A stretch of 61,736 nt of DNA from a virus, in the IMG/VR virus record IMGVR_UViG_3300031454_000003, positions 1 through 61,736 of that record; one strand, written 5' to 3'. This document shows, in pieces, positions 1-61,736 of the stretch (positions are counted from its first letter, which is position 1; every line of letters begins with the position of its first letter). The notes under the pieces were generated by a model. It saw nothing but the letters and a program-made list of their open reading frames with translations, was not told the origin of the DNA and did no database searches. The position numbers and the translations under genes were made by a program.

Positions 1-44
1 CTATGAGGTTGACGCTTCTCAGCTCATCACAGTAATCTTCGTGG
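1..44. repeat. 44-bp terminal direct repeat, identical to 61693..61736 (circular closure or assembly overlap)
   Basis: ctatgaggttgacgcttctcagctcatcacagtaatcttcgtgg is present at both window ends. Confidence 0.95.
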
Positions 45-277
45 CTCTTCGTGCAGGTAACCAGTTCAGTAAAGAAAGACTTAGATACCTTCAGCTGGTC
101 AGCCATCTTGCCTATGAGAAAATTCCCAATCTCTTTCTCTCTGCCGTGCGACATGCGCGTTTTGGTCACGATCTTGCCATTATGCCTGTAAACGTAATAG
201 TGGTGATGCGTTTCGTCGATCTCGCACGCCAACTTTCCCGTAAGCGCCTGCTTAACCTGCCTAGCTGCTAGCGGCAC
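1..277 (-). CDS. HicA-like small protein (toxin-fold candidate). The ORF is cut by the linearisation point and ends GAG TAA at 61688..61692 after closure
   Basis: GTG at 277 overlaps the upstream ORF. Translation ..ETHHHYYVYRHNGKIVTKTRMSHGREKEIGNFLIGKMADQLKVSKSFF.. resembles the HicA SH-G/KEIG/L..Q.G.S core. Confidence 0.4.
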   Translation of the reverse strand, partial: MPLAARQVKQALTGKLACEIDETHHHYYVYRHNGKIVTKTRMSHGREKEIGNFLIGKMADQLKVSKSFFTELVTCTKSHEDYCDELRSVNLI

Positions 278-695
278 GCCCGCCTTGCCCGTTAGGGAAG
301 TAGTCAGTTCGGTTGTTGCCGCCTACGGAACGCTTACCCGCAGACGAAGATGATTGGGAATTATGACCTAACCTCAACGAGGAGGGATTAAGTACTTTCT
401 CGAGAAAGGCTAGTTCCGCACCCAATCTTAAGGAAAGATTGTCACGCTCGTTTTGCAACATCTCATAAGATTCTCGCACCGCCTGTACGAGGTCGTCTAT
501 GGCCTCCTGTTGGGATGCGCCGACCCCGTAAGTGTCAATCTCCTTCGGAAAAATGATGGTAGCGAAAAACTCGCCGTCTTCATAGCATAACGAAAAGGCA
601 ACACCTACGTTATGGCCGTAGGTGTCTAAAGTTCCAATGTTAAAGGTCGAGGAGACTAATGGGTTTGGACCTTCAATTTTGCCGGTCTGAGTCAT
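261..695 (-). CDS. HicB-like (UPF0150-type) protein, antitoxin candidate
   Basis: ATG at 695 lies behind AGGAGGGGG. CYEDGEFFATIIFPKEIDTYGVGASQQEAIDDLVQAVRESYEML resembles the HicB N-terminal fold signature. No recognisable DNA-binding tail. Confidence 0.4.
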   Translation of the reverse strand: MTQTGKIEGPNPLVSSTFNIGTLDTYGHNVGVAFSLCYEDGEFFATIIFPKEIDTYGVGASQQEAIDDLVQAVRESYEMLQNERDNLSLRLGAELAFLEKVLNPSSLRLGHNSQSSSSAGKRSVGGNNRTDYFPNGQGGRAASS

Positions 696-892
696 TATCC
701 CCCTCCTGTCCTGTAAGTTGTTGAGTAAGCTCTTTTGGTAAAGATATTGGAGCGATTCGCTGCTCATAAACAGTTATGAACGTTTGAAGCAGCAAAACGA
801 AGGCCCGGACGTGTGGAACCACCTTGACCAATACCCCGGCTTTCATCTACGTTAAGACGTATCCATAAACCCCTCCAAATGGGCTAAACCCA

Positions 893-3800
893 TCAGCGCC
901 TCCGGGGGCGACGTGACCACTCGAGGGTGCTGCCCGCTGCGTTCGTCGCCATCTTCTCAACTGCGGCAGCGAATCTTTCGGCAGCGTCAAACTGTAACCG
1001 CGCCGCGTTCATCATCAGGCTCGAGGCGCGTTCCATACCGGCAACGGGCGCGGCAAACGAATCTTTAAGCCCGCTGAAGGTGATGTTTAAGCTCAGCGCG
1101 CGCTCTTGTTTACTGCTGAGTGCGAGCGTCCGCGAAGGTCCGAACAGGTCGAGTAGGCCGGTCGTAGCGGCAGCGTAAGCGAGAGCGCCGCTTGTGGCGT
1201 AACTGTAGTCAGGCAAGAACCCGTCAGCGGCAAACGCGCCGATGCTGGGCATAAAGTCTACGGGTGAGATGACCGGCGCTTCACCTGCGTAGCCCGATGA
1301 GCTGGGTGTAGGTGGCGTCGGCAGTTTCGGATACTTGAAGTTTTTAATTACGTCGGCAATACGGCCAAGCGCCCGCTGTAGGGCGGTCTCCTGATCGTTA
1401 ATAATGCCGATGTACTTGTCCATCCCGGTTTTGTAGGCGTCGCCCTGATCGCTAAACGTCGAGTTCGTTTTACCGATTACGTCGTCTCTCATTTTGCCGA
1501 GTGCGCCGGTGACGGTTGACACCGCCGAGCTGAGCGCCGACTTTTCAACGCCGGACGCTTTATCAATGATGCTGCGGAACTCGCGGCTGCCGTTGTCGAA
1601 CGTGCTGCCGATACCCCGGTAGCCTGAATCGGTGTCGCTAGAGATGGACTTTTGCCACGCGCCGAGCGCGCCGGACAAGAGCTTTTCGGCTCCTGAAATG
1701 GCACTCTGTTCAGATTTGGCGCTGCTGTCTATTTGGTTCTGATAGTCGCGGCTATCAGCCTCGTGCTCACGTTTGAGGGCGTCGTACTCACGTTGTAGGG
1801 TGGCTTTTTCGTCGCCTTTTGCCGACGCGATGAGCCGCTCAAATACGGCGGACTCTGCCGAAAACTTACTTTGCTCGGCTTCATAGGCCCGCTGAATTTG
1901 CGAGACCATCTCGCTCGAGCCTTTGCTAAGTCCGCCCGTCACGTCGCCGTAAAGCGAACCGATAGCCGACGTGATGTTTCCGCTTATGTTGCCGACGGTA
2001 CCTGAGACCGCGCTGCCTTGGGTCGTGAAGGCTTGGCTTTCGTCGTTTCCTGACGCGCTTATCGCCGCCGTGAAGATTCGTGAAGCTACCCCAACGGTGT
2101 TGCCCATGCCCGCGTAATCACCGTTTAGGACGCCGGTGATTTTTGAGACCGTATCGGTAATGCTGCTGCCGATAGCGGTGCCGCTAGTGTTGACCGAGTT
2201 GGTTACGTCGCCGGTCATGCTGTCAAACGTGGCCGCGATCTCCCCGTCTACCTGCCGGGTTGCGTCGGCGATACTCATACCGCCGCGCACAAGTTCTTCA
2301 ATACGGCTGTTTCGGGTCGAGAGTTCCAGGGCGACCTTCTCGCGCCCCGCCGCAATCTCGGCGGCAGTCATGTTCGCGCCGCTGATGAACTCGTCTTGCA
2401 GGCGCTTGGCGGATTCTCTGAGTGCGGGTGTTAGGTCGCTACGCTCGAGTAGACCTTGGAGGGTATTCTCCCGGTCCGTAAGGGCTTGCGCTTCGGTTTC
2501 CGCCCCGGCGTCTATACCTGCGGCGGTCTCCCTGCTGCCTTCTTCGTATGCGCCTGACTGCCCATCGTAAGTTGCTTGAATCAAGCCGATGATTTCATCG
2601 GCGGCGGGACCGAGCAGCGCACGGAGTTGAGCGTAGATATTGTCGAGAGCCGCTAATTGGCTCTGGTTACCTGTTTCAGCCGCTTGTCCGGCCTCTGCGC
2701 CGCCCTCTGTGTGTGCCGCCTGCTGGCCCTCGTACGTCTCATTGATAAGGGCGATAATCTCGTCAGCAGCTGGTCCCAGAATCGCGCGCAACTGTGACTC
2801 AATGTTGGACAGCGCCGCCATATGCTCAGCGTTCCCCTGTTCGGCCCCCTCTGAAACGCGAGCGCCGCCCTCGGTATGCGCGCCGTAGACCTCGTTATAC
2901 ATATCCTCGAGGTACCCGGGCAGCTCAATTCCATACTCGCGGGCGGTGGCGATAAAGTCGAGCAGAGCAAGCCGCTGTTCTTCGGTCATGTCGCCGAGAA
3001 CTTCTTGGTTCCCCTCGATGACGGCTTTCCAGTATTCTCTTTCGGACAAGCCTAGTTCTTCAGCCTGCGTTTGGGACTCGAGCAGAATAGCAGCTGAGGT
3101 GTTCGCGTAGTTTTCTTCCAATGCGTCACGTCCGGGCGCAACGATACTTTCTGCGTACGCTTCAGCTTCCTCACGGCTGATGCCGGGGTTAGCAAGAATG
3201 TACGCCCGGATGATGTCTTCCTTGTCTGTTTCTAAATCAGCCATGTCGTCCATAAACGATTGATGGGCGTCTAGAATTTTTGCGTTCGTCTCGAGTATGA
3301 GTATTTCAATATCAGACGCGCCCTGTGCTTTGGCAAGCCGGATACGTGAGTCTAGTAGGCTGTTCTCCCATTCGTCGGTAGCGTCGTTAAAGCTGTCTAT
3401 CTGATCTTGCAGCGCGGCTTCCATGCTTTCGCGCATTTCAGAACCGGCATTGTCCCAGTCGTTGCCGATGTCCTCGGCGTAACCGTCAATGGCGTCGCCA
3501 ATAATTACCGAGCCGTTGGCTACCGACCCGGCAACACCTGAGTTACCGGACTCGAGTTCAGCGATAAAGTCTTCGGTACTTTGCCCTGCTGCGAGCGCCG
3601 TATCAATACCGCCCTGAACGATGGCGTCGGCATTTAACTCGCCACCTTCTCGAATGGCGGTCTCTTCGGCGTCGAAGCCATCGTTGATTAGAGCGATGTC
3701 ATCAGGGTCGGTAATACCCTGTAGCGCCTCCCGCCTGCGTAGCGCAACGTCGGCTAAATCGTCGTTTACCTGCCGCTGGTTTTCAATGAGGTCAAGCTGG

Positions 3801-6800
3801 GTGTTGATGATGTTAAAGCTAAGCTCATCGAGCGCACCGGTCGCAAGGTCATTTTCGGCAAGTTGACGCATGTTGTCTATAGACTGGTCGATGGCACTGT
3901 CAAGTGCGTCCATCGAGCCCGTCATAGCGTCGGTAAACTGCTGCATCTCGCGCTTTGATTCGCTTACGAAGTCGATAAAGGCGTTTAACAGACCTCCCAG
4001 CGCCGCGATAGCCGCCCCGATATAGTCGCCGCTGGCAGCCTTTAGTGCGACCTGCGCGATGTCATCGATTGCTTTGACGCCCGCGTAGGCGGCGGGGCTA
4101 AGGTCGTCTCGGAAGCCTTCAGCTAGAGCGTCGATACCCGCGCCGAGAACAGCGATGCCTTCAGACGGCGTGACGACGCCATCTGAGAGCGCCTTAGACA
4201 TTCCCTTACTTGCATCCGAGAGGGCTTGCAGACCCCCTCTTGCCTGATCGGAAAGTCCAGGTATGTCGGCAAGCGCCCGGTCTGCCGCTGCACCGATCTC
4301 GTCAAAAGTAGAGGCAACATCACGCGCCAAAGCTAAAGCACGAAGGTCTTCTTGGGTCTGCCGCGCTTGCTCGCTGAGTCTGCCTGTCCCCTCTGCCGCC
4401 GTGTCGAGCGAGCTAATGAGGTCGGCTATGTCCTCGGTGGCGATACCTGAAGCGTCACCTAGTGCTTGCTGGGCGTCGCGGGTAGTTTTGAGGTTTTCGG
4501 CGTAGCGTTCGGCAGCTTCTTTTGCACGTTCTACCGCTTCAGCCTGCGCCTGAGTCTTGTCCTCAGACTCTTGCAGCGCCGTGACCCAGCCCTGTAGCCC
4601 GACCGTCGCCGGGTCGATACCTGCACGGTAGAGAGTCTCGAGTGCGCCTTGATATATCCCGGTCTTGTCGGCGTTGAACTTCGCCGCGTCGCCTGTGATA
4701 GTGAAGGCGTTCTCTGCCTCCTGTAGGGCGTTGCGTACCGTCCCCATCACATCGGCAAGAGTGTTGGTCTGTGAGATGGTCAGGGTAGAGCTAGAGGTGT
4801 ACCCGTCCTGTGTTTCTTTCAGGACACGCCACGAGTCGGAAGCCTCAGCCGCCGCTCTAGCTGCCTCGGCTTGTGCCGCTGCTAGCGTGTTGGTTTGGTC
4901 TGTAGCGATAGCCAGGCCGAGTTGCTCGAGCACGGTGGTCTGCTGATGAAAGACGGTAAGCCCATCCGCAATGGTTTTATTTAGGCCGCGCTGTGCGGCT
5001 TCTTGAGCAAACGCGGCGTCGGTGTTTGCTCTTATCGCAGCTTCGGAGGCGTCTTGGGCGTCAGCGTAAAGGTTGACGTTCTGCGCTGCGGTGCTCCATC
5101 CGAGCTGTTCGATGAGCACGCGCTGCTGGGCGAATATGGTGCTGACCGCTTGGATACTCTTATTCGCTTCGCGCTGCGCGTTGTCGTACTCGGTAACACC
5201 GTCTCTGAAGTTTGCGGCTGCGGTTGTTGCTTCCGTAAGTCGAGCCTGAACCGCCGCGATGTCTTCGTCAAACTTCTGTAAGTCTGCGGCGTCATAATCG
5301 CCAGAGGCCAGCGTATCGGCTTTTTGCTGCTTGAGTTCGGCAAGTTTGGCAGTCAGGGCATTTATCGCGGTCGTAGAGCTTATCTCCCCGCGCTGGAACG
5401 AGCTGACGATATTGTTCGCCATGTCCGCAGCGGTGCGGCCTATCTCTTCAATGTTCGCCGCAAGCCTATCGCCCGCTTCGATCTGTGAATCTATCGCCCG
5501 GATAGCTTGCAGGGCTTCAGCCTGCGCCGCCGACCCGATAGGTGAGTTTTCGTAAATCTCTACCAGCCGCTGACGCTCTTCGCGCAACGCAAGTAGTGAA
5601 CCCTCTTGCGCTTGGTTTGCTTCGCCCGCTTCGCCTTGGGTCTTGATGTATTGCTCTACGCCCGCGATAAGGACGTTGACCTCTTGGGCAACGTGCGGAT
5701 AGGCGGTGCGAAGGGCCTTAAGTTGGTTTAGAAATTGCTGGGCCTGTTCGGTGCTGAGGTTTTGCAGGCCGTTGTATTTTTCTTGCGCCCCGGTAAGACC
5801 GCCGAGTTTGTTCGCCGCCTCAACAGTTGCCTGACCGCCTCGGTTAAGCACTTCTATTTGGGCTTCGCCCTGAGAAATGAGGGGGCGCAAGGCCGCCTCG
5901 AGCTGCGGATAGACCTGCAACGCTGCGTTCAGACGGTCAACGTAAGCTTGCACCTCAGCTTTGTTTGTGCTGTACGCCTTACCCATATTGTCTATAGCGC
6001 GCTGCTGTTCTTGTTCGGCGGTTCCTAGTTTAGCTGCCGAGTCCGCCGCTTCATTTTGTGAGGTTGCAAGGCCGTCTATGCTGTCTGCTGCTGCGTCCGT
6101 AGCGGGCGGTAGACCGAAAACACCGCGTACGAAATTATCTACAGACACTAGGTTCTTTTGGTTCTCCGCTTGAAACGCCTGCATACCCTTAGTGTCAAGA
6201 GCGTCGTCTATAGCCGTGCTGATGGTGGCGTAGGTATCTTTAATGCTCTGACCTACACCGACGATTGCGCCACCGATACCGGCGATACCAGCGCCGAACT
6301 GTGCGAAGGATATACCGATCTGGCGCGCCAGTGTTTCGCTACGCCCCATAATCGGCTCGAGGCCAGCCAGACCCCGCGAAAAGTCAAGGACGTTGTTCAG
6401 TAGTCCCTGAAAAACCGGCAAGACTGCCAGCGCCATTTTGTCGCCTAAGAAACCGAACGCGCTACCGATGAGCGTAACCGTGCTGTTGAGGCTTTTTAAC
6501 TTAGCGTCAACCTCAGTTTGAAGGGCGTTTAAGTCTTCAGCTTCAGCTCGAGCCAACTTAAGTGATAAACCAAAGTCTTCATACCCGCCGACTAAGGCGT
6601 CGAGAACTCGGATGTTTTCAGAACCGCTAAAGCCCAAGTCGGCGTAAATGCCGACAAGGGACTCGCCGGAATCACTTGCTTCTTTAATGCCGCCAGTGAG
6701 CTGATAAAACGCTTCGACCGGGTTTTCCTTAAACAGCTTGGCAAACTCTTCCGAAGTCAAACCCGTGATCGCTGCAAACTTATCTAACGCCGCGCCGCCT

Positions 6801-9800
6801 TCGTCTACAGCCTTAACGATGATGTTAAAGATGCGTACGGTGCTTTCGCCGCCAGCTTCGGCGCTGAACCCTAGACTCGCGAGCGCGCCCGCCATACCTA
6901 AAATCTCAGTCTGAGACGCGCCCGCCGAGGTTGAGAGTCCGGTGAGGCGTGAGGCAAGCGCCAAGATAGGTGCTTCAGTAGTACGCAGGTTGTTGCCGAG
7001 TTCGGTGATAACGTTACCGACCAGATTAGCCGAGTCGGTGATAGACACGTTTGCGTCTTTTGTCAATCCGACGAACGTAGCAAGTTGCTGAGCACCCTCT
7101 TCTCCGACAATATCTGTGGCGATGCCCAGCTTGTTCATGATGTCAACAAAACCCGCGATGTTGTCAGCGCCTTTAATGCCGAGCTGACCCGCAACCGCCG
7201 CGTACTCCTGAAGGGCTAAGACGCCTGTGCCCGTTTCAGTCGAAATGCCTTGTAACTTCGTTTGCAACAAACCGAGTTGGTCTTGAGTCAGGCCGGTAGT
7301 CTTACCGATAGCAACCAGGCCGTCATTTAGGTCGCCAGCCCGGTCGAAAAGTGCTTTGGTCGCTACCGCCGCGCCGATGATCGCGCCGACCACACCGACC
7401 GTCAGGGCGATGTTCAACGCCTTAGCCGACAGCGAAGCTCCGGTCATTCCAGCCGACGCGCTGAACATGGCAACGCCCATCGCTTCACCCGCAGGCCCGA
7501 GGCGGTAAAGGACGTTCTGAAGCTGGTCCGAAACCCCCGCCGTGACACCTGACGCGACCCCAAAGGTGCGTACCCGGCCCTCGGCTTGCGCTAACGACGA
7601 TTCAACCCGAGTGAGACCGGTGGTGTAATTTGCGTAGGCGCGGGTGCTGTTATCCAGACCCGAGCGGCTCTGCTCGAGCGCCACGCCGATGCCGCGCGCC
7701 GAAACACTGAACTGTTCTTGCGAGATGTCGCCACGCTCTAAAGCCAGCTTGAGCTCGTTTAGTGCCGCAACTTGCTGCCGGACGTTCTCAGCCTGAAAAG
7801 CGTCACCGGCCCGCTGCTGGGCTGTGGCTAGACGCGTTGCCGCACTCTCGGTCTGCCCCATCACAGAGGCGAGCGTGCGCTGCTCGTTGGCACTTAGCGT
7901 CGTGCTATTAGCGAACTCGCGTAAACGCCCCTGAAGCGCCTCAATAGCGCGGGCGGTCTGGTCAAACGAGGTGACGCCGTTTTTGTTGGCGGTGACGATC
8001 TGCTCTAGGTCGCTGCGGAACGTCTTGAGCGCGTCAACCCGGAACGCTGCCTCGAGCTTGCTCTGCTCGGCGACAAGGCGGGTCGTTGCGCCCTCAAGCT
8101 CGCGCTCTACATTCTGTAGTGCCGTCAGCTCACGGACCGACAGGTTCGCCGCTTGTCCCGAGTCACGCAGTGAGGTGTCGAGTTTATTCAGTTCGCCTTC
8201 AATGCCTGAGAAAGCGGTACCCAGCTCACGCCCGGTGCTCTGCAAGTCCTTGAGTTCGGTGCTGTAAACCCGCACCGGCCCCGCGTCGAAGGCTCTGCTT
8301 GTGCGCTCGGCTGTGGTGCCGACCTCTAGCAGCGCCCGCTCGGATACGTCTAGCAACTTATTGAAGTCAGCAAACTCGCGGCTGTTCTGGTTCAGGGTGC
8401 TGCCGTACTCGCGCAGTCTGCTCTGCGAATCCGACACGGCGCGGGTAAAACCCTCTGCGCCGATCCCGCCTTTGTCGTAAGCCTGCACCGCGTTTTGCAA
8501 CTCACCGACGAATGAACGCAGTGCCGAAGCGTCAAACGCTCGAGCTGCTCGCTCCTGCGCCCCGGCGAAGGTGTCGGCGCTCCGGCCCGCGTCGATCTGT
8601 AAACGTGAGAAGGTATCCAGCTCACGCTCAGCTATCCCCAGCGCGGCGGCGTAGTCCTTGAACTCGGTTTGTATCTGCTGCACAGCACGAGCCGCTTGCT
8701 CGGTGCTGGTGAGGTTGCTCTTTTGCGCTTTTTCAACGTCACGGAGGCGCGCTGTGAACTGCTCGATTTCAGCACCGCGATAAGCCTGCGCCGCGCGCTC
8801 CTGTTCCCGTGTCAACGACTGTGTAGCGCGCTCGGTGGCGTCCATGACCCGGACGAGTTCCTTGTGCTCACTCGAGCCCTCTGAGAGCCCACGAGCATAG
8901 TCCTGTAACTTACCCCTCAAACCCTCGAGACCGCGCCCTAACCCGTCAAACGACCCACTCAGGCGCTCCTGCTCACCCCGGTACTGTGAAACTGCGCCTG
9001 AGTCGTACTTTAAGGCGCGCTGCTGTGAGTCGAGCCGACCGAGTTCGGCGGTCGTATTGCGGAGGGTACCCTCGAGCTGTTTTAGTTCGGTGCCGTAGGT
9101 GCGGATCTGGGCAGCGTCGTTTGCGCGAGAAGCCTTCTCCGCTGCCGTCTGATACCGCTCCTGCTGCGCTGCCGCCTCTTTAAGTAGACGACTGAACTGA
9201 TCGAACTCACGCCCGGTATTCGTGAGCGCGGCCTGTTGTTCTTTTAGTTCGGCGCTGAGTTTTTGTACACGTGTTGAGGCGTTCTCAAAACCGTCGGTGC
9301 CGGACTTTACCGCGGCGTCAATCTGCTTAAACTCGCCCGCGTAACGGCTGAGTTCATCACTGCGAAAACTAGCCGTGAGTTTGTCGGCGTCCGCCTCGAG
9401 TTTTTTGATCGCCGTCCCGGTGTCGCCCATCGCCTTAATGACAGACTTATACTCGGCGCTGTTTTTCTCGAGCGCGCCGGTCTGCTGTGCTAAGGCACTC
9501 TGATAGCTTTTGAGCTGAGAGATGGCCTGCGTTTGTGATGTGACGCCCGCTTTTTGCGCCTGCACGATGTCGAGTAGTCCCCGACCGTAGCGGGTCAGGT
9601 CTTCAGTCTTGTACGACGCGGTGAGGGACTTGTTGAGTGACTCTAGCTTTTTGCCCTCGTCGCCTGCCGCTTTCATATCTTTAGCGATGCCTAAGTATCC
9701 GGCCCCGGCTTTGTCCAGTACCGCAACCTGACCTTTTAGGATGGCCTCAAGCTCCCGGTAGCGTTGCAAGCTGCTCTGTATCTCTGCCGCGCCAGCCTTG

Positions 9801-10045
9801 ACCGCGTTCGCCAGGTTTTGCATCTCGCGCAGGGTCAGCTGCGCTTGTTTGGCGAGCGGGTCTAGGCGAGCGTTCGCTTCTTTGGCAGCGGTAGCGAGAC
9901 CCTGAAGGGCGCGCTCGAGAGTATCGGTAGATTCCTTTTTAAAGGTTTTCTCTACGGCCTGCTCGACCTCTTTTAGTGCTGTGAGGACTTTGCTGTTATC
10001 GAGTACGATTCCTACGGTTAAGGAAGCTAGCGGAATTTCTGCCAT
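893..10045 (-). CDS. tail tape measure protein, 3050 aa
   Basis: Giant ORF between the tail-tube genes and tail-tip genes. N-terminal third is made of coiled-coil repeats, with central Gly/Ala-rich hydrophobic stretches. SD GGAGGGG lies upstream. Confidence 0.9.
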   Translation of the reverse strand: MAEIPLASLTVGIVLDNSKVLTALKEVEQAVEKTFKKESTDTLERALQGLATAAKEANARLDPLAKQAQLTLREMQNLANAVKAGAAEIQSSLQRYRELEAILKGQVAVLDKAGAGYLGIAKDMKAAGDEGKKLESLNKSLTASYKTEDLTRYGRGLLDIVQAQKAGVTSQTQAISQLKSYQSALAQQTGALEKNSAEYKSVIKAMGDTGTAIKKLEADADKLTASFRSDELSRYAGEFKQIDAAVKSGTDGFENASTRVQKLSAELKEQQAALTNTGREFDQFSRLLKEAAAQQERYQTAAEKASRANDAAQIRTYGTELKQLEGTLRNTTAELGRLDSQQRALKYDSGAVSQYRGEQERLSGSFDGLGRGLEGLRGKLQDYARGLSEGSSEHKELVRVMDATERATQSLTREQERAAQAYRGAEIEQFTARLRDVEKAQKSNLTSTEQAARAVQQIQTEFKDYAAALGIAERELDTFSRLQIDAGRSADTFAGAQERAARAFDASALRSFVGELQNAVQAYDKGGIGAEGFTRAVSDSQSRLREYGSTLNQNSREFADFNKLLDVSERALLEVGTTAERTSRAFDAGPVRVYSTELKDLQSTGRELGTAFSGIEGELNKLDTSLRDSGQAANLSVRELTALQNVERELEGATTRLVAEQSKLEAAFRVDALKTFRSDLEQIVTANKNGVTSFDQTARAIEALQGRLREFANSTTLSANEQRTLASVMGQTESAATRLATAQQRAGDAFQAENVRQQVAALNELKLALERGDISQEQFSVSARGIGVALEQSRSGLDNSTRAYANYTTGLTRVESSLAQAEGRVRTFGVASGVTAGVSDQLQNVLYRLGPAGEAMGVAMFSASAGMTGASLSAKALNIALTVGVVGAIIGAAVATKALFDRAGDLNDGLVAIGKTTGLTQDQLGLLQTKLQGISTETGTGVLALQEYAAVAGQLGIKGADNIAGFVDIMNKLGIATDIVGEEGAQQLATFVGLTKDANVSITDSANLVGNVITELGNNLRTTEAPILALASRLTGLSTSAGASQTEILGMAGALASLGFSAEAGGESTVRIFNIIVKAVDEGGAALDKFAAITGLTSEEFAKLFKENPVEAFYQLTGGIKEASDSGESLVGIYADLGFSGSENIRVLDALVGGYEDFGLSLKLARAEAEDLNALQTEVDAKLKSLNSTVTLIGSAFGFLGDKMALAVLPVFQGLLNNVLDFSRGLAGLEPIMGRSETLARQIGISFAQFGAGIAGIGGAIVGVGQSIKDTYATISTAIDDALDTKGMQAFQAENQKNLVSVDNFVRGVFGLPPATDAAADSIDGLATSQNEAADSAAKLGTAEQEQQRAIDNMGKAYSTNKAEVQAYVDRLNAALQVYPQLEAALRPLISQGEAQIEVLNRGGQATVEAANKLGGLTGAQEKYNGLQNLSTEQAQQFLNQLKALRTAYPHVAQEVNVLIAGVEQYIKTQGEAGEANQAQEGSLLALREERQRLVEIYENSPIGSAAQAEALQAIRAIDSQIEAGDRLAANIEEIGRTAADMANNIVSSFQRGEISSTTAINALTAKLAELKQQKADTLASGDYDAADLQKFDEDIAAVQARLTEATTAAANFRDGVTEYDNAQREANKSIQAVSTIFAQQRVLIEQLGWSTAAQNVNLYADAQDASEAAIRANTDAAFAQEAAQRGLNKTIADGLTVFHQQTTVLEQLGLAIATDQTNTLAAAQAEAARAAAEASDSWRVLKETQDGYTSSSTLTISQTNTLADVMGTVRNALQEAENAFTITGDAAKFNADKTGIYQGALETLYRAGIDPATVGLQGWVTALQESEDKTQAQAEAVERAKEAAERYAENLKTTRDAQQALGDASGIATEDIADLISSLDTAAEGTGRLSEQARQTQEDLRALALARDVASTFDEIGAAADRALADIPGLSDQARGGLQALSDASKGMSKALSDGVVTPSEGIAVLGAGIDALAEGFRDDLSPAAYAGVKAIDDIAQVALKAASGDYIGAAIAALGGLLNAFIDFVSESKREMQQFTDAMTGSMDALDSAIDQSIDNMRQLAENDLATGALDELSFNIINTQLDLIENQRQVNDDLADVALRRREALQGITDPDDIALINDGFDAEETAIREGGELNADAIVQGGIDTALAAGQSTEDFIAELESGNSGVAGSVANGSVIIGDAIDGYAEDIGNDWDNAGSEMRESMEAALQDQIDSFNDATDEWENSLLDSRIRLAKAQGASDIEILILETNAKILDAHQSFMDDMADLETDKEDIIRAYILANPGISREEAEAYAESIVAPGRDALEENYANTSAAILLESQTQAEELGLSEREYWKAVIEGNQEVLGDMTEEQRLALLDFIATAREYGIELPGYLEDMYNEVYGAHTEGGARVSEGAEQGNAEHMAALSNIESQLRAILGPAADEIIALINETYEGQQAAHTEGGAEAGQAAETGNQSQLAALDNIYAQLRALLGPAADEIIGLIQATYDGQSGAYEEGSRETAAGIDAGAETEAQALTDRENTLQGLLERSDLTPALRESAKRLQDEFISGANMTAAEIAAGREKVALELSTRNSRIEELVRGGMSIADATRQVDGEIAATFDSMTGDVTNSVNTSGTAIGSSITDTVSKITGVLNGDYAGMGNTVGVASRIFTAAISASGNDESQAFTTQGSAVSGTVGNISGNITSAIGSLYGDVTGGLSKGSSEMVSQIQRAYEAEQSKFSAESAVFERLIASAKGDEKATLQREYDALKREHEADSRDYQNQIDSSAKSEQSAISGAEKLLSGALGAWQKSISSDTDSGYRGIGSTFDNGSREFRSIIDKASGVEKSALSSAVSTVTGALGKMRDDVIGKTNSTFSDQGDAYKTGMDKYIGIINDQETALQRALGRIADVIKNFKYPKLPTPPTPSSSGYAGEAPVISPVDFMPSIGAFAADGFLPDYSYATSGALAYAAATTGLLDLFGPSRTLALSSKQERALSLNITFSGLKDSFAAPVAGMERASSLMMNAARLQFDAAERFAAAVEKMATNAAGSTLEWSRRPRRR
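2552..2881 (-). repeat. tandem 165-nt (55-aa) duplication inside the tape measure
   Basis: AHTEGGARVSEGAEQGN..LRAILGPAADEIIALINETYEGQ is followed by AHTEGGAEAGQAAETGN..LRALLGPAADEIIGLIQATYDGQ. Confidence 0.8.
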
Positions 10046-10092
10046 ACAAAACCCCTCCTATCATGGCGTCTACTGAAGCCCCGGCGGGGCGG

Positions 10093-10098
10093 TATGAT
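10093..10098 (+). promoter_or_regulatory. candidate -10 box (TATGAT) 5 nt before the ATG at 10104, a leaderless-type arrangement
   Basis: The sequence reads TATGAT tagga ATG. No good -35 box and no SD. Confidence 0.3.
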
Positions 10099-10103
10099 TA
10101 GGA

Positions 10104-10364
10104 ATGGACGCAAACTTCACGACCGAAGAAATGGCCTTAGCCCAGACAGCTATCAACACGGTCAACGAAAACGCCGTAAGCTATGCGGAAGTGACTGCAC
10201 TAATTCAGGCTTTGGCTCAGCGTCTCCAAGCAGGAGACTTCCCCGAAGAATTGCTTGAACGCATCCGCGCCCAACCGACCGCAAAAGCTAGGGTTGAGGC
10301 TTTTGCTAGCAAGCTCGTGACGCAGAACGCTGAAGCTTTAAGGGGGTTAGCCCGTGACGACTGA
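10104..10364 (+). CDS. hypothetical protein (opposite-strand island)
   Basis: 86-aa helical-looking ORF with no competing minus-strand ORF. Confidence 0.6.
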   Translation: MDANFTTEEMALAQTAINTVNENAVSYAEVTALIQALAQRLQAGDFPEELLERIRAQPTAKARVEAFASKLVTQNAEALRGLARDD

Positions 10365-10773
10365 AAAACAAGTGTTTGAGGAAAAACACGTAGCCAGACA
10401 AATAGCCGACCAACTAGAAAGCATTTTCGGCGACACTCAGCTTGGAAACGAGATTATGAGATGGTCTAAGCTGACGCCTGAAGAGCGGGCACAAGCCCAA
10501 GAGCAGCGACAACGCGAAGAGGCCGAAGACGAAGCCGAACGTTTCAGGCTTAACCCGGACTTGAGGCGCTACTTTTTTAGCCCTACCGAGACGTTTGACC
10601 TGAGCGATTTAGCCGACGCCAGACTAGACGACTCAGACCGTCCGCACGTTCACGAATGGCGCGCGTACATCCCCGAAGGCTTACGCGAGCGTTGGGGCGA
10701 ACTGTCAGATGAAACCCGGCAGGTCGCCTACTATATGGCGTGCGAGCAGGCTGACAGGGAGGTTTGGGACTAA
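10354..10773 (+). CDS. hypothetical acidic protein (opposite-strand island)
   Basis: 139-aa ORF with a GTG start overlapping the previous ORF. Confidence 0.6.
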   Translation: MTTEKQVFEEKHVARQIADQLESIFGDTQLGNEIMRWSKLTPEERAQAQEQRQREEAEDEAERFRLNPDLRRYFFSPTETFDLSDLADARLDDSDRPHVHEWRAYIPEGLRERWGELSDETRQVAYYMACEQADREVWD

Positions 10774-11300
10774 TCCCCCGCCAACCGTCTCAGCCGCACC
10801 TCAGCCTCTTTGTCGTCAGCCTTAAGCATCCTCCATAGCGGTGATCTTGACCAAGCATCGTACGTAAACGTCTTGGCGTCCTTGAGCGCGATGATCGCCT
10901 GCGCCGTCTGTTTAGACATCCCGGTAAGCGGCGTCACGACTGGGCCTTGTTTCTGCTCAGGCCAGCCGTGCAAGTAGATGTAAGCTGAACGCTGTAATTC
11001 AGGCATCAAAGAAAAGAGAATGTCCTCACGCATCTGCGCTTTTAGCGGCCCGCCTACCTTCTCCCAGCGTTTGTTTTTCTCAGCTTTCTCTTGCGCCTTT
11101 ACCGGGTCGGTTTCATCGTCAGGTTCTTCAGCCTCACCCAGAGACCGCGCCGAAACGTTCAGCATGGCGAGTTCGACGTGCGGGCGGGCGTACATAGAGA
11201 TTTCTAACTCTTTAGCCCGCCAGCGGCGTTCTATCTCGAGTAGCGTAGTTTGCCCGATGTCGTCATAAGCGACACCAGCAGCGAGGGCGCGCACAGTCAA
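10770..11300 (-). CDS. hypothetical protein, tail-module position
   Basis: 176-aa ORF in the structural chain upstream of the tape measure. Confidence 0.55.
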   Translation of the reverse strand: MTVRALAAGVAYDDIGQTTLLEIERRWRAKELEISMYARPHVELAMLNVSARSLGEAEEPDDETDPVKAQEKAEKNKRWEKVGGPLKAQMREDILFSLMPELQRSAYIYLHGWPEQKQGPVVTPLTGMSKQTAQAIIALKDAKTFTYDAWSRSPLWRMLKADDKEAEVRLRRLAGD

Positions 11301-11323
11301 GTCGCGTTCTCTCTGCGCCGCCG

Positions 11324-12358
11324 TTAGTTGTTTAGCTGTCTCAGCTCTAGGTTGAGTTTCTCTTGATGCGTCAGGAGTCTCGCAACCTTCCCAGACATCC
11401 TCAGTGCGTTTCCCGCAGACACCCAGCCCGCGCCGTTTGCTTTGCTCTGTTCATCCATACGGGCGTACCAGTCGTTAAAGATTTCCGTCACAAGTCCTTC
11501 ACGCTCGGAAAAGATGTGGACGTAGCCCATGTACACGCGCCACACCGCTTCCTCTGCCTCACGGTAAGCCTTTTGCATCGGCCCGATGTCGTTAGCCAGC
11601 TCCTCGGTATCGATGCCGTTTTCATAAGCTTTTAGCTGTCCCTGTACTTCCTTCAGGCGAGCGTCGGCAAGCTGACGGCGACCTAAGATGTTCTCGACCG
11701 TCGTGAGCGGGATGTTCTCGTCAAGTAGCAGGGTGTTGTAACGGTCGATGAGCGCGTTACGGGACGCGGTGATCTGCGGGACTTCGCGCCGCAAGCCGTC
11801 CATCTCTTCGTCACTTGGTGCGAGGTTGATGATGGCGATGAGCGCCTTGCTACGTTTTGCCTCGAGCGCCATGAGGTTCTGCGCCTCGCTGTGCTCGAGC
11901 CACGCCACATGGTCGTCTTTGGTAAATGAACCGGTTTCGTAAACCATGTCACCGATGAGGTATTCTTCCTTGTCTACCGGGCGATGAATCTGCGGGACCA
12001 ACAGCGTGTACTTGCCTTCACGTTCGCCGCCGTACAAAGGCGCTTCGGTGTGAAACGAATCCTTCATTTGGTTCGGGGCGGTGTAGTTAGCGTCGCCCTC
12101 TTTTGCGTTCCGCTGTTTGTTAAGAGCTTCGGCCTCGTCTTTGCTGAGGAAACTGCGGGTGACGATGGCGACTTTGGGAGCTTGGTAAGCTGCGCCCAGC
12201 ACCTTGACGCGCTCTAGGATACTTTCGTCTTTAAGCTTGGGTACTTTCTTGAGAAAGTCTAGCCAGTCTAAATTCTCGAGCTCGAACTCTTTACCCTGGG
12301 CAAAGCGCAGCGTGAAAACGCCCTTGGGTGCGTCGGATGTCGTCTTTTTAGTTGCCAT
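11324..12358 (-). CDS. hypothetical protein, tail-assembly position
   Basis: 344-aa ORF between the major tail protein and the tape measure. Function is inferred from position only. Confidence 0.5.
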   Translation of the reverse strand: MATKKTTSDAPKGVFTLRFAQGKEFELENLDWLDFLKKVPKLKDESILERVKVLGAAYQAPKVAIVTRSFLSKDEAEALNKQRNAKEGDANYTAPNQMKDSFHTEAPLYGGEREGKYTLLVPQIHRPVDKEEYLIGDMVYETGSFTKDDHVAWLEHSEAQNLMALEAKRSKALIAIINLAPSDEEMDGLRREVPQITASRNALIDRYNTLLLDENIPLTTVENILGRRQLADARLKEVQGQLKAYENGIDTEELANDIGPMQKAYREAEEAVWRVYMGYVHIFSEREGLVTEIFNDWYARMDEQSKANGAGWVSAGNALRMSGKVARLLTHQEKLNLELRQLNN

Positions 12359-12638
12359 GTTTTACCTCGCTGATCTGGTATAGGAGCAACGGCTCTTTAA
12401 GTTGCCCGAAATGTTTAGGATCGCCTGGTGCCGCCCAGATACCTGCGCGTACGGCTTCTCTGAGTTCATATGTGTAGGTCGCCCGTTTCGTCTTGAGGGT
12501 GAAGCGAGTAGATACGGGATAATTCTGCTGTGCTAAATAAGTTTGAGCAGATAGGTAGTCGCTGTCGCTGGTTTGAACGTCGAAAATATAAAGTGCAGCC
12601 CCCCCATCGAGAGGCTGCACTTTTAATTCCTTAATCAA
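12348..12638 (-). CDS. hypothetical protein
   Basis: 96-aa ORF directly after the major tail gene. Confidence 0.5.
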   Translation of the reverse strand: MIKELKVQPLDGGAALYIFDVQTSDSDYLSAQTYLAQQNYPVSTRFTLKTKRATYTYELREAVRAGIWAAPGDPKHFGQLKEPLLLYQISEVKHGN

Positions 12639-12640
12639 GG

Positions 12641-13519
12641 TTAAACGGTGACGGTGAAAATTCCAGCGTTTGCCTCGTCGTCGGTGTTAAACACGAGCGT
12701 GACCGTTTTCGGGCCTTCGGTTGCCCCTACAGGGACAACGAAGGTCAGTTCGTTGGTCGTCTGTGTACCAAAGGCCGTAATTGAAGTTGCCCCAAACCGC
12801 ACCGTCGATACTACGTTCAGGTTAAGACCGCGTACTGTGACAGTCGTACCCACAACTCCCTCGCTAGGGCTCAATTGGTTAGCCTGCGGGGTGGTCACTG
12901 AGCCCGCTGCGGGATTCTGCGTGGAGGCGTAGTATTTGCCTGCCTCAAAAGTCACGGTGAACACCCAAGCGTTGGTGTCGGTACCGCGCTCGTACGCCGA
13001 GATGATGCTGAGCTTACCGGCAAAGAACGAACGGTCGCCGTTATAAGACAGGTAGCCCAGCGGACGCCCTTCCTTACCGCTAAGGACATTCTTGTCGATA
13101 GGCGCATAGGCCAGCAGCAGCGCGATCTCAGGGTCGGAGTCAAAGCCTGAGATCGTCCAGGTCGGCGCGCCGTTGGTAACGCCTGTGCGCCGGGTCTGCG
13201 TACGCCCGTTGTGGTAGACCTCGTCTACCGTGGTCGCTGTGGGCTGCGGCGTGTTGGTGCCGGTGATAAGGTTGCCCAGGCTCAGGTAGGTACCGGCAAC
13301 AGCGCGCCCCGTCGCGTTGAACTCGGCAATCTTGATTTCACGCTCACCCAACACGCGGGCGGTGTCGGCTGCTGCGGTTTCGTTGGTGATGTCAATCTCG
13401 AGGTTGTTCGACGCGGCGAAAGCGTAGGCGTTGACGCGCTCGAGGTAGAGATCAATTTCTTGGTTATCAGCGAAGACAACAGCGGAGTTTTGCAGGGCGG
13501 TCTGAATTGCGTTAAGCAT
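12641..13519 (-). CDS. major tail protein with a C-terminal IPT/TIG-like Ig domain
   Basis: Gene-order position, plus the C-terminus SPSEGVVGTTVTVRGLNLNVVSTVRFGATSITAFGTQTTNELTFVVPVGATEGPKTVTLVF. Confidence 0.6.
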   Translation of the reverse strand: MLNAIQTALQNSAVVFADNQEIDLYLERVNAYAFAASNNLEIDITNETAAADTARVLGEREIKIAEFNATGRAVAGTYLSLGNLITGTNTPQPTATTVDEVYHNGRTQTRRTGVTNGAPTWTISGFDSDPEIALLLAYAPIDKNVLSGKEGRPLGYLSYNGDRSFFAGKLSIISAYERGTDTNAWVFTVTFEAGKYYASTQNPAAGSVTTPQANQLSPSEGVVGTTVTVRGLNLNVVSTVRFGATSITAFGTQTTNELTFVVPVGATEGPKTVTLVFNTDDEANAGIFTVTV

Positions 13520-13591
13520 TTGTATCTCCCTATAGAGAAATGAGAACGCCCCAGCTTTTGAAGGCCGGGGCTGGGTTTAGGGTTGTCGGGT

Positions 13592-14023
13592 CTAGTGTGT
13601 GCTGGACTCGAGCCGGAGCATCGTCTCAAGGAATCCCGCCCGCCTAGCCTCGGGGCGGTAGCCACCAACAACGCGAAACGGTGCGATGAGCGGAACGCCG
13701 GGGCGCAGCTCGTCAACGTTTTCAACGCTGTTTTTTATGCCCCTATAAAACTGCTCGAGGTACAGCTTGGAGCTTTCGGAGCGCGCCTCGAACACAACAT
13801 CGATGGGCGTCAGGTAGCGCGCCTTGCCGTTGTGGTAGGTCTCTATCACGGCGTCACCGACGTTCAGCAGGTAGCAATACGGCAGGCCGTCGTACTCGGG
13901 TGAGGTAACGCGGGCCTCGTCGTCTTTGCTGAGGAAACCTTCAGCGACGCAGAGAAAGGGAGCGGTGAGGTCGGCGGGTTTTGCATGTTGATGGCGCAAA
14001 AAGTAACTTAAGGTGATAGCCAC
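13592..14023 (-). CDS. tail terminator-like protein (called by position)
   Basis: 143-aa ORF immediately upstream of the major tail gene. Confidence 0.4.
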   Translation of the reverse strand: MAITLSYFLRHQHAKPADLTAPFLCVAEGFLSKDDEARVTSPEYDGLPYCYLLNVGDAVIETYHNGKARYLTPIDVVFEARSESSKLYLEQFYRGIKNSVENVDELRPGVPLIAPFRVVGGYRPEARRAGFLETMLRLESSTH

Positions 14024-14026
14024 CTC

Positions 14027-14809
14027 CTAAAACAATCTCCCCGCAAAATCTAAAGGTGATTTTGTACCTTTTTGTAAATTGCAGGTTTTGCAGGCACAAA
14101 CTATATTTGAAGGATCATTGCTACCTCCATTCGCCAAAGCAATTACATGGTCAACATGGTATCCAGATTTTTTCAAATCAGTACCACACCACCAACACCT
14201 ACCTTTTTGAATCTGAAACCGCTTTTTAATGTCAGTGGAATTTACTGTCCCGCCGCCTGCGCGTTTGCGTGCCTTGCGTACTCTAGCGTGAAGACGGGCC
14301 GTCTCGGGATTAGCAGCACGATTTCTTCTTGCTCTAGCCCTTTCTTTTTCGGGGTCGGCTCGTCGGCGCGCTTCCCGGCTGAGCGCCCGGCAATGTTCCA
14401 CGTTAGCGTAGTATGCATCCTGACGCCGAGCCTTGCGCGTTTCGGGATTTTCCCTTTTATACAAAACCGCCCTTTGCGCTATACAGCGTTCACGATTTTT
14501 TTCATAGTGCGCGCACTGATACTTGTTATCACATTCTCGGCATGTTCTTTTGAGGCCATCGCCGTGTTTGGAAACCAGAAAGAACTCTGACGTTCTTTCA
14601 TACGAACGTTGACAAGACGTACAAACCGCCCTGTCAACTTCTTTGACGGGGCGGTTTACTTCTCTCCAAGCCTTATTTTTCACACTTACACAAGATTTGC
14701 AATAGTAATCTAAGCCATCATTTCTGTCTCTTCGTATAGAAAAGTTAGAAAATGGCTTAACTTGCTTGCATGAAGCACAGGGCTTGGAGCCTTCGGGTAG
14801 ACTATCCAC
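14027..14809 (-). CDS. HNH endonuclease, family A (CxxC N-terminus, basic middle, C-terminal HNH)
   Basis: QKGRCWWCGTDLKKSGYHVDHVIALANGGSNDPSNIVCACKTCNLQKGTKSPLDFAGRLF. GTG start behind AGGAGG. Confidence 0.85.
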   Translation of the reverse strand: MDSLPEGSKPCASCKQVKPFSNFSIRRDRNDGLDYYCKSCVSVKNKAWREVNRPVKEVDRAVCTSCQRSYERTSEFFLVSKHGDGLKRTCRECDNKYQCAHYEKNRERCIAQRAVLYKRENPETRKARRQDAYYANVEHCRALSREARRRADPEKERARARRNRAANPETARLHARVRKARKRAGGGTVNSTDIKKRFQIQKGRCWWCGTDLKKSGYHVDHVIALANGGSNDPSNIVCACKTCNLQKGTKSPLDFAGRLF

Positions 14810-14832
14810 AGCGGCCTCCTAATAGGTCGTCA

Positions 14833-14886
14833 GTCCCTTTCGGTGCTCTGCCAAGAATCACCGTCTGGGACGCTTTTATTCTACCA
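14833..14886 (-). promoter_or_regulatory. private HNH promoter (TGgTAGAAT) plus nested leader hairpin
   Basis: Sense strand reads TGGTAGAAT aaaa GCGTCCC AGAC GGTG attcttggcagag CACC GAAA GGGAC. Confidence 0.55.
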
Positions 14887-14925
14887 TAAAAACCTTGCGC
14901 TGAGCACGAAGTAGGCGTGAAAGGG

Positions 14926-15336
14926 TCATAGCTTCACCGCCCGCATACGGGCGTGAACGCGGCTATCCATCGCCGTGCGTCTGACCGGAGCCCTTGCAAT
15001 GAGATTCTGACGAGGCGCTCCCAGCTCCAAAGCTAAAGCCTGCTCACGTTCGTCTGCGCCGTTAGGCACAAGCCCGAAGTAAGCACCGTCGGCAGTGAGT
15101 CCAGATTCAACCATGCCTTGCAGCCGCCCGGATTGCTTAATCGGGTACTGTCCGGGCGCAGATGAACGGTTTGGAAGTGAGGCGTATTTCACGCCGCGTC
15201 CGCCGCCCGTATCGCTAAGGTTTTCCCTCAGCGCGTCAGCTCCTACCTCTGCCATCTTCAGCACTACTTTTTGAGCCTCGGCGTTGAGTTGGGCTAGGAT
15301 GTTCGGGTTTTCCTTAACTATGGTCGTGATAGCCAT
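14926..15336 (-). CDS. HK97 gp10-like tail completion protein
   Basis: SSAPGQYPIKQSGRLQGMV matches the gp10-family SAPGxPPxxxTGxL signature, and the position fits. Confidence 0.6.
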   Translation of the reverse strand: MAITTIVKENPNILAQLNAEAQKVVLKMAEVGADALRENLSDTGGGRGVKYASLPNRSSAPGQYPIKQSGRLQGMVESGLTADGAYFGLVPNGADEREQALALELGAPRQNLIARAPVRRTAMDSRVHARMRAVKL

Positions 15337-15731
15337 CAGCCGACCAACTCAACCGAAACTGAATACAACCACCCGAGGTCGTCAGCAACATCAGGTATCT
15401 GCGCCGGGACGAGGCTACCGAGCGTGAGCGTCTGCTTTTGCCCCATCTCGGTAAACGTCCCGGTATCGCCCGCCTTGAGTGTGTCCGGTAGCTTTAGCGG
15501 GGCGTCGCCTACAGTCCCGACGATCTGCATGAGACGACTTGACCGGCTTACCTCTAAACCTTCTCGCTCGTTGCCTTCACGCGGGTTTCTGTCGCGCAAG
15601 AGGAATACCTCGAGCACGACGTTCTCACCTACGGGCGGGCTGTACGTGCCGGTCACGGGGTCGTAGACCTTGACTGTGGGGGCGAAGGTAACGACCACGG
15701 GTGTGCTGAGGGCAATAATTGAAGACTCCAT
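15336..15731 (-). CDS. head closure / head-tail adaptor-like protein (called by position)
   Basis: 131-aa ORF in the head-tail joining block. Confidence 0.4.
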   Translation of the reverse strand: MESSIIALSTPVVVTFAPTVKVYDPVTGTYSPPVGENVVLEVFLLRDRNPREGNEREGLEVSRSSRLMQIVGTVGDAPLKLPDTLKAGDTGTFTEMGQKQTLTLGSLVPAQIPDVADDLGWLYSVSVELVG

Positions 15732-15789
15732 TAGAGCCTTAGCGGGTAGGGTGCGGGGGCTAAAGTCAGAATACGGACCACCTCACTTC

Positions 15790-16173
15790 CTATGTAATGA
15801 CAATAGGGACGCTTGAGCTACCGAATGACGCGCGTGTACCGCCCTGAAAGTCGGCGGCTAGGTATCCAGGCAGCTCGAGCCCAAGCCGCGCATCCTCTGA
15901 CGCCTGTTCAGCGAGTAAGGCCGCTAGTGCTTTGTCGAGGTCGCGGTACTCAGCGCCGATGATGCCGGTCCCTTTGTTTATCCACTTAGGGTTTGCCCCG
16001 AGCCAACGGTAAGCGGCAGCAGCGGGACGCCAGTACGTTACGTTGAAAAACGTAACTGAGGTCTGCACTAGGCGGCGGGTGAGGTCGCCCTTAGTGTCTG
16101 CGTATCCCGTGTAAGCTTTCGCCGCCGCTAGGGCGTCGTCAAAGTTCGTCGGGTCTAAAACGGGCGCGGGCAT
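15790..16173 (-). CDS. head-tail connector-like protein (called by position)
   Basis: 127-aa ORF downstream of the capsid gene. Confidence 0.4.
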   Translation of the reverse strand: MPAPVLDPTNFDDALAAAKAYTGYADTKGDLTRRLVQTSVTFFNVTYWRPAAAAYRWLGANPKWINKGTGIIGAEYRDLDKALAALLAEQASEDARLGLELPGYLAADFQGGTRASFGSSSVPIVIT

Positions 16174-16176
16174 GGC

Positions 16177-16383
16177 TTACAGCCCCTCAGTCACCGTTTT
16201 GCGGGGTGTGCTGCGCTTCTTCTCCGCTGCCAGAGCTTCGGCTTTGCTGACCTCACCCAAATCGACCGCGTCTAAAACTTCTTGCGCGGTCATATCCTCG
16301 AGGGGTTCGGGCTTAACCTGATCGCCATAAGCCTTAAAGACACCGTTATCGAAGGTGCCACTAGCGTTAAATGGGTCGGTCAT
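16177..16383 (-). CDS. hypothetical small protein
   Basis: 68-aa ORF directly after the capsid gene. Confidence 0.5.
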   Translation of the reverse strand: MTDPFNASGTFDNGVFKAYGDQVKPEPLEDMTAQEVLDAVDLGEVSKAEALAAEKKRSTPRKTVTEGL

Positions 16384-16385
16384 GG

Positions 16386-17519
16386 CTAGGCCGCCTTAGC
16401 TGGGATGTTGAGAACGCCAAGTCTTTGTCTACCCTCTGCATTTCGGGTGATCGGCAAAGTCACCTGAGTTCCTTCAGCCTCGACGTTCGGCGCTTTACGA
16501 TTGCCATTGACCCGGAGATAGACCGCCTTACCGTTGGTCGTCTGGGCCGTGGCGATACCGTTACCGACAAATCCGAGAGTGGTCGGGGCGATGAGTTCGG
16601 GACGGTCGGTCACAACAACCGGGTCGATGCTCGAGCTGTTCAGCATCACGAACGCTGTGTCACGCAGGTAACGCACCCGAGTACCGTCAAGCTGCTCATA
16701 GGTCGCCTCGTGAAGCGTAATACCGGGCAAACCGTTAGAGCGCAAGATGTTATCGATAGAGTCCGACAGCACCCGACCCGGTAGGGTTTGAGGTTGGCCT
16801 TGAGCGTTCGTTACCGCCATACCGCCGTAAGCCTTAATCTCGTTGTTCATGCTCATGAGCGACAAAATGCGGCGGCTCGTGATCATATCGGTAACGACGC
16901 CGAGCTTGTCAGCCATTGCAAAAATGTCGTTCAGAATCGAGTAGGCAGGGTCGTACCAGCCCGCAGGCGCGGCAGTTGTACCGGACGGAACAGTGACGCG
17001 GTGCCCTTCCGGGTTGGCATAGGGCACATTTTCAGAGTAACCGGAATCGCCACGACGTTTTACAAGGCCGTCAGCCATCGCCTCCCAACGCTGTTTCTCA
17101 ATAATATCGTTAAGCGGCTTGACAATCTGAGTTAGCAAAAAGTCCTGCAAGATGCGCTCGACGCCATCAATCCGATTTAGGCGAGCAAGCTGCACAATTA
17201 CGTCGTAATCGCGCCCAGTGAGTTGAGCACCCGTGTCGTTTGTCCGCAAGCGTACCGAGATGGGCTCGGATTCCATACCACCACGCGGTACCACCGGGGC
17301 GTAACGGGTCGCGTCGTAAGCAATGACCGAACGGAAGTAGATGCCGTCTTCATCAAACGCGTTCTCACGGTTGACGAGCGGCAGAAAGCGTGCGCCGACG
17401 TAATCGACGGTCGAGCCGTCAGGCATGTTCATAGTGAAACCTGCACGGGCGTCATTTACGAATGACGTAATGCTGCCGTCGTCTAACTTATCGGCAATGA
17501 TCTTAGCGAGATCGCTCAT
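16386..17519 (-). CDS. major capsid protein (lambda gpE-like by order and size)
   Basis: 377-aa ORF preceded by scaffold and decoration-like genes. ATGA overlap with the upstream gene. Confidence 0.75.
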   Translation of the reverse strand: MSDLAKIIADKLDDGSITSFVNDARAGFTMNMPDGSTVDYVGARFLPLVNRENAFDEDGIYFRSVIAYDATRYAPVVPRGGMESEPISVRLRTNDTGAQLTGRDYDVIVQLARLNRIDGVERILQDFLLTQIVKPLNDIIEKQRWEAMADGLVKRRGDSGYSENVPYANPEGHRVTVPSGTTAAPAGWYDPAYSILNDIFAMADKLGVVTDMITSRRILSLMSMNNEIKAYGGMAVTNAQGQPQTLPGRVLSDSIDNILRSNGLPGITLHEATYEQLDGTRVRYLRDTAFVMLNSSSIDPVVVTDRPELIAPTTLGFVGNGIATAQTTNGKAVYLRVNGNRKAPNVEAEGTQVTLPITRNAEGRQRLGVLNIPAKAA

Positions 17520-17917
17520 TCCGCGCCGTCCTTAATTGTCTTGTAGTTGTCAAACACGAGCGTCTGTTGCGCGACGGGCAAAGTAGCCCAGCCGGGTAGA
17601 CGTTCGGGGACGACGGTAAAGTTTTTGCCGACCACAATCAGCTCGACCTCGTTATCTCTAGCTGCGTCAATTACATCAAACGCCGTTAGGTAGAACTCCG
17701 TGTCGCCTGTGGCGTACGGTCCGAACAGGTTTTCAGTAGCCCGCACACGGCCCACGAGCGTTCCGGCAGACACGTACTTTCTACCTGAAGCGTCAGCGGT
17801 AATCGCCGCCTCGTCAAGCCGTCCACCAACGCGCATCAAGTGATACTCGCTATGTAAGAACTCCCCATAGAACGGCACAGAGGTGCGCGTCCGGGGTCCC
17901 ATCAAAATAGGGTCCAT
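17516..17917 (-). CDS. head decoration-like protein (called by position)
   Basis: 133-aa ORF between scaffold and capsid, as in the lambda D-E order. Confidence 0.4.
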   Translation of the reverse strand: MDPILMGPRTRTSVPFYGEFLHSEYHLMRVGGRLDEAAITADASGRKYVSAGTLVGRVRATENLFGPYATGDTEFYLTAFDVIDAARDNEVELIVVGKNFTVVPERLPGWATLPVAQQTLVFDNYKTIKDGAE

Positions 17918-17933
17918 TTATTTTACTCCATTC

Positions 17934-18572
17934 TTATTTCTTTACGCCAAAGCGGTCGTTTGCCGCTTGGCTCCATGTGTCCTGTGTTTGCTGCGTGCGG
18001 TTGCCCGCTTGCGACATGACGACGGGGCGGGCTGTCGAATTAAGCTTGAACCAACCGCTGTTGACTAAATCGGTTATTTTTTCGCTTTCGGCCCATTCGC
18101 TGAAAGCTAGCTCTTTATCGTCTAATACGACGCTAACCTTCCGGCCTTCGCCTTCACCCTCGACTTTTAACGACTTACCCCTTAAAAAAGTTTCAAGCTT
18201 TTCGGGATCAAGCTCAACGCCACGAATCGTTCCGTAACGGTCGTTTTTACCTTTCTCAGCCTCGAGTGTTGCCATGCGCTCTAACGAAGTTTTAAGCTGA
18301 TCGACTTTCCCCAGTGCTGTATAAGCCTGCCAGCGTTCACCGTCGGCCTTGCTAAGCGTCACGCTACCGTCAGCGGGCACTTTGCCCCTAAACTCGTCGC
18401 GTTCGGTCTCAGCGGTCTGGGCGCGGTCTCTAAGCTTCGCAACGTCGGTCTCGAGCTTTTCTTTGCTGCCGAGTAGCCGATCACGTTCAGCCTCGAGCGG
18501 GCCGATCTTGCCTTTTAAGATGCCGAGTTCAGATAATGCCTCTTCTAAAGTCAGGGCCATAGTTCCTTTCAC
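17934..18572 (-). CDS. scaffolding protein
   Basis: 212-aa charged coiled-coil protein between portal and capsid. Confidence 0.6.
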   Translation of the reverse strand: MKGTMALTLEEALSELGILKGKIGPLEAERDRLLGSKEKLETDVAKLRDRAQTAETERDEFRGKVPADGSVTLSKADGERWQAYTALGKVDQLKTSLERMATLEAEKGKNDRYGTIRGVELDPEKLETFLRGKSLKVEGEGEGRKVSVVLDDKELAFSEWAESEKITDLVNSGWFKLNSTARPVVMSQAGNRTQQTQDTWSQAANDRFGVKK

Positions 18573-18661
18573 ACGCCACGGGCGCGGTACTCGCCTCCAC
18601 GGGGGGCTAGGTGTTTAGGTTTCTGGACTCACAGCGCGCCTACAAGACGCGACAAGCCACG

Positions 18662-18684
18662 AAAAAACCGCCGGGTTAGGGCGG
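18662..18684 (-). terminator. intrinsic terminator after the portal gene
   Basis: Sense strand reads CCGCC ctaaccc GGCGG TTTTTT. Confidence 0.5.
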
Positions 18685-18703
18685 CTGGGTAGAAATTGAA
18701 GGG

Positions 18704-20179
18704 TTAGTTTTCCACGGTTGGCTCCGGCGGTTCGGGTTCGTCGAGTTCTGCGCCCTCCTCCGCTATCTGTGCTTGCATCGCCGCAACGTCGGAAACGCCC
18801 ACACGCCGCATTGCCTCAGCTTCGGAAATGAACCCGGCTGTTCGCAGCTCTATGGTCATGCGCTGATCGTCGGGCGTCGGCGCAGCGGCCCATAACGTCA
18901 CCCGTCCATCAACGTCAGTATCGGCAAAGGCGTTCCGTCCGGTGTCAAGGTAGCTACCGAGCATGAGCGCCGTCTTGAGCGTCCAGTTTAATGCGAGCTT
19001 CACCTGCGTTACGGTCGGGCCTAAAGATGTTGTGAAATCCTGAAGGGCTTGTACCCGGGAAACCGCGCTGCTCGTCGCGTCGCCTAAGATGAGCCGGTGC
19101 TGCTGATTGCATAGCTCGAGAATGGCCTCACGGTGCGCCTTGATGTTCTCTAATAGCGGCTGTGAGCTGCTCACTCCCCGGTAGTTCATGCTCGGGGTTG
19201 TCAAGCTGCCATCGGGCAAGGTGATACCCGTGATGAAGTTAGACTGCCCGTTGCCAGCGATGTACGGCATCCGCTTGTAGACCTGTTCAATGCCTTCTTT
19301 ATTTCTCCGGCGCGGGCCGTCGTCGTTCGTATATCCGGCAGCGTCTACCCATTGTCCGGGCGGCATCCCGTTTAAGATGACACGCTCCTCAAACGCTGAC
19401 GCGCTGCTATGCCGATTGAGGTACGTCCATTGTGTGTTGAGGCCGTCCTGTTGGCTTACCACATCCTCAGTGATAAGCGGCGGGCGTGACATCTCGAATA
19501 TCGTCAGGTTGCCCGCTAGCGGATAGGTGGTTTCGGAGACGATGGTTTCAAAGTCAATCCCGCTGCGTATCTGCACAACGGTATCGTCACCGGAGATAGA
19601 GCGGCGCTTTTCGGAGCGTGTCCACTCTTCAGCCGCGAAGGTAGACTCTAGCGCGACCAACTCGAGATGAGGTTCGTCTTTTTGCAGCGCATGGTCATAA
19701 GCGCCGTAAGCGTACCAGCCTGCAATGATCTCGTCGTCCTCGTCGCGTAACATCCCCGCCGTACCGGGCCGGGGGTGTGTGAGCCGGACGGCTGTTTCTA
19801 AGACCGGCTCGAGTCCCGACGCTTTCGCCTGTCCCTGTTCGTTAAGCCCGCGCTTAGGGATGCGGAAGCGCAGAATAGAACTCGTTTCGTCGGGGGTACG
19901 TGTGGCCCATAGCAGCGGCAAACAGGCATCTTGTAACGTCTCCTGCACGCGCCGCCCGTAGTACCATCCGGTCAGCGCGTCGTTAGCCTCTACGTTCAGC
20001 GGCGCTAACTCCCAGTCAACCTCTTTGCCGACCACGGCGTTAACGTGCGTCCCCATGACTGACGAGAGCATGTTCTGTATCACGTAGTTCTGCCGGACAC
20101 GTCTCAGGCTCGCTTCATAGTCGGGATTGTCAGACTCGAGGCGCGGACCCGCCCAGTGTTCGCCGTTCTCACCGAACAT
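18704..20179 (-). CDS. portal protein (may extend to an ATC at 20269, see findings)
   Basis: 491-aa ORF directly downstream of the large terminase. Confidence 0.8.
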   Translation of the reverse strand: MFGENGEHWAGPRLESDNPDYEASLRRVRQNYVIQNMLSSVMGTHVNAVVGKEVDWELAPLNVEANDALTGWYYGRRVQETLQDACLPLLWATRTPDETSSILRFRIPKRGLNEQGQAKASGLEPVLETAVRLTHPRPGTAGMLRDEDDEIIAGWYAYGAYDHALQKDEPHLELVALESTFAAEEWTRSEKRRSISGDDTVVQIRSGIDFETIVSETTYPLAGNLTIFEMSRPPLITEDVVSQQDGLNTQWTYLNRHSSASAFEERVILNGMPPGQWVDAAGYTNDDGPRRRNKEGIEQVYKRMPYIAGNGQSNFITGITLPDGSLTTPSMNYRGVSSSQPLLENIKAHREAILELCNQQHRLILGDATSSAVSRVQALQDFTTSLGPTVTQVKLALNWTLKTALMLGSYLDTGRNAFADTDVDGRVTLWAAAPTPDDQRMTIELRTAGFISEAEAMRRVGVSDVAAMQAQIAEEGAELDEPEPPEPTVEN

Positions 20180-20300
20180 ACCCGCTTTTGTTCCGATAAA
20201 ATATGCGTAGAGCGTCGCAAAACGTTCTTCATCGGCGGCGCGGGTTTGAAAATAATCTTTAAGGGTGATGGTCGCACCTCCTTGGGATGACGGCTAAGAA

Positions 20301-21638
20301 CTAAAAACTAGGAAACGAATACGAAGCGGGGTAGTCGGTGGTGGGTTCGGGCTCGAGCAAATGCATGACCATGTACCGCACGCAGTCCACGCCGTCGTCA
20401 AACTCTTTCACGGGATGTTCTTTTAACGTCTCACCGCCTGCACCTTTAGCCCAGGTGTAACCCTCGATTTCTTCTTCGGTGCAAGTGGGGCCGTTACTGA
20501 GGTCGGTCGTCTCGTCTATGAGCAGCGGGTCACGCTCTACTAACGCGCCACGCATTAAGTAGAGGCGCGGCTTACCATCGTCAGCAATCGCTAAGCGGTC
20601 TAGGACGGCCTGTATGCCGGTAGTCACGGCTTTGTTTGCCGCTGTAGTTTTTATGTTGAGTTCCTGCTCGAGGGTCGCCCTGTCCTCAGCGTCATGATCG
20701 GTGATGGTCGCTTCTATTCGCTCACCTTCGCTTAGCCGCCTGATCTGCGCCGCGTGGTCTTTCACAGTGCGCTGCGTTTTATATATCTCGCGGTAGCGGT
20801 ACAGGCGACCGTCAGGGTCGAGCGCAAACCAGCTACAGACAAAAGGGTGAGTGAATCCGAAATCCACTACCCTAAACTTTCGCCAGTCGGCGGGGATAGG
20901 AAAGTTGTCTATAAGATGCACAGCGGCGTCGTAGTTCTCGAATACGACGCCCTCAGACGCTACCCACTTGCCATAGCGGAGGCGTTGCTTACGCGCCCCT
21001 GTGAGTTTGTCCAGACGCGCCATGTAAGAGACGCCGAACGGGGTCAGCTCGCCCTTTGCGGTGTAAAGACGCGGGTTCTCTTCGTGCCTGCTGAGTAGCC
21101 TGTGAGTCAAGGCCGCGTCCATACGTTTATTCAGCCAGTGCGAGGGCGGGCCGGGATTACAGTCCCCAAAAAGCTGCTGGTAGGGGATGACGCCGTTTCT
21201 AAGGCGCGTGCTTAAGAACTCCCAGTCATTCAGGGTTAGCTCGGTAGCCTCTTGCACGTAGATCACATCGAACTCGGCAGACATAAGCTTGACCGGATTG
21301 TCGATACCGGCCACGATGATCTCGGAACCGTTCGGGTATTCGTATGACTGCCTTACCCGCCGCTTTTGGTTCGTGGTGTCGCAGCCGGGTTTGACGTGTG
21401 CCTCGAACGTCACTAAAGCCGTCTCGGTTATCGCTGCCCTTGCTTTACGCACGATAGCAAGGCGGCAGCCGGGATACTTCTCGGCAAGGGCGTTAAGTTT
21501 CTCGAGTGCTACGCGACTCTTGCCAGTCCCTGCCGGACCGTCGAGCAGAAACTCGTCAAGCTTGCACCGTAAAGCAGCAAGTGCAGAGCCTCGGGGGAAG
21601 TAAACGTTTGCGTTTGTCGGTATAGCTCTAGAGATCAT
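20301..21638 (-). CDS. terL: terminase large subunit
   Basis: Walker A LLDGPAGTGKS, C-terminal nuclease-like half, ATG overlapping the end of the small subunit gene. Confidence 0.9.
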   Translation of the reverse strand: MISRAIPTNANVYFPRGSALAALRCKLDEFLLDGPAGTGKSRVALEKLNALAEKYPGCRLAIVRKARAAITETALVTFEAHVKPGCDTTNQKRRVRQSYEYPNGSEIIVAGIDNPVKLMSAEFDVIYVQEATELTLNDWEFLSTRLRNGVIPYQQLFGDCNPGPPSHWLNKRMDAALTHRLLSRHEENPRLYTAKGELTPFGVSYMARLDKLTGARKQRLRYGKWVASEGVVFENYDAAVHLIDNFPIPADWRKFRVVDFGFTHPFVCSWFALDPDGRLYRYREIYKTQRTVKDHAAQIRRLSEGERIEATITDHDAEDRATLEQELNIKTTAANKAVTTGIQAVLDRLAIADDGKPRLYLMRGALVERDPLLIDETTDLSNGPTCTEEEIEGYTWAKGAGGETLKEHPVKEFDDGVDCVRYMVMHLLEPEPTTDYPASYSFPSF

Positions 21639-22143
21639 CTTCAGACACGCCCACAAGGTATTTCAGGCCAACGTTGCCACTATGCTCAAGCTTGTCGGTG
21701 AACCGTCCGTGCAATTTTAGGATATCCACCAAGGCGCTCTGTGCGTCGTAAAGCTTAGCCTTGCGCTTAACCCGCATTGCACCGCCGTCTTTATCGTAGA
21801 CTTCGGTTTCCTCTAACTCTTTAATTAAGTGCGTGACGCCTAAAGCTCGAGCTTTATCTAAATCGAGGTTGTTATCTGCATCTATAAAGGCGCTCATGTC
21901 ACCCTTTGCGATACGACCTAACCTTGCTACAGCTTCATCTGCGCTCATCGCCGCTTCGGTTAAGTGCTCATCTATCAGTACACGAATCTTAGGGTTTCTT
22001 AGGTTGTCGTATCCTGTAACGCTTAAGGTACGATAGTCACCTTTGTAGCCTGCCGTTTGCGCCGCGTCGGTGGCATTGAACCCATTGGAAAGATAATTAT
22101 AAACGAAAAGGCGCTGCTTATCTGTCAATTGCGGTTTTGCCAT
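21628..22143 (-). CDS. terS: terminase small subunit
   Basis: MAKPQLTDKQRLFVYNYLSNGFNATDAAQTAGYK is a typical Terminase_2-type N-terminus. SD GGAGGGAGGTG. Confidence 0.8.
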   Translation of the reverse strand: MAKPQLTDKQRLFVYNYLSNGFNATDAAQTAGYKGDYRTLSVTGYDNLRNPKIRVLIDEHLTEAAMSADEAVARLGRIAKGDMSAFIDADNNLDLDKARALGVTHLIKELEETEVYDKDGGAMRVKRKAKLYDAQSALVDILKLHGRFTDKLEHSGNVGLKYLVGVSEDDL

Positions 22144-22175
22144 CACCTCCCTCCTCCAGAAAGTCTCGAGCCAAA

Positions 22176-22199
22176 GAAAAAGCCGCCCTTTCGGACGAC
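22176..22199 (-). terminator. intrinsic terminator just upstream of the small terminase SD
   Basis: Sense strand reads GGUCGUCC GAAA GGGCGGC UUUUUC. The two G.U pairs form only in the minus-sense RNA. Confidence 0.5.
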
Positions 22200-22255
22200 C
22201 GTAGCTACTTTTATAAGCCCACCTTAGCACATGAGTAACGATCTTGCTACAAAAC

Positions 22256-22777
22256 TCAGAACGCAGCCCAGTCTTCTCTGTACTCTCTTACTACCGCTCG
22301 CTTCCATATAGCGTTCATACAAAGACGTTCGGGGCGTCCGGTGCGGGCGTTCTGCCGGACGGTCAGGACTTCGGTATGGGTAACACCTTTAACCTTGCCC
22401 GCGTCGTTACGCTTGATGAGGTCGGTGTTGTCCTGCCGCACTATCCAGTAAAGCTGCCAGCCGGTAGCAAAGAACTCTCGCCATACCTCACCGTAGCCGA
22501 GGCCGTCAATCTCGCGCAAAGCATCAATATATTCTTGTTCCATGATTGACACTTCAAGGTGCTTATTCTGAAAAAAAGGATGCGGCGGGAGTAGGGCCGT
22601 AAGGTAACGCGGTGGTGAGCTGCCCTTGCCTCCCGGCAGCTGAAACGTCGGCAGTTCAAGCAGCAGCTCCGGCGGCAAACGTTTCCAACCTCCGGCTCGC
22701 AACTCGAATAGCAGCTCGTCGGCTGCCATGCGCTTCTCAAAAATCGTCAGCTCTAGGCGTTCAGCTGTCTGCGTCAT
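22256..22777 (-). CDS. hypothetical protein
   Basis: 173-aa ORF with an ATGA overlap with the upstream gene. Confidence 0.55.
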   Translation of the reverse strand: MTQTAERLELTIFEKRMAADELLFELRAGGWKRLPPELLLELPTFQLPGGKGSSPPRYLTALLPPHPFFQNKHLEVSIMEQEYIDALREIDGLGYGEVWREFFATGWQLYWIVRQDNTDLIKRNDAGKVKGVTHTEVLTVRQNARTGRPERLCMNAIWKRAVVREYREDWAAF

Positions 22778-23088
22778 TGCGCCTCGAGTACAGCTAGGTA
22801 GGCAGCAAGCAAAGCCTTGGCAGGTGTACAACTCACATAACCGTTACCTGTGTGCACAGTAGCTTCGTAAAGGGGGCCTTGGCTTGACAGTGAGCTATGG
22901 AGCCCTATGTACCAACCGCGCGCCTCTGCCGCCTCTTGCACAGCGGCTTGAATAACGGCGCGACCCACCCGGCCTGATGCGTGAACGTTTTGGGGTCCTT
23001 CGTTAAGCCATATTTGCACTGACATACTACGCACAAAACAACAGCGGCCCGGTTCTAGTTTTTCCCACAGCTCTAAAAGTTCAAGCAT
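22774..23088 (-). CDS. hypothetical protein
   Basis: 104-aa ORF with SD GAGGAG. Confidence 0.55.
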   Translation of the reverse strand: MLELLELWEKLEPGRCCFVRSMSVQIWLNEGPQNVHASGRVGRAVIQAAVQEAAEARGWYIGLHSSLSSQGPLYEATVHTGNGYVSCTPAKALLAAYLAVLEAQ

Positions 23089-23126
23089 CCAAACTCCTCA
23101 GCGCGTGTACACTCAACTCAAGCGCG

Positions 23127-23165
23127 CCCGTCCCCGCTCTGGCAAGCAAGGGACGGGAGTTTTTT
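23127..23165 (+). terminator. plus-strand intrinsic terminator-like hairpin in a minus-strand operon gap
   Basis: CCCGTCCC (15-nt loop) GGGACGGG ag TTTTTT. Confidence 0.4.
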
Positions 23166-23183
23166 GTTGGTCTAAAGGTTTCG

Positions 23184-23648
23184 TCAGACTCTCTCTAATG
23201 GAACCTTTTGGTACTCTTTGGGGGCCGCACGTGCTAGGAATGTTCTAGGCTCATCCTTATAATAAAAATCATTTTCGAGTGATGGCTGTATCTGAAAGTC
23301 AATATTGAGCCCTGTGTAGTTGCATAGGCTGTCACCCTGCTTAACGCACTCACTTCCCCAACGTAACCGTAAAGCTGTCCACTCACCTGTGCGGCCCTCT
23401 TGCATCCACTGATGAGCAGCGGCCTCTTCGGGCAGGAGAGAACCCCACTCGATGTTTAACTCGGCTGCAAAAATCTGATAGAACGTGCGGTGTGTCATCA
23501 CTACCCGCACATCCCAGTCTCGAGGGTTTTCTGCCTTGAGCGCCGAGCCGACAAGAAACACGGGTGAGCGATAGCGCACAGAGGTAAGGCGACTTCGGGC
23601 GTGCAGTATTTTCCGCTTTTTAGGGTCGAGCTTTTCATAGGCGTTCAC
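23184..23648 (-). CDS. minimal Pol-beta-fold nucleotidyltransferase
   Basis: VFLVGSALKAENPRDWDVRVV fits hG[GS]-x8-DxD, with a later NIDFQI acidic residue. GTGA-coupled start. Confidence 0.5.
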   Translation of the reverse strand: MNAYEKLDPKKRKILHARSRLTSVRYRSPVFLVGSALKAENPRDWDVRVVMTHRTFYQIFAAELNIEWGSLLPEEAAAHQWMQEGRTGEWTALRLRWGSECVKQGDSLCNYTGLNIDFQIQPSLENDFYYKDEPRTFLARAAPKEYQKVPLERV

Positions 23649-23806
23649 TTTTTGCCTCCATCCCCGAAGCCCCTTTTAACAATCTCTGCCGCCTCCCTCT
23701 GCCCGTGAAACTCCAGGACGCCGATGATGGAGAGGAGGAGGGCGCGGCGGTAGCGGTCTTGTTGGGCGGTGCGCTGCGCGGGTTGGACGGGTTGGGTAGG
23801 AGTCAC
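23645..23806 (-). CDS. small ORF (53 aa), not on the ORF track
   Basis: GTGA overlaps at both ends link it into the gene chain. Confidence 0.35.
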   Translation of the reverse strand: MTPTQPVQPAQRTAQQDRYRRALLLSIIGVLEFHGQREAAEIVKRGFGDGGKK

Positions 23807-24108
23807 AGCTCTCGCCCCTCCGAGACCGCAGCCCGCACGATCTCAACCTGCCGCCGCAACTCATCGTGGGCCTCGTCTAAAGATCTTTGGGATGCTACTA
23901 GAGCAAATTCCAAATCTTCTTTTTCCCGGTTGGCAAGGTAAAGGCGATACTCGAGCCAGCCCTCACGTTCGCGTACGTCGCGCAATGTCGTTTCGTCGTC
24001 CGCGAAAGCTTCGGCCTCATAACACGCCTCGGTTAAATCGTTGGCCTCAAGCGTCCGCACGCTTTCTCGGTCTGTAGTGTCTTGATAAAAAGCTATGTAG
24101 TTTTTCAC
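23803..24108 (-). CDS. hypothetical acidic protein
   Basis: 101-aa ORF in the chain. Confidence 0.6.
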   Translation of the reverse strand: MKNYIAFYQDTTDRESVRTLEANDLTEACYEAEAFADDETTLRDVREREGWLEYRLYLANREKEDLEFALVASQRSLDEAHDELRRQVEIVRAAVSEGREL

Positions 24109-24425
24109 AGTCTCGCCTCCAGAAGTCTCTTAATGGTTTCTTTGGCCTTACCGCTCATAATCTGACCCGTAGTGAATCGAAGAACGACCCAACCGAGAAC
24201 AGCCGCCTCCGCATATTTTTCGCAATCGCTCTCAAAACCCTTGCCAGTGACGTGTCTCCCGCCTGAGTAAGTCGCCCCCTCGCACTCGACTAAAAGTTTG
24301 TGGTCAAGCTCGACAAAATCTGCCCTCCAGCGCCGGGTAGGGTGAAAAGTGTGTTCAGAGACCCAGGTTGTACCTTCGATTTCTCGCAAATGGGCCTCGA
24401 GCAAAGCCTCACCGGGACTTCTCAC
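24105..24425 (-). CDS. Vsr/DUF559-like endonuclease-fold protein
   Basis: FHPTRRWRADFVELDHKLLVECEGATYSGGRH..D..KYAEAAVLGWVVLRFT. Confidence 0.55.
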   Translation of the reverse strand: MRSPGEALLEAHLREIEGTTWVSEHTFHPTRRWRADFVELDHKLLVECEGATYSGGRHVTGKGFESDCEKYAEAAVLGWVVLRFTTGQIMSGKAKETIKRLLEARL

Positions 24426-24706
24426 GAGTCGTTTACCGGGCTAAGAAACTTCTTAAACCGTCTAATCCACTCGCCATTATCATCCTTGACCTCCTCCGAA
24501 AACTCCCTTAGTGGGCGGGCGTGAAGAGTCCGCCAAGGCTCTGCCAAATCCCGGTAGAGAACAACTTGGGTCAGGTTGTCACACTCCGCGTCCGTATACA
24601 TGGCGAAACCTGAAACTTTGTAAAGCGCCCCCTTCCAATGGCGCATGATCATTCCAATTTGTGGCAGCCCCTCTGCGGTCAAGCGAACTGTGCGCGACTC
24701 TCTCAT
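24422..24706 (-). CDS. DUF1653-like protein
   Basis: RHWKGALYKVSGFAMYTDAECDNLTQVVLYRDL...ARPLREF. Confidence 0.55.
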   Translation of the reverse strand: MRESRTVRLTAEGLPQIGMIMRHWKGALYKVSGFAMYTDAECDNLTQVVLYRDLAEPWRTLHARPLREFSEEVKDDNGEWIRRFKKFLSPVNDS

Positions 24707-25077
24707 GGCCCCTCCCTATCCTCTACCGACTCGGGCTCTACAGCAGGGTCTTCGGCATCAGCCCAATCACCTTGACTCACCGCAGTCGTTTCACCTGTGG
24801 GCGGGTCGTCTGAGGCGTCGGGTGTGGGGGCGGGCTGATACTTAGGGAATACCGGCTCACCTTCCTCGGCTATCCGCATCGCTGCCGTCGCTACCTGTAC
24901 CGCTTCTCTGTAGACATCTTCAGAAGAAACACCATGCCCGTACTCCTGCTCTAGCAGAGCATTAGCAAGCTCGCCCACTTCCTCCATAAGGGCGGGTAAT
25001 AGGTGCCGTCCGTTCGGAAACTTTGCCCTAGCCTTCTGGACCTCTATCGCAACATCATCCAGAAATTCACTAGCCAT
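24703..25077 (-). CDS. MazG-like nucleotide pyrophosphohydrolase
   Basis: LLPALMEEVGELANALLEQEY ... REAVQVATAAMRIAEEG. SD GGAGGAG. Confidence 0.65.
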   Translation of the reverse strand: MASEFLDDVAIEVQKARAKFPNGRHLLPALMEEVGELANALLEQEYGHGVSSEDVYREAVQVATAAMRIAEEGEPVFPKYQPAPTPDASDDPPTGETTAVSQGDWADAEDPAVEPESVEDREGP

Positions 25078-25408
25078 TAGCTCCTCCTTCCTCCGCCGTG
25101 GTCTCACCTTGTGGTGTGGGCTGCTGGGCGTCCGGTGTAGTGAGGGTTTCTTTTGCCCCGGCTTTTAGAGTCTCTGCCATTCGGTAAAACGTTTTTTGAT
25201 CTATGTCTGGCAACTCTGCGGTGAAGCTATAAGCAGCTCTAAATGCCCCTATAAGCTTCTCGGCCTCCGCAAGTGTTAAGCGGGGTAAATCTTCAGCCTC
25301 CGGTTTGATAGCAGGGTCGGGCGGGCGCTCGTAAGACGACAGCCGGGAGAGTTCAGCCCAGAGCGGGGCGCGGCGGGCGAAGTAGCCGGGGGCGTACAAG
25401 GCACTCAC
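25070..25408 (-). CDS. hypothetical protein
   Basis: GTGA overlap with the HNH gene stop. Confidence 0.5.
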   Translation of the reverse strand: MSALYAPGYFARRAPLWAELSRLSSYERPPDPAIKPEAEDLPRLTLAEAEKLIGAFRAAYSFTAELPDIDQKTFYRMAETLKAGAKETLTTPDAQQPTPQGETTAEEGGANG

Positions 25409-26091
25409 ACGAGGCTCCAAGTTCTGCCGAGTTTAATTGCACTGATTGCCGATTGAGTGACGTTAAATCTTTTAGCTATTTCTTTTTGCGTAATTTTTTC
25501 GTTCAAAAGGTCTCGAATTTGAACAACATCTTTTTTGGACAGTTTTGAAAGATTACATTCTTCAGCCAAGGGGATATAATTACGCCCCTTAGCGAGCATG
25601 TCCTTGATGTTATCAAGCTGCGTACCAAGCCATAAATGTTCAGGGTTGACACAGCGGGGGTTATCGCAGGTATGGCAGACAAAAAAAGCGCCCGGCTCTT
25701 CTCCGTGAGCGAGGTAGTAACTGTAACGATGTGCTTTTAAGTTTTTCCCCGCCAGTTTGAAATACCCATAACCATTTGGCTGAAGAGCTCCCCTCCAAAG
25801 CCAGCAAGTGTCAGTTTTTTCTACTTTGCTCCAAAATCTTTTTTCATCGTTACCGATGATTGTTCCGATTTCTAGAGTTCCATTATTTGTAAATCTGCTG
25901 TAATGCTTAGAGCAAAAGCCCTTACCCCGGTGCTTGCTTTCGCAACCTTCAACTGAGCAAGATTCTCGAAAACTACTTTCAAGCTTGCCTGTGCGCTTTA
26001 CCCGCGCATAATGTTTGCCACACAATCCTTTTGCTAGATACTTGTCCTCACACCCATCAACAGTGCAAGTACGAACAGGTATACTTCCCAT
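25405..26091 (-). CDS. HNH endonuclease, family B (HNH_3-like plus C-terminal HTH)
   Basis: CWLWRGALQPNGYGYF..AHRYSYYLAHGEEP..VCHTCDNPRCVNPEHLWLGTQLDN and ITQKEIAKRFNVTQSAISAIKLG. Confidence 0.8.
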   Translation of the reverse strand: MGSIPVRTCTVDGCEDKYLAKGLCGKHYARVKRTGKLESSFRESCSVEGCESKHRGKGFCSKHYSRFTNNGTLEIGTIIGNDEKRFWSKVEKTDTCWLWRGALQPNGYGYFKLAGKNLKAHRYSYYLAHGEEPGAFFVCHTCDNPRCVNPEHLWLGTQLDNIKDMLAKGRNYIPLAEECNLSKLSKKDVVQIRDLLNEKITQKEIAKRFNVTQSAISAIKLGRTWSLV

Positions 26092-26116
26092 TGCAGTCAC
26101 CTCCAGTGGTTGTCGC

Positions 26117-26164
26117 GTCCGGGAGGTGCTGATACACCGAGTCCCGGACACTTCTATAATATCA
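26117..26164 (-). promoter_or_regulatory. private HNH promoter (TGaTATTAT) plus nested leader hairpin
   Basis: GTCCGGG ACTC GGTG tatcag CACC T CCCGGAC, followed by GGAGGT and ATG. Confidence 0.55.
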
Positions 26165-26186
26165 CAATTTGCCGTGCTAGACAGCA

Positions 26187-27101
26187 TTAGTTTAGCCTTC
26201 CTCTCTGTAGATTTAACTCATCGTTCCAGTCCATTCCTGGGATTGCGGGTATGTAGACCTTAACGTTTCTCCCTTGTCTGCTAAAACGTTGCGCTGCGGC
26301 GTAGGCCGCAAGCTGACCTGCAAACTCGGTTGTGCTGTCTTCATCCCCGAAAATGGTGACGTTGCGGATGCTTTCAGGCAGCTCTACAGTCTCGAGGCCG
26401 AATGCTGAGACGCACGCCCACACCGGTAGGTTGAAAAGCTCGGCGGCGGCGGCGGCGGTCTCTATTCCTTCGGCTAATCCAACCTCACTAGCGGCAGTCC
26501 ATAACCGTACTGCCGCCCCCTTAATGGTTGTCGTCGGCGTCATCGTCCTTTTCGGATCGGGTATCACTGCCTTGCGATTGCCCTCCAGAAACGTCCTGTG
26601 TATGGACACGGCCTTACCGCTCACGTTTTGCAGAATGCCGAGCATGGCTGGAAACGTCCTGCCCTCAGCCCGTAAGCCAGGGTGAAAGCGCAAACCGGTA
26701 GGTAAACGGGATAGACCTCTTGCCCGTAGGTACTGGTGAGCCTGGTCGCCATGCTTTACCGGGTGTGAACCTAGCCAGATGCGGTTGAGTGCTTTCGCAG
26801 GATCGCGTTTAGGCTGAAACCTGACTTTTTCGGGTACACCTAAGACGCGCTCGACCTCGCGGGCAGTGCGCTTGAAGTCCCATGAGTTGAGAGACATAAG
26901 CAAATCGAAGCCGTCATGAGGGCCACACGCACGGCAGTAGTAGGTGCCGCGTCCCTCGAGGTCGGTAAACGACGCCCGGTCGTTGCCACCGCACAGCACA
27001 CACGGGCGGTTAGGTTTAGATAACGCCGACTCGGGTACGCCTAGCTGAGTAAGTACGTGCAGCCAATGCCCGCTCGCGGCTTCTTTCGCGGAAGTTGTCA
27101 A
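26187..27101 (-). CDS. DNA primase (zinc-ribbon plus Toprim type)
   Basis: CVLCGGNDRASFTDLEGRGTYYCRACGPHDGFDLL, later Toprim-like GLAEGIETAAA ... IFGDED. Confidence 0.7.
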   Translation of the reverse strand: MTTSAKEAASGHWLHVLTQLGVPESALSKPNRPCVLCGGNDRASFTDLEGRGTYYCRACGPHDGFDLLMSLNSWDFKRTAREVERVLGVPEKVRFQPKRDPAKALNRIWLGSHPVKHGDQAHQYLRARGLSRLPTGLRFHPGLRAEGRTFPAMLGILQNVSGKAVSIHRTFLEGNRKAVIPDPKRTMTPTTTIKGAAVRLWTAASEVGLAEGIETAAAAAELFNLPVWACVSAFGLETVELPESIRNVTIFGDEDSTTEFAGQLAAYAAAQRFSRQGRNVKVYIPAIPGMDWNDELNLQRGRLN

Positions 27102-27769
27102 AACAACCGCCCCGCAAACTCTAAGGGAGTTTTTGCACTCTTACTTTGGTTGCACCAAGCGCATGAACACACAATATTTTCAGGGCCGTTAGAGCCGCCT
27201 CGAGCAAGGGCTATCACATGATCAACGTGGAACTTACCTTTGCCGGACTTTTTTAGTTTGACGCCACACCACCAGCAACGGCCTTTTTGAGCCTCACACT
27301 GCTTTGCAACATCTAACGCAGTGTGAACACCGCCAACACTTTTAACCCGAGAGCGCCGCTTGCGAGTATTCGCTAAGCCCTCTTCGGGTCGGTCACGCCA
27401 GTACTGGCGGTTTTTTTCACGAAGAGCCTCACGGTTTGCCTCACGGTACTTCGCTTTATGCTCAAGGTTTCTGACAGGGTTTGCTTGCACCCAGCGTACA
27501 AGCCTTTCGGCAGCTGCTTCAGGGTTTTCAAGCTGATACTTTGAGCGTGTTGCCCGAGCCCGCTCAAGGTTGTTTTGATACCAAGCGCGCTCTTTTGCTT
27601 TGCACTTTTCGAGGTTATTCTCTCTGTAAGCTTTATCCGAAAGGGACTTGCAGGTTTTACAAGAAGGGCTCAGGCCATCTCGCTTTTGACTGTTTCGAAC
27701 GAAAAACTCAGGAGTAGGGGGTTTAGAAACGCCGCACTTAGTGCAGACCTTTTCAGGTACAATACCCAT
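27098..27769 (-). CDS. HNH endonuclease, family A
   Basis: QKGRCWWCGVKLKKSGKGKFHVDHVIALARGGSNGPENIVCSCAWCNQSKSAKTPLEFAGRLF. Confidence 0.85.
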   Translation of the reverse strand: MGIVPEKVCTKCGVSKPPTPEFFVRNSQKRDGLSPSCKTCKSLSDKAYRENNLEKCKAKERAWYQNNLERARATRSKYQLENPEAAAERLVRWVQANPVRNLEHKAKYREANREALREKNRQYWRDRPEEGLANTRKRRSRVKSVGGVHTALDVAKQCEAQKGRCWWCGVKLKKSGKGKFHVDHVIALARGGSNGPENIVCSCAWCNQSKSAKTPLEFAGRLF

Positions 27770-27791
27770 TGCAGACCTCCGCGTCTGTCGT

Positions 27792-27836
27792 GCCAGGGCG
27801 GTGTTGAAGCACCGAGTCCCTGGCTTTATTGTATCA
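27792..27836 (-). promoter_or_regulatory. private HNH promoter (TGaTACAAT) plus nested leader hairpin, abutting the helicase stop
   Basis: GCCAGGG ACTC GGTG cttcaa CACC G CCCTGGC, followed by GGAGGT and ATG. Confidence 0.55.
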
Positions 27837-29333
27837 CCTCCAGGACGCATTTTGTACCTCCTTACGCTTCGCATACGCAATGTTTCGGCTTCTGATAAAA
27901 CCGTTGACTTCCTTGCTAGGTGGCGTCGGGTGAGCTAGGCGCACGTCAGCCGTAGCCGGTTCCTTAAACTTTTGTAGATACATATTTAATATCCAGCCGT
28001 CAGACTTACTTTTTGTAGCAGCGTAGTAAAGCAAACCGCCATAGAAGGCGCGCTTATCGGTGAAGGCGTAAAGGTTGCGACGTGTTTTCGGTTTGACCTC
28101 GGTAAGGTCGGCGTCAATACGTGCGCCCGGTTCGTACTCAGCTTCTTTCTTCTGCGGGATAGCGCCGCAATTCGGGCACTTCGCAGCAGGCTTGTAAACG
28201 TGAGCGCACTCTCTACACGTCACGTCTTTGGGCTTTTTCTTAAGCTCTTCTTCTCTTTCGGTTTGCGGGTCAACGTCGCCGGATATGTCCCAAGTCACAG
28301 GGTCACTTACAAAATCGCCATGCCTGTGAATGTTAAAGCCAAGATCAAGCACAACGCAGTCCGTTTTGCCCCGGTAGGAGCGAAGGCCGCGCCCGACGAT
28401 CTGTATCCAGGTCGTCAAGCTTTTCGTTTCCCGCTCTACTATCACGCATGAGATGGCGGGACAGTCGAAACCGCGCCCGAGCACTCCGTAGTTGCAAATT
28501 ATCTTCAGATCGCCACATGCAATAGCCTCAAAAGCTGCTTGACGTTCGTGCTGAGGGGTATTGCTATCTATATGGAAAGACGGTATGCCCGCCTCGTTGA
28601 ACAGTTCGGCGTTACGTCTGCTTGTTGCCACGTTAGGGCCGAACAGCACCGTAGGGCGTCCCTCTGCGAAAGTCTGCCAGTGTTTGACGACACCGCCGAT
28701 CAGGGTTAGCTTCTCAAACGCCGCTGCCTGTGACGCTTCGGTGTAGTCGCCGCCGGAGAGTTTTAGCAGTTCGCTGTCTGACTCTTTGACGCTGAAGTAA
28801 CGCGGGCGTACTAGGTAGCCTTCGCGTATCAGGGACTCGCAAGAAGGGCCGCGTGCCATAGCTGTGTAAACGTCTGTAGGCTTTGGCGTAGCGGTCAAGC
28901 CGACTTCGTAAGCGTTAGGCCAACGCGCCCGGATAGCTGCCCACATGCCGGTATCCTTTGAAGCTTCGTGCGCTTCGTCGGTGATGATCAAATCGGGCTC
29001 GAGCCAGTCCAGGTAAGCAAGACGGCTGTAAACGGTGTGTACTGAAGCAACCTGTACCGGCGCGTCCGTGCGGTAGGTGTTGCCCGCCATGAGTACCGCT
29101 GCGTCGATGCCTAGAGCCGTGTAGGAGTCTAAAGCCTGCTTGACTAGGGTGCGGCCTGAGACGATGAATAAAACCCGTTTGCCTTTACGGACGGCACTCT
29201 CGACGATGTGCGCGCTAGTTCGAGTCTTGCCTGAACCTGTTGCGCTCTGCATGATGACTTTGCGGTGACTTTGTGACAGCAGCCGTCTTGTCTGGTCGAT
29301 CAGTACCTGCTGATACGGCCTCAGAGAAATCAT
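27834..29333 (-). CDS. SF2 (DEAH-type) helicase with a C-terminal zinc ribbon
   Basis: MQSATGSGKT (Walker A), ITDEAHEAS (DEAH box), CRECAHVYKPAAKCPNCG. Confidence 0.85.
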   Translation of the reverse strand: MISLRPYQQVLIDQTRRLLSQSHRKVIMQSATGSGKTRTSAHIVESAVRKGKRVLFIVSGRTLVKQALDSYTALGIDAAVLMAGNTYRTDAPVQVASVHTVYSRLAYLDWLEPDLIITDEAHEASKDTGMWAAIRARWPNAYEVGLTATPKPTDVYTAMARGPSCESLIREGYLVRPRYFSVKESDSELLKLSGGDYTEASQAAAFEKLTLIGGVVKHWQTFAEGRPTVLFGPNVATSRRNAELFNEAGIPSFHIDSNTPQHERQAAFEAIACGDLKIICNYGVLGRGFDCPAISCVIVERETKSLTTWIQIVGRGLRSYRGKTDCVVLDLGFNIHRHGDFVSDPVTWDISGDVDPQTEREEELKKKPKDVTCRECAHVYKPAAKCPNCGAIPQKKEAEYEPGARIDADLTEVKPKTRRNLYAFTDKRAFYGGLLYYAATKSKSDGWILNMYLQKFKEPATADVRLAHPTPPSKEVNGFIRSRNIAYAKRKEVQNASWR

Positions 29334-29556
29334 GAGAAAACCGCCGTTTTTTCACACACGCGCGCATTAACAGAAACCCTTTTAGCTTCTGCCCTTGCAC
29401 CTAAGTTTAGACTGATCCGGTTTCGACCCTTAAAAGCCCCGGTAAGGGATGAGTGATTAAGGGCTGGCTTTTCTTCGGCTGAGTCACCACGCCAAACCTC
29501 GCCCTTTAAGTTCTCTCTTACCGGGCGCTTTTTGCTTTTAGAAGAAACCCATTCAC

Positions 29557-29655
29557 TATATATATAAAGGGGTGCTGTTTTAGACACGGGGGGGGTGTGC
29601 AGGGGACAGCACGGGGGGGGGGTGCTAAAACGGACATAGGGGGGGGTGCTAAAAA
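29557..29655. other. putative replication origin: G-tract iterons next to (TA)5
   Basis: (TA)5 at 29557..29566. G runs of 4, 8, 4, 10 and 8 nt. GGGGTGCT occurs 3 times plus GGGGTGTGC once. Lies directly 3' of the initiator-like gene. Confidence 0.45.
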
Positions 29656-29993
29656 TCACCTTTAACCGCCTCCCAATCCTCTGCAAACTCTCGAGTCTCG
29701 GATTGTCTGATGTGCTTAAACGGGTTGCCGAAAGCTAGGTAGTAAGTGTTTTCCGACTGACTGCCGTCCTTGCGGTACTGGGCCTGTCGTTTGACAAGCC
29801 CGTCGTCTATAAGTGCATTGAGATGACTGATTGCCACACGGCGAGAAACACCCGTTGCTTTGACGATCTCCCTAACAGTCAGGTTGCATTCTCCTGAGTC
29901 ATTAGAGTTAGAGGCTAGGTAAAGCAGAATGAGCTTCCGGCCCGCTGGAGTCACGGGAGTATTCCAAGCCCACCGATAAGCGGTGCGGCTCAT
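29649..29993 (-). CDS. winged-HTH replication initiator/organiser-like protein
   Basis: YRWAWNTPVTPAGRKLILLYLASNSNDSGECNLTVREIVKATGVSRRVAISHLNALIDDGLV. ATGA-coupled start. Confidence 0.5.
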   Translation of the reverse strand: MSRTAYRWAWNTPVTPAGRKLILLYLASNSNDSGECNLTVREIVKATGVSRRVAISHLNALIDDGLVKRQAQYRKDGSQSENTYYLAFGNPFKHIRQSETREFAEDWEAVKGDF

Positions 29994-30175
29994 GCTGCGT
30001 CGTCCTCGAGCCCGGTAAGAAGCAAGAAGGCGGTTTCGGCGTCGCCTCTCTCGGCGTAACAGTTGTGACATTCGGCGTCCCATTCGGCGTAGTGCGCGCC
30101 GCAGTTTTCGCAGTGCCATACCGGGACGCTAAACACGCCGCCGCAGGTAAGACACTGATACTCGGGGCCGGTCAT
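29990..30175 (-). CDS. small double zinc-ribbon protein
   Basis: CLTCGG...CENCG...CHNC. Confidence 0.5.
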   Translation of the reverse strand: MTGPEYQCLTCGGVFSVPVWHCENCGAHYAEWDAECHNCYAERGDAETAFLLLTGLEDDAA

Positions 30176-30645
30176 GCCGCTAGCTGCTGTCTGCTTTGCA
30201 GATACGCCCGTAGTGCGGCCTCTGCCTGCTTGTTCATAGCCTTCGTTACCGAGTTCTCCCAGCCGGTGCTATTTGCGTAGGAGAACCATTTTTCTACCCA
30301 GCCCTTTAATTCGTCCTCACCCGTTAGCCACACCTTTTCGGTCGTGTAGCCGGGGTAAGGATAAAAGCATTGCAAGGCGGCGGGTTTATTAGGCTGCCCC
30401 CAGATAACGAAGGTTGTTACAAGCCCGGTTGCCTGCAAGCTGCAAAACATCCGGCGTTGCCCTTCGGGGATCGGGTTATTCGGTAGCTTTGCCTCAAAAA
30501 GTAACAGGTGACTGTTTCTCTCGACCATCCCGTCACCGTCTGATACCCGTATCTTTGTGCTACCAAAACAACCGTTTAGAAATGACCAGTCCCATACTGT
30601 TGCAGCGTATTTGCCTAAGTCGCGGATATTGCCGTGAGTTGTCAT
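30172..30645 (-). CDS. PD-(D/E)xK-like nuclease-fold protein (tentative)
   Basis: SDGDGMVERNSHLLLFEAKLP...EGQRRMF has D...E.K spacing. Confidence 0.35.
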   Translation of the reverse strand: MTTHGNIRDLGKYAATVWDWSFLNGCFGSTKIRVSDGDGMVERNSHLLLFEAKLPNNPIPEGQRRMFCSLQATGLVTTFVIWGQPNKPAALQCFYPYPGYTTEKVWLTGEDELKGWVEKWFSYANSTGWENSVTKAMNKQAEAALRAYLQSRQQLAA

Positions 30646-31751
30646 GCTACCCGCCTGACAACTGGCCCGAACTGCTTAAACACTTCGGCAAATTTCTCTA
30701 CGTTTTCGCCCATGTAAATAAAGCAGCTACCGTGCGTGCTGCCGCTGGCCTCACCCGTCGGTGCGTAGAAGTTGATACGGCCCTTTGTAAAGCAAAGCGT
30801 ATGGTTCCATAAGGGCGCAAACCATTCGGTTTCATTGCTGTTGCTGTTGAGTAGCAGTATGGCCTCGGTAACGTTCCCGGCTTCAAACTCTGCTACCGCC
30901 TTACGGACAAACTTTCTGCAAAGGTCGCCCCAGGGCGGGTTAAGCCATAGACGACCTGACCATTCCTTGTCTAGCCCGTTTGTCTCGGCGGTGTAGTAGA
31001 CCGCCGCCTGAATAACCTTTTGTGCGGTGTCGTTTGACGCCGGGTCAATATCAAACCCGCCCATAACCTCACACGCCGCCTCTATATAGATCGGTGGCGT
31101 GTACCATTCGACGCTTTCGTTTAAGAGAACGTTAAGGTGCCGCCGCCGCTCTTTTTCCTCGGGCTTTACTTTGCCCTGTGCGTCGTGCGTTTCGTAATGT
31201 TGTTTCTGATACTGCTTTTGTCGAGCGGTTGCTTCGTATTCAGTAGCAGCGATAGCGGCAAACAGGGCGCTACTCTCACCGCTGCCCGTGTCTACATGCC
31301 CGGTTAATTCGGCTTCCTCTAAGACGCTGCCGACACGCTCGAGCATCCCGGCTGTAACTGGCTTACCCGTAGACTTTGCGTAACCGTTAGCAAGCCGGAC
31401 GATAGCGGGCTGTATTTCAGGGTCGAAACTCGTCAACGCTCGAGCCTGTCTCTCGTTAGCAGGTAGCGGCGTTTGTGTCCCATGGGACACATTTTCGTTT
31501 TCTATCCTATGGACAACTTCAGCCGACTCCATAAGCCGGTAGGCTTGACGCCTCGGTATCTGCCATTTCTGCTGGCAGTAGTCCTCAAACGTTCCGTATT
31601 CTTCCCGGTAGAGTTTGCCGTCACGAATAGCTAAAAGTGCGTCGCCTACTTCGTAAAACGTCTTTAGGCCCGCTTCGATTTTCAGCTCGAGCATTTCGTA
31701 CTCGGTTACTTCGTCAAAGCTAAGCGTCTCCGGTATAACAACGTCAGTCAC
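30642..31751 (-). CDS. phage Dam-family N6-adenine DNA methyltransferase with an N-terminal extension of about 200 aa
   Basis: VEWYTPPIYIEAACEVMGGFDIDPASN...LWLNPPWG...ILLLNSNSNETEWF. Confidence 0.8.
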   Translation of the reverse strand: MTDVVIPETLSFDEVTEYEMLELKIEAGLKTFYEVGDALLAIRDGKLYREEYGTFEDYCQQKWQIPRRQAYRLMESAEVVHRIENENVSHGTQTPLPANERQARALTSFDPEIQPAIVRLANGYAKSTGKPVTAGMLERVGSVLEEAELTGHVDTGSGESSALFAAIAATEYEATARQKQYQKQHYETHDAQGKVKPEEKERRRHLNVLLNESVEWYTPPIYIEAACEVMGGFDIDPASNDTAQKVIQAAVYYTAETNGLDKEWSGRLWLNPPWGDLCRKFVRKAVAEFEAGNVTEAILLLNSNSNETEWFAPLWNHTLCFTKGRINFYAPTGEASGSTHGSCFIYMGENVEKFAEVFKQFGPVVRRVA

Positions 31752-31951
31752 GCCGACGCCCTATCGAGTTTTATCAGTTCGTGCGGAAAGTAGCCTTCAA
31801 GGTTTTTCGGGTTGCACTCCGGCGGCAGATTGTCACGCAAAACACCGTAGGCCGGTGCATGCGAAGTTTCTTTAATTGTGCCGATACCGTCAGGCGTTTG
31901 CACCCTGTCGCCTATGTCAAAACGTTGTGTCACGTTTCTCCTAAAAAGCAT
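31748..31951 (-). CDS. hypothetical small protein
   Basis: 67-aa ORF in the chain. Confidence 0.5.
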   Translation of the reverse strand: MLFRRNVTQRFDIGDRVQTPDGIGTIKETSHAPAYGVLRDNLPPECNPKNLEGYFPHELIKLDRASA

Positions 31952-32001
31952 GTAAAAAGGCTGCCTGAATAGCAGCCCTGCAAGGTTGTTTTAGGTTTTA
32001 T

Positions 32002-33042
32002 TTAAGCGGCTTTCGGATCAGGCGGGTAGTGGTTCGCCTCCTCGTGGAAGGCCGCCTCTTCCCGCGCATCGGCTTTTTTGTCGAGCTCTACTCGAGCGTT
32101 GACAAACTCAAACCATCTCCGGTAGAGGTTGCTAAGGTCGCCCTCGCTTACTTTTCCTACCTGGGCCTTTACTTCATCCCAAGCAAGCATGAGCGTATGT
32201 CCGCCCTGACTAAAGGTTCCGGACTTCGCACCGTAGCTTCGAGCGTCCTCGTCAGACTGCCACTTCTCCCATACAGGTTTAGCGGCTTCAGCTTCACGCT
32301 TAGCTGCGCCCATAACGCGCTTTGCCTCGTCAACGGTAAGGTCTGAAGGTTCGATACCGATAACGTCACGTGTCGCTTTCGTTACCCGGTCGAACAAGGC
32401 GAGTTGCTTTTCTACGGTCAAGCCGAGCTTAGCGAGCGCCTTTAGCATCTCTCTAGCCCTACCCGGCCCTATGCCCTCGGGTATTGCCGTCTCCTGTACG
32501 GGCGTCTCAGCTGCTACAGGGGCAGCCTCTACGGTGTTCTCGCGTTCGGGTGTCACGGCGGTAGGGGCTACAGGCTCGGGCGTCTCAGGGGCGCTCTCAG
32601 CTTCATTGCGGGTAAGCAACTTGTGCAGAAAGTAATCGTCTTGAGACCAAAGCGCCAAACCAAGTCCCAGTCTCATCCAACACCGCTTTACGGCGTCGCT
32701 CATGGCGTCCTTGGCCCGCGCGCCGTCGTTGCTTTTTTGCAGCGGGTTCTCAACGTCTCCGGCCTCGATAACGCTGACTTCACGCCCATCGACCACGCAG
32801 CGTATTGTCACGAGCGCTCCTACTACTACGTTTTCTTGGGCCGGGAAGGTTGCGCTTTTCGTCGTTTCCTCCGGCGCGTAGCCTCGGATAAGCTCGACCG
32901 GCCCGACTGAATAGGCTCCTACGACAGACAGCGCACGCTCGGTAACGCTCGAGTGGCTGACATAATCGCCGCCCTTGCTACCCGGTTTTCGTTGCACGAG
33001 CTTTTCATTAAACGGTTTTGCCAAATCCTTAAGTTGCGACAT
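32002..33042 (-). CDS. Rad52/Sak-like single-strand annealing protein with a long C-terminal extension
   Basis: GGDYVSHSSVTERALSVVG ... AKDAMSDAVKRCWMRLGLGLALW. Confidence 0.6.
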   Translation of the reverse strand: MSQLKDLAKPFNEKLVQRKPGSKGGDYVSHSSVTERALSVVGAYSVGPVELIRGYAPEETTKSATFPAQENVVVGALVTIRCVVDGREVSVIEAGDVENPLQKSNDGARAKDAMSDAVKRCWMRLGLGLALWSQDDYFLHKLLTRNEAESAPETPEPVAPTAVTPERENTVEAAPVAAETPVQETAIPEGIGPGRAREMLKALAKLGLTVEKQLALFDRVTKATRDVIGIEPSDLTVDEAKRVMGAAKREAEAAKPVWEKWQSDEDARSYGAKSGTFSQGGHTLMLAWDEVKAQVGKVSEGDLSNLYRRWFEFVNARVELDKKADAREEAAFHEEANHYPPDPKAA

Positions 33043-33289
33043 CTTCTAAATCCTCCGCCTTCTCCAGCGTCAGCACACCGCGCCCGCCGACAAACGTCAG
33101 GGTGCGCTTAACGTCCTCCGCCGACACGCGCAGACGTAAAACCATGGTGTCCGGTTCGGTGTCATAGCTGAGGCCCAGAAACTCTCCGGTGATGGTCTCG
33201 AGATTAAGCGGGTCGGCGCTTGCAAGGTGGTCGGCGTCGTAATCGTCCTGACGCTCGTCATGGCTGGGTGAGTCTAGTGGGTCGGTCAC
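33029..33289 (-). CDS. hypothetical acidic protein
   Basis: GTGA-coupled 86-aa ORF. Confidence 0.5.
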   Translation of the reverse strand: MTDPLDSPSHDERQDDYDADHLASADPLNLETITGEFLGLSYDTEPDTMVLRLRVSAEDVKRTLTFVGGRGVLTLEKAEDLEDVAT

Positions 33290-33699
33290 GCCGTCGCCCG
33301 CAGAAACGACACGAACGCACGTAAGGCGGCCTCGGCGCGGTTTTCGCCGTCTGCTTGAAAAAAACGGGCGTTACCTTTTGGATAGAAATCTATCCCGAAG
33401 CTTTCATATCGCTCTTTGTTCCCATTATTCAAGAGATGGCAGATACGAAATTCAGCCTCGCCTTTGCGCGCAATCTCCTCAACCGAACTGCACACCCCCG
33501 CGTAGATATGGTTACGAAAAGCGGGTTCAGAGCAGGTGCTGAAGTCATCCCAAGGCAGCGTCCGGTAGTAGCCGTCGAAAGTCACGGCCACGTCGTAGCC
33601 TTCGTCTTGCCATCTATCCGGGTCGCGTTCCGTGCACTCCTTTACGAGTTGCAAGATGCCCATGTCTGAAACTTTTGTCGGTACAACTTCTATCGCCAT
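33286..33699 (-). CDS. hypothetical protein
   Basis: 137-aa ORF in the chain. Confidence 0.55.
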   Translation of the reverse strand: MAIEVVPTKVSDMGILQLVKECTERDPDRWQDEGYDVAVTFDGYYRTLPWDDFSTCSEPAFRNHIYAGVCSSVEEIARKGEAEFRICHLLNNGNKERYESFGIDFYPKGNARFFQADGENRAEAALRAFVSFLRATA

Positions 33700-33802
33700 C
33701 AGCTATCCTCTCCACTCAGTTTTGTTGCCATTCGCCGCTCCCAAAGCGCCATGAGGACGCCCGCCAAAATCCAAGCGGGCAGAAATGTAGTGAAGAAGTA
33801 GG

Positions 33803-34060
33803 TCAGTTCCATGATCCGCCGCCTTTTACGCCTTCCAGCTCCTCATCCGAACTCAACCTCACCCATCCCCCGGTCTGAAGGCTATGCTGTAGCGCCTGGT
33901 ATGCCGCCTCAGATTCGCTCAGCCGCTCGCTAAGCGTCGTCGCCCGGTCCTGGTACCGCTCAGCCCGCTCACGCCACACCTGCGCCTGTGTATAGGCCAC
34001 AGCGCCGACGATGTTAGTGGCGAGTAGGGCGGCGAAAAGTAGGATGATGAGTAAGGTCAC
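33803..34060 (-). CDS. small membrane protein
   Basis: N-terminal TM segment LLIILLFAALLATNIVGAVAY. GTGA-coupled. Confidence 0.5.
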   Translation of the reverse strand: MTLLIILLFAALLATNIVGAVAYTQAQVWRERAERYQDRATTLSERLSESEAAYQALQHSLQTGGWVRLSSDEELEGVKGGGSWN

Positions 34061-34326
34061 GTTGGCATCTCGAAAACATGTAAGACGAGCTGACCGTTGT
34101 ACATGACTGCTGTACCGAGGTGAGTAGAACTTGGACCGGTTATCTCATGACCGGTCCCGGCGATTCTGAATTTTCGGGTGATTTTCTTAGCGGCGGGGCT
34201 GACCAACGCCCAGAGGCAAAGCTGTTCGTTATCCTGCACACCTACGTGCAAGATTCTCGCGCCCATCGGCATCTCGAGCCGCACTTCATCTTGCGATGGG
34301 AGCAGGTATTTATAAACCTTTTTCAT
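34057..34326 (-). CDS. 89-aa protein, paralogue A of 34723..34992
   Basis: MKKVYKYLLPSQDEVRLEMPMGARILHVGVQDNEQLCLWALV... ATGA-coupled. Confidence 0.65.
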   Translation of the reverse strand: MKKVYKYLLPSQDEVRLEMPMGARILHVGVQDNEQLCLWALVSPAAKKITRKFRIAGTGHEITGPSSTHLGTAVMYNGQLVLHVFEMPT

Positions 34327-34511
34327 GGCGCGGCCCAATCAAGAGCCTTTACTGCTGCCGCCTCTTTACCGAGCGCCTTAAGCCGCTTTGCGCCTCCTAC
34401 GAGCACGTTCAGCTGCTTAGCTGCGCTTTGTGCCGTGGTGCTGTGGTGTGGTGCGGCTAGTCGTCTGACGATTGACTCGGCGTTAGCTAGACGTATTTCG
34501 TACGGAGTCAC
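34323..34511 (-). CDS. hypothetical small protein
   Basis: 62-aa ORF, GTGA-coupled. Confidence 0.45.
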   Translation of the reverse strand: MTPYEIRLANAESIVRRLAAPHHSTTAQSAAKQLNVLVGGAKRLKALGKEAAAVKALDWAAP

Positions 34512-34726
34512 GACGTACCCATCTCAGCGTTACGCCGGTACAAAATGCCGAGTACCTTGCCTACATGCTCCGGCCTAATCTCGACATCCGGAAACTCCCC
34601 CGGTTTCGCACTCAGCAGCGCGTCGGCGTCACACTCGGACATGTAGCGTTTGAGTTCCCTGCGGTATTTAGTCGTGCGGTCTAGCACGGCGGTATCGCTG
34701 CGGGATGCGAGTCTAAGACGGGTCAC
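34508..34726 (-). CDS. hypothetical small protein (short form of track ORF 34508..34885)
   Basis: GTG overlaps the TGA of paralogue B. Confidence 0.45.
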   Translation of the reverse strand: MTRLRLASRSDTAVLDRTTKYRRELKRYMSECDADALLSAKPGEFPDVEIRPEHVGKVLGILYRRNAEMGTS

Positions 34727-34992
34727 ATCGGCACCTCGAAAACGTGCAGGACGAAAGTCCCGTTGTGCATAAGCGCGGTACCGAGGTGGGTTGGGCTCGC
34801 CCCGGCCACCTCGTGGCCTGTCCCGGCGATTCTGAAACTTCGCGTTTTTGTCTCGCCTTTGGGGTTCACGAGCGCCCAGAGACAAAGCTGCTCGTTATCC
34901 TGCACACCTACGTGCAAGACTCTCGCGCCTATAGGCATCTCGAGTTTTACTTCGTCTTGCACTGGTAGAAGGTATTTGTGAACGACTCTCAC
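34723..34992 (-). CDS. 89-aa protein, paralogue B of 34057..34326
   Basis: (M)RVVHKYLLPVQDEVKLEMPIGARVLHVGVQDNEQLCLWALV... GTGA-coupled. Confidence 0.65.
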   Translation of the reverse strand: MRVVHKYLLPVQDEVKLEMPIGARVLHVGVQDNEQLCLWALVNPKGETKTRSFRIAGTGHEVAGASPTHLGTALMHNGTFVLHVFEVPM

Positions 34993-35147
34993 GTCGTCGC
35001 CTCGAGCAGCAGCGCATACCGCGTCTTGACACTTGCCCAAGCGCCATGTTTTGAGTTTGCTAAACCGGTATAGCCCCAACCTCTGAAATAAACGTGCCAG
35101 CGGTAAAGCTGACCGTCGGGACCATCAGGGTGAATAACGACGCGCAT
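34989..35147 (-). CDS. small ORF (52 aa), not on the track
   Basis: TGATG and GTGA overlaps link it into the chain. Confidence 0.35.
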   Translation of the reverse strand: MRVVIHPDGPDGQLYRWHVYFRGWGYTGLANSKHGAWASVKTRYALLLEATT

Positions 35148-35311
35148 CAGGCGGCTCTCCTCTGTTCTCTCTCGGCCTTCTTTCGGTTTACGAATGCCCG
35201 CAACGCCGTTATGGACTCGGGGTGCTTGCGTTTGAGTTCGTCAACGAGGCGGTGGTGTGGATTGGTGGGGGTTGGGGCGGCGGGTTCGGTGAGATTGCGT
35301 TCAAGACTCAT
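35147..35311 (-). CDS. small ORF (54 aa), not on the track
   Basis: The ATG overlaps the end of 35301..35585 and the stop overlaps the next ATG. Confidence 0.35.
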   Translation of the reverse strand: MSLERNLTEPAAPTPTNPHHRLVDELKRKHPESITALRAFVNRKKAEREQRRAA

Positions 35312-35585
35312 GCGCTGCCCCCATCTCCCCCATCAGCGCGGCGTAACCCGCTAGGTCTATGGCGCTGTCAGTGTGGGCCGGATTGTGCTGAAACCGCGCA
35401 AGCTTCATCAGCGCAAGCAGCGCAGCGGCGTCGTGAGGGGTTAGAGACCGCTCGGCAGGCAGGTCTAGGTATGCACTCCAGAGGCGTGCGATGCTTGCAA
35501 AACTGTCTTCAGCATCGCCGTGAACGGTTGCCCTCGAGCTGATGACGCACTCTTCAGCGGCGGCCAAAATGCCTACTCGGTTCAT
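35301..35585 (-). CDS. DUF6378-like protein
   Basis: TVHGDAEDSFASIARLWSAYL...LMKLARFQHNPAHTDSAIDLAGYAAL. Confidence 0.5.
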   Translation of the reverse strand: MNRVGILAAAEECVISSRATVHGDAEDSFASIARLWSAYLDLPAERSLTPHDAAALLALMKLARFQHNPAHTDSAIDLAGYAALMGEMGAAHES

Positions 35586-35806
35586 GCCTCGTCCTCTGTC
35601 GCAATCTCTATCGCCGCAAGGTAATTCCGGGCGTCGTATTCGGTGCGGGCGCGAATATACGTTTTGATAAGTTCGAGGGCGGTATCTACCGTTGCCTCGT
35701 CGGGCGTATTAGCAAAACGACTGCCAAAACCGCCCGGCTCAATAAAAAATGAACCGATTCTAAAACTGAGTCGCTTTAGGGCTTGAGTCGCTAAATTTTC
35801 TCTCAC
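35582..35806 (-). CDS. hypothetical protein (short form)
   Basis: GTGA overlap with the upstream small ORF. Confidence 0.45.
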   Translation of the reverse strand: MRENLATQALKRLSFRIGSFFIEPGGFGSRFANTPDEATVDTALELIKTYIRARTEYDARNYLAAIEIATEDEA

Positions 35807-35949
35807 GCTTTCACCTCGACCTTCTTCTCTCGGTTCGCTTTGATCCACGCCCTAAAGCCCGCCCGGACAAGCGGGATGCGGTCTTTAGGGATGCGGGGGG
35901 TGGGGGGGACGGTTAAGGTTCCGGTGTAGGGGGTTGGGGTGGTGGTCAT
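35803..35949 (-). CDS. small Thr/Pro-rich ORF (48 aa)
   Basis: MTTTPTPYTGTLTVPPTPRIPKDRIPLVRAGFRAWIKANREKKVEVKA. The C-rich coding strand is the complement of the G-tract. Confidence 0.3.
   Translation of the reverse strand: MTTTPTPYTGTLTVPPTPRIPKDRIPLVRAGFRAWIKANREKKVEVKA
35888..35939 (+). repeat. G-run cluster (G3, G6, G7, G5, G4) with G-quadruplex potential on the plus strand
   Basis: ggg atgc gggggg t ggggggg ... ggggg tt gggg. Confidence 0.6.
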
Positions 35950-35970
35950 GACGCCCTGCTAAGCTGGTAC

Positions 35971-36228
35971 ATGGATGAAATCGACCGCTTGACCGCGATG
36001 GTCGTCATGCTCAGCAACCAAGTAGCTCTAAGCCAGTACCGGTTGGCGATTCTTGAAAACGCAACCGAGGTTGAGGCGATGGCCCAGCTCAAGACAAATC
36101 TGATGGGCAGTCTTTGCGCGCTCGCCGAGATTGAACCTGAAGACGTACCGGAAGAGATGCTCGAGAAACTTGACGAAAATGCCGCTAAGCTAGTTGCGTC
36201 CTTGAACCTGCTTAGATCGGTCAACTGA
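35971..36228 (+). CDS. hypothetical helical protein encoded antisense to the early operon (alternative: the 141-aa minus ORF)
   Basis: The 85-aa Glu/Leu/Ala-rich translation looks native. The competing minus ORF has about 23 percent Ser and a single Glu. Confidence 0.45.
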   Translation: MDEIDRLTAMVVMLSNQVALSQYRLAILENATEVEAMAQLKTNLMGSLCALAEIEPEDVPEEMLEKLDENAAKLVASLNLLRSVN

Positions 36229-36367
36229 GACTTTCGCCGCCCTGAGCTGAATATCTGCCGCTTTCTCCATAAGGCGGATTCGCCGCAGCATCCGGCGGCG
36301 TTTGAACCAACGAAACATAAAACTCCTTTTGTGGTGGGGTCAGTGGACGGTGATGGTGTCGGGGTGG

Positions 36368-36601
36368 TCATGATCTGGTCTCTTTTTCTTCAGCATCGAT
36401 TAACGCGTGGGTAACGTCCCCGGCCCAGTCATAGAGGTAAGCCCAAACGCCCGTTTGCTCGTCTCTGAGGTAGTCGCTAGCTGCCAAATACATATCCGAC
36501 GCGGCGTTTTTAGCCCCCTTCAGATCGCCTCTGCGCTTGGCCTCGAGCATCGCCTCGAAAGCGTCGGTATAGAGAGCGTTAAACCAGTCTTCATCGGTCA
36601 T
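36368..36601 (-). CDS. hypothetical acidic protein
   Basis: MTDEDWFNALYTDAFEAMLEAKRRGD... The start is uncertain (track start 36664). Confidence 0.5.
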   Translation of the reverse strand: MTDEDWFNALYTDAFEAMLEAKRRGDLKGAKNAASDMYLAASDYLRDEQTGVWAYLYDWAGDVTHALIDAEEKETRS

Positions 36602-36614
36602 TTCGGAAGCGGGC

Positions 36615-37607
36615 TTAGTTGAGGTTGGCTGTAATGGTTCGGTTGTCACCGGGCATCTCCACAATGCGGATTGCCTCCGCTGCTTTTTGTAGGTGGGTTA
36701 TGGCGTCCTCAATTCCGATCTCAACGGCGTTGACGTTGTAACGCGCCGTCTCTTTGCTGTGCGCTGCGCGGTGATAGTCCGAAAGCTCGAGGTTTGTTAT
36801 CGACTCGAGCGCGTTAAGAACCTTGTGGGTGATGTCGTAATCAAGCTCTCGTTTCTGGGCTAGACGAGCTTCTTTCATCTGCTTAGCGACTGACACCGCT
36901 TCGTGTATGGTCTTTTTGCCTTCGGTCACTTCTTTGCTTAGAGCTTTGTCTTTTGCAACTGCTATACCGTCATTAACGGACACAGCACCGGTACTTATCG
37001 CCTCTTGGATAGGATCAGGTGCTCTAACAACGGTGTGCGCCGCATGAGTGCTGATCTCGTCTTTTTGCCACGCTTCCTTGACAGGCTCAGGCGCACCTGC
37101 CTTAACCTGTTTTCCTCTGCGATACTGACTTTCCGACATCCCTAAGAGCTGACCGGTTTGCTTAGCTGTTGTAGGGACTCGCTGACCCTGCGGTAAATTT
37201 ACTGTAGGGTCAGCTTTACCGGCTTTCATGCGCTCTTCGGCTTTTGGTGCAAAGTAGATTTCATAGGCTTCGCCGATATCTATACGTTGTGAATCCGTTA
37301 GGTGTCGCCTAAAGCGTGCTGCACCAGCTAGGAAGGTGATCTCTTCGCCCTCATCTGCAAATTGTTCGGTGATGGCCTCTAGGGTCTGATAGCCGACCTC
37401 TCGAGCGGCCCTTACGCGCTGATGACCGTCTACGATGACGGGTGAGCCGGTCCGAAGAGAAACCCTTATGGGCTCTTTGATGCCTCTTGCCTGTACGTCG
37501 GCAATAAAGGCCGTCCAGTCGTCGCCCTCAATGTTCGGAATGTTCTTTTGCCAGGGGTGACTCTGTAACTCTTCGGTCCGGTACTCGCTAAGAGAGTTCG
37601 CGTTCAT
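36615..37607 (-). CDS. ParB-like nuclease-domain protein
   Basis: IKEPIRVSLRTGSPVIVDGHQRVRAAREVGY. Confidence 0.7.
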   Translation of the reverse strand: MNANSLSEYRTEELQSHPWQKNIPNIEGDDWTAFIADVQARGIKEPIRVSLRTGSPVIVDGHQRVRAAREVGYQTLEAITEQFADEGEEITFLAGAARFRRHLTDSQRIDIGEAYEIYFAPKAEERMKAGKADPTVNLPQGQRVPTTAKQTGQLLGMSESQYRRGKQVKAGAPEPVKEAWQKDEISTHAAHTVVRAPDPIQEAISTGAVSVNDGIAVAKDKALSKEVTEGKKTIHEAVSVAKQMKEARLAQKRELDYDITHKVLNALESITNLELSDYHRAAHSKETARYNVNAVEIGIEDAITHLQKAAEAIRIVEMPGDNRTITANLN

Positions 37608-38223
37608 CGTCAGCCACCGCCGCGAAGAGGGTTAGCTGCGCGGTCGCTTCGCTGTCTGAAAACATCCCCTGGCTACGGAAAACCTGATTATCTTTGTCGC
37701 CGTTATTCGCAATAGCCACGAGCATTTCGCCTCGGAAGTTTTGCCTTCGCTCCATACCCTGCTGAGTGAGGACGCGCAGATAACCCTTATCGCTACCTAC
37801 CGCGATCTTCAGGTGCTCTCTGCAAAGTTCTTTGATGGCGTTTATAATCCCGTTCAGCCTTGTGTCTGTCGGCGCAATGTCGAAGAACGCCGCCATGTCG
37901 CTGCGCTTCCAACCCCTCATCAAGTCACCCCGTTTAGTCCATTCAAGGATGCCTTGCTTTACCCGACCCTCGCGCACAACTGCTCTAAGCCTGCCGCTCG
38001 AGTCGGTGACTTTAACGCTCATTAGGACTTCCCCGAACATACCGGGGTTTTGTTTGTTCGCGGCGACCAGCTCGGCTAGGTCTATAAACTTGTCTTGGTC
38101 GTACACGGCTAGCTTGCCGATCTTCTTGCCCATCACGTCTACTACGTCCATGATCCGCTGGGCTTCTTCCAAAAGAGCTACTTGCCCTCTCGGTTTTGCT
38201 ACAATTTGGTTGTTGAGGGACAT
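37588..38223 (-). CDS. hypothetical protein
   Basis: 211-aa ORF, second gene of the early operon. Confidence 0.6.
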   Translation of the reverse strand: MSLNNQIVAKPRGQVALLEEAQRIMDVVDVMGKKIGKLAVYDQDKFIDLAELVAANKQNPGMFGEVLMSVKVTDSSGRLRAVVREGRVKQGILEWTKRGDLMRGWKRSDMAAFFDIAPTDTRLNGIINAIKELCREHLKIAVGSDKGYLRVLTQQGMERRQNFRGEMLVAIANNGDKDNQVFRSQGMFSDSEATAQLTLFAAVADDERELS

Positions 38224-38232
38224 TAAAACCTT

Positions 38233-38511
38233 TCAGGCTGCGACTTCATGGGTCGCAGTTTCACTTTTTGCAGAGATGAAACGGGCATAAACTTTGCCGC
38301 CCGTTTTCGCTTTGCGGGCCTTGAACTCCCAGACACCATCAGGTATCCGGTAGCGCCTGTTCACAAGCTCGGTACGGATGTTGTAAGCGGTGCGGGCTGT
38401 ATTCGCTTCATAGACCATTGCCCACTTACCGGGTCGCTTCATCAAGGGCTCGAGTCTTTCGATCCAAACTCCCGGCCCCATTGAAATGGGGTCTTCCCAT
38501 AAAACTGTCAA
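38233..38511 (-). CDS. hypothetical protein, first gene of the early operon
   Basis: TTG start 4 nt after GGAGGT. Confidence 0.55.
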   Translation of the reverse strand: MTVLWEDPISMGPGVWIERLEPLMKRPGKWAMVYEANTARTAYNIRTELVNRRYRIPDGVWEFKARKAKTGGKVYARFISAKSETATHEVAA

Positions 38512-38550
38512 GTGACCTCCGTATAATCAAATTAGTAATAAGGTCGGGCT

Positions 38551-38600
38551 TAAAAATAGCTCTGCTAAGATGCACTTCTCACAGCAGCATCTAGCAGAGC
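38551..38600 (-). terminator. strong intrinsic terminator inside the early-operon leader
   Basis: Sense strand reads GCTCTGCTAGATGC (13-nt loop) GCATCTTAGCAGAGC TATTTTTA. Confidence 0.6.
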
Positions 38601-38870
38601 CAAGCGGACGGGGTGGTAGTCAGTCTATCACCTCTTTTTATTTGTAGCTCGGTTAATACGTTGAACGCACGACCTAAGCATTTGCCGGTGCGCCCCCAGT
38701 GGATCATTAGCTACCTTTGTTTTTAAGAGCCTGAACTGGCTCCCGCTACCTACACGGTTCCGGGTGGGTCCGATCCCCATAACTCGGATGCCATAAAGCA
38801 GTTGCTAAGTGCTCTATGTATCCTCCAAAGTTTTCAATGTTCTCAGGTCTTCATCGGTTCTTAACCTAGC

Positions 38871-38899
38871 TTGACCTAAACCAAAGCTTATAGTATAAA
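38871..38899 (+). promoter_or_regulatory. repressor promoter: TTGACC-17-TATAAA, 7 nt before the ATG (leaderless)
   Basis: ttgacc taaaccaaagcttatag tataaa tctagta ATG. Confidence 0.55.
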
Positions 38900-38913
38900 T
38901 CTAGTAATGTCAA
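38887..38913 (-). promoter_or_regulatory. divergent early promoter candidate: TTGACA-15-TATAAG (or -17-TAAGCT), interlocked with the repressor promoter
   Basis: The perfect TTGACA is the complement of 38908..38913, inside the first repressor codons. Confidence 0.4.
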
Positions 38914-39782
38914 TTGCCCACATTACTACCATGATATCTTCACCCTTAATGAAGGTTTGGGCAACAGCTAATGTCAAAACCGCCAAGACTCTTGGTGAAT
39001 TGCTTACGGCGAAACGGTCTGATTATGAAGGTACGCCTGAACAGTTCGACCAGTATGTTGTGGCAGACGCTATTGGCTTTAGCCAGCCTTACGTGAGCCA
39101 AATAGAGAAAGGACATGCCGAAAACCGAGTTCGCAAGTGGCCTTCCAAAAAACAACAGGCTCTACTCGAGGCTTATAAATTCACGACCGAAGAGATTGCA
39201 GAGATCGGCGAGAAGTTTAACCTTGACCTCCCCGGCGTGACCGCCACCGCAACCTTCAGACAACCCGCCGGGCGTTTTCAGGCCACGGCGGAGATCGGCG
39301 CACCCCCGGAGAACACCACCACCCTCGAGGCCACCCGGCGTTTCGAGGTACAAGATACTCACATCACCTTTCGGGTCTACGCGGGTATTTCTGCCGGTCA
39401 TGAAGAAGCGGAGCCTATAGAGGGTGAGGCGTTTAGTATCCCAAGTGCTGACCTGTCAGGCATTGACCCGGTGTGCGTGCGCGTCTACCGCGTCAACGGC
39501 GATTGCATGGTGAGTGAGTCTGCGCGCGGCCTCACTATGAACATCTGTAGCGGTGACAAGATCGCGGTAGATATATCCCAGCGGATCGTCAACAACAACG
39601 ACGTGATAGCGGCCTACTGGCGACCGGGTGACAAGCTCGTGGTCAAACGCTACGTGGAGGCGGGCGACCATATCGTGCTTAAACCGACCTCACCGACCCA
39701 CCCGCCGTTGATAGCCCAGAACAACGATGATTTTGAGATTATCGGCAAAGTAGTATGGCGTGGCGGCCCTTTCCGCGCTTAG
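38907..39782 (+). CDS. LexA/CI-type repressor (XRE HTH plus S24 peptidase)
   Basis: HTH VADAIGFSQPYVSQIEKG. LexA-like cleavage region FRVYAGISAG. Catalytic region VNGDCM ... VVKR. Confidence 0.85.
   Translation: MSIAHITTMISSPLMKVWATANVKTAKTLGELLTAKRSDYEGTPEQFDQYVVADAIGFSQPYVSQIEKGHAENRVRKWPSKKQQALLEAYKFTTEEIAEIGEKFNLDLPGVTATATFRQPAGRFQATAEIGAPPENTTTLEATRRFEVQDTHITFRVYAGISAGHEEAEPIEGEAFSIPSADLSGIDPVCVRVYRVNGDCMVSESARGLTMNICSGDKIAVDISQRIVNNNDVIAAYWRPGDKLVVKRYVEAGDHIVLKPTSPTHPPLIAQNNDDFEIIGKVVWRGGPFRA
39240..39356 (+). repeat. repressor-linker copy of the ATFRQPA(P/G)R..AE(V/I)G repeat shared with the tail fibre
   Basis: TATATFRQPAGRFQATAEIG, then the degenerate TTTLEATRRFEVQ. About 80 percent nt identity to the fibre repeat on the opposite strand. 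Confidence 0.7.
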
Positions 39783-39803
39783 TTATCCACAGGCTTATCC
39801 ACA
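39783..39803 (+). promoter_or_regulatory. two perfect DnaA-box 9-mers (TTATCCACA) between the repressor stop and the lipoprotein SD
   Basis: gTTATCCACAggcTTATCCACAggagg. Confidence 0.6.
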
Positions 39804-39812
39804 GGAGGCAAT

Positions 39813-40418
39813 ATGAAACACATCCGCACCGCTTTACCCTTCGTCCTTACTTTGCTACTCGCTGCCTGCGGCGGCAACGGCCAGACGCCGACCCCGCCCG
39901 CACCGCCGGTAGAGCAGCCCGTACCACCTGTTGTCACGCCACCCGTCACACCTGCCCCGCCTGTAACTCCGCCTACTGAACCGCCCGCGCCGCCTAGCAT
40001 TCCTTACTACGGTGAGTGGGCTTGGAGTTTTACCTTAAACGAAGGTTGCTGTAACGAAGAAGGCCGCTATAGCATCGTCCAAGTACGCGACGTTGACCCG
40101 GCTGGCAGCGGCTTTGGGTTTTATCAAACCTGTTATCAGGGCGACTGTTACGACTCACTCGAGGGCGGGGCCATCATGGGACCGGGTGAAGACAACACTC
40201 TTACGATTACGTTGTTTCAAGTCGATAGCGCGGGCGATTTCGTAGCTATTTACGAAGCTACCGATGATGACGGTGGGCTAACTAAAGACGAGCAAGGTAG
40301 AGATGTTTTCGAGGGTGACGGTCAATATTTCGACCCGAATTATGACGATGGTGATGAGCGCGGCACGTTCAAAGCCATACTTACGGACTTCCCGGTAGCT
40401 TTCCCGCCTGCCCAATAA
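39813..40418 (+). CDS. lipoprotein with a Pro-rich linker (moron or lysogenic-conversion candidate)
   Basis: Signal peptide plus lipobox MKHIRTALPFVLTLLLAAC. Confidence 0.7.
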   Translation: MKHIRTALPFVLTLLLAACGGNGQTPTPPAPPVEQPVPPVVTPPVTPAPPVTPPTEPPAPPSIPYYGEWAWSFTLNEGCCNEEGRYSIVQVRDVDPAGSGFGFYQTCYQGDCYDSLEGGAIMGPGEDNTLTITLFQVDSAGDFVAIYEATDDDGGLTKDEQGRDVFEGDGQYFDPNYDDGDERGTFKAILTDFPVAFPPAQ

Positions 40419-40421
40419 AAG

Positions 40422-40488
40422 TTATCCACAGGTTATCCACAGCCCCCATGCCCATCCCCGCCGCTGCTTATCTACAGCCCCCATGCCC
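40422..40488 (+). promoter_or_regulatory. two perfect and one 8/9 DnaA boxes, within a 21-bp direct repeat
   Basis: TTATCCACA at 40422 and 40433, TTATCTACA at 40468. TTATC(C/T)ACAGCCCCCATGCCC occurs twice. Confidence 0.6.
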
Positions 40489-40520
40489 GAAGACCCCGAC
40501 ACCGACCTCGAGCGCCTAGG

Positions 40521-41000
40521 CTACGGGCGTTTATTGCCTAAACTTTTCCCCTGCTGGTAGCGAGCGTAGACAAAGACCCCGGCGAGCGATCCGAGAGCGG
40601 TGATGATGCCAGCCAGACCCAATAGCCCGTGCCCATCCCTGATGAGTCCTACACTCCACCAGATCGTAAGAATAGCGATAGCCGCAGCAGTTATTGTTCC
40701 CATCCAACTCTGAACGATATCGGAGCCGATACGCCATGACTCAACACGCCGCCGATGCCTCCCCTGCTGCCGAACATCCTCGTACATCCCCTGCGCCATA
40801 CCTGGGACAATCTCGTCATAGCGGGCAAGTGTTTCGGGATCCGGCAGCGGGCCTGAATGGAACGACCCATAAATCTGTGTTGGTTGCTCTAAACCGAGCA
40901 TCCCCTGAGGGGCTTGCCTGGCCTCAAGGCGTGCTTGTCGCTCTGCGTTCTGGCGTTCTAAAGCTTCTTGAGTTCTTTTCGAGCGAGATTTACGACCCAC
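40521..41000 (-). CDS. DUF2335-like membrane protein
   Basis: GSFHSGPLPDPETLARYDEIVPGMAQ followed by two TM helices. Confidence 0.55.
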   Translation of the reverse strand: MGRKSRSKRTQEALERQNAERQARLEARQAPQGMLGLEQPTQIYGSFHSGPLPDPETLARYDEIVPGMAQGMYEDVRQQGRHRRRVESWRIGSDIVQSWMGTITAAAIAILTIWWSVGLIRDGHGLLGLAGIITALGSLAGVFVYARYQQGKSLGNKRP

Positions 41001-41005
41001 CCGGC

Positions 41006-41272
41006 TTATTTAGAAACAACCACACGGTGGGGCTTGGTGACTCTCGCTCTTTCCGCCAAGGCCACCGTGGGTTTCGCCTGATTCATCACGGTTCTGAGAT
41101 CATGGCCGACCATTTGCCAGTCCGAGGCGATGGCGTATGCGTCGGCTTCCTCGGGCGTCCTGCTCACGTTATAGCGATCAAAGGTGCCGAAAAGATCGAG
41201 GACGCGTGCAATACCGGAAATGAATGTCGGTTTGGCAAACAGAATGTCGGTACGCGGTTTGGTCTCGTCCAT
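41006..41272 (-). CDS. hypothetical protein (short form of track ORF 41006..41569)
   Basis: MDETKPRTDILFAKPTFISGIARVLDLFGTFDRYN... Confidence 0.45.
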   Translation of the reverse strand: MDETKPRTDILFAKPTFISGIARVLDLFGTFDRYNVSRTPEEADAYAIASDWQMVGHDLRTVMNQAKPTVALAERARVTKPHRVVVSK

Positions 41273-41455
41273 GTCAACCCCTTTAGTCAGACAACTATAG
41301 CAGATGCTCGCGCGATGTTTGCCGGGGTCAGTTACAGATTTCAAGACCCAGACCCCCTCGAGCCCTGGCTCATCCCCGAACAGGAGTGGGTGCTGATCCC
41401 GGTCATGCCTGTAGAGCCGGACGAAGAGCCGAAGCCGGAGGGCGACTGAGAAACC

Positions 41456-42787
41456 ATGTCTCAACTTGCTACCAAAGCAACCCCCGCCGCCTTCTTGGGC
41501 CGAGTCTCCACACAAAATCAAGCAAAACTCGACAAGCAAGGGTTGCCTGAACAGCGCCGCGCTGCCCAAGCTTACGCTGAAGCGAATGATTTTGAGATTG
41601 TCGCAACATTTGAAGATGTGATTTCCGGGGCGTCGGAAGCGCGCCCCGCTTTTTACGAGATGCTGTCACGGTCTTACGAGTTCAAGGCCGTGATCGTTTC
41701 GCATACCGACCGGCTGGCTCGTGACCTCGAGCTGGGCCTGAGACATATGCGCCTCATCCGTGAGGCGGGTCTCGAGCTGCACAGCGCCGCGCGGGGGCTT
41801 GTAGAAAAGGGCATCGTCTCCGGCGTCGATATGCTCTTAGGTGAACACGAGAAAGAGCGGATCAAAGAGCGGACGCAAAACGGTTTGATAGCAGAGGCTC
41901 GGGACGGTAAATTGCCGAACGGTCTCCACCTTTTTGGCTACCACAACGTACCGGGACAAAACCGAGGTGTGATCAACCCGGACGCAGCCGCTGTCGTACG
42001 GCGCGTCTTCGACCTTGGGGCGCAGGGTCTCAGCTACCGCGCCATTGCACGTGTGATGATGGCGACGCGCGCCCTTACACCGCTCGGTAAAGAGAGCTGG
42101 TATCAGCACACCGTCCGGCGCATGATCTGTAACACCGCCTATAAGGGTGAGTTCGTTTGGACACACAAACGCGGCGGTCGCTTTGTGCTGCCTGTGCCAG
42201 CTATCGTGTCAGCCGAAGAGTGGGCAAAAGCGCAGCGCCACAAGCGCGGCCCGCCTGTACAGGTGCCGCTCCCCTTATCAGGTCGGCTCCGGTGCGGTCG
42301 GTGCGGTGCGGCGATGGGCGTGCGGAAAGTTGACCGGGGCGGCAAGCACGTCTACCTCTACTACCGCTGTGGCAGCGCAGGAACCCCGAGCGGCGCGTGC
42401 GGCGTGGGGCTCGTCAGGCGCGACAAGCTCGAGCCTAAAGCCGAAATCCTCTTACGCGACACGTTGCAACATCCTGACCTGTTACGGGACCTCACGCGCC
42501 CTGACACAGAGCGAGACCAGCACGAGCAGCGCCGCCTTGACGACTTAGGCGAAAGAGCGGAGCGGGTGAAAGAGATGCGTTTAGATGGACTCTACAGCCG
42601 CGAAGAAGCGCGGATAAAAGTAGCGGAAATCGACGCCGAACGACGTGCGCTAACGCAGCAAGACGACACCGAATTTCCCCTCGAGGAGTTTGCCCTGGCA
42701 GCCCGTGAAATGCCTTTTGCCGAGCTTTTAGAGCTTACACAACCGACGTTTTACGTGCAGGGCGACGTTCTTACGCTGGAGTTTTGA
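41456..42787 (+). CDS. int: large serine recombinase (integrase)
   Basis: N-terminal resolvase domain FLGRVSTQNQ, recombinase domain, and Cys-rich zinc ribbon CGRCGAAM...YYRCG. Confidence 0.9.
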   Translation: MSQLATKATPAAFLGRVSTQNQAKLDKQGLPEQRRAAQAYAEANDFEIVATFEDVISGASEARPAFYEMLSRSYEFKAVIVSHTDRLARDLELGLRHMRLIREAGLELHSAARGLVEKGIVSGVDMLLGEHEKERIKERTQNGLIAEARDGKLPNGLHLFGYHNVPGQNRGVINPDAAAVVRRVFDLGAQGLSYRAIARVMMATRALTPLGKESWYQHTVRRMICNTAYKGEFVWTHKRGGRFVLPVPAIVSAEEWAKAQRHKRGPPVQVPLPLSGRLRCGRCGAAMGVRKVDRGGKHVYLYYRCGSAGTPSGACGVGLVRRDKLEPKAEILLRDTLQHPDLLRDLTRPDTERDQHEQRRLDDLGERAERVKEMRLDGLYSREEARIKVAEIDAERRALTQQDDTEFPLEEFALAAREMPFAELLELTQPTFYVQGDVLTLEF

Positions 42788-42807
42788 CGATGCACGAAGG
42801 GGCACTA

Positions 42808-42850
42808 TGTTACAATAGATGTGCCTCACGAGGTTCGAGCCTCTAGGCAC
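42808..42850 (+). promoter_or_regulatory. private HNH promoter (TGtTACAAT) plus nested leader hairpin
   Basis: GTGCCT CAC GAGG ttcgag CCTC T AGGCAC, followed by GGAAGGAG and ATG. Confidence 0.55.
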
Positions 42851-42875
42851 TCTGCGCTCTGGAAGGAGCAACAGC

Positions 42876-43535
42876 ATGTCAAATATAGCACCGGAACTAA
42901 AAGTATGTTTGAAATGTGGAGTGGCATATCCACTTGATGACTACCGTATTGAGATGAGACGAGGTAAGCCATATCGTCGGCCCGATTGTAGGACTTGTAG
43001 GGCAGAGACGTCTAAACAGTATTATGAGGCGAATAAAGAAAAGATCATGCAGACTGGCAGGGTTTGGGCAAAACAGAATAGAGAGCACGTCGCCGCTAAA
43101 ATACGACAACGACGACGTGCAAAAACACAAGAGAAAAAAGCCGCTCGAGCAGTCGTACCACATCCTGATAATATTGTTTTAATATCGGCCTTAAGGCGCT
43201 CCTTAAAACAGTGGAGTCCTGAAAAAGACCGAGCGGCTGCTCATAACACTAGAGCCAAGAATTTAGGTATTAAAGGCCGAATTACCTTTTTCGATATACA
43301 AGCCAAGCTTTTAGAGCAGGATTTTTTCTGCTACCTGTGTGGCGCTATGTTAGAAGACAACTACCATGTAGACCATGTTCTGGCGTTGGCGAGGGGCGGC
43401 GCGAACGATCCGGGTAACATTGCTATAGCATGTTCGCTTTGTAACTGGTCAAAAAATGACCGTGACCTTAAAGAGTATAAGGATTTTGAGAAACAGACCC
43501 TTAAGAAACCCACTCCGAAAACGGCGTTTCATTAG
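42876..43535 (+). CDS. HNH endonuclease, family A
   Basis: YHVDHVLALARGGANDPGNIAIACSLCNWSKNDR. N-terminal CLKCG...CRTC. Confidence 0.85.
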   Translation: MSNIAPELKVCLKCGVAYPLDDYRIEMRRGKPYRRPDCRTCRAETSKQYYEANKEKIMQTGRVWAKQNREHVAAKIRQRRRAKTQEKKAARAVVPHPDNIVLISALRRSLKQWSPEKDRAAAHNTRAKNLGIKGRITFFDIQAKLLEQDFFCYLCGAMLEDNYHVDHVLALARGGANDPGNIAIACSLCNWSKNDRDLKEYKDFEKQTLKKPTPKTAFH

Positions 43536-43640
43536 CACCCGCAAGCATTACCCGTGGCGACACCGTCACCTGGCAAGGCACGCCTTACACTGTCGCCGCC
43601 GTCCGCAGCGTGCCGGACAGTGTACACGGGGAGCTGTTCT

Positions 43641-43913
43641 TCATTTCGCTCGAGGCTCCGGGTCGGCGTGTTGAGGTGACTTGTTCGGAGCGGTATCGGT
43701 TTGCCGTGCCTTAATTCGTGCCACAGCTTCTAGGCCCATCTTTTGCAGATATTCATGGCGTCGTTTCGTAATTGGTCCCATATTGGTACCTAAGCGTCCA
43801 ACGCTATCGGGTACGGCCTCCCCCGTCAGCTCTTGGTATTTTTCTTGGAATGTGGAGAAGGGCAACTGCCCAGAACGGAACAGGCTCCATAATTTTTCTT
43901 CGTTGTGCGTCAT
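43641..43913 (-). CDS. hypothetical protein
   Basis: ATG at 43913 behind GGAGGT. Confidence 0.5.
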   Translation of the reverse strand: MTHNEEKLWSLFRSGQLPFSTFQEKYQELTGEAVPDSVGRLGTNMGPITKRRHEYLQKMGLEAVARIKARQTDTAPNKSPQHADPEPRAK

Positions 43914-43944
43914 TATTTGACCTCCGGCGCGGTATCGATTCCAG

Positions 43945-44160
43945 CTATGAGTTTTTATCCCGATATTGAAACTTAGTAGCAAGTATCCGACAAGCAATCT
44001 CTCTGTTTTTTACGTTGCTCTTGGCACTACCTGACTCGCCGTAAAGCCCAGTAGGTATATGCGTCACTCTTATAACAGGCCACACCATACCCTCGTTAGA
44101 ATCTGCGAATGGCCTACCGCCGCCGATCATATCTACCCTGATGTTTTTGGGCTCAAACAT
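43945..44160 (-). CDS. release-factor GGQ-domain-like mini-protein with GGR in place of GGQ
   Basis: NIRVDMIGGGRPF...VIRVTHIPTGLYGESGSAKSNVKNREIACRIL lines up with class-I RF DIRID..SGAGGQHVN..VRITHIPTG..RSQHKNK. SD GAAGGGGA. Confidence 0.55.
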   Translation of the reverse strand: MFEPKNIRVDMIGGGRPFADSNEGMVWPVIRVTHIPTGLYGESGSAKSNVKNREIACRILATKFQYRDKNS

Positions 44161-44193
44161 TATTTCCCCTTCGGTGCGGTATCGCTTTGCCGT

Positions 44194-44397
44194 TTAATGC
44201 TTTCCAATCAGTCTGTAGATTGGGGCTAGGATTTTGCGAAGCCCATACCTAAGCTCAATCATCCGCCCGTATAGCGAATCTCTCAGGGTTCGCCGGTAAG
44301 CCTCGTCGTGCTCATCTTCGATCACTTCAACACCCGAGTAATGGTAGAGGGCGTTGTACTCCTCTTGTCGTGCCGTCTCGTACCACGGCTTAATCAT
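44194..44397 (-). CDS. hypothetical small protein
   Basis: 67-aa ORF with SD GGAGGGG. Confidence 0.5.
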   Translation of the reverse strand: MIKPWYETARQEEYNALYHYSGVEVIEDEHDEAYRRTLRDSLYGRMIELRYGLRKILAPIYRLIGKH

Positions 44398-44581
44398 TTC
44401 CCCTCCTCGCTTCCCGCCGCGACATTTGCGCCCGTATCAGCGCCAAAAGACGACGCGGACTAATCGCCGACACAGAGCTGTCTACAAAGGGCGTCCCTTC
44501 GGCTGAAAACTTGACCGGGGCTTTGTAGCTGTCAAGGATGTCGGCGTCTAGGCGTTTTATGGCCTCAACCTTGTGTTGCAT
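44390..44581 (-). CDS. hypothetical small protein
   Basis: MQHKVEAIKRLDADIL... Start is uncertain. Confidence 0.45.
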   Translation of the reverse strand: MQHKVEAIKRLDADILDSYKAPVKFSAEGTPFVDSSVSAISPRRLLALIRAQMSRREARRGND

Positions 44582-44792
44582 TGTTGCCTCTCGGTGTCGT
44601 CTCATAACGTCGATCTACTAGCTCGCTCAACTCGTTAAGCCATTCTTTTACTGACGGCTCATTTTTGTAATTGTACGGAAAATGCCCAGCATTAGCATAT
44701 CGGCTGATGGCGTCAGCGAGAGTGCACATTCTTAGCTCATCATGACGAAAGCGCGGCATAACACCGAAGGGCGGTTTTAGATCGTCGGTCAC
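44565..44792 (-). CDS. hypothetical small protein
   Basis: 75-aa ORF in the chain. Confidence 0.5.
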   Translation of the reverse strand: MTDDLKPPFGVMPRFRHDELRMCTLADAISRYANAGHFPYNYKNEPSVKEWLNELSELVDRRYETTPRGNNATQG

Positions 44793-45211
44793 TTGTTTAC
44801 CTCTGGCGATACAAACCCCTTCAAGCTAAACGCATCCGGCTCGAGGCATTGCTTCAGGCAGTCGAGTACCGCGTACTCGAATATCTCAGACTCGCCTATA
44901 CGACCGATCCCGAGCATTGAAGTGCTGACTCGGTAGATTTCCATCCCCTCGTCATCATCGGTATCTATTCGGATAGTCGCGTCGGTAATCTCCGAAAGTC
45001 CGGTGTGAAGGATTTGCAGCGCCCAGCCGGTCACGATAGCGAAGTCTGAATATCCTTCACCATCTTCTTTGTCGCCATCTATGCCGGTGTCGATCTGCAA
45101 CGGCTGCGACCCATCCGGAAAGCGCAGGGTAAAGTTTCGCCCGTCGTATTCGCACAAGTCAGGGCGCGTCTTGGCAATGGCCTCGAGGGTGTCGATGATT
45201 TCAATGTCCAT
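44789..45211 (-). CDS. hypothetical acidic protein
   Basis: 140-aa ORF in the chain. Confidence 0.55.
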   Translation of the reverse strand: MDIEIIDTLEAIAKTRPDLCEYDGRNFTLRFPDGSQPLQIDTGIDGDKEDGEGYSDFAIVTGWALQILHTGLSEITDATIRIDTDDDEGMEIYRVSTSMLGIGRIGESEIFEYAVLDCLKQCLEPDAFSLKGFVSPEVNK

Positions 45212-45441
45212 TATTTGTCTCCCTCCGGCGGCCCGTCGGTCTTCGGCTCTACGGTTAGCGTCAGCCCCAGCGCCTCGAGGATCGCCGTGGCAGCTTCAGC
45301 GGCTTTGTTCCTATCGCCGCTGAGAAAACGGGACACGGTGGCCTGCTTTACACCGGCCTCTTTTGCCAGTCGCTCTTGTGTCCAACCCTTATTGCCCAAG
45401 GCTTTTTGCGCCGCTTTTCTTATCTCATCATTCATTCTCAT
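45211..45441 (-). CDS. Cro/XRE-type HTH regulator, leaderless start
   Basis: GWTQERLAKEAGVKQATVSRFLSG. The -10 box TATGCT ends 6 nt before the ATG at 45441. Confidence 0.7.
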   Translation of the reverse strand: MRMNDEIRKAAQKALGNKGWTQERLAKEAGVKQATVSRFLSGDRNKAAEAATAILEALGLTLTVEPKTDGPPEGDK

Positions 45442-45447
45442 GACTAT

Positions 45448-45493
45448 AGCATACCACTTAGGTATTGACATGTCTATACCTATATGTCATAAT
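45448..45493. promoter_or_regulatory. divergent promoters with abutting -35 boxes inside a 24-bp near-palindrome (45459..45482)
   Basis: Plus strand: TTGACA(45465)-17-CATAAT. Minus strand: TAGACA(45476..45471)-17-TATGCT. Palindrome TAGGTATTGACATGTCTATACCTA is 22/24 symmetric. Confidence 0.6.
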
Positions 45494-45572
45494 GTAGACA
45501 AGTAAGCGACGCCTACCCCGTCAAGAGAAGCGCCGCTCACTAAATGACCGAGAACCCGAAAGGAACTCAGCA

Positions 45573-45869
45573 ATGATCAGCTTACCCGTATTTCATCCTA
45601 AGGCCGTTGTAAGTCGAACCCTTCAGCTTAAAGTAGCTCACGGCTTAGCCCACCAGCTTGGATACGTTACCCGCGTAGGCGACCCCCGGCGCGAGCGGTA
45701 CAGCGACAGACTCGAGCAGATCATAGGCAAACGGAGCTTAAAAGGTGCAACGAGAGCCGAACGCAACGCCGTGATTAGGGCACTCGAGGCAGAGCTTCAG
45801 ACACGCCGCGGATTAACCTCCGCGGCAGACGACTACAGCAACGAGAGCTGCCTCGAGGTCTTGGGATGA
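45573..45869 (+). CDS. hypothetical protein (weak GemA/DUF1018-like flavour)
   Basis: 98-aa ORF downstream of the plus-strand promoter. Confidence 0.5.
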   Translation: MISLPVFHPKAVVSRTLQLKVAHGLAHQLGYVTRVGDPRRERYSDRLEQIIGKRSLKGATRAERNAVIRALEAELQTRRGLTSAADDYSNESCLEVLG

Positions 45870-46117
45870 TCGGCGCTATCACAGCCCCCCTTATTATCCC
45901 GCCGTGTAACGAGTGCGCCGGACAGGGTTCATTCGTTACCTCAGATTGCACAGAGGTTCGGTGCGAGCCTTGTAGCGGCACGGGAGAAGGAATACCGATC
46001 TGCTCAGCCTGTAACGCCCCCCCTCAGCTTGTAAACGGGCTCGAGTCGTGTCAGTGCGACCCGAGCCAAGAGATAGAATGGGCTATGGAGTTTACGGACT
46101 GGCTGGCGGCAGCGTGA
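45866..46117 (+). CDS. small DnaJ-type zinc-finger (CxxCxGxG x2) protein
   Basis: CNECAGQG ... CEPCSGTG ... CSAC. Confidence 0.55.
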   Translation: MIGAITAPLIIPPCNECAGQGSFVTSDCTEVRCEPCSGTGEGIPICSACNAPPQLVNGLESCQCDPSQEIEWAMEFTDWLAAA

Positions 46118-46320
46118 CAGCCCTGGCAGCAACAATCGCCCGTGACCATCCCGACGTGCCCGAACACGTTGTGCAGGCCGTCGTAGAGGCGACGACAAAA
46201 GAGATATGGGCGCTTGCTGTTACCCGGTGTTTAGAGTTTCGAGACCAGGGCGATATTTTGAGGTGGGACTGTCTCAGAAGTTTCGCAAGTGAGTTTCACG
46301 GGGAGGGGGTTGCCGCTTGA
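46114..46320 (+). CDS. hypothetical protein
   Basis: GTGA overlap with the upstream stop. Confidence 0.45.
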   Translation: MTALAATIARDHPDVPEHVVQAVVEATTKEIWALAVTRCLEFRDQGDILRWDCLRSFASEFHGEGVAA

Positions 46321-46391
46321 TATATTTGCTTCGGGTTTTCTGTGCCAAGCCCGGTTCGGCGGGGCGATAGAATGTTCAGCAAGGAGAAGCG

Positions 46392-46562
46392 ATGATCGAG
46401 ATTCACGTAGAAGTCATACTCGATAACGGCAAAACCGAAGTGATTTCGGAATATTTAGAGTTGCCCCCAGGGGCCACGGTCGAACGCGTAGGATTTAGTG
46501 TCAAGCCGGGAGGCTGGAAGGGCGTAGTCTACCCCTCGGCCCGCGTGAAAGGTAGGCGTTAG
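46392..46562 (+). CDS. small ORF (56 aa), not on the track
   Basis: AAGGAG lies 5 nt before the ATG. Confidence 0.4.
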   Translation: MIEIHVEVILDNGKTEVISEYLELPPGATVERVGFSVKPGGWKGVVYPSARVKGRR

Positions 46563-46653
46563 AGGCGGGGCTGCTATACTAAGGCGTACTTGCACCCTCA
46601 ACCGCACACGACCTTCAGGGCGGAGGCAAAGCGGTTGGGGGACTTCTTTGTTG

Positions 46654-47250
46654 TTAGCGGCTTCTCGTAGGTAGCCGCCCGCACGCTACCCCATCGCCGT
46701 CCGCGTCAAGCCGGTGAACATCTCCCGGTCGCGCACCTCCGAAGAACGCTTGCGCCTCACCTTGCGTCTTAAACGAATTGCAGTTGCGGTCAACGAAACG
46801 CCCCGGCAGGTTATGCCACATCCCTTTTTTGACACTACGCGCGCCCGCCTCTGCTGCCTCGTAGAGCGCCCGGTAGCGCGCATCGTCTATAATCTGCACG
46901 CGCGCTAGCCCTGCTTGCAAGAGCTGTAGCCCCACGTCTCGCCCGTCTACAAATGCGTAAGCCAGGAGCCGCCCGAAGCGGTCACGCTCTACAAGTCCGG
47001 GCTCGAGCATGACCTGCTTGCCCGCCACGAGGCTCCGTACAAAGGCCGTCGCCTCGAGTCCGAACGGCTCAATACGTCGCCACGTCTCGGGCGAATCTAC
47101 GCCGATGAATCGCAGGTACTCAAGTTTGCCGTCTATCTCGAGTCTAAGTGTATCGCCATCTGTGACGCGGTAGATGTCAAAAGGCCCGCGCATCTGGGCG
47201 AGGGCAAACGTCAGCATGAGCGTGAGGGTAAGTGAGATAGTTTTAAGCAC
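46654..47250 (-). CDS. secreted staphylococcal-type thermonuclease with a C-terminal Excalibur domain
   Basis: Signal peptide LKTISLTLTLMLTFALA. SNase core VTDGDTLRLE..RFIGVDSPE..RDRFGRLLAYAF. Excalibur domain CNSFKTQGEAQAFF..HRLDADGDGVAC. Confidence 0.85.
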   Translation of the reverse strand: MLKTISLTLTLMLTFALAQMRGPFDIYRVTDGDTLRLEIDGKLEYLRFIGVDSPETWRRIEPFGLEATAFVRSLVAGKQVMLEPGLVERDRFGRLLAYAFVDGRDVGLQLLQAGLARVQIIDDARYRALYEAAEAGARSVKKGMWHNLPGRFVDRNCNSFKTQGEAQAFFGGARPGDVHRLDADGDGVACGRLPTRSR

Positions 47251-47251
47251 G

Positions 47252-47770
47252 TCAGTTTCCTTTCTGTTCTTTCGATACACAGGTCGTCGGGATTGTAAAC
47301 GGCAACGCCACGACAGCAGGCGAAGCACCCTCTGCGACAATGCCCATCCGAACCTCGTATCGCCCCGGAAGAATAGGGGCGCCAAACCTGTCTGTATGGG
47401 GAACGTAGAAACGACCAGGGTTGTGGATGGTCTCTCCGCTTAGGTAGATAGTATCCAGCTCCTGATCACGGCCCTGAGCAATGGCGGTCCGGCTGTGGTC
47501 ACGGTCCCAAAGTGTCGTGACGACATGCCCGACAAAAGGCAGGCGTAACGGGTCTATGGTCACGGCAAAATCAATCCACTCGCCAGGGCAATAAGGCAGG
47601 TCTTCAAGGTCCTGCGCTAACTCGATCGAAATAGCGGGCGTCGGCTCCGTGCGGATGATGGCTTTATGCAAAAAGCTCCAGGCCCCGCCCGCTATGATAA
47701 ATAGGCTGCCCACGCCGATAATAGCGAGGAGGAGTATAGCTAGCAGCATCCGCTCCAGTGAAAACTTCAT
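47252..47770 (-). CDS. N-terminally membrane-anchored protein
   Basis: TM segment MLLAILLLAIIGVGSLFIIAGGAW. ATGA-coupled. Confidence 0.55.
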   Translation of the reverse strand: MKFSLERMLLAILLLAIIGVGSLFIIAGGAWSFLHKAIIRTEPTPAISIELAQDLEDLPYCPGEWIDFAVTIDPLRLPFVGHVVTTLWDRDHSRTAIAQGRDQELDTIYLSGETIHNPGRFYVPHTDRFGAPILPGRYEVRMGIVAEGASPAVVALPFTIPTTCVSKEQKGN

Positions 47771-48135
47771 GGCCCACCTCCGACAATTTTCTCACCAAGT
47801 GCAGAAAGCTGGTTAGCGAAATACAGGAACGTGCCCAGCAACGTAACGATTGTCACCAAACCCGCGATAAGCGATTTACGGCCCACGCTAAAGCCCTTCT
47901 CGCTGGTACTTTCAGCTTCGAGAGCTTTAATCCGTTTTTCGTGGTCGCCATAGTCGCTCACTGTTCGTTTCAGCTCGCGCATCTCTGCGCGCAGCCCGAT
48001 GCTTTGGGCGTCGTCACCGTCAAGCAGGCGCAGCGCGCGGTCTAGCCTTCTCTGGTTATCCCCGCCTTGGCGCTGCAATTCGTCAACCGAGCGGTAGATT
48101 TTTGCTAGTAGTCCAGCCTCAATATTGTCGGACAT
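47767..48135 (-). CDS. coiled-coil protein with a C-terminal TM helix
   Basis: SLIAGLVTIVTLLGTFLYF. SD GAGGGGGG. Confidence 0.55.
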   Translation of the reverse strand: MSDNIEAGLLAKIYRSVDELQRQGGDNQRRLDRALRLLDGDDAQSIGLRAEMRELKRTVSDYGDHEKRIKALEAESTSEKGFSVGRKSLIAGLVTIVTLLGTFLYFANQLSALGEKIVGGGP

Positions 48136-48191
48136 GCTGCCCCCCTCGGGTCGGCGTCATTCGCGGTCTGGGGTTCGCTTGCGGTAGCGGC

Positions 48192-48586
48192 TCACGGCCT
48201 CAACTCGACACGGAAGGACTCATTTACATTTTCTAAATTGACATCCGCAAAACCCTCGAGCATCCCCGGAGGTTTGTCTATTCTTGCAACCACCACCCGA
48301 AGGCCATAATTCCCCGGAGGCAAGTCCAGAGCCCGCCAGTCACCTGCTACGGGCTTGCATGGGCGAGGCAGGACTGTTACAGCACCGGAGCAGTAGCGCG
48401 ATGTCACAGGTCCCTCGAGACTGACATAGGCTTCGGTCACGTTAGCGTCTGCCGTAATGACGCACTCGCCCTTGGCGCAGGTAAATCGCACGGGCGCGCC
48501 GGGGTCGGTTGGGTCTACGGTGGTTAAGGTTGGCACGCATGAGGTCAGGAGCAGCGCGAGTATCGCAGCGACGAGGTATTTAGACA
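48192..48586 (-). CDS. lipoprotein (short form)
   Basis: GTG start, sequence SKYLVAAILALLLTSC with a lipobox. Confidence 0.55.
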
Positions 48587-48599
48587 CAGATACTCCAAT

Positions 48600-48686
48600 C
48601 TTGAATAGGGTTGACAAGTAGGCTTGAATAGAGTACACTTAGTTATCAGAGAGAGGGGAGTAGAGACCCCAAAACAAACTCTCTGA
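48600..48686 (+). promoter_or_regulatory. promoter TTGACA-17-TACACT flanked by two CTTGAATAG direct repeats, followed by a nested leader hairpin
   Basis: CTTGAATAG at 48600 and 48623. Hairpin TCAGAGAG a GGGG agtagaga CCCC aaaacaaa CTCTCTGA. Confidence 0.5.
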
Positions 48687-48701
48687 CACGAGGAGAACGA
48701 A

Positions 48702-49133
48702 ATGACCTACCGAGTCGAATACAACACGGGCGGTACCACCCACACAGACGCAATCCGGGTTTCCGAAGGCTACAAATGGGCATTGTTTGACGGCGCACTC
48801 AACGCCGTACTGGTCGGCACCGGCATGTGTGAGCTGAGCGACCTAGACGCCGCCCGGACTGCCGCTGAAGCTTGGTTACAAAAGGGTGAGGCTAAAGTTG
48901 CAGCGGCAGCCACCGCAGAGGCTGGCAAAGTTGTCGTAACCGTTCGCAATACCGGCAAGGGCCGCGACTTCTACCGCGCGAACGACTACGCCAAGGCCAA
49001 CGAAGGTGATTTCGACCCCTCGAGCAAAACCTGGTCAATCCGCATCCCCCGTGAGGACGTAGCCTTTCTGTACATGCACACCCTCGAGGTCGTCAAGTCC
49101 TCCGATCTGACAAACTACGGCGACTGGCAGTGA
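48702..49133 (+). CDS. hypothetical protein
   Basis: 143-aa ORF with SD GAGGAG. Confidence 0.6.
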   Translation: MTYRVEYNTGGTTHTDAIRVSEGYKWALFDGALNAVLVGTGMCELSDLDAARTAAEAWLQKGEAKVAAAATAEAGKVVVTVRNTGKGRDFYRANDYAKANEGDFDPSSKTWSIRIPREDVAFLYMHTLEVVKSSDLTNYGDWQ

Positions 49134-49324
49134 CCCGCCAAATCGTGCAAGATCTAAAAAGCGGTGAAAAGTACGCGGTACGATTTGAGGGCAACGGCAC
49201 CGTTTACATGAGCGAGGCATTACGCCACACCGAGACCGAGTTAAATTTTGACGATTACGAATACGACAACGAAGAGACCGAGTGGTACAACGCGCAGGAG
49301 TGGCAGGTTATCCGCAATGCTTAA
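49130..49324 (+). CDS. hypothetical small protein
   Basis: 64-aa ORF with a 4-nt overlap. Confidence 0.5.
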   Translation: MTRQIVQDLKSGEKYAVRFEGNGTVYMSEALRHTETELNFDDYEYDNEETEWYNAQEWQVIRNA

Positions 49325-49382
49325 ACAACCCCGGCCCCGCAGTAGAGAGCGGGCCGGGGTATCTCGCGAGGAGGAGTTTAGT

Positions 49383-49577
49383 ATGTCACAAACCAGCAAA
49401 CACGGTGGCGCACGTCCTGGCACCGGCCCCAAGCCCAAGTTTCAGAACCGCGCGCGCGTCGTCGTAGATTTTGAGGCGACCGACCGTGACGCCATCGACG
49501 CATTGGCGAGGCGGGCGAAGTGTACCCGAACCGATGTTGTCAGGGCGGCGGTAAAGCAGTATCTCGAGCTTGGCTAG
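49383..49577 (+). CDS. ribbon-helix-helix (CopG-like) protein
   Basis: RARVVVDFEATDRDAIDALARRAKCTRTDVVRAAVKQYL. SD GAGGAGG. Confidence 0.55.
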   Translation: MSQTSKHGGARPGTGPKPKFQNRARVVVDFEATDRDAIDALARRAKCTRTDVVRAAVKQYLELG

Positions 49578-49680
49578 CCCTCACCGACCGTCACCCTTTA
49601 TCTCTACATCGAAGAGATGATAGCCTTCGGGTTTATGTAGCAGCGCCAGATCCGTCGCTGCCGAAACGTTGGGAGATACT

Positions 49681-50172
49681 TCACTGTCCGGCCCTGCGTT
49701 TCAGCTCCGCGTCTCTCGAGGCTTTGAGTTGTTCGCTCGTCAGGGCTTTTTTAGTAGCGTTACGCGACGCCTCGAGTGCGATCTTTGCCGCTTCCGGCCC
49801 GACCATTGCTGCAAAGTTAGCGGGAAAACCTGCCGCCACAAGCGCTGCTGTAAGTGCGGGCGGGATGATGGTATTGACCGCACCCTCAAGGACTTTTCGG
49901 GCTACTTTTGTCCCGGCGAAAGGAACGCTGCCGGTAGTGTCAGCGGCGCGAACGGCTTTAGCCAGCACCTCACGCTGCTCTTTAATTTGTTCGGCGGTAG
50001 CGGGGCTGTAGATTAGCCCCCGGAGTAGCAAGGTAAAGGCGCTCACCGCTGCGATAATCGCCGCCGCTTGCTCCGGCGAAATGAGATCGAAACCGAAGGC
50101 CGCCACGAGTGCTAAAAGACTCTGTACAGTCCCGACAATAATCGCCGGTTCTTGCTTGAGTAGATTTTTCAT
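49681..50172 (-). CDS. membrane protein, holin-like by position
   Basis: Hydrophobic segments IIVGTVQSLLALVAAFGF and AAIIAAVSAFTLLL. SD GGAGG. Confidence 0.4.
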   Translation of the reverse strand: MKNLLKQEPAIIVGTVQSLLALVAAFGFDLISPEQAAAIIAAVSAFTLLLRGLIYSPATAEQIKEQREVLAKAVRAADTTGSVPFAGTKVARKVLEGAVNTIIPPALTAALVAAGFPANFAAMVGPEAAKIALEASRNATKKALTSEQLKASRDAELKRRAGQ

Positions 50173-50189
50173 TGTGCCTCCAAAAAGAT

Positions 50190-50211
50190 ACTCGGGTATC
50201 ACTACCCGAGT
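50190..50211 (-). promoter_or_regulatory. leader hairpin ahead of the holin-like gene
   Basis: ACTCGGGTA gtga TACCCGAGT, perfect 9-bp stem. Confidence 0.45.
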
Positions 50212-50251
50212 CCTTGCGATACCAAAACAGTGCGGCGGTATCTTTACGCCG

Positions 50252-50278
50252 AAAAACGAGGCGGTACATGACCGCCTC
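50252..50278 (-). terminator. intrinsic terminator
   Basis: Sense strand reads GAGGCGGT catgt ACCGCCTC G TTTTT. Confidence 0.55.
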
Positions 50279-50542
50279 GAGAGTGTTTAGATCGACCTAG
50301 GCGCTAGGCATTGTGAGCGAAAACGCGGAAATGGTAAATTCCCCGTTCTAAAGAGATTTTCAGCTCAGCAAAGTTTCAGTTTCAGCCCGCGCCCTTATTT
50401 CGAGCATCTGCGCGGCCTTCAGCGTGCGAAAGCTCATGTGCGTGTCACGTTAAGGCCAGCCAAACATCTTCAGGGCTGCCTACAAGTGCCGGGTATTTCA
50501 CATCGACATCTAAAATTTCAAGGCATTTTCGTGTCCTAGACG

Positions 50543-50595
50543 TGTTATAATGGAAAAACCGACAGGTCATAGGGATGTCCGTCCCTCGCTGCCGG
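50543..50595 (+). promoter_or_regulatory. private HNH promoter (TGtTATAAT) plus nested leader hairpin
   Basis: CCGACAG g tcat AGGGA tgtccg TCCCT cg CTGCCGG, followed by GGAGGT and ATG. Confidence 0.5.
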
Positions 50596-50622
50596 TCACT
50601 AGGCACATCGGAGGTGCATAGC

Positions 50623-51216
50623 ATGACAATTTTACCCCTTTCTAAAACTTGCGTACATTGTGATAACGAGTTTCCGGCTACCGCTGAGTATTTTCACCGC
50701 GATAAAAAACGTGAGGGTGGACTTTATCCGCGTTGCAAAGTTTGTAAGTACATAGCGACGCGAAACCTAACAACCGCACAACGTTTTGGGCAATCCGTAA
50801 ATAAAACGTCAGATTGTTGGTTATGGACAGATCGGCTTAAAGACAACGGCTATGCAACATTTACATGGAAAGGCGTCGGGCATTATGTGCACCGTTATAG
50901 CTATGGACTACACTATGGAAAATTTGACACAACCTTACAGGTTTTACATACATGCGATGTCCGAAATTGCGTTAATCCTGAACATCTCTTCCTTGGCACA
51001 ATTGCGGACAATATGGCTGACAAAGTGGCTAAAGGTAGACAGCGGCGGGGTGTAGCACATCTAATGGCAAAGCTTACGGAAGAGGATGTAACGAAGATTC
51101 GGCATGCCTACGCCGAGAAACGTTACAGCCAGAGCCAACTAGGTAAGCAATTCGGTGTTACCCAAACTTGTATCGGGGCGATTGTGAGACGGAAAACTTG
51201 GTCTCATATTATGTGA
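50623..51216 (+). CDS. HNH endonuclease, family B
   Basis: CWLWTDRLKDNGYATF..HRYSYGLHYG..HTCDVRNCVNPEHLFLGTIADN and a C-terminal HTH. Confidence 0.8.
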   Translation: MTILPLSKTCVHCDNEFPATAEYFHRDKKREGGLYPRCKVCKYIATRNLTTAQRFGQSVNKTSDCWLWTDRLKDNGYATFTWKGVGHYVHRYSYGLHYGKFDTTLQVLHTCDVRNCVNPEHLFLGTIADNMADKVAKGRQRRGVAHLMAKLTEEDVTKIRHAYAEKRYSQSQLGKQFGVTQTCIGAIVRRKTWSHIM

Positions 51217-51631
51217 GCCAAATATCTTCGGCGGTTCCAATTAAAGCCGGATATTTTGCGTCAATATCCATCAGTTCCAAATGAGGCCAGTCCCAATCCC
51301 ACAGCTGCCCGCCGCTAACGAGTCCATAACGGCGCGGGTCGCACAGGGTGTAGGCTGCTTTGTAAGCAAGGTCTGACCAGTCAATTTGTCCAGTTACGGT
51401 ATTTAGTAGAGCTATATCTATAGCCCTGCCGAGTAAGTGGTTTGAGTGCATCGTTTTTGATGCGCCTTTAGCTTTTAGAAACTCTTGGCGTTCTTTACTG
51501 CGCCGCGTCTCGGTAACGATAATTTTGTAGTTTGGTAGGCGCTTTTGCAACGCTGCCAGATAGACGGTGAAAAGCCCCAGATAATCAGCGTCCAGGGCTT
51601 CCAGATCTCTATTCTGTTCAGGTTCTATCAT
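51209..51631 (-). CDS. M15-family (VanY / L-Ala-D-Glu peptidase-like) endolysin
   Basis: ETRRSKERQEFL..SNHLLGRAIDIAL. ATGA-coupled. Confidence 0.75.
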   Translation of the reverse strand: MIEPEQNRDLEALDADYLGLFTVYLAALQKRLPNYKIIVTETRRSKERQEFLKAKGASKTMHSNHLLGRAIDIALLNTVTGQIDWSDLAYKAAYTLCDPRRYGLVSGGQLWDWDWPHLELMDIDAKYPALIGTAEDIWLT

Positions 51632-52878
51632 CGGCTCGCTCCCAAAATCACGCTCACGGCGGGCGCTATAAAGTCGCCGTCGTGTAGCCGTTCGGAGACG
51701 TTCACAATCTCCCCCGTTTCATCCCAACGTGCAAGCAGGGCATACCCTCGGGTTTTCCACTCCCAGCCCGTGCCGCGTGGTTCGGCGGGCGGATTGAAGT
51801 GCGTCACCTTACCCAGCAGCGGATAGTACAGATCGCCCCCGGTATCGCCGGAGCAGTTGCTTGACAACAGGCCTACGGCTTTACCGTCGAGCATATTGTC
51901 CGTGACCGTGTTAGCGAACCGCTGCATATCCTCCTCGGTCAAGACGCCCTCGAGTCCCAGGTCAGCCACAGCATTCAGAGTTTCGCCCGAGTAAGAGCAC
52001 TTCTGAAATATCCAGCCGTAGTTACCGACAGCCCGGTAGCTGTTGACTATGTGCGGCCAGACATATGAGCTGCCCTTTACCATCAGCTCTTTTCGCACGA
52101 CGCGGATCAGCCGGTCACGTTCGGTGTGATACTTCGCTTCGCCCGTCAGATCGCCCAGATAGTGCATGAGCTGAACCGAGTTCGTAAACGGGTGAAACAG
52201 GTCTTTTTCGATAAACGGGAATCCGGTCGGCTTGTTGCTGCGTTTGCGCCACTTCGCCTCGAACTCGTTTACGAGGTAGTCAATCCAGAAGTCGGCAGCC
52301 TCGGCATACTCCGGCACGTCCCGGTTCACGTCAAACAGGCGAGCCGCCAGCGCCACCATAGAGTGCGCCATGATTTCTTCCATAGTCGTTGTGTCTTTGT
52401 TGTGCAGCTTCAGATCGTTAGGATTGTAGTAGAGCCAGCCCCGAAAGCCGTCGCCGGTGTTTGCCTTCAGTGTTGCCCGCGCAAACTGCATAACCTCGTA
52501 AACGCGCCTCACGAGCGCGCCGTCACCTGTAACCCGAAAGGCAGAGATGACCTGCTCGAGCTGCAAATTCGCGTGACGGCTCATGTCGTTCAGCCGTCCC
52601 GACTTACCCAGCGCGTCAAGGTCGTACTCTTCACGAGTGCCACCGGGCGCGTAGACTTTGCACGCCTTGAGACGCCCTAGCCACAGCTTCTGCGTATCAG
52701 TGAGGGGTACGTCTCGAATCTTCAGCGACGGCGCCCGCGGGTCTACTGTAGGCGTAATGGGCGTCGGTTCCGGCGTCACCTCCACAACTACCTCATCTGG
52801 CAACATCAGGATTTCAGCCCGCAACGCTGCGGTGTGAGACTCGATAACGGCAACGCTTGCGAGCATGTCGTTTTTCAT
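51628..52878 (-). CDS. large hypothetical protein (416 aa), helical-repeat-like
   Basis: ATGA-coupled on both sides, directly upstream of the endolysin. Confidence 0.6.
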   Translation of the reverse strand: MKNDMLASVAVIESHTAALRAEILMLPDEVVVEVTPEPTPITPTVDPRAPSLKIRDVPLTDTQKLWLGRLKACKVYAPGGTREEYDLDALGKSGRLNDMSRHANLQLEQVISAFRVTGDGALVRRVYEVMQFARATLKANTGDGFRGWLYYNPNDLKLHNKDTTTMEEIMAHSMVALAARLFDVNRDVPEYAEAADFWIDYLVNEFEAKWRKRSNKPTGFPFIEKDLFHPFTNSVQLMHYLGDLTGEAKYHTERDRLIRVVRKELMVKGSSYVWPHIVNSYRAVGNYGWIFQKCSYSGETLNAVADLGLEGVLTEEDMQRFANTVTDNMLDGKAVGLLSSNCSGDTGGDLYYPLLGKVTHFNPPAEPRGTGWEWKTRGYALLARWDETGEIVNVSERLHDGDFIAPAVSVILGASR

Positions 52879-53165
52879 AGTGCATCCAAACGCCGATATT
52901 TTTCTTCGTCGGTATGACCATCCCAAGTGCGTCCCGCATCACGTGCTAGATGTGAATAAAGGTGCAAGTCGTCTAGCGCGATATGCCAGCTAACTTGTCC
53001 GGTTGGCAAGTCGATAAAGCAGACATTGCGCCAATCATCCTCCCAGTCCTCGCCAACATGCTGCTCGATGCTGCTTGGGTATAGCTTGGACAATGCCGCC
53101 ACTAAATGCGCTCGTTCGGTATAAACAGAATTACTCACAGTCTTTCCCCTTTCATCTCGGTTCAT
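52875..53165 (-). CDS. small WDGH-motif protein
   Basis: GQVSWHIALDDLHLYSHL..TWDGHTDEEKYRRL. ATGA-coupled. Confidence 0.5.
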   Translation of the reverse strand: MNRDERGKTVSNSVYTERAHLVAALSKLYPSSIEQHVGEDWEDDWRNVCFIDLPTGQVSWHIALDDLHLYSHLARDAGRTWDGHTDEEKYRRLDAL

Positions 53166-54739
53166 GGCATCCTCTTTTCGTACAGCAACAAGCTCACCCA
53201 CGACGCCTTCCGGTTCTCTCTACCCGAGTCCGGGCGGGCGTTGAGGGCGTGCAGGGTATCGACGAACTCAGGCCGGTCGGTTGCAAACGCCGAGCCGAGT
53301 GTGGCGAGCCCGCGTGAGATTTGGAACACGTCTTCAGTCACGGTCGCCCTCGTTTGCAGCGGCCCACAGGGATAGGTCTTACCCCGGTATGAGACGACCC
53401 GCTGACCGTTATTCGACAGCGGCCCGTTACCCCCGACAGTCGCCGCAATCTTGTCACCCGCGCCCTGAAACATGACCACGAGCTGCACCGTACGCGCCCA
53501 CGCTGCCATGTACCGAGCCGTGTAGTGTGGTGCGCCGCTGCGGTGCATGGCCCACTCGTGGGGTACGTCTTTACGCTTGTACGTCGCGTCCTGCATCGCT
53601 GGCCTAGCGGCGTCGAGTACAAAGTGAGGTGCTACCGCAACCTCACCCTCGGGCGTTTGCACGTAGCTCACACCCGCCATAAGCTTGTCTGCCCAGTAGG
53701 TATAAGCCTCGAGGTAGTAATCCTTGCCATGCGTTAGCCAGCGATGCCAGAAAAAGCTAGCCATCGACACGACGGCGTGCCGCAAGTCTTTAACGTAGGC
53801 GTACCAGGGCTGACCTGGTTTCAGCTTCTCGGACAGAAAGCGAAGGCGCGCCTCGAGGTCGTCAGCGTAGGAGCTTACCCGTTCGTACTCCACACCGCCG
53901 CCCGGTTTCAGGATGTACTCGAGTTCGCCGACGGTGCCGAAATGTAGACACCAGTCCAAGTCGTGCCAAAAGTCAAGGTCTAGGTATGGGGGTGCTATCC
54001 CGTCACCCGGAGTGCCGGAGTCGATGAGTTGATAGTTGATTCTTTTAAGGCCAACCTGCTCGAGGTCGTCAACCGTATAGCGCCCTTTTGTAAGCGCCCG
54101 GTTGGCTTTTGCCCCATATCCTGTCGCCATAGTCGCGGGGTTAAAGATGATACCCGCCTGTTTCCGTAACAGCACCTCAGCTTTAGGGTCGCCGTAGTGG
54201 TCAAGCAGCACCTGAAGGCCGTGCGCGATGTAGCCCTGATCGCGCATGTTCTTGAGGTGCATGTGGCCTTCGATCAGCGGCTCATTACTAAAGGGCCGGA
54301 TACCGCGCTCAACCTTGCCGGGGTTGGCTGCCCACTCTCGCTCGAGCCACGCCCAAGAGCCGTCATACGCGGCTTTGGCGCTGCCTGTCAGCTTGCTCGA
54401 GTCGAAGTCCGAGTTGGCCCCATAGAGGGGCCGTGGTTTGCCGCTAGACGCGGCCCAGGTCTTTTTTGCTGCGACCTCGGCGGGCGTCAGTTGCTTAAAC
54501 CTTTCGTAACTTCCCCCCGCCAGCACACGCCACGCCCACGACTCAGCGCGCCACGCCTCTTTGTAAACTGTCTGGTTGGCTACCTCTATTTTTAGAGCGT
54601 CGAGTTCGGCACGCAGCGCCGCAACGTCTACGGGCGGTTGCATGGTTGCCTCTAGCTCGAGTAGTTTTCCTTCCGCGCTGGCAATGTCGGCGCGCGCTCC
54701 GGTCACTAAGTTTTCGGGGTTTGTCGGTTCTGTCGTCAT
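53162..54739 (-). CDS. large hypothetical protein (525 aa) with an N-terminal coiled coil
   Basis: SD AAGGAAA. Trp/Tyr/His-rich helical body, so a possible polysaccharide-active enzyme, but unproven. Confidence 0.6.
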   Translation of the reverse strand: MTTEPTNPENLVTGARADIASAEGKLLELEATMQPPVDVAALRAELDALKIEVANQTVYKEAWRAESWAWRVLAGGSYERFKQLTPAEVAAKKTWAASSGKPRPLYGANSDFDSSKLTGSAKAAYDGSWAWLEREWAANPGKVERGIRPFSNEPLIEGHMHLKNMRDQGYIAHGLQVLLDHYGDPKAEVLLRKQAGIIFNPATMATGYGAKANRALTKGRYTVDDLEQVGLKRINYQLIDSGTPGDGIAPPYLDLDFWHDLDWCLHFGTVGELEYILKPGGGVEYERVSSYADDLEARLRFLSEKLKPGQPWYAYVKDLRHAVVSMASFFWHRWLTHGKDYYLEAYTYWADKLMAGVSYVQTPEGEVAVAPHFVLDAARPAMQDATYKRKDVPHEWAMHRSGAPHYTARYMAAWARTVQLVVMFQGAGDKIAATVGGNGPLSNNGQRVVSYRGKTYPCGPLQTRATVTEDVFQISRGLATLGSAFATDRPEFVDTLHALNARPDSGRENRKASWVSLLLYEKRMP

Positions 54740-54750
54740 AATTTCCTTTC

Positions 54751-55398
54751 CTAACTATTCCTTTGGCCTAAAAGGCGGGCGGGGCGACCACGCTCAAGGA
54801 TGGCAGTCTGCACGTTGCCGCCAACGGAGGCGATACCTAGGCTGTATTTTTGAGACTCAGCCGTGAGATCAATAAGCCAACTTGCGAAGTCCGCTGACGC
54901 CGCTAGAGGAAATAGCTCGAGCGTTGGTTTGACCGTGCCGATAATCAGCCGCGCCAGTTCGTCTTTGCCGCCTGTAGCTATCCCCCAAGACGCTTGTGGG
55001 TAAAGTTCTTTCAGCTCGCCGGGTAAGTTGATCTGAAACATGCGTCCGTAAAAGTTTGTGGCGTCGAAACCGGCAACAGTAAGCGCGATGTTGCCGAGCC
55101 CCATCGGCCTAAGTTTGCCGTGCAGATCCTGCGCGATCTCCTCAACGGTTTTACGGACGCCGACCGCTTCACCGTATTCGCGCAGTAGCGAGCCGACCGA
55201 GCGCACGCCCGAGGCGGCTTGGCCGACGAAGCCGACCGCGCAAAAATTGTTAGGTGGCGATAGGATAAAAACCTTCACACCGGAATCGAAGTAGGCCGTA
55301 TCCGGCAGCGGTGTGCCATTTGGTTGAGAAACTGACAAACGTGAATCCGAAGCGATGACTATCGCTTCGGGCGTCTTTACCGAAATTAAAAGTGAGAT
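54751..55398 (-). CDS. HslV/proteasome-beta-like Ntn-hydrolase-fold protein. Proposed ATC start, then Ser1
   Basis: (I)SLLISVKTPEAIVIASDSR.., VGFVGQAASG, ATGGK and SVGGNVQTAIL align with TT.V..K..D.VV.A.D.R, AG..GD, GSGS and SGG of proteasome beta/HslV. AGGAGG lies 5 nt upstream of the ATC. Confidence 0.55.
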   Translation of the reverse strand: MSLLISVKTPEAIVIASDSRLSVSQPNGTPLPDTAYFDSGVKVFILSPPNNFCAVGFVGQAASGVRSVGSLLREYGEAVGVRKTVEEIAQDLHGKLRPMGLGNIALTVAGFDATNFYGRMFQINLPGELKELYPQASWGIATGGKDELARLIIGTVKPTLELFPLAASADFASWLIDLTAESQKYSLGIASVGGNVQTAILERGRPARLLGQRNS

Positions 55399-55413
55399 GA
55401 GTACCTCCTAACT

Positions 55414-55440
55414 AAAAAGCTCTCTGCTTTTGCAGAGAGC
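55414..55440 (-). terminator. intrinsic terminator after the fibre gene, abutting the next SD
   Basis: Sense strand reads GCTCTCTGC aaaa GCAGAGAGC TTTTT, then AGTTAGGAGG. Confidence 0.65.
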
Positions 55441-55462
55441 GGGCGTCAAGTTTTAGGGTTTA

Positions 55463-58400
55463 CTACGCACCAAGCAAGGTTTTCACATCCGCCTCCTGAT
55501 CAGCGCCTACTAACCCTCGGCAGATAATCAGCGCAAGGTTCTTTGTCTTTGTGCTCTCAGCGTAGACACCGTTTGCTCTTGGGATTGCACCGATACCGAC
55601 GACGAGGTTTCCCGGATACGTATTGTCACTAACTCGCGCCCTTGCGCCTGCCGGGTCGTAGTAAGACAAGCCCTCTATCCGTTTCTCGGTCGGTTTCCAA
55701 ATGAGCCGGTGAACAGTCTCGGCGGGCACGGGCTTCGCGCCAACATAGATGCTGTTTGTAAAGAAATCGTTGTTACGGATGAGCAAGAAGGGTCGCCCGT
55801 CGGCGTGTCGCCCAAGCTCTCCGGACGCTTGCGCCCGAACACTGTCAGCGAGCGCCACTTGCGCGTTGTATTCAACCGTCTCAGCAGCGGAGATACCCTG
55901 AATCTTGGTGAACACGGTGGTCGGTTCGGTATTGCTGACTCCCGTGTTTATCCGTACGCAAGCGCCGCCACCTTGGGGGTAAACACCTCCGGGTATCTCA
56001 AGTACGTTGCCGATAACTTGCGCTGTGATGGCGAGTGCGGGCGCTGCGTCGTTGACGTACTTTCGAGCACCGTCGTCCCACAAGAAAATACCCACAGCCC
56101 GGTCAGGATGTTCCACAACGTCGTTACCGGGGTCGTACGGCGTAAGCGCGCCCATGTTGCGGCGGCGTTGCAGCGCGCTAAACGAGTAGGGGTGCATGGT
56201 AAGCGTGTGCAGGTGAGCGCGCGCAAGCTCGTACGCGACGCCGTTTGTATCGCGCAACCCGCCGACGATAATCCGCACGGTCGCGTCAGGCCACGCGGGC
56301 CGGTTGAGTTTGATACTGCGCCCGTCGGTGTGGTCGTACAGCACGATCTCGGTCGTGCCGATGTCAAGGATGAGGCGCGGGTGGTCGCCGGTCCAGGTGA
56401 GGGTGTCGGGTGAGGTTACGGTGGTCGTGCCGATAACGGTGCGGAGCTTGAAGCCGCCCTGCACCTTAAGCAGGTGTACCCCGTCTTCGCCCCCGGAGGC
56501 GTCTACTTGCAACATCACGCCATCGTTGGCGGTTTTACTGACCTCACCCCAAATCATGCAGATGATCGCATTGCCGTTCATGCGCTGCGCCTGCGCCGGG
56601 TTATTCAGGGCCAGGGAACGCACCTGAGAACCGTACACGCCGGTCGAAAGGATGCCCTTAAAGCGGATGTCAGGCCGCGCTAGACCTTCCCACAGCAAAG
56701 CGTTGTTGTTGCCCGAGCTGTCGGTAAGTATCGTGGTTGGGTTTTTGTTCACGGGGTCGTTGGCGTAAATCACGAGGGTAGGGTTCGGCATGATGGCGGG
56801 TCCGGCGGCGACCTCCACAACCGCGCTGAAGGTATCGCGCACGTCTGCCAGCACCGAACCAGGCGTGTCGGCTCCAGCGGCTTTAATCTCAACAAGCATG
56901 GTGTAGGCGGCTTCAACCGTCCCAGTCGGCGCGGTGACGGTAACGCGCCAGAGGTCAAGGTTTCCGGTCTGTGAAATGAGTGCAGCGGTAGCGGTAAGTC
57001 CTTCGCCCATCGTCACGGTCATCGTCAGGTTGCCCGCGTAACCACCGACCCGGCGCACATTAAAGTCAACCGTCAGCGACTCACCCGGTGCAAGGTCGAG
57101 TGATTTTGTGTCGGTGCGTGAAAGTGCAAGGGAGAAGTCGGGCGGCATAACGGCCCAACTCAGGTCCGGTTCATTTAGGTCGGCGTAGCCCCGGCGGGTC
57201 AGGGTCTCGGCTTCGGTCTCGTCAAAGTAGCGCGGCGCAAAGACCGGCTCACCGATGAACCCCGCTACCGCGAGGCCGTCGCTCCGTACACCCGCCGTCA
57301 GCAATGGTTCAGTAAGCGCCTGCAATGGCGCAGGCAATGGTGCGCTTACTATTGACGAGCCGTTATCACTCGTGACGTTCAGCCGTGCGTACGCACCCCG
57401 CCACGCCAGCAGCGCCGAAAACTTCTGCACGCTGAGACGCGGCAGCTTCACCGCCATCTGAACGTCGCCGACCCTGCCGTAGATGTAATCTATCCCTTCG
57501 CCCAGCCTCGCGTAGATCGCTGCGCCTGACGTTTGTCCGTAGGCGTCAACGGGCGGCCCGACCGACACCAGGCCCCACGTGCCGTCGGCGGTTATGTAAG
57601 CGTCAACCTTCAGCGTGCCTTTGCTCACATCTTTCGCTAGCAGCGGAGCCCGGATGCTGCCCGCCGGGTCAAAACCGTAGATCGGGCGCTCGGGAGTGCT
57701 GCTCTCGGTCGGTAAGGCAAGGTTAAGCGTGCCGAGGTCAAGAAAGGGGTGCTGCGGATCGGGGCCGGTCGGGAACAAAGTCAGCTCGAGCTTGTCGTCA
57801 TAAGGTCTACCGACAAAGGCAACGTACTCGAGTCCTATCACGTCGCCGTCCGGTAGCCACAGCTCGCGTACGTCGGGCAAAAGCCGCTTCATCCGGTCGC
57901 CGTCGCGCCGGGGGTCGTCTCGGTCTATCAGAAGCGCAGTGATAGGCTTGGTCTCCGGCAAACGCGAGCGCAGACCCGCTTCTGCAAACCACGCGCCCGG
58001 AAGGTCGGACTCGCCCGCGATACCTGTTCGGACGCCGCCGAGGGTGGTATCAAACCCCGCCGAAAAGCGCAGCACTTCGCCCGACTCGGTAACGAAAGCG
58101 TGCGTGTCGGCGTCGGACATCTCGAACGAAAAAGGGGTGTTAGCGCTTGAACTGGCTATCGTCGCCGTCAGCTGCAAACGCGGGGCGGGCTGCCTGAAGG
58201 TGGCGGTCGCGGAGCGTGGCGCGGGGGTACCAACCTCGGCCTCGGCGTAGAAACGTGGGGCGCTCTGTCTAAAGGTAGCGGCAGCAGTCGTTAAATTGCC
58301 GACTTCTGCTTGAGCTATAAGGCGCGGGGCTGGTTGCCTAAAGGTAGCTGCTGCGTCAACGCCCTGAGGTGTAGTAACGCTCAGGGTTGCCGCGCCGCCA

Positions 58401-58879
58401 CCTTCTATAGATTTGTGGGTTGTTTTACCACCCACGAGGTCGGGTGCTTTCCTGATGATGACGACAATTGAGCCGCCCTTGACCCAACCCGGCTTGTTGA
58501 CCTGCTCTTGTAACGCGGGTGCGATGTTGTAAGTACGCAAGCCGTTCGGGGCGTTTGCCGGGACTACATGCGTTCCGATGGCGGTAGTACAAGCGGTCGT
58601 CCGCATTGCAGGCGCGTCCAGAGGAAACGTCGGATTTATGGCAGCGAAGAGACGCAGGTCGTAATTAGAGTCGAAGGTCGTAGCAGCGGTCATCTCAAGC
58701 GTAAACGTTGCGGCGTTTACCACTGCACCTTGCGAGACCTGAATATCGGGGAACTCGATGGCGCTATAGGCGTCTTGAGAACTCGCGTTACCAAAATAAA
58801 GGATGGTCGCGGTGGCGTCGTAAACGCCACCGGCGTAACTATAGGCGTCTTTGGTCGCGGTACGCGTAATGGTGGGCAT
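55463..58879 (-). CDS. large tail fibre / host-recognition protein (1138 aa)
   Basis: Size and position. The N-terminus looks like a DNRLRE-type domain (ATILYFGNASSQDAYSAIEFPDIQVSQGAVVNAATFTLEM). Contains an internal triple repeat. Confidence 0.65.
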   Translation of the reverse strand: MPTITRTATKDAYSYAGGVYDATATILYFGNASSQDAYSAIEFPDIQVSQGAVVNAATFTLEMTAATTFDSNYDLRLFAAINPTFPLDAPAMRTTACTTAIGTHVVPANAPNGLRTYNIAPALQEQVNKPGWVKGGSIVVIIRKAPDLVGGKTTHKSIEGGGAATLSVTTPQGVDAAATFRQPAPRLIAQAEVGNLTTAAATFRQSAPRFYAEAEVGTPAPRSATATFRQPAPRLQLTATIASSSANTPFSFEMSDADTHAFVTESGEVLRFSAGFDTTLGGVRTGIAGESDLPGAWFAEAGLRSRLPETKPITALLIDRDDPRRDGDRMKRLLPDVRELWLPDGDVIGLEYVAFVGRPYDDKLELTLFPTGPDPQHPFLDLGTLNLALPTESSTPERPIYGFDPAGSIRAPLLAKDVSKGTLKVDAYITADGTWGLVSVGPPVDAYGQTSGAAIYARLGEGIDYIYGRVGDVQMAVKLPRLSVQKFSALLAWRGAYARLNVTSDNGSSIVSAPLPAPLQALTEPLLTAGVRSDGLAVAGFIGEPVFAPRYFDETEAETLTRRGYADLNEPDLSWAVMPPDFSLALSRTDTKSLDLAPGESLTVDFNVRRVGGYAGNLTMTVTMGEGLTATAALISQTGNLDLWRVTVTAPTGTVEAAYTMLVEIKAAGADTPGSVLADVRDTFSAVVEVAAGPAIMPNPTLVIYANDPVNKNPTTILTDSSGNNNALLWEGLARPDIRFKGILSTGVYGSQVRSLALNNPAQAQRMNGNAIICMIWGEVSKTANDGVMLQVDASGGEDGVHLLKVQGGFKLRTVIGTTTVTSPDTLTWTGDHPRLILDIGTTEIVLYDHTDGRSIKLNRPAWPDATVRIIVGGLRDTNGVAYELARAHLHTLTMHPYSFSALQRRRNMGALTPYDPGNDVVEHPDRAVGIFLWDDGARKYVNDAAPALAITAQVIGNVLEIPGGVYPQGGGACVRINTGVSNTEPTTVFTKIQGISAAETVEYNAQVALADSVRAQASGELGRHADGRPFLLIRNNDFFTNSIYVGAKPVPAETVHRLIWKPTEKRIEGLSYYDPAGARARVSDNTYPGNLVVGIGAIPRANGVYAESTKTKNLALIICRGLVGADQEADVKTLLGA
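58160..58354 (-). repeat. three tandem ATFRQ(P/S)APR(L/F)..A(E/T)(V/I)(G/A) units in the fibre
   Basis: AAATFRQPAPRLIAQAEVG / AAATFRQSAPRFYAEAEVG / ATATFRQPAPRLQLTATIA. Confidence 0.8.
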
Positions 58880-58891
58880 GTCTCAGCCCCC

Positions 58892-59314
58892 TTAAGGTAG
58901 CGGATCGAGTTCGATGGTGTAACCGGTGATGCTAAAGGGTGCGCCCTGGGCGACAGTTGCGGCGCTGACGATCAGCTGCCCCGGTACCGCTCCGGCAGCC
59001 ACACCGCAAGGGCCGCGTTGAACGATAACGCCTAGCGAGTTCGTGACGGTAAAGCAGCCGAACGTACCGCCCGCGTTTGCAGCGGCGTCTTGCCACACGC
59101 CGCTCAGGGTTGCCCGCGCAAAGCCGCCCGTGTTCCAGGTGGCGGCGTTATGCGAAGGGTTCGGTAAGACAACTTCAGCGAGCAGCAGGCCCGTAGGCGT
59201 AGCCGTAAAGGTCGTTGGCAGCGCCCCCACGTAAAGGCGCATCGTGCCGCCATCGAGTTTTGAGGTACGAAAGTCTAAAAGCTCGAGTTCTATTGTTTGG
59301 GCCATTGGTGGCAT
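58892..59314 (-). CDS. tail-tip associated protein (short form, 140 aa)
   Basis: ATG at 59314 behind AAGGGAGAA. Confidence 0.5.
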   Translation of the reverse strand: MPPMAQTIELELLDFRTSKLDGGTMRLYVGALPTTFTATPTGLLLAEVVLPNPSHNAATWNTGGFARATLSGVWQDAAANAGGTFGCFTVTNSLGVIVQRGPCGVAAGAVPGQLIVSAATVAQGAPFSITGYTIELDPLP

Positions 59315-59333
59315 GTTTTCTCCCTTTTTTGTA

Positions 59334-60782
59334 CTAAGAACGATAGTAGGAACGCACAAGCTTATTTTTGCCGGAGAACTCGGCTTCAAACGCGCTAGCT
59401 GATAGGTCGGTAACGGTGGTATCGCCCTCTTGAGGTGTCCAAGTCCAGCGGAGGCCCGCATTCTCAAGCTCTTTCGTGCCTCTTGGCCCGTCCAGCAGCT
59501 TCACGATTGAAGGGTTAGAACCTATACCGTCCCTCACCAGCTGCCCTGGTTGCGCCTCGGGAACGATGGCGCGGGTTGTGCTATCGAGCGCGTCGATGTC
59601 AAGGCGCAAGAGATAAAAGGCGTGCAATTCGGCTATCCCCGTAGCGCCGCAGCTAAAGCGGAACCACTCCCAGCGGGTGAACGTCCCGGCGTGCGGTGGC
59701 AAGATGATGTCGAGTTCCTGCACCTCGCCTTGAGTGTTGGGCAGCGCCACGTCGTACAGCACGCCACACCATGCGCGAAAGCGGACGGCCTCAACCGTCT
59801 CGGCTGTCATGTAGCGCAGACGTACACCGAGCACGGTCGGTTCGGGGTTGTCGAGTCTAAAGCTGCCTGCCGTACCGCTCGCCTTGACCGAGGGCGGCGC
59901 GACGCTTGCGTCCACAGCGTTTGCCGGGTTGCTGAAGCCGGTGACGATATAAGAGGCGTCATACTCAGGCGTGAAGGCGTAGGGCGGTATTTGCTTTGTC
60001 CGGGTGTAGCCGTACTTGGCGTGTAGCTCGGCGTCCGGAATGCTCAGATGAGTGTATGGTTTCGGGACGTACGCGCCCGACCACGGCGCGATGGCGGGCG
60101 GCTCATTAAAGATGTGCCTCACCGCTGTGGTGATGGCAGGGGCTGTTTGCGGTAATCCTTCATAATCACTCGCTACATAAGGAACCTCGAGTACGGCCCG
60201 ATTTGGCTTGAAAAAAACGTAACCTTCAGGGCTGACGCCGGAACCATAGTCGGCGTCGGCGGTAGCTGTCAGCAGTTCGTCCAGCACCTCTCCCAACTGA
60301 CCTATAGCCGTGAACTCCGGCATGGCCGAGCCGGACGCTGGAAAGTCGGACGCCCTCACGTTCAGCGCCACGTGTTTGTTTTTACTGGCAAGGTCGTAAG
60401 CAATGGCGGCGGTGTCGGTATCCTTATACGTCTCACCGTTGCACGCGCTGCCGATGAGTAGAGCGCGGGCGTTGGCCTGGTAGCCCTCGAGCGACCCGCT
60501 CCCTTCAGTCGTGTTGTTAGGGATAACCGCCCCGTAGAAAACGCTGTGCAGCGCCCCGGTGCGGTCACGGATAAAAGCACGCAGCACTTCGCCGCCGCTG
60601 AGTTTCAGCAGATCGGGACGGCCTGAGAACTCAAGCACGTCACAACCCGATAGTGGATCGACGGCGGCAGCGATACCGCCGCTTATCCCTTTGCCCTCCG
60701 CCTCACTGGTGAAGGTCTGGGCGGTCGGTTCGCCTGTAGGTGATAAAACGTTAACGATGTAACCGCTTTTTGATGTTGACAT
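59334..60782 (-). CDS. tail-tip/baseplate protein (called by position)
   Basis: 482-aa ORF, the first structural gene after the tape-measure region. Confidence 0.5.
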   Translation of the reverse strand: MSTSKSGYIVNVLSPTGEPTAQTFTSEAEGKGISGGIAAAVDPLSGCDVLEFSGRPDLLKLSGGEVLRAFIRDRTGALHSVFYGAVIPNNTTEGSGSLEGYQANARALLIGSACNGETYKDTDTAAIAYDLASKNKHVALNVRASDFPASGSAMPEFTAIGQLGEVLDELLTATADADYGSGVSPEGYVFFKPNRAVLEVPYVASDYEGLPQTAPAITTAVRHIFNEPPAIAPWSGAYVPKPYTHLSIPDAELHAKYGYTRTKQIPPYAFTPEYDASYIVTGFSNPANAVDASVAPPSVKASGTAGSFRLDNPEPTVLGVRLRYMTAETVEAVRFRAWCGVLYDVALPNTQGEVQELDIILPPHAGTFTRWEWFRFSCGATGIAELHAFYLLRLDIDALDSTTRAIVPEAQPGQLVRDGIGSNPSIVKLLDGPRGTKELENAGLRWTWTPQEGDTTVTDLSASAFEAEFSGKNKLVRSYYRS

Positions 60783-60796
60783 TCAACCTCCCCCCG

Positions 60797-61405
60797 TTAA
60801 AAAAGCCTCCCTGCAAAATCAAGGGGGCTTCTAGCGTGCTTACTCAAATTGCATGTAGGGCAACTGCACACTAGATTCTCTGGGCCGTTAGAACCGCCTT
60901 TTGAAAGTGCTACAACATGGTCAACGTGGTACTTACCCTTGCCGGACTTCTTGAGCTTGGCTCCACACCACCAGCACATGCCTTTTTGGGCATCAAACTG
61001 CCTAGCCACATCCTCGGCGGTATGTGTGCCTTGAGCGCCGCGCTTAAGTGCCTGCCTTTTTCTTTGATAAGCTGCATCTTTGTCAAGGTTTGCTTTTCTC
61101 CAAGCTGTTTTTCTTCCTGGGTTTTCTTCACACCACCTTGCAGTACGCGCCCTTGCTTCTGCGGCATGGGTGGCGCTATACTCCCTATTTTTTTCTATAA
61201 ACCTTGTGCGATTGGCTGCGTAATGTATTTTCGCTTTGTGTCTATTTTCCGCGCGATTGGCTAGGTAGTGTTCTCTCTGATACTCCTTAACGCAAACTCT
61301 ACAGTGTGATGATAAACCACTTTTAGACCGAGAGTATTTAAGAAATTCCGATGGGGGTTTCTTTTCCTTGCACTTATTACAACATTTCAGCGATAAACTA
61401 TCCAT
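60797..61405 (-). CDS. HNH endonuclease, family A
   Basis: QKGMCWWCGAKLKKSGKGKYHVDHVVALSKGGSNGPENLVCSCPTCNLSKHARSPLDFAGRLF. Confidence 0.85.
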   Translation of the reverse strand: MDSLSLKCCNKCKEKKPPSEFLKYSRSKSGLSSHCRVCVKEYQREHYLANRAENRHKAKIHYAANRTRFIEKNREYSATHAAEARARTARWCEENPGRKTAWRKANLDKDAAYQRKRQALKRGAQGTHTAEDVARQFDAQKGMCWWCGAKLKKSGKGKYHVDHVVALSKGGSNGPENLVCSCPTCNLSKHARSPLDFAGRLF

Positions 61406-61432
61406 TAGCTCAACTCCTCATAAGTTGGGTTA

Positions 61433-61487
61433 GCGTCCCTTTCGGCAAACTTCCACGTATGCCGTCTGGGACGCGCTTATTATATCA
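61433..61487 (-). promoter_or_regulatory. private HNH promoter (TGaTATAAT) plus nested leader hairpin
   Basis: TGATATAAT aagc GCGTCCC AGAC GGCA tacgtggaagtt TGCC GAAA GGGACGC. Confidence 0.55.
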
Positions 61488-61490
61488 TCA

Positions 61491-61622
61491 TCAGCGCCGC
61501 CTCGGTCGCCGCGACCACTCGAGGGTGCTAGCCGGTTCAGCGCCGCGCCCCAGACGCTCTACGGTGTCACGCATCATCTCAGCGGTAACGCGGTTGGGGA
61601 CCGGGTTACGAATTCTTGGCAT
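61491..61622 (-). CDS. 43-aa ORF ending in the same 12 residues as the tape measure
   Basis: AAGGAG lies 6 nt before the ATG. MPRIRNPVPNRVTAEMMRDTVERLGRGAEPASTLEWSRRPRRR. Confidence 0.5.
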   Translation of the reverse strand: MPRIRNPVPNRVTAEMMRDTVERLGRGAEPASTLEWSRRPRRR

Positions 61623-61642
61623 GGTGGCTCCTTAAAGGCATG

Positions 61643-61667
61643 AAAAAAGCGCCCGGTGAGGGGCGCT
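61643..61667 (-). terminator. intrinsic terminator after the HicA-like gene, abutting the next SD
   Basis: Sense strand reads AGCGCCC ctcacc GGGCGCT TTTTTT. Confidence 0.65.
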
Positions 61668-61692
61668 GGTATATCAGGTTCTTTCTTTTACT

Positions 61693-61736
61693 CTATGAGG
61701 TTGACGCTTCTCAGCTCATCACAGTAATCTTCGTGG
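61693..61736. repeat. second copy of the 44-bp terminal repeat
   Basis: Identical to 1..44. Confidence 0.95.

Follow-up and report, generated by a model that had tools for sequence, protein, structure and literature searches.

Why a phage should carry a restriction-type palindrome in large excess is the question raised by the 61,736-bp stretch of DNA analysed here (the window). It is a complete, circularly closed phage genome with a 44-bp terminal overlap (1-44 identical to 61693-61736), and as a closed circle it contains no host flank. The phage is temperate: its gene content includes a large serine integrase (41456-42787, plus strand), for which no close relative was found in the metagenome or viral collections searched, and, by domain match, an S24 (LexA/CI-like) repressor (38907-39782, plus strand). 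Such a lifestyle entails long residence in the host chromosome. All named relatives of its terminase large subunit (TerL; 20301-21656, minus strand) are from Deinococcus. An exact count yields 119 CTCGAG (1.93 per kb), 23 of them within 1-10045, very close to the original prediction of about 120 and 23 sites and an about eightfold excess. The number exceeds a flat 4^-6 expectation 7.9-fold, the base-composition expectation (18.0) 6.6-fold and a third-order Markov expectation (30.5) 3.9-fold. A synonymous-codon shuffle that preserves each protein sequence and the codon usage of each gene, a control proposed along with the prediction, gave 31.6 ± 5.2 sites (maximum 47) against 116 in ORFs (3.7-fold, z = 16.4) and thus does not reproduce the excess; codon permutation gave 23.7 ± 4.7. 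In raw numbers, no hexamer on the strand is more frequent than CTCGAG. Against the synonymous-shuffle null it ranks first of 4,096 hexamers in the window and in the relatives L108 and L099, and second in L098. The excess is real, lies at the DNA level and goes beyond codon usage or Leu-Glu frequency.

The enrichment is limited to the full palindrome. Counts of the single-base variants in the window are 16/16/119/10 for CTCGAN and 12/119/27/13 for NTCGAG (119 being CTCGAG itself), one-mismatch neighbours range genome-wide from 0.39 to 1.53 times expectation, TCGA shows no enrichment where it is not part of CTCGAG, and the flanks of the sites have almost zero information content. The other 63 six-base palindromes stand at 0.43 times expectation and nine are absent altogether, which agrees with the premise of the original prediction that phages deplete such words. 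With the ORF set used, 88 sites are in-frame Leu-Glu codon pairs (frame 0), frames 1 and 2 contain 15 and 13, and about 4-5 sites are intergenic. The excess over the synonymous shuffle is 3.4- to 5-fold in every frame, and the odds ratios per opportunity are similar (7.8, 6.6 and 4.9 for frames 0, 1 and 2). Many sites are therefore Leu-Glu codon pairs and others are not, as had been claimed. The intergenic sites expected around 40510 and 22166 lie at 40507-40512, between early-region ORFs, and at 22165. Terminator stems had been named as further locations, and two intergenic sites are indeed in hairpins. The site at 50276-50281 forms the 5' part of a GC-rich, terminator-like hairpin followed by TTTTT on the minus strand, and the one at 46040-46045 lies in a long stem (GGCTCGAGTCG...CGACCCGAGCC).

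Three rival explanations can be weighed against these data. We give practically no credit to a repeated element, internal gene repeats or an assembly or linker artefact, for which only the high count itself speaks. Flank likeness among the 119 sites is 0.303 versus 0.292 at random positions, the single similar pair belongs to duplicated DUF7352 genes, and the whole genome contains one, trivial, tandem repeat. A 3,050-aa ORF (893-10045, minus strand), probably the tape measure by its position (its large counterpart beyond the head genes bears PhageMin_Tail in the relative L114), carries 22 sites at about the genome average (2.4 per kb) and has no internal tandem repeat that could account for them. 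An independent assembly, L100, also gave the same sequence (100% identity over 21 kb), and the same excess recurs in relatives from JGI, ENA and Logan. It is very improbable that the count results from codon usage, from the abundance of Leu-Glu or from a preference of translation for the codon pair CUC-GAG. In-frame CTC-GAG does make up 74% of the sites, and Leu-Glu dipeptides occur at 1.35 times their expected frequency. However, the shuffle that keeps proteins and codons falls far short of the observed number, and where Leu is not followed by Glu, just 20% of its codons are CTC. The enrichment is as strong out of frame and between genes, and no CTCGAG at all occurs in sister phages whose use of CTC and GAG is similar. 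A passive by-product also appears improbable. In such a scenario, restriction at CTCGAG would have been lifted, for example by a broad phage adenine methyltransferase (MTase), and avoidance of CTGGAG, CTGCAG and GAGCTC would funnel Leu-Glu to CTC-GAG. CTGGAG/CTCCAG is indeed depleted (14 versus 36 expected; CTG-GAG use 0.30x), many other palindromes are absent, and phage adenine MTases of the Hia5/Hin1523 type can be almost sequence-non-specific (PMC3299994). Yet frames 1 and 2 and intergenic DNA, where the Leu-Glu argument is inapplicable, are enriched to the same degree, and this all-frame enrichment largely refutes the scenario. Moreover, CTCGAA/TTCGAG is not avoided genome-wide (29 versus 28.8 expected, 1.01x) but is still displaced in frame (CTC-GAA 0.26x), as are the in-frame two- and three-mismatch alternatives to CTC-GAG, and the neutral relative L001 shows relaxed avoidance with a CTCGAG z of 0.7, not 16 as in the window.

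The distribution of the sites had been described as patchy, with clear deserts. Gaps of 1321, 1855, 1995 and 2869 bp do exist at about 10046-11220, 13760-15610, 24375-26355 and 54920-57785, but their sizes match random placement, in which 119 uniformly distributed sites leave mean top gaps of 2760, 2235, 1987 and 1814 bp. The lengths of the gaps are compatible with an exponential distribution (KS p = 0.43, CV 0.93), and binned counts have a variance/mean ratio of 0.56-0.82, which is not significant. Thus, the spacing is compatible with a Poisson process, and the deserts outside the HNH genes are chance. Unlike for HIP1, no regular or periodic spacing was detectable, although a 62-kb genome offers little power for a periodicity that in HIP1 is on the scale of tens of kb. 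Only the HNH genes are significantly poor in CTCGAG. Two of the four deserts hold one of them each. The six genes, assigned by Pfam, lie at 14027-14809 (minus strand, GC 46%, no site), 25405-26187 (HNH_3, minus strand, GC 44%, no site, 0/3 Leu-Glu as CTCGAG), 27098-27880 (minus strand, one site at 27199), 42819-43535 (plus strand, GC 46%, one site at 43144), 50575-51216 (HNH_3, plus strand, GC 46%, no site) and 60797-61405 (minus strand, GC 46%, no site). Together they contain exactly the two sites that had been reported, as many as their base composition predicts but fewer than the 9.0 that the core rate would give (P = 0.006). They spell none of 10 Leu-Glu as CTC-GAG, compared to 88 of 156 (56%) in core genes (Fisher p = 0.0004), as would be expected if the signature accumulates with residence time. 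Their GC content is also lower (47% versus 56%). The missing signature flags these cassettes as foreign or recent, so that the proposed use of CTCGAG as a marker of newly acquired DNA holds for them and not for the other deserts.

Five mosaic relatives that share genes with the window are equally enriched (L108, L099, L098, L120 with L200, and L201), at 1,050-3,400 CTCGAG per Mb compared to 1,928 in the window, and the six phages come from at least five datasets. In L108, 72 sites occur in 21 kb and 79% of Leu-Glu are spelled CTCGAG. L098 has only the MTase domain and the primase in common with the window and differs in its overall tetranucleotide signature. The GC content of the enriched phages spans 55-66%, which suggests more than one host species. 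About half of the sites are shared with L099 (65% amino acid identity) and 4 of 10 window sites with L108 (49%), in a comparison limited to CTCGAG itself in few orthologs; many sites fall where the ortholog in L099 or L108 has no Leu-Glu. A different picture emerged for the prophages of D. phoenicis, D. aquatilis, Deinococcus sp. KNUC1210 and D. lacus, whose TerL is 68-76% identical to that of the window, and for the DdrB-bearing contig L115 (about 60%). These have 0, 0, 1, 1 and 2 sites versus about 7 expected each (pooled 4 versus 35.4, P = 3e-11), and 0-3% of their Leu-Glu are spelled CTCGAG. Every named Deinococcus relative is such an avoider. At two conserved Leu-Glu positions of TerL, the window and L108 have CTCGAG, whereas the Deinococcus prophages have CTGGAG, CTGGAA, TTGGAA or CTCGAA. 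From the pooled deficit and these codon choices it follows that CTCGAG-specific systems act in this host group, and we infer that the fate of the word depends on the host within the Deinococcus-type group. One six-base word is thus under opposite DNA-level pressures in closely related viruses. Other palindromes (GCCGGC, GGCGCC, CGGCCG and CCGCGG) are avoided by enriched phages and avoiders alike. The predicted lineage signature is therefore the mark of a gene-sharing group and not of a whole lineage, as the closest Deinococcus relatives lack it.

The avoidance of palindromes in phages is a depletion of restriction-type words. CTCGAG is such a word, a 6-bp type II site of the XhoI/PaeR7I type, and classical avoidance is seen for it in the sister prophages and for the other palindromes of the window; in the window, however, the sign is reversed for the most over-represented of all hexamers. 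A purely mutational route to enrichment has its prototype in the very-short-patch repair of E. coli, where MTase-linked repair (Dcm/Vsr) raises the methylated word, so that CCWGG is over-represented and its T:G-derived neighbours are depleted. That effect is modest, whereas 56-79% of the synonymous Leu-Glu opportunities are filled here. The transition neighbours are not correspondingly depleted across the genome (TTCGAG/CTCGAA as above, CTTGAG/CTCAAG 1.53x), and no gene for Vsr or an m5C MTase was found in the phage. Two points count against the reading preferred below: the sites lack the regular spacing that Elhai's mismatch-repair model might predict, and one-mismatch neighbours show no clear genome-wide depletion such as a simple very-short-patch ratchet would produce. 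DNA uptake sequences (DUS/USS) and Chi sites are short words as well, maintained about once per kb throughout a genome, by which a DNA-processing machine recognises 'self'. They are longer (8-12 nt) and asymmetric, and Chi is strand-oriented, whereas CTCGAG is a symmetric hexamer. Deinococcus is naturally transformable, and we know of no role of CTCGAG in uptake or recombination. The closest counterparts are HIP1 (GCGATCGC) and the alternate HIPs of cyanobacteria, with which the original prediction had aptly compared the word. Like CTCGAG, these are GC-rich perfect palindromes of the restriction/methylation type that are hyper-abundant at the DNA level, occur in all frames and in non-coding DNA beyond any codon preference, and are clade-specific, with related genomes that lack the word. 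CTCGAG shares with them the top or nearly top rank among words, and its density (about 1,930 per Mb) falls in the HIP range of 500-2,500 copies per Mb (about 0.5-2.5 per kb; Elhai, 2015, PMC4390886). Individual HIP1 sites persist across related genomes to a greater extent than control words do (Xu, Lawrence and Durand, 2018, PMC5861425). In contrast to the HIP octamers with their 15- to 300-fold excess, CTCGAG is a hexamer in 4- to 10-fold excess, it is known here from phage genomes of a Deinococcus-type host group alone and not from a cyanobacterial chromosome, no cognate MTase was identified for it, and its sister genomes show active avoidance rather than simple absence of the word. CTCGAG-specific methylation (m6A, m4C or m5C) without a partner nuclease exists, also in viruses: orphan CTCGAG MTases occur in giant viruses (Jeudy et al., 2020, PMC7253447) and an m5C CTCGAG methylase in Halorubrum (PMC8112702). 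These studies claim no CTCGAG enrichment, and the enzymes are, as far as tested, unrelated to the Dam-family MTase of the window.

CTCGAG could well be a HIP1-like hyper-abundant palindrome maintained by DNA-level pressure in a host background, a reading that we prefer but hold tentatively. The signature was probably imposed in a particular host background, by a putative host determinant. In the cells that harbour this phage group, CTCGAG would be no restriction target and would be a favoured word, most likely methylated without a partner nuclease. During long residence and replication there, synonymous and non-coding opportunities may have been filled with CTCGAG, either by selection for the site or by a methylation-linked repair bias of the kind that Elhai proposed for HIPs (PMC4390886). 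The HNH homing-endonuclease cassettes would then be new arrivals that have not yet gained the word, and sister phages in CTCGAG-restricting Deinococcus strains would have been purged of it. The wide GC span of the enriched phages and the avoidance of CTCGAG by every named Deinococcus relative speak against a host determinant, and a primase common to all four enriched relatives with a sampled early region also counts against the host reading. A more far-reaching version, which we regard as rather unlikely, is a HIP-like system outside cyanobacteria that is carried or exploited by phages, in which CTCGAG would be a density-dependent, methylation-linked 'self' or processing signal for repair, recombination/transformation or replication, read by a putative host or phage protein. 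If so, the same hexamer would be both weapon target and passport within one host genus, and mosaic temperate phages would saturate their genomes with a restriction-type palindrome that sister phages must purge.

Alternatively, a protein of the early or replication module might recognise CTCGAG, and many copies would be selected for the phage's own benefit in priming, recombination-dependent replication, self-marking by methylation or compaction. We consider this a serious though doubtful possibility. Candidates are a DUF3102-type or other N-terminal domain (Dam-fused in some phages), the primase and an unannotated DNA-binding protein. The enrichment is confined to a mosaic gene pool, a determinant moving with the phage would more readily account for the GC span of the enriched phages, and a density of one site per about 0.3-0.5 kb might be appropriate for a signal in replication or repair. 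However, no protein specific for CTCGAG was identified, and a shared host or gene pool confounds the association. The original prediction had suggested a link to the Dam-family N6-adenine MTase (30642-31751, minus strand), a fusion of a Dam domain (PF05869, residues 215-335) to an N-terminal domain of no known family and the only DNA MTase in the window; a search of the genome for a second MTase found none. The window, L099, L098, L108 and L120 all have, at this locus, a protein with a DUF3102 or similar N-terminal domain, which would favour a phage determinant, and the two N-terminal domain types, DUF3102 and that of the window, align weakly (hhalign E = 0.013). The modules are inconsistent across these phages. 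In L099 the N-terminal domain is kept and the Dam domain is 41% identical, in L098 the Dam domain is kept (85%) on a different N-terminus, and L108 and L120 have a Dam-less DUF3102 protein. Dam homologs with 50-62% identity are located on non-enriched contigs, as are homologs of the window's N-terminal domain with 42-46% identity (L101-103 and L106). Thus, no single MTase module tracks the enrichment, which points away from the phage MTase as determinant and does not bear out the suggested link. A Dam-directed (GATC) methylation system finds no support, as GATC stands at 0.59 times expectation and the MTase scores 55 bits versus an NCBIfam equivalog cut-off of 97. For the Zn-ribbon/DUF7146/Toprim primase (26187-27101, minus strand, assigned by domain matches), known primase recognition sites are, to our knowledge, non-palindromic trinucleotides, which counts against its recognition of CTCGAG, and the primase relatives L121 and L122 (44-45% identity) have 0 and 6 sites. 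On the other hand, the primase is absent from the sampled regions of six non-enriched TerL relatives and present, with 44-59% identity, in all four enriched relatives whose early region is sampled (L099, L108, L098 and L120), and CTCGAG is enriched in just one of 80 phages that carry a related primase, namely L120, the closest of them (57% identity).

CTCGAG is the most frequent hexamer on the window strand. The exact count is 119 sites, 23 of which lie within positions 1-10045, in agreement with the original prediction (about 120 and 23). At a GC content of 55.5%, 18.0 sites would be expected from base composition and 30.5 from a 3rd-order Markov model. The 4th-order expectation of 90.6 is high only because the sites themselves inflate the counts of their two overlapping pentamers, CTCGA and TCGAG. 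The enrichment requires the entire palindrome: CTCGAN words occur 16/16/119/10 times and NTCGAG words 12/119/27/13 times, the other members of both series being ordinary in frequency. A longer concealed motif is ruled out, as each flanking position carries at most 0.14 bits and the 21 copies of GCTCGAGC equal the product of the flank frequencies. Likewise, a TCGA-driven or C/G codon-junction effect is ruled out by the frequency of TCGA outside CTCGAG (185 vs 234 expected), and a repeated element by the flanks of the sites, which are no more similar than random positions. The genome is essentially free of tandem repeats, which are thereby also dismissed as a cause. The sole CTCGAG pair with similar flanks (34273 and 34939) stems from a 263-bp direct repeat of 77% identity, formed by two DUF7352 genes (34055-34317 and 34721-34983).

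By our own ORF calls, coding sequence makes up 95% of the window and is predominantly minus-strand. Of the sites, 88 are in-frame CTC-GAG codon pairs, frames 1 and 2 have 15 and 13, respectively, and four are intergenic. A within-gene synonymous shuffle, which retains protein sequence and codon usage, had been set beforehand as the refuter of the claimed excess. It left that excess standing, with 31.6 ± 5.2 sites and a maximum of 47 in 500 runs vs 116 observed (z = 16). Codon permutation gave 23.7 ± 4.7. Each frame exceeds the synonymous shuffle 3.4- to 5-fold, and when only the places permitted by the protein are counted, the odds ratios are 7.8, 6.6, and 4.9 for frames 0, 1, and 2. Leu-Glu is encoded as CTC-GAG in 88 of 166 cases (4.8x), with the alternatives CTC-GAA, CTG-GAA, CTG-GAG, and TTG-GAG reduced to 0.18-0.30x; outside Leu-Glu, CTC has a share of only 20% among Leu codons. 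Among all 4,096 hexamers, CTCGAG ranks first against the synonymous-shuffle null and is followed by its own overlapping shadows. The shuffles and per-frame opportunity counts rule out codon usage and Leu-Glu content as the cause, and together with the hexamer rank they demonstrate that the excess is real, resides on the DNA level, and is blind to reading frame.

Along the genome, the sites had been described as patchy, with deserts. The gaps do exist where claimed, yet they are those of 119 random points: the largest (2869, 1995, 1855, and 1799 bp) match the simulated means (2760, 2235, 1987, and 1814 bp), the variance-to-mean ratio of binned counts is 0.56-0.82, and gap lengths are exponential (KS p = 0.43). 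Patchiness is thus ruled out, and the gap and dispersion tests revealed no regular spacing in the window either. Overall, the observation holds as a real and strong one, except for the claimed patchiness, which is incorrect. Some intergenic sites are indeed located in hairpin stems (50276, 46040), as had been claimed for terminators. The scarcity of sites noted in HNH cassettes is also borne out. Six free-standing HNH endonuclease genes, identified by Pfam (14027-14809, 25405-26187, 27098-27880, 42819-43535, 50575-51216, and 60797-61405), hold two sites in total vs 9.0 expected at the rate of the core (non-HNH) genes; their two sites match plain composition (0.9). CTC-GAG accounts for 0 of their 10 Leu-Glu pairs vs 88 of 156 among the core genes (p = 0.0004), and their GC content is 47% vs 56%. 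The HNH genes look like recent arrivals that have not yet adapted. Individually they range from 44 to 51% GC within the 56% GC genome and occur in the structural, replication, and late regions alike; such a number of homing-type cassettes is unusually high. A 1,138-aa ORF without family match (55463-58879, minus strand) has a GC content of 60% but only two sites over its 3.4 kb, vs about 7 expected; the deficit is nominal and not significant when gene number is allowed for. By its position the ORF probably encodes a tail fiber or host-recognition protein, and it may be a host-range module acquired by recent exchange.

Apart from CTCGAG, the palindromes show the pattern to be expected of a phage exposed to restriction. 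The 63 remaining six-base palindromes occur at 0.43x expectation and the GC-rich ones at 0.31x, and the 23 palindromes with the base composition of CTCGAG have 0-19 copies each. Nine palindromes are absent from the window (CTGCAG, GTCGAC, GCCGGC, CGGCCG, GGGCCC, TGGCCA, TGCGCA, ACTAGT, and ATTAAT), and counts are low for GGCGCC (2), CCGCGG (4), TTTAAA (1 vs 19 by 3rd-order Markov), and GATC (0.59x). The GC-rich palindromes avoided in the window are also avoided in Deinococcus prophages, and avoidance of GCCGGC, GGCGCC, CGGCCG, and CCGCGG is common to CTCGAG-enriched phages and CTCGAG avoiders. A separate avoidance signal affects the asymmetric, type IIS-like word CTGGAG/CTCCAG (0.39x, 14 vs 36), whose codon pair CTG-GAG is at 0.30x. 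No clear footprint of very-short-patch repair was found in the window.

The phage is temperate and siphovirus-like. Among its gene products are a terminase, portal, major head protein (MCP), DEAD helicase, Zn-ribbon/Toprim primase (26187-27101), Rad52-like protein, S24 repressor, serine integrase, SNase-type nuclease, the six HNH proteins, and a single Dam-family methyltransferase (MTase), and a 3,050-aa ORF occupies the tape-measure position. The staphylococcal-nuclease-like protein (46654-47385, minus strand) lies in the late/accessory region, has a C-terminal Excalibur calcium-binding domain, and probably is a secreted nuclease. Since positions 1-44 are repeated at 61693-61736, the assembly is a closed circle, representing a complete genome of about 61,692 bp without host flank. 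An independent assembly of the same phage (L100) is 100% identical. Megablast detected no DNA-level relative in the phage collection, the window contains no tRNA genes, and scans of the metagenome and viral collections gave no close integrase relatives. The contigs of relatives inspected for host sequence turned out to be prophage interiors. The named close homologs of the terminase large subunit (TerL) all belong to Deinococcus (D. phoenicis, 76%; sp. KNUC1210, 74%; D. aquatilis, 73%; D. lacus, 68%).

Among the relatives of this phage, CTCGAG is bimodal. Five mosaic relatives are enriched (z vs synonymous shuffle). L108 (TerL 83% identical to the window; GC 65.7%) has 72 sites in 21 kb (z = 11) and uses CTCGAG for 79% of Leu-Glu pairs. 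The corresponding values are 13 sites in 7.6 kb, z = 7.9, and 73% for L099 (66-85% nucleotide identity; GC 55%), 46 in 18 kb, z = 10.4, and 64% for L201 (MCP 92%; GC 59%), and 39 in 23 kb, z = 7.7, and 41% for L120 with L200 (portal 64%; GC 55.9%). L098, an otherwise unrelated phage with a tyrosine integrase (GC 56%), has 22 sites in 21 kb (z = 5.9; 36%). L001, a close relative (TerL 74%), is neutral (z = 0.7). Five relatives in Deinococcus-type genomes are purged, with 0, 0, 1, 1, and 2 sites (pooled 4 vs 35.4 expected, P = 3e-11) and practically no Leu-Glu encoded as CTCGAG. At conserved Leu-Glu positions of TerL, the window and L108 carry CTCGAG where the avoiders have CTGGAG, CTGGAA, TTGGAA, or CTCGAA, and L108 has in addition gained sites via amino-acid replacement. 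A wider ortholog-based comparison of site conservation is indicative only, as the crude ORF caller yielded few orthologs in the high-GC loci. That one hexamer is the most favored word in one phage set and forbidden in close relatives is new.

The suggested link to the Dam-family MTase (30642-31751) is not supported, since the MTase module and the enrichment do not go together. At the respective locus, L099 (2358-3449) has a window-type N-terminal domain (77%) but a Dam domain of only 41% identity; L098 (10001-10960) has a Dam domain of 85% identity on a DUF3102 N-terminus; and L108 and L120 (6617-7693 in the latter) encode a DUF3102 protein without Dam domain. Dam homologs of 50-62% identity reside on contigs of similar GC with one CTCGAG each. 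The window MTase scores below the NCBIfam equivalog cut-off and is without a solved relative; its target is not derivable from homology, and Hia5/Hin1523-like adenine MTases of phages can have next to no specificity (PMC3299994). This early-region locus is a site of domain shuffling, where N-terminal and Dam domains recombine independently among related phages. The N-terminal domain of the window MTase aligns weakly with DUF3102 (E = 0.013), and in L120 and L108 DUF3102 is joined to a C-terminus of about 250 aa without assigned family.

Tentatively, and with slightly less than even confidence, we attribute the pressure for CTCGAG to the cellular background, probably to putative CTCGAG methylation without restriction. 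This reading is suggested by the sharing of the word among phages with inconsistent MTase modules, its excess also in an otherwise unrelated phage, its lack in newly acquired cassettes, and its purging from sister phages in other Deinococcus strains. The main rival, which we regard as rather unlikely, places the determinant in a replication module common to these phages. Such a location would fit the wide GC range of the enriched phages (55-66%), and the primase is present in all four enriched relatives with a sampled early region. Among 80 primase relatives, however, only the closest is enriched; the primase family as determinant is thus confounded, its link being inseparable from the effect of a common host or gene pool.

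To our knowledge, nearly all known cases of hyper-abundant palindromes are cyanobacterial (HIP1), and their origin and role are still open after thirty years. No paper in the searched literature describes an excess of CTCGAG in a bacterium or phage; the matches concerned honey-bee intergenic DNA and giant-virus methylation. The comparison with HIP1 was apt. HIP1 and the alternate highly iterated palindromes (HIPs) are the closest known phenomenon. They are GC-rich, reach 0.5-2.5 copies per kb in all frames beyond codon preference, and have been linked to cognate methyltransferases (PMC4390886, PMC5861425). We read CTCGAG in the enriched phages as a HIP-like word. It differs from HIP1 in sequence and in the phylum concerned, and it occurs in phage genomes that are small and fully sequenced. 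Enriched, neutral, and purged close relatives provide a natural contrast that makes the question testable. An excess in the host chromosome would reveal a new HIP-bearing bacterial group; a chromosome without it would make this the first phage-autonomous case. CTCGAG also has practical value as a sharp marker of composition, by which phages can be assigned to hosts and recently acquired cassettes detected. Six more distant IMG/VR contigs (L010, L011, L017, L018, L037, and L076; TerL 47-50% identical; GC 64-67%) have an excess of both CTCGAG, more weakly, and GCCGGC (z about 4-6 per word vs synonymous shuffle) and strongly avoid GCGCGC; these contigs may stand for a second group of hosts in which palindromes are favored. 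Another favored-palindrome case is found in bacterial contigs with a small prophage-like island (L101-L103; GC 65.6%), where CGATCG and GTCGAC exceed base composition, a null that is not codon-aware, 4.8- and 4.2-fold.

Follow-up and report, generated by a model that had tools for sequence, protein, structure and literature searches.

Six HNH genes and their leaders

The window described here, a stretch of 61,736 nt that was analysed over its whole length, comes from a novel temperate phage and carries six HNH genes, which divide into two families as the original prediction had proposed, with Pfam matches for all six. Family A comprises A1 (14027..14809, minus strand, 260 aa, HNH_5 plus HNH, GTG start, GC3 0.40), A2 (27098..27769, minus strand, 223 aa), the divergent A3 (42876..43535, plus strand, 219 aa), and A4 (60797..61405, minus strand, 202 aa), all matching Pfam HNH/HNH_5 above the curated cut-offs. 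Family B consists of B1 (25405..26091, minus strand, 228 aa), in which HNH_3 is accompanied by a C-terminal HTH, and B2 (50623..51216, plus strand, 197 aa), an HNH_3 gene with an A-type N-terminal zinc ribbon; both pass the curated cut-offs for HNH_3. No further HNH paralogs were found in the window. Each gene contains the HNH catalytic motif of a free-standing homing endonuclease and is a stand-alone ORF of foreign composition between phage genes; on the gene map, the sites are the helicase/primase interval, after the primase, among the structural genes, and after the integrase. GC content is 44–51% in the cassettes vs. 55.5%, and GC3 is 0.40–0.43 in the HNH genes vs. mostly 0.55–0.72 (a few down to 0.44–0.49) in the other ORFs. 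Together the cassettes account for 7.2% of the window, with two CTCGAG sites where 8.6 are expected, in agreement with the earlier statements that they form about 7 percent of the genome and are CTCGAG-poor. Five of the six share the orientation of their neighbour genes. Searches for close relatives of the phage gave no megablast match, no capsid match, and no primase relative in IMG/VR, and the collections searched held no HNH-free relatives with which to define insertion sites.

Upstream of every HNH gene, the original prediction placed an extended -10 box of the form TGnTAnnAT, a two-tier hairpin, and GGAGG before the start codon. The six boxes are present exactly as quoted: TGGTAGAAT for A1 (14878..14886, minus strand), TGATACAAT for A2 (27828..27836, minus strand), TGTTACAAT for A3 (42808..42816, plus strand), TGATATAAT for A4 (61479..61487, minus strand), TGATATTAT for B1 (26156..26164, minus strand), and TGTTATAAT for B2 (50543..50551, plus strand). 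All have TG one base before TAnnnT and stand without a usable -35 element. On both strands of the window, TGNTANNAT occurs 10 times vs. 12 expected by chance; six of these ten sites fall 58–73 nt upstream of the six HNH starts, and the same six are the top-scoring -10 boxes across the 33 intergenic gaps of at least 45 nt. A -35/-10 scan of positions 1–59999, which required at least four of six matches per hexamer, listed none of the five HNH boxes in that range (A1–A3, B1, and B2); A4 lies in 60000–61736, outside the scanned range.

A hairpin follows each box, with its first paired base 0–6 nt downstream (3–7 nt had been quoted), and the inner and outer stem sequences given earlier are correct. 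Stability was compared with dinucleotide shuffles and expressed as z. The most stable hairpins are those of B1 (GTGTCCGGG-ACT-CGGTG...CACC(T)-CCCGGACGC, 26115..26151, minus strand, MFE -26.2, z=-4.5), A4 (GCGTCCC-AGA-CGGCA...TGCCG-AAA-GGGACGC, 61433..61474, minus strand, MFE -25.2, z=-4.93), A2 (GCCAGGG-ACT-CGGTG-CTTCAA-CACCG-CCCTGGC, 27792..27824, minus strand, MFE -21.5, z=-4.25), and A1 (GTCCC-AGA-CGGTG...CACCG-AAA-GGGAC, 14833..14871, minus strand, MFE -18.9, z=-3.1), the last with 4–6 nt between box and first paired base. These four, with z from -3.1 to -4.9, are clearly non-random and rank among roughly the strongest 1% of windows in the genome. For the other two the prediction was overstated: the A3 hairpin ((AGA)-GTGCCT-CAC-GAGGT-TCGA-GCCTC-T-AGGCAC-(TCT), 42817..42853, plus strand, MFE -18.0) is marginal, with a z of only -1.57, and the weak B2 hairpin (ACCG-A-CAG...AGGGAT-GTCC-GTCCCT...CTG-C-CGGT, 50558..50596, plus strand, MFE -15.4, z=-0.39) is not significant, its centroid structure keeping the inner stem only. 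At 55% GC, the genome has many strong hairpins. No U-tract of the kind that marks a sense-strand intrinsic terminator follows any of the six, whose 3' tails are GACUGACG, ACGACAGA, UCUGCGCU, UAACCCAA, GCGACAAC, and CACUAGGC.

Shine-Dalgarno (SD) sites lie 5–8 nt upstream of all six start codons, in forms that vary from the predicted GGAGG to GGAG or GAGGAG. GGAGG is found at A1 (14815..14819, minus strand, 5 nt upstream of the GTG start), at B1 (26100..26104, minus strand), at B2 (50610..50614, plus strand, partly in a small-hairpin loop), and at A2 (27776-27780), where it sits mostly in the loop of a second small hairpin, CAGAC-GCGGAG-GTCTG (27772..27787, minus strand), a layout shared with the relatives L023, L259, L302, and Pam1. 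A4 has GAGGAG (61414..61419, minus strand), and at A3 the site AAGGAG (42863..42868, plus strand) is paired in a small second hairpin with low predicted accessibility. In five of the six leaders, SD accessibility is predicted to be equal in RNAs from the leader's own promoter and in read-through RNAs; occlusion of the ribosome site in read-through transcripts, as in phage T4, is therefore unsupported. In A2, B1, A3, and B2, no stop codon interrupts the reading frame across the leader, and database entries give such longer proteins, A2 being wrongly extended through the leader to 250 aa. A coding N-terminal extension was rejected, since in-frame stops occur in A1 and A4, no SD accompanies the upstream starts, and the N-termini of paralogs and homologs all align from M-x-x-x-P...C-x-x-C. 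Gene callers thus currently run HNH ORFs through the leader, which matters for annotation.

Leader classes, compensatory changes, and recurrence of the layout

The stems had been described as differing in sequence while keeping their pairing. Compensatory pairs do occur within alignable leaders, but the six leaders do not form one alignable family: they represent three or more sequence classes that are unrelated to each other. A covariance model made from A2, B1, and the related leader L023 finds A2 and B1 only, and MAFFT was unable to align the classes structurally, so that a single model for all six was abandoned. Between A1 and A4, two inner-stem pairs are compensatory (CGGTG/CACCG vs. CGGCA/TGCCG), and A2, B1, and L023 show two compensatory pair differences in the outer stem. 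In one alignable class of 10 leaders, pairing reaches 97%, double changes are seen at 9 of 10 pairs, and the covariation score is 0.86 vs. 0.25 in shuffles, with none of 500 shuffles reaching 0.86. Leaders of class ii carry 29 double changes, no G-U among 97 pairs, mismatches of the A-C type only, and a conserved loop, CUGGAAA. The inner stem (C)GGUG/CACC(G) recurs in A1, A2, B1, L023, L053, L057, L259, and L272b, with outer stems that vary freely, and GGUG/CACC recurs at no fewer than eight unrelated loci. The apical loop measures 4–13 nt depending on the leader, the bulges are asymmetric, and a three-way junction takes the same slot in some relatives; these features fit a dimeric operator poorly. 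Relatives on other contigs likewise keep the layout with different stem sequences. The view that the leader is a selected structure rather than a fixed-sequence operator is thus supported, as judged from sequence comparison. A protein-binding role is nevertheless conceivable, because GGUG/CACC recurs in unrelated contigs.

The module had also been called private to the HNH genes, which overstates the case. Hairpins at the 5' end follow two other sigma-70-type promoters in the window: TTGACA-17-TACACT (48611-48639) is followed 6 nt on by a two-tier hairpin (48646-48686, z=-3.3) before ORF 48702, and TTGACA-17-TGTCATAAT (45465-45493) by a weaker one. The same box-stem-SD layout precedes the terminase gene of Salmonella phage Segz_1. 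These cases favor a general role in mRNA over one specific to nucleases.

Before nuclease genes, the layout was seen in both metagenomic and cultured phages, on dozens of unrelated contigs, and the module was found in phages of cyanobacteria and of beta- and gamma-proteobacteria. Candidate cultured carriers are E. coli phage Bas80 (Bas80_0063), Salmonella phage Segz_1 (at its terminase gene), Ralstonia phage Raharianne (gp35), and Pseudanabaena phage Pam1 (gp20). In relatives, the 100 nt ahead of family-A HNH starts contain 11 stringent extended -10 boxes vs. 0.5 expected, an enrichment of about 20-fold. Elsewhere, genes for a third kind of HNH protein, for a T5orf172 protein, and for a probable LAGLIDADG protein are preceded by the same leader types as in the window. 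A2 and B1, which encode nucleases of different families, are alike from the -10 box across the leader and about 10 codons into the gene, with no similarity upstream of the box. Cassette composition, leader sharing, the A-type zinc ribbon of B2, and the variety of downstream nucleases together support the proposal that the cassettes are self-contained mobile expression units. Spacing differs among the relatives: the gap from box to stem is 4–7 nt in 13 of 14 leaders of the int-alpA type (an RNA motif compared below), the class ii hairpin lies 17–23 nt from the box in eight of nine leaders, whose transcripts would start with an SD-like GAGG, and in many relatives a single-stranded 5' tail of 12–20 nt is predicted ahead of the hairpin. 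Pattern scans of IMG/VR added little: GGGACTCGGTG...CACCNCCC gave six matches, one of them real (L023); a looser hairpin pattern returned more than 119, of which all but L023 were coding DNA matched by chance; and the A1/A4 hairpin pattern gave none. A literature search found no paper describing a promoter-hairpin nuclease module of this kind.

Possible roles of the leader

We tentatively favor the explanation, at somewhat less than an even chance, that the HNH genes are horizontally acquired, self-contained expression cassettes in which an extended -10 promoter is combined with a 5' hairpin that stabilizes or insulates the mRNA. From its agreement with the consensus, TGnTAnnAT would be a -35-independent promoter read by the host RNA polymerase with its primary sigma factor. 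Judged by the spacing, transcription would begin about 7 nt downstream of the box, where the outer stem starts or 0–3 nt into that stem; a message that begins at the stem base would have the bulged, GC-rich hairpin at its very front and hardly any unpaired 5' tail. Next would come a short and mostly C/A-rich spacer, a strong SD, and the start codon, with the SD presumably displayed in the loop of the second small hairpin in A2, A4, and B2. Acting as RNA, the 5'-terminal structure may shield the message against 5'-end-dependent decay (RppH/RNase E or RNase J), and may also keep the ribosome site folded alike whatever lies upstream. A constant ribosome-site fold together with a dedicated promoter would allow the nuclease to be expressed at any landing site and in either orientation. 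Several observations count against this explanation. The A3 and B2 hairpins are weak; the 12–20 nt tails of many relatives weaken a model of pure 5'-end protection; a generic stabilizer needs neither the conserved class ii loop nor the conserved int-alpA junctions (CUAG/CGAAAA/CUG); class ii lacks G-U pairs altogether; and antisense folds are at least as stable as the sense folds.

The conservation of sequence on top of pairing, in the GGUG/CACC inner stem of eight leaders and the class ii loop, could mean instead that the leader is a specific regulatory RNA, either a protein site (e.g., for autoregulation by the nuclease's own N-terminal zinc ribbon, or for a host or phage factor) or an element that modifies RNA polymerase in cis, as in put-like processive antitermination; we regard this as possible but doubtful. 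In other relatives the same slot holds int-alpA, whose junction nucleotides are conserved and which heads the Segz_1 terminase gene, a plausible place for antitermination elements, and the leader moves between nuclease families as one piece with the sequence that encodes the N-terminal zinc ribbon. Against such specificity, the window-type apical loops are not conserved (CUUCAA, UAUCAG, UGUGAC, and UCUCAC), one leader type serves proteins with differing N-termini (A2, B1, and the L023 protein), and the six window leaders belong to at least three unrelated classes. On a broader formulation, which we likewise hold to be rather unlikely, a portable 5' module is common to HNH, HNH_3, T5orf172/GIY-YIG-like, and probably LAGLIDADG genes; in it a consensus extended -10 promoter leads straight into a structured RNA, and this RNA is a dedicated cis-regulator, not a mere stabilizer. 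Such a regulator would exist as several covarying RNA classes, int-alpA being one, and might serve, e.g., as a site through which the nuclease controls its own expression or as an element that modifies the polymerase.

Other readings place the function in the DNA or dismiss it. An inverted repeat at the 5' boundary of the cassette might act as a cruciform or single-strand hairpin in PeSL-like recombination, for which the PeSL cassettes are a precedent (PMC2839356), or as an operator with co-evolving half-sites, and we consider this improbable. The 29 double changes of class ii without any G-U pair suit such a role, an A-C mismatch being a G-U on the other strand, as do the antisense folds, which equal or exceed the sense folds in 37 of 47 leaders; moreover, A2/B1 similarity begins exactly at the -10 box and stops about 10 codons into otherwise unrelated genes, limits that suggest recombination joints on both sides of the leader. 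The strand tests that count G-U pairs contradict each other, however: over the 47 leaders, helix-internal G-U pairs in the sense strand (20) outnumber A-C mismatches (nine), and the antisense advantage arises because unpaired positions are A/C-rich. Asymmetric bulges, loops of 4–13 nt, and the three-way-junction variant also fit a cruciform or dimer operator poorly, and a constant place between a consensus -10 box and the SD suits a transcribed element. The hairpins might, on the other hand, be intrinsic terminators of the opposite strand, with the -10 box and A-rich spacer as the complement of a U-tract. T-rich tails are indeed found on that strand at A1, A2, and B2, and weakly at A4 (GGGACGC-TTTTATTC, CCCTGGC-TTTATTGT), but a terminator scan of positions 1–59999 lists no leader hairpin on either strand, relatives keep perfect TGGTATAAT or TGTTATAAT boxes with opposite-strand tails that are A-rich rather than T-rich, and little antisense transcription is expected because in five of the six cases cassette and neighbors point the same way; the idea was rejected on the scan and the A-rich tails, and its probability is very small. 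Equally slight is the chance that the hairpins are functionless features of a GC-rich genome beside real promoters. The frequency of strong hairpins at 55% GC and the non-significance of B2 and A3 would agree with it, but four of the six hairpins rank in about the top 1% of genome windows with z of -3.1 or lower, and layout and covariation recur in dozens of unrelated contigs, so that this reading is disfavoured.

Free-standing homing-endonuclease genes need to be expressed from arbitrary insertion sites without disrupting host-phage operons, and T4 is the only phage for which the means is known in detail. A cassette of promoter and 5' structure that is conserved among nuclease families and host phyla would solve this problem in a general way, and compact, context-independent expression units could serve as parts for phage engineering.

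Comparison with known leader elements

Stabilizers at the 5' end of bacterial and phage mRNAs include the stem-loop of the ompA 5' UTR, STAB-SD of cryIIIA, and the 5' stabilizer of phage SP82. They constitute functional classes rather than sequence families, marked by a stem-loop with little or no 5' tail or by an SD-like extreme 5' end, and analogues of both appear to be present among the leaders: the spacing of 0–6 nt from the -10 box predicts a start at the stem base, and the GAGG transcript start of class ii gives a likeness to STAB-SD-type stabilizers. The put RNA of HK022, a cis-acting antiterminator, comprises two stem-loops (about 70 nt) and has conserved features of its own. By analogy it is comparable as a structured RNA that acts in cis just downstream of a phage promoter; no similarity to put and no Rfam match was found in the window leaders.

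The PeSL elements of T4-type phages are modules of promoter, stem-loop, and SD on mobile accessory genes, with apparent shuffling joints (PMC2839356, PMC4122927), and resemble the present cassettes as small composite modules attached to horizontally moving genes. In PeSL, however, the stem-loop lies between -35 and -10 or over the -10 of a full -35/-10 promoter and terminates upstream transcription (PMC2839356), whereas the six window hairpins start 0–6 nt after a -10 box without a -35, inside the predicted transcript, and have no U-tract. The homing-endonuclease genes of T4 (I-TevI and its relatives) also lie inside operons with their own promoter and a leader RNA hairpin, except that mobE has no promoter of its own (PMC2790892). 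There, read-through transcripts have their ribosome site masked by the hairpin, transcription from the late promoter begins within that hairpin, and I-TevI represses its own promoter (PMC2790892). The window shares the placement of a nuclease gene in a phage operon with promoter and leader hairpin but differs in the order, promoter, hairpin, and then SD, and in an SD accessibility that is independent of transcript origin.

A further point of contact is int-alpA (Rfam RF02996), a phage-associated RNA motif (Weinberg et al. 2017, PMC5737381). It forms a three-way junction, P1-CUAG-P2-CGAAAA-P3-CUG-P1', with an Rfam consensus ending in a U-tract, whereas the window leaders are two stacked stems; A1 and A4 read P1-AGA-P2-AAA-P1' without a third stem and share with int-alpA only a '...CCGAAAGGG' stretch. 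Searches with Rfam families including int-alpA gave no match in the whole window at the gathering threshold, and int-alpA gave none in the A1, A2, and A4 leaders even at E<=10. A hammerhead or other ribozyme was rejected for the junction, since its joints do not have the right sequences and int-alpA is the sole Rfam assignment. Among the relatives, L284 (37.6 bits) and Segz_1 (42.6 bits) pass the gathering threshold of 35.8 bits, and L273, L033, and L035 score just under it. This orphan motif thereby gains a reproducible genomic context, the predicted transcription start site of phage genes, and its function becomes testable in cultured coliphages. If the cis-regulator reading were true, it would provide the first functional context for int-alpA, with E. 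coli phage Bas80, Salmonella phage Segz_1, Ralstonia phage Raharianne, and Pseudanabaena phage Pam1 as tractable systems. In the relatives that carry it, int-alpA occupies the same slot as the window hairpins, from 4–7 nt downstream of a consensus -10 box to a point short of the SD, with a closing stem that pairs the extreme 5' end.

Promoters, hairpins and composition of the HNH cassettes

As originally predicted, the six free-standing HNH genes of the window fall into two families. The family-A genes A1 (14027..14809), A2 (27098..27769), A3 (42876..43535) and A4 (60797..61405) match Pfam HNH/HNH_5, the family-B genes B1 (25405..26091) and B2 (50623..51216) match HNH_3, with a C-terminal HTH besides in B1, and tblastn with all six proteins disclosed no further HNH copy in the window. 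The first 47 residues of B2 (50623-50763, + strand) share homology with A2's N-terminal zinc ribbon (27632-27769, - strand; 38% identity, E=5e-7 by tblastn), and thus DNA-binding and catalytic modules have been shuffled between families A and B. The composition of the cassettes (leader plus HNH gene) is foreign, with a GC content of 44-51% versus 55.5% and a GC3 of 0.40-0.43 versus mostly 0.55-0.72 in the remaining ORFs; the description of these units as CTCGAG-poor and amounting to about 7 percent of the genome also held (2 sites observed versus 8.6 expected; 7.2% of the window). The reading frame stays open across four leaders (27098-27880, 25405-26187, 42819-43535, and 50575-51216), and the public gene calls P0001 (250 aa), P0004, and P0005 start upstream such that the hairpin is translated; these starts are probably systematic start-codon misannotations.

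Each leader consists of an extended -10 box (TGnTAnnAT), a bulged hairpin, a Shine-Dalgarno sequence (SD), and the start codon, and all six boxes had been quoted exactly. The motif itself is not enriched, as TGNTANNAT occurs 10 times on both strands of the window versus 12 expected by chance; six of these 10 copies each precede one of the six HNH start codons by 58-73 nt, and of the -10 elements in all 33 intergenic gaps measuring 45 nt or more, the six HNH boxes score best. None of the five HNH boxes within positions 1-59999 was listed by a generic -35/-10 scan of that stretch, consistent with extended -10 promoters that do without a -35 element, and we infer that the HNH boxes are used as promoters by the host's primary sigma factor. 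The module is not strictly private to HNH genes, contrary to the original prediction, since two full promoters of the sigma-70 type in front of non-HNH ORFs share the promoter-then-hairpin layout. Downstream of one, TTGACA-17-TACACT (48611-48639, + strand), a two-tier hairpin begins six bases on (48646-48686, z=-3.3), and GAGGAG then leads into an ORF (48702-49133) with no Pfam match; the other (45465-45546, + strand) combines TTGACA-17-TGTCATAAT (45465-45493) with a weaker hairpin ahead of an ORF (45573-45869) that weakly matches GemA. What is distinctive of the HNH genes is a consensus box without a -35 element.

Pairing begins 0-6 nt after the box in every window leader. The hairpins are of unequal quality. 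Relative to dinucleotide shuffles, those of A1 (z = -3.1), A2 (-4.25), A4 (-4.93), and B1 (-4.5) are convincing, that of A3 is marginal (-1.57), and B2 lacks a stability signal (-0.39). Nor do the six leaders form one family. A1 and A4 can be aligned and differ by two compensatory inner-stem pairs (CGGTG/CACCG versus CGGCA/TGCCG), and A2 and B1 can be aligned despite the different nuclease families of their proteins, their similarity beginning at the -10 box, spanning hairpin and SD, and ending about ten codons into the gene, with none upstream of the box; A3 and B2 each stand alone. When run on the window, a covariance model of three sequences (A2, B1, and the metagenomic homolog L023) recovered A2 and B1 alone. 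The predicted stem covariation is accordingly seen within these two pairs but not across the six leaders, and the outer stem of A2, B1, and L023 shows two pairs changed on both sides and one mismatch, which at n=3 is not significant. The original finding is therefore real but somewhat overstated: two of the hairpins (B2 and A3) are weak, the HNH genes do not have the module to themselves, and the leaders do not make up a single family.

Leader classes in relatives

The main support for reading the leaders as selected structures within self-contained, mobile units of expression comes from sequences outside the window. Family-A HNH loci were fetched from IMG/VR and metagenomes by protein-guided retrieval, and the same leader layout recurs in many unrelated contigs: the stringent box pattern TG.TA[TAC]A[AC]T has 30 copies in 253 kb (44 non-redundant loci), 11 of them within 100 nt before an HNH start versus 0.5 expected. 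Leaders of class (i) are three-way junctions, P1-CUAG-P2-CGAAAA-P3-CUG-P1', corresponding to the Rfam motif int-alpA (RF02996), for which locus L284 scores 37.6 bits (threshold 35.8) and L273, L033, and L035 fall slightly under. Class (ii) comprises two-tier hairpins in which a single base is bulged and the loop reads CUGGAAA, and class (iii) two-tier hairpins with the inner stem (C)GGUG/CACC(G), including A1, A2, B1, L023, L053, L057, L259, and L272b. Compensatory variation is seen in class (ii), where an alignment of ten unambiguous sequences is 97% paired, with both-side changes at 9 of 10 pairs and a covariation score of 0.86 versus 0.25 in shuffles, a value reached by 0 of 500 shuffles and falling to 0.08-0.18 in slid controls.

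The module is carried by several kinds of nuclease gene. For example, the L023 leader precedes a third kind of HNH protein, the second gene of L272 probably encodes a LAGLIDADG protein (by a weak Pfam match of a truncated query) with an N-terminal zinc ribbon of the same kind, and in E. coli phage Bas80 a leader precedes a T5orf172/MUG113 'endonuclease' inserted antisense among tail genes. The cultured Ralstonia phage Raharianne and Pseudanabaena phage Pam1 carry the two-tier version ahead of family-A HNH genes. The module is not obligatory, being absent from most HNH_3 relatives, Bacillus phage BCP8-2, and Sinorhizobium phage AP-16-3, nor is it exclusive to nucleases, as in Salmonella phage Segz_1 (L343; MH791402, 41711-41757) an int-alpA motif (42.6 bits) lies 5 nt past a TATAAT box and immediately before the gene for the large terminase. 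The same arrangement occurs in about 25 related entero-, Vibrio and Aeromonas phages, is unannotated in Segz_1 and all related records, and in Segz_1 precedes a terminase gene containing an intein with a LAGLIDADG-like block.

L275 (IMGVR_UViG_3300020049_008505) carries three promoter and structured-leader modules in series within 1.5 kb (locus positions ~1091, ~1991, and ~2508), one of them int-alpA-like and ahead of a non-HNH ORF, and appears rich in such cassettes; the 61-kb phage contig L259 (ENA ERZ25071726) combines an HNH gene with a class (iii) leader, an IS200/IS605 pair (Y1_Tnp and OrfB/TnpB), a GIY-YIG gene, and an intein-containing terminase. C/A-rich, G-poor short motifs between hairpin and SD also recur in unrelated leaders (e.g., 61420-61432 and 27788-27791 in the window; L344, L345, and L012), namely CUAACC(C/A) in A4, Pam1, Raharianne, L012, and L077, and (C)GAC in A1, A2, B1, L023, L273, and L034; these may serve to enhance translation or may belong to the motif.

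Role of the hairpin

The likeliest role for the leader hairpin is that of a 5'-terminal stabiliser, which would also insulate the ribosome site. Transcription would start at the stem base, and the closing stem sits close to the box (4-7 nt away in 13 of 14 int-alpA-type leaders, 0-6 nt in the window), so that the first transcribed nucleotides would be paired, a hallmark of 5'-terminal stabilisers. Class (ii) leaders, in 8 of 9 of which the box and the hairpin are 17-23 nt apart, would instead give transcripts beginning with an SD-like GAGG; an SD-like sequence at the 5' end is the other known type of 5' stabiliser. Predicted SD accessibility is equal in own-promoter and read-through RNAs for 5 of 6 leaders, which argues against a T4-type occlusion logic.

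Sequence conservation in the inner stem (GGUG/CACC), in the loop CUGGAAA, and at the junctions of int-alpA argues against a purely generic stabilising role. Pure chance and a function of the hairpins as opposite-strand terminators are both disfavoured. On whether the hairpin acts as RNA or as DNA, the evidence conflicts. In 37 of 47 leaders the antisense fold is as good as the sense fold or better, and class (ii) lacks any G-U pair, as a DNA structure might; the antisense advantage, however, is accounted for by unpaired positions rich in A and C on the sense strand, where helix-internal G-U pairs (20) outnumber A-C mismatches (9).

The phage genome and known systems

At 61.7 kb, the window appears to be the complete genome of a very novel temperate phage, encoding a large terminase, major head protein, primase, DNA methyltransferase, serine integrase, and helicase. 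Neither a DNA-level nor a capsid-protein match was found among 50,697 phage records, and the terminase shares 49% identity with those of Thermobifida and Streptomyces phages; the window contains no tRNAs and no Rfam families at gathering threshold. A probable immunity switch occupies 38512-38906 and 38907-39782 (+). Its CI-like HTH/S24 repressor, which starts ~9 nt past a promoter resembling TTGACC-17-TATAAT, probably has a leaderless mRNA, and the divergent leader of the minus-strand genes comprises TGATAGACT followed by a strong hairpin and T-tract (38557-38606) that could be an attenuator. The largest gene, a 3050-aa ORF (893-10045, - strand), has no Pfam family above threshold. Across the window, CTCGAG occurs 119 times versus 18 expected (6.6-fold), whereas CGGCCG, GCCGGC, GGGCCC (28 expected each), CTGCAG (18), ACTAGT (11.5), and ATTAAT (7.3) are absent, an extreme palindrome bias that suggests restriction avoidance plus positive selection or a modification motif; the methyltransferase gene lies at 30642-31751.

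The closest curated family is int-alpA, although the window's own leaders fail its model, with no match even at E<=10. In a literature search of incomplete coverage, no paper was found describing a promoter-coupled structured leader common to free-standing endonuclease genes. T4 intron endonuclease genes also have promoters and hairpins, arranged differently from those of the HNH leaders, and T4 mobE lacks a promoter of its own (PMC2790892). The closest concept is provided by the PeSL cassettes of T4-type phages, promoter and stem-loop modules on mobile accessory genes; unlike in the HNH leaders, the PeSL stem-loop is placed within or over the promoter and works as a terminator (PMC2839356).

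Follow-up and report, generated by a model that had tools for sequence, protein, structure and literature searches.

The lysogeny region of the phage genome analysed here carries two head-to-tail double DnaA boxes, J1 and J2, which bracket a lipoprotein moron and in which both halves of each pair are perfect copies of the 9-mer TTATCCACA. Similar pairs recur at moron borders in related phages, and the architecture and recurrence of the boxes make it very probable that the four 9-mers are genuine DnaA dimer sites that have been selected in the phage context. It is suggested, more tentatively, that host DnaA bound at these sites would control the passage of RNA polymerase from the repressor gene into the moron. 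The window, the whole stretch of 61,736 nucleotides that was analysed, is a complete, circularly assembled temperate phage genome with an exact terminal overlap of 44 nt, and the features to which the argument refers are collected in Table 1.

Table 1. The double boxes and the genes and sequence elements of the window that bear on their interpretation.
Feature	Position	Strand	Description
Iteron-like array	29569..29654	.	~25-nt period, without DnaA boxes; probable phage origin
O-like/winged-helix initiator gene	29649-30119	-	adjoins the iteron-like array
ParB-like gene	36615-37607		
Divergent promoter region	38512-38906		upstream of the repressor gene
CI/LexA-type repressor gene	38907..39782	+	Pfam Peptidase_S24 2.6e-14; HTH_3 weak, under the curated cut-off
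J1 double DnaA box	39783..39803	+	TTATCCACA-GGC-TTATCCACA, 3-bp spacer
Lipoprotein ribosome-binding site	39803..39808	+	AGGAGG, read from the sequence; kept in L130, L132 and L122
Lipoprotein moron	39813..40418	+	signal peptide with lipobox LAAC, then proline-rich linker (ORF, translation)
J2 double DnaA box	40422..40441	+	TTATCCACA-GG-TTATCCACA, 2-bp spacer
Direct repeat, 35-nt period	40426..40488	+	unit ~(G)CCCCCATGCCC-N14-15-TTRTCYACA
C-rich, G-poor stretch	40442..40510	+	36 C and 12 G in 69 nt (52% C, 17% G); GC skew -0.49
Third, imperfect box	40468..40476	+	TTATCTACA (8/9), outside any 2-3-bp pair
Weak hairpin	40510..40535	+	GAGCGCCU..GGGCGUUU, then UUUAUU; -10.4 kcal/mol
DUF2335 membrane-protein gene, convergent	40521..41000	-	Pfam DUF2335 1.7e-05; phrog_3996 1.2e-24 (PHROGs moron category)
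Large serine recombinase (integrase)	41456..42787	+	Pfam Resolvase, Recombinase, Zn_ribbon_recom

Two double boxes around the lipoprotein gene

The window contains four exact copies of TTATCCACA, starting at 39783, 39795, 40422 and 40433, all on the plus strand, and together with the single 8/9 copy they surround the lipoprotein gene in one orientation at the positions given in the original prediction. Dinucleotide shuffles of the window contain the 9-mer 0.17 times on average and none of 100 shuffles gave four copies. The copies are arranged as two head-to-tail pairs, 39783/39795 and 40422/40433, with start-to-start distances of 12 and 11 nt, and these are the sole head-to-tail pairs at 11-12-nt spacing in the window when up to three mismatches in total are allowed per pair; none of 40 first-order Markov randomisations of the window produced such a pair. 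Chance is excluded as the source of the four copies, and the shuffles and randomisations bear out the earlier claim to that effect.

Both pairs lie tightly against the coding sequences. J1 occupies the 30-nt gap between the repressor stop codon (39780-39782) and the lipoprotein start codon (39813), and its last base is also the first base of the lipoprotein ribosome-binding site, a 1-nt overlap, while J2 starts 3 nt after the lipoprotein stop codon. The 13-mer AGTTATCCACAGG, exact at 39781 and at 40420, forms a direct repeat on both sides of the gene. The 21-bp direct repeat that had been described for the downstream copies is real and belongs to a longer, 28-nt match between 40426-40453 and 40461-40488 (86% identical), which has a 35-nt period; the unit of this repeat is also found in the related contigs L132 (J2) and L130 (J1) and, shortened, in L128. 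The third box has the counterpart TTGTCCACA in L132, and there is no sign of selection on it since it changes at about the rate of its flanks. A small ORF over the J2 repeat (ATG at 40447) was considered and rejected, its frame not being kept in L132.

The repressor gene is the first gene of a rightward lysogeny transcription unit, and the spacing of the repressor and lipoprotein cistrons, which are co-oriented and 30 nt apart, suggests that they are co-transcribed. The C-rich stretch 3' of J2 would give a rut-like transcript and may be a Rho loading site. It leads into a weak hairpin whose sequence runs into the convergent DUF2335 gene at its 3' end and which corresponds to the element GAGCGCCC-N6-GGGCGCTC found 3' of the moron stop codons in L122, L129, L130 and L131; the J2 hairpin of L001/L125 is a shorter form, AGCGCC..GGCGCT. 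A promoter scan and a simple terminator scan predicted no promoter and no strong intrinsic terminator near the boxes, the hairpin at 40510..40535 being left uncalled, and RNA folding of the J2 region was no better than that of shuffled sequence (z = -0.22). On neither strand do the boxes look like promoter elements.

The arrangement of J1 and J2 is that of DnaA-bound sites in other bacteria. In E. coli ChIP-seq, 15 of 16 DnaA-bound regions hold two like-oriented boxes separated by 2 or 3 bp, and both the mutation of either box and the addition of 1 bp between them, giving a 4-bp spacer, abolish DnaA binding (PMC11317965). DnaA of Thermoanaerobacter tengcongensis at 60 C leaves a single consensus box unbound and binds two boxes 3 bp apart at 8 nM (PMC1888806). 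In the window, both halves of both pairs match the consensus at 9/9 positions, the halves share one orientation and the spacers are 3 and 2 bp. The G that follows the box at most DnaA-bound E. coli sites (PMC11317965) is also present 3' of most boxes of this phage group. By analogy with these systems, the double boxes are candidate high-affinity, cooperative sites for the host DnaA dimer, to which DnaA of this host would be expected to bind. The identification of the 9-mers as DnaA boxes is well supported by the double-box architecture, by the 9-mer of the likely host phylum and by the recurrence of the pairs in relatives.

The host is probably a member of the Deinococcota (Deinococcus-Thermus) and Trueperaceae-like. 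The nearest named homologues of the repressor are from Meiothermus, and chromosomal homologues of the lipoprotein (48-49% identity) are located on large contigs at a conserved ArsC / lipoprotein / CHASE3-GGDEF locus; the PEP carboxylase on one such contig shares 72% identity with the Truepera radiovictrix enzyme and matches many metagenome-assembled Trueperaceae genomes. Searches of the genome collection with the repressor protein and with a conserved 35-nt DNA pattern found no prophage in a named genome, and the assignment of the host is for this reason indirect. In oriCI of D. radiodurans, 8 of 13 boxes are perfect copies of TTATCCACA and DnaA of this organism binds that box (PMC7988490); the oriC of T. 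thermophilus also has 13 DnaA boxes. Given the boxes of these two organisms and the host lineage, it is unlikely, judging from members of the phylum, that the DnaA-box consensus of the host differs from TTATCCACA.

Recurrence and conservation at moron borders

GenBank phages gave no DNA match to positions 38600-41600 and only distant matches to TerL and the integrase, scans of viral contigs with the lipoprotein and with the integrase returned no relatives, and in scans for TTATCCACAGGAGGCAAYATG and CCGCTRGCTTRTCCACAG the only matches were single boxes of unrelated phages. The boxes were compared between the window and five related contigs (L001/L125, L128, L130, L131 and L132), and the search of relatives that the original prediction had proposed found them at equivalent junctions in all five. 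In total there are 19 boxes, 13 of them exact, at nine junctions in these six contigs, in the moron region adjoining the repressor, and all 19 present TTATCCACA on the coding strand. The spacers of all nine pairs are 2-3 bp long and their letters vary (GG, GGC, GCC, AGC, ACC). Every array begins no more than 27 nt after a stop codon; five of the nine lie upstream of the next cistron and in three cases reach its start codon or ribosome-binding site, and the other four precede the hairpin.

The surroundings of the boxes differ between the contigs. In L130, whose lipoprotein is 67% identical to that of the window, TTATCCACAGGTTATCCACAGGAGGCAACATG lies directly 5' of the gene and after an unrelated secreted-protein gene. 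L132 (lipoprotein 48% identical) has three boxes 5' of the gene and shares the DUF2335 flank, its DUF2335 gene being nearly identical to the window copy in an alignment, with a different integrase; 3' of its lipoprotein gene there is a single TTGTCCACA and no J2 pair at the homologous place, and the J2 pair looks like a 24-nt insertion in the window relative to L132. The pair of L128 (lipoprotein 64% identical) is 20 nt after the lipoprotein stop codon and 5 nt before the next ATG, and L131 has a lipoprotein homologue with a decayed pair. L001/L125 has a different repressor and two pairs. One comes after a secreted-protein gene, and 14 nt beyond it begins a 108-nt piece left from the 3' end of a window-type repressor gene, which is a recombination scar and is succeeded by another lipoprotein gene; the second pair stands between a small ORF and the hairpin.

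Relatives without boxes are also found. The repressor of L122 is 63% identical overall, with a nearly identical 3' half at the DNA level, and the junction that follows it reads TAG-CAACCACT-AGGAGGCAATATG, after which come a different secreted-protein moron, the hairpin and an integrase. L129 has a repressor, an HSDR_N gene, a lipoprotein homologue and the hairpin, and further lipoprotein homologues occur in the chromosomal contigs L126 and L127 and in L133, a prophage with a tyrosine integrase. As the chromosomal homologues and L133 are without boxes, the boxes appear to be an addition made in the phage context. They are not tied to the repressor, whose closest relative (L122) has none, and they travel with moron junctions across the related phages.

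Beyond this group, a wider survey found at least 123 double-box sites in at least 120 other, unrelated viral contigs of 30-65% GC, in which the extended motif (a)gTTATCCACAg(g) is paired. Among the matches listed, about 70% were intergenic by crude ORF calls, with no consistent orientation to genes and no dominant family among the downstream genes. Since the survey showed no general positional rule, the strict polarity of the boxes is specific to the present phage group.

Across the 19 boxes, the box positions are 89-100% conserved, as against 42-68% for flanks and spacers, a comparison that is biased because the sites were found by 9-mer matching. A comparison free of this selection was made by segment between the window and L130 and L132. 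The 31-nt block from -31 to -1, comprising the boxes and the ribosome-binding site, is 91-94% identical, the signal-peptide codons 78-84% and the rest of the lipoprotein gene 52-72%, and further upstream identity falls to 45-50%, the random level. Of all segments of the cassette it is thus the box block, a non-coding one, that is conserved best. The homology between the three sequences stops exactly at the 5' edge of the boxes, and three different genes lie upstream of it; the high identity of the block could stem from recent mosaic exchange instead of purifying selection.

Candidate roles of the double boxes

Of the three options in the original prediction, control of read-through into the moron fits best, and it is put forward here as a possible mechanism, drawn from the layout of the locus. 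Host DnaA dimers would occupy the double boxes between cistrons of the rightward lysogeny unit, and bound DnaA would be a roadblock or attenuator for RNA polymerase arriving from upstream. At J1, DnaA would set the share of repressor transcription that continues into the lipoprotein moron, and at J2 it would help to end transcription ahead of the convergent DUF2335 gene and the integrase. Moron expression in the prophage would then follow the level of active DnaA, i.e. the growth and replication state of the cell, and in lytic growth the many phage copies would titrate DnaA and moron expression would change. An effect of DnaA on transcription, and its direction, are predicted from the strict polarity of the boxes, their position after stop codons and their placement before either the next cistron or a C-rich stretch and hairpin. 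The location would suit a roadblock, J1 lying between co-oriented cistrons and J2 after a stop codon, and the same holds at all nine junctions. There is a precedent in the DnaA box at the asnC terminator, which, as cited in PMC10950094 and PMC11317965, was proposed to halt transcribing RNA polymerase, with an effect that depends on the orientation of the box. The precedent is weakened by the guaB site, the classical single-box roadblock site, which was unbound in ChIP-seq (PMC11317965). Furthermore, the boxes are dispensable, since L122 and L129 keep the layout of repressor 3' end, moron and hairpin without them.

The coincidence of boxes and homology edges raises the possibility that the boxes are module borders or recombination linkers, short stretches common to many co-infecting phages at which homologous or microhomology recombination would swap, insert or delete moron cassettes, with DnaA binding incidental or helping only by stalling polymerases. 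Breakpoints coincide with boxes in the window, L130, L132 and L001: the left homology edge of the first three is exactly at the 5' side of the boxes, and the repressor remnant of L001/L125 lies just past a pair. The exact 13-nt direct repeat flanks the lipoprotein gene, the order pair, gene, pair, hairpin is that expected from insertion of a pair-gene cassette at a resident pair-hairpin site, and the resemblance of J2 to an insertion relative to L132 is of the same kind. Nevertheless, this explanation is unlikely to account for the boxes: a linker could be any sequence, whereas here it is a perfect host-initiator site with 2-3-bp spacing, and 13-23 nt of homology is short for efficient recombination. 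That the spacing required for binding is kept while the letters of the spacer vary points instead to selection for recognition by DnaA. The border role is compatible with the roadblock and may apply alone or in addition to it. It is quite improbable that the double boxes are the portable borders of an integron-like moron cassette system of Deinococcota phages built on a host-initiator site; the 5' double box would then both set DnaA-dependent expression and provide homology for insertion, swap or loss of a cassette, and exchange would take place beside the repressor and ahead of the shared hairpin. The boxes might, on the other hand, be a DnaA sink (titration) or a DARS-like modulator of nucleotide state that delays or blocks host initiation, most strongly upon phage amplification. 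Perfect double boxes are taken as high-affinity sites, double boxes form the cores of the datA and DARS peaks in E. coli ChIP-seq (PMC11317965), head-to-tail pairs occur in the viral contigs of the survey and T5-like phages keep paired boxes with 3-bp spacing away from their origins (10.1101/866236). A sink is distinctly unlikely, however, given that it leaves unexplained why every array follows a stop codon, on the coding strand, at a moron border, and why the box block contacts the ribosome-binding site in three phages; moreover, two pairs per genome would titrate little DnaA in a lysogen, neither a DARS-like inverted third box nor an IHF-type element was seen, and close relatives are without boxes.

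Tandem DnaA boxes flank the P1 plasmid origin and occur in RK2 oriV; at P1 oriR and RK2 oriV, as in the lambda pR region, a mobile element relies on consensus boxes, frequently tandem ones, to engage the DnaA of its host. This likeness, together with the ParB-like gene of the window, would suit an auxiliary origin, an option of the original prediction, that depends on DnaA and brings in the helicase loader of the host, be it for early, prophage or plasmid-like replication. The boxes of those elements adjoin iterons and AT-rich regions or a replication-driving promoter, whereas in the window the O-like initiator, helicase and primase genes and the iteron array are at 25.4-30.1 kb, 10 kb from the boxes. 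There is no AT-rich unwinding element by either pair (GC 0.51-0.62 in 100-nt windows), a 606-bp coding gene separates the two pairs, and the genome encodes an integrase, for which reason the phage probably integrates; an auxiliary origin is accordingly disfavoured and has very little probability. Equally slim is the chance that GTTATCCACAGG, which is also the sequence of E. coli oriC box R1 and its flanks, is here the operator of a phage-encoded DNA-binding protein and merely resembles a DnaA box, a further option that had been raised and is also disfavoured. In its favour, the sites belong to the immunity region and the 13-mer has two exact copies, but the motif and its flanks are common both to E. 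coli DnaA-bound sites and to unrelated viral contigs, in which the extended motif is paired, so that GTTATCCACAGG is not a private operator. The boxes are direct repeats without dyad symmetry, downstream of the repressor and outside the divergent promoters; the repressor of L122 has a near-identical C-terminal half, yet no boxes accompany it; and identical boxes follow quite different genes in L130 and L132 and adjoin a different repressor in L001. Finally, no phage protein with a DnaA-type (domain IV-like) DNA-binding domain was found among the window ORFs scanned.

Relation to known DnaA sites

Double DnaA boxes, DnaA roadblocks and phage-borne paired boxes are each already known. The double box of the E. 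coli DnaA regulon (Stringer, Fitzgerald and Wade 2024, PMC11317965) has the same orientation of its halves, the same 2-3-bp spacing and a G after the box; it usually has one imperfect half and is located upstream of promoters or in oriC, datA and DARS, whereas the double boxes of the window have two perfect halves, lie between lysogeny and moron cistrons and in one case touch a ribosome-binding site. The asnC terminator roadblock (Schaefer and Messer 1988, 1989), as far as it is described in the later papers that cite it, likewise places a box in a transcribed region at the end of a gene. That site is chromosomal, whereas the phages carry double boxes at several moron borders, and the dependence of these on DnaA is predicted. 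The iss region of T5-like phages (bioRxiv 10.1101/866236) also has phage-borne pairs 3 bp apart, off the origin and of unproven function, but the T5 pairs belong to a virulent phage, are framed by inverted repeats within its long untranslated terminal repeat and have been proposed to anchor the DNA at the membrane; the pairs of the window are direct, lie between coding genes of a temperate lysogeny module and have no inverted-repeat frame that could be found. In the titration sites of B. subtilis (DnaA-box clusters) and E. coli (datA), groups of consensus boxes outside the origin likewise bind DnaA. These sites have more boxes in mixed orientations, and datA needs IHF, in contrast to the two isolated candidate dimer sites of strict polarity seen here. 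What is new is the presence of perfect double boxes between cistrons, bracketing morons in a lysogeny region, and the recurrence of double boxes at moron borders across a phage group of a Deinococcota host.

DnaA is known as the replication initiator with a small transcriptional regulon, and the use of its boxes by phages has been studied mainly at origins. Head-to-tail double boxes in so many unrelated viral contigs are part of a wider, largely unexamined pattern, and the case described here is directly testable, given that it consists of two short sites and that the box-less relatives are natural controls. If the proposed role is correct, the host initiator would serve temperate phages as a gate, already at hand, between the genes that they carry for the host, and moron expression would be tied to the growth and replication state of the cell without a phage-encoded regulator.

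Genome ends and replication module

The first and last 44 nt of the window (1-44 and 61693-61736) overlap exactly, as expected of a genome assembled as a circle, so the window is an entire phage genome, about 61.7 kb long, as opposed to an integrated prophage with host flanks. Within the iteron-like array, the 16-mer GGGGGGGGTGCTAAAA occurs exactly at 29615 and again at 29639, and this array is the probable phage origin. Of the four scattered HNH endonuclease genes, two are located inside the replication module, where one of them separates the helicase gene from the primase gene, and another comes after the integrase gene.

Features of the window and copies of its repeated elements in related contigs (L-numbers)
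Feature	Position	Remark
Single ORF	893-10045	minus strand; 3050 aa
HNH endonuclease genes (4)	25405-26187, 27098-27880, 42819-43535, 50575-51216	scattered in the window
Iteron-like array	29569-29654	period about 25 nt; between O-like winged-helix initiator and helicase genes
Unit of about 35 nt	window 40442-40488; L132 1135-1180; L130 699-734; L128 631-659	
Hairpin	window 40510-40535; L122 3703-3724; L129 8634-8654; L130 1377-1394; L131 3886-3906	
Two long overlapping ORFs on opposite strands	41006-41569 (-), 40694-41449 (+)	between DUF2335 and integrase genes

Elements following the morons

A sequence unit some 35 nt in length, (G)CCCCCATGCCC-N14-15-TTRTCYACA, recurs in the window and in three related contigs, and its CCCCATGCCC portion is present too in L129, a relative without DnaA boxes, where the start of a small ORF lies inside it. 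After the last moron, several relatives conserve the hairpin GAGCGCCC-N5-6-GGGCGCTC, which takes the shorter form AGCGCC..GGCGCT at the second box junction (J2) of L001/L125 and stands immediately 5' of the serine integrase gene in L122. A U-tract is mostly absent from this hairpin, which might act as a terminator, as a binding site for a protein, or even as an attP core.

Of the minus-strand ORF between the DUF2335 and integrase genes, L132 retains only the final 112 or so codons, so what is actually encoded there is probably one short minus-strand gene, forming a two-gene unit with DUF2335.

Boxes also occur outside this phage group. In Meiothermus sp. GCA_037443965.1 (L123 5026-5046), a double box, TTATCCACA-AGT-TTGTCCACA, falls inside a chromosomal gene for menaquinone biosynthesis (VitK2_biosynth) and is antisense to it. 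Four unrelated viral contigs of GC 0.44-0.48 (L134 1880, L135 3797, L136 5258 and L137 4410) carry a single TTATCCACA joined to the same ribosome-binding context, TTATCCACAGGAGGCAAYATG, a short distance 3' of a terminator-like hairpin.

Signs of recombination in repressor sequences

In L001 (6011-6110, equivalent to about 11850-11950 of L125), the 3' end of a window-type repressor gene survives as a 108-nt remnant with 78% amino-acid identity to residues 256-291; it lies directly 3' of a box pair and 5' of a different lipoprotein (PKD-domain) gene, and a full repressor of the contig's own sits upstream. The remnant is a clear recombination scar. Comparison of the repressors of the window (38907-39782) and L122 (2404-3264), which are 63% identical overall, shows that the C-terminal (S24) halves are nearly identical in DNA and that the N-terminal DNA-binding halves differ. 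This combination of a near-identical S24 half with a differing N-terminal half suggests that immunity was swapped through recombination within the repressor gene.
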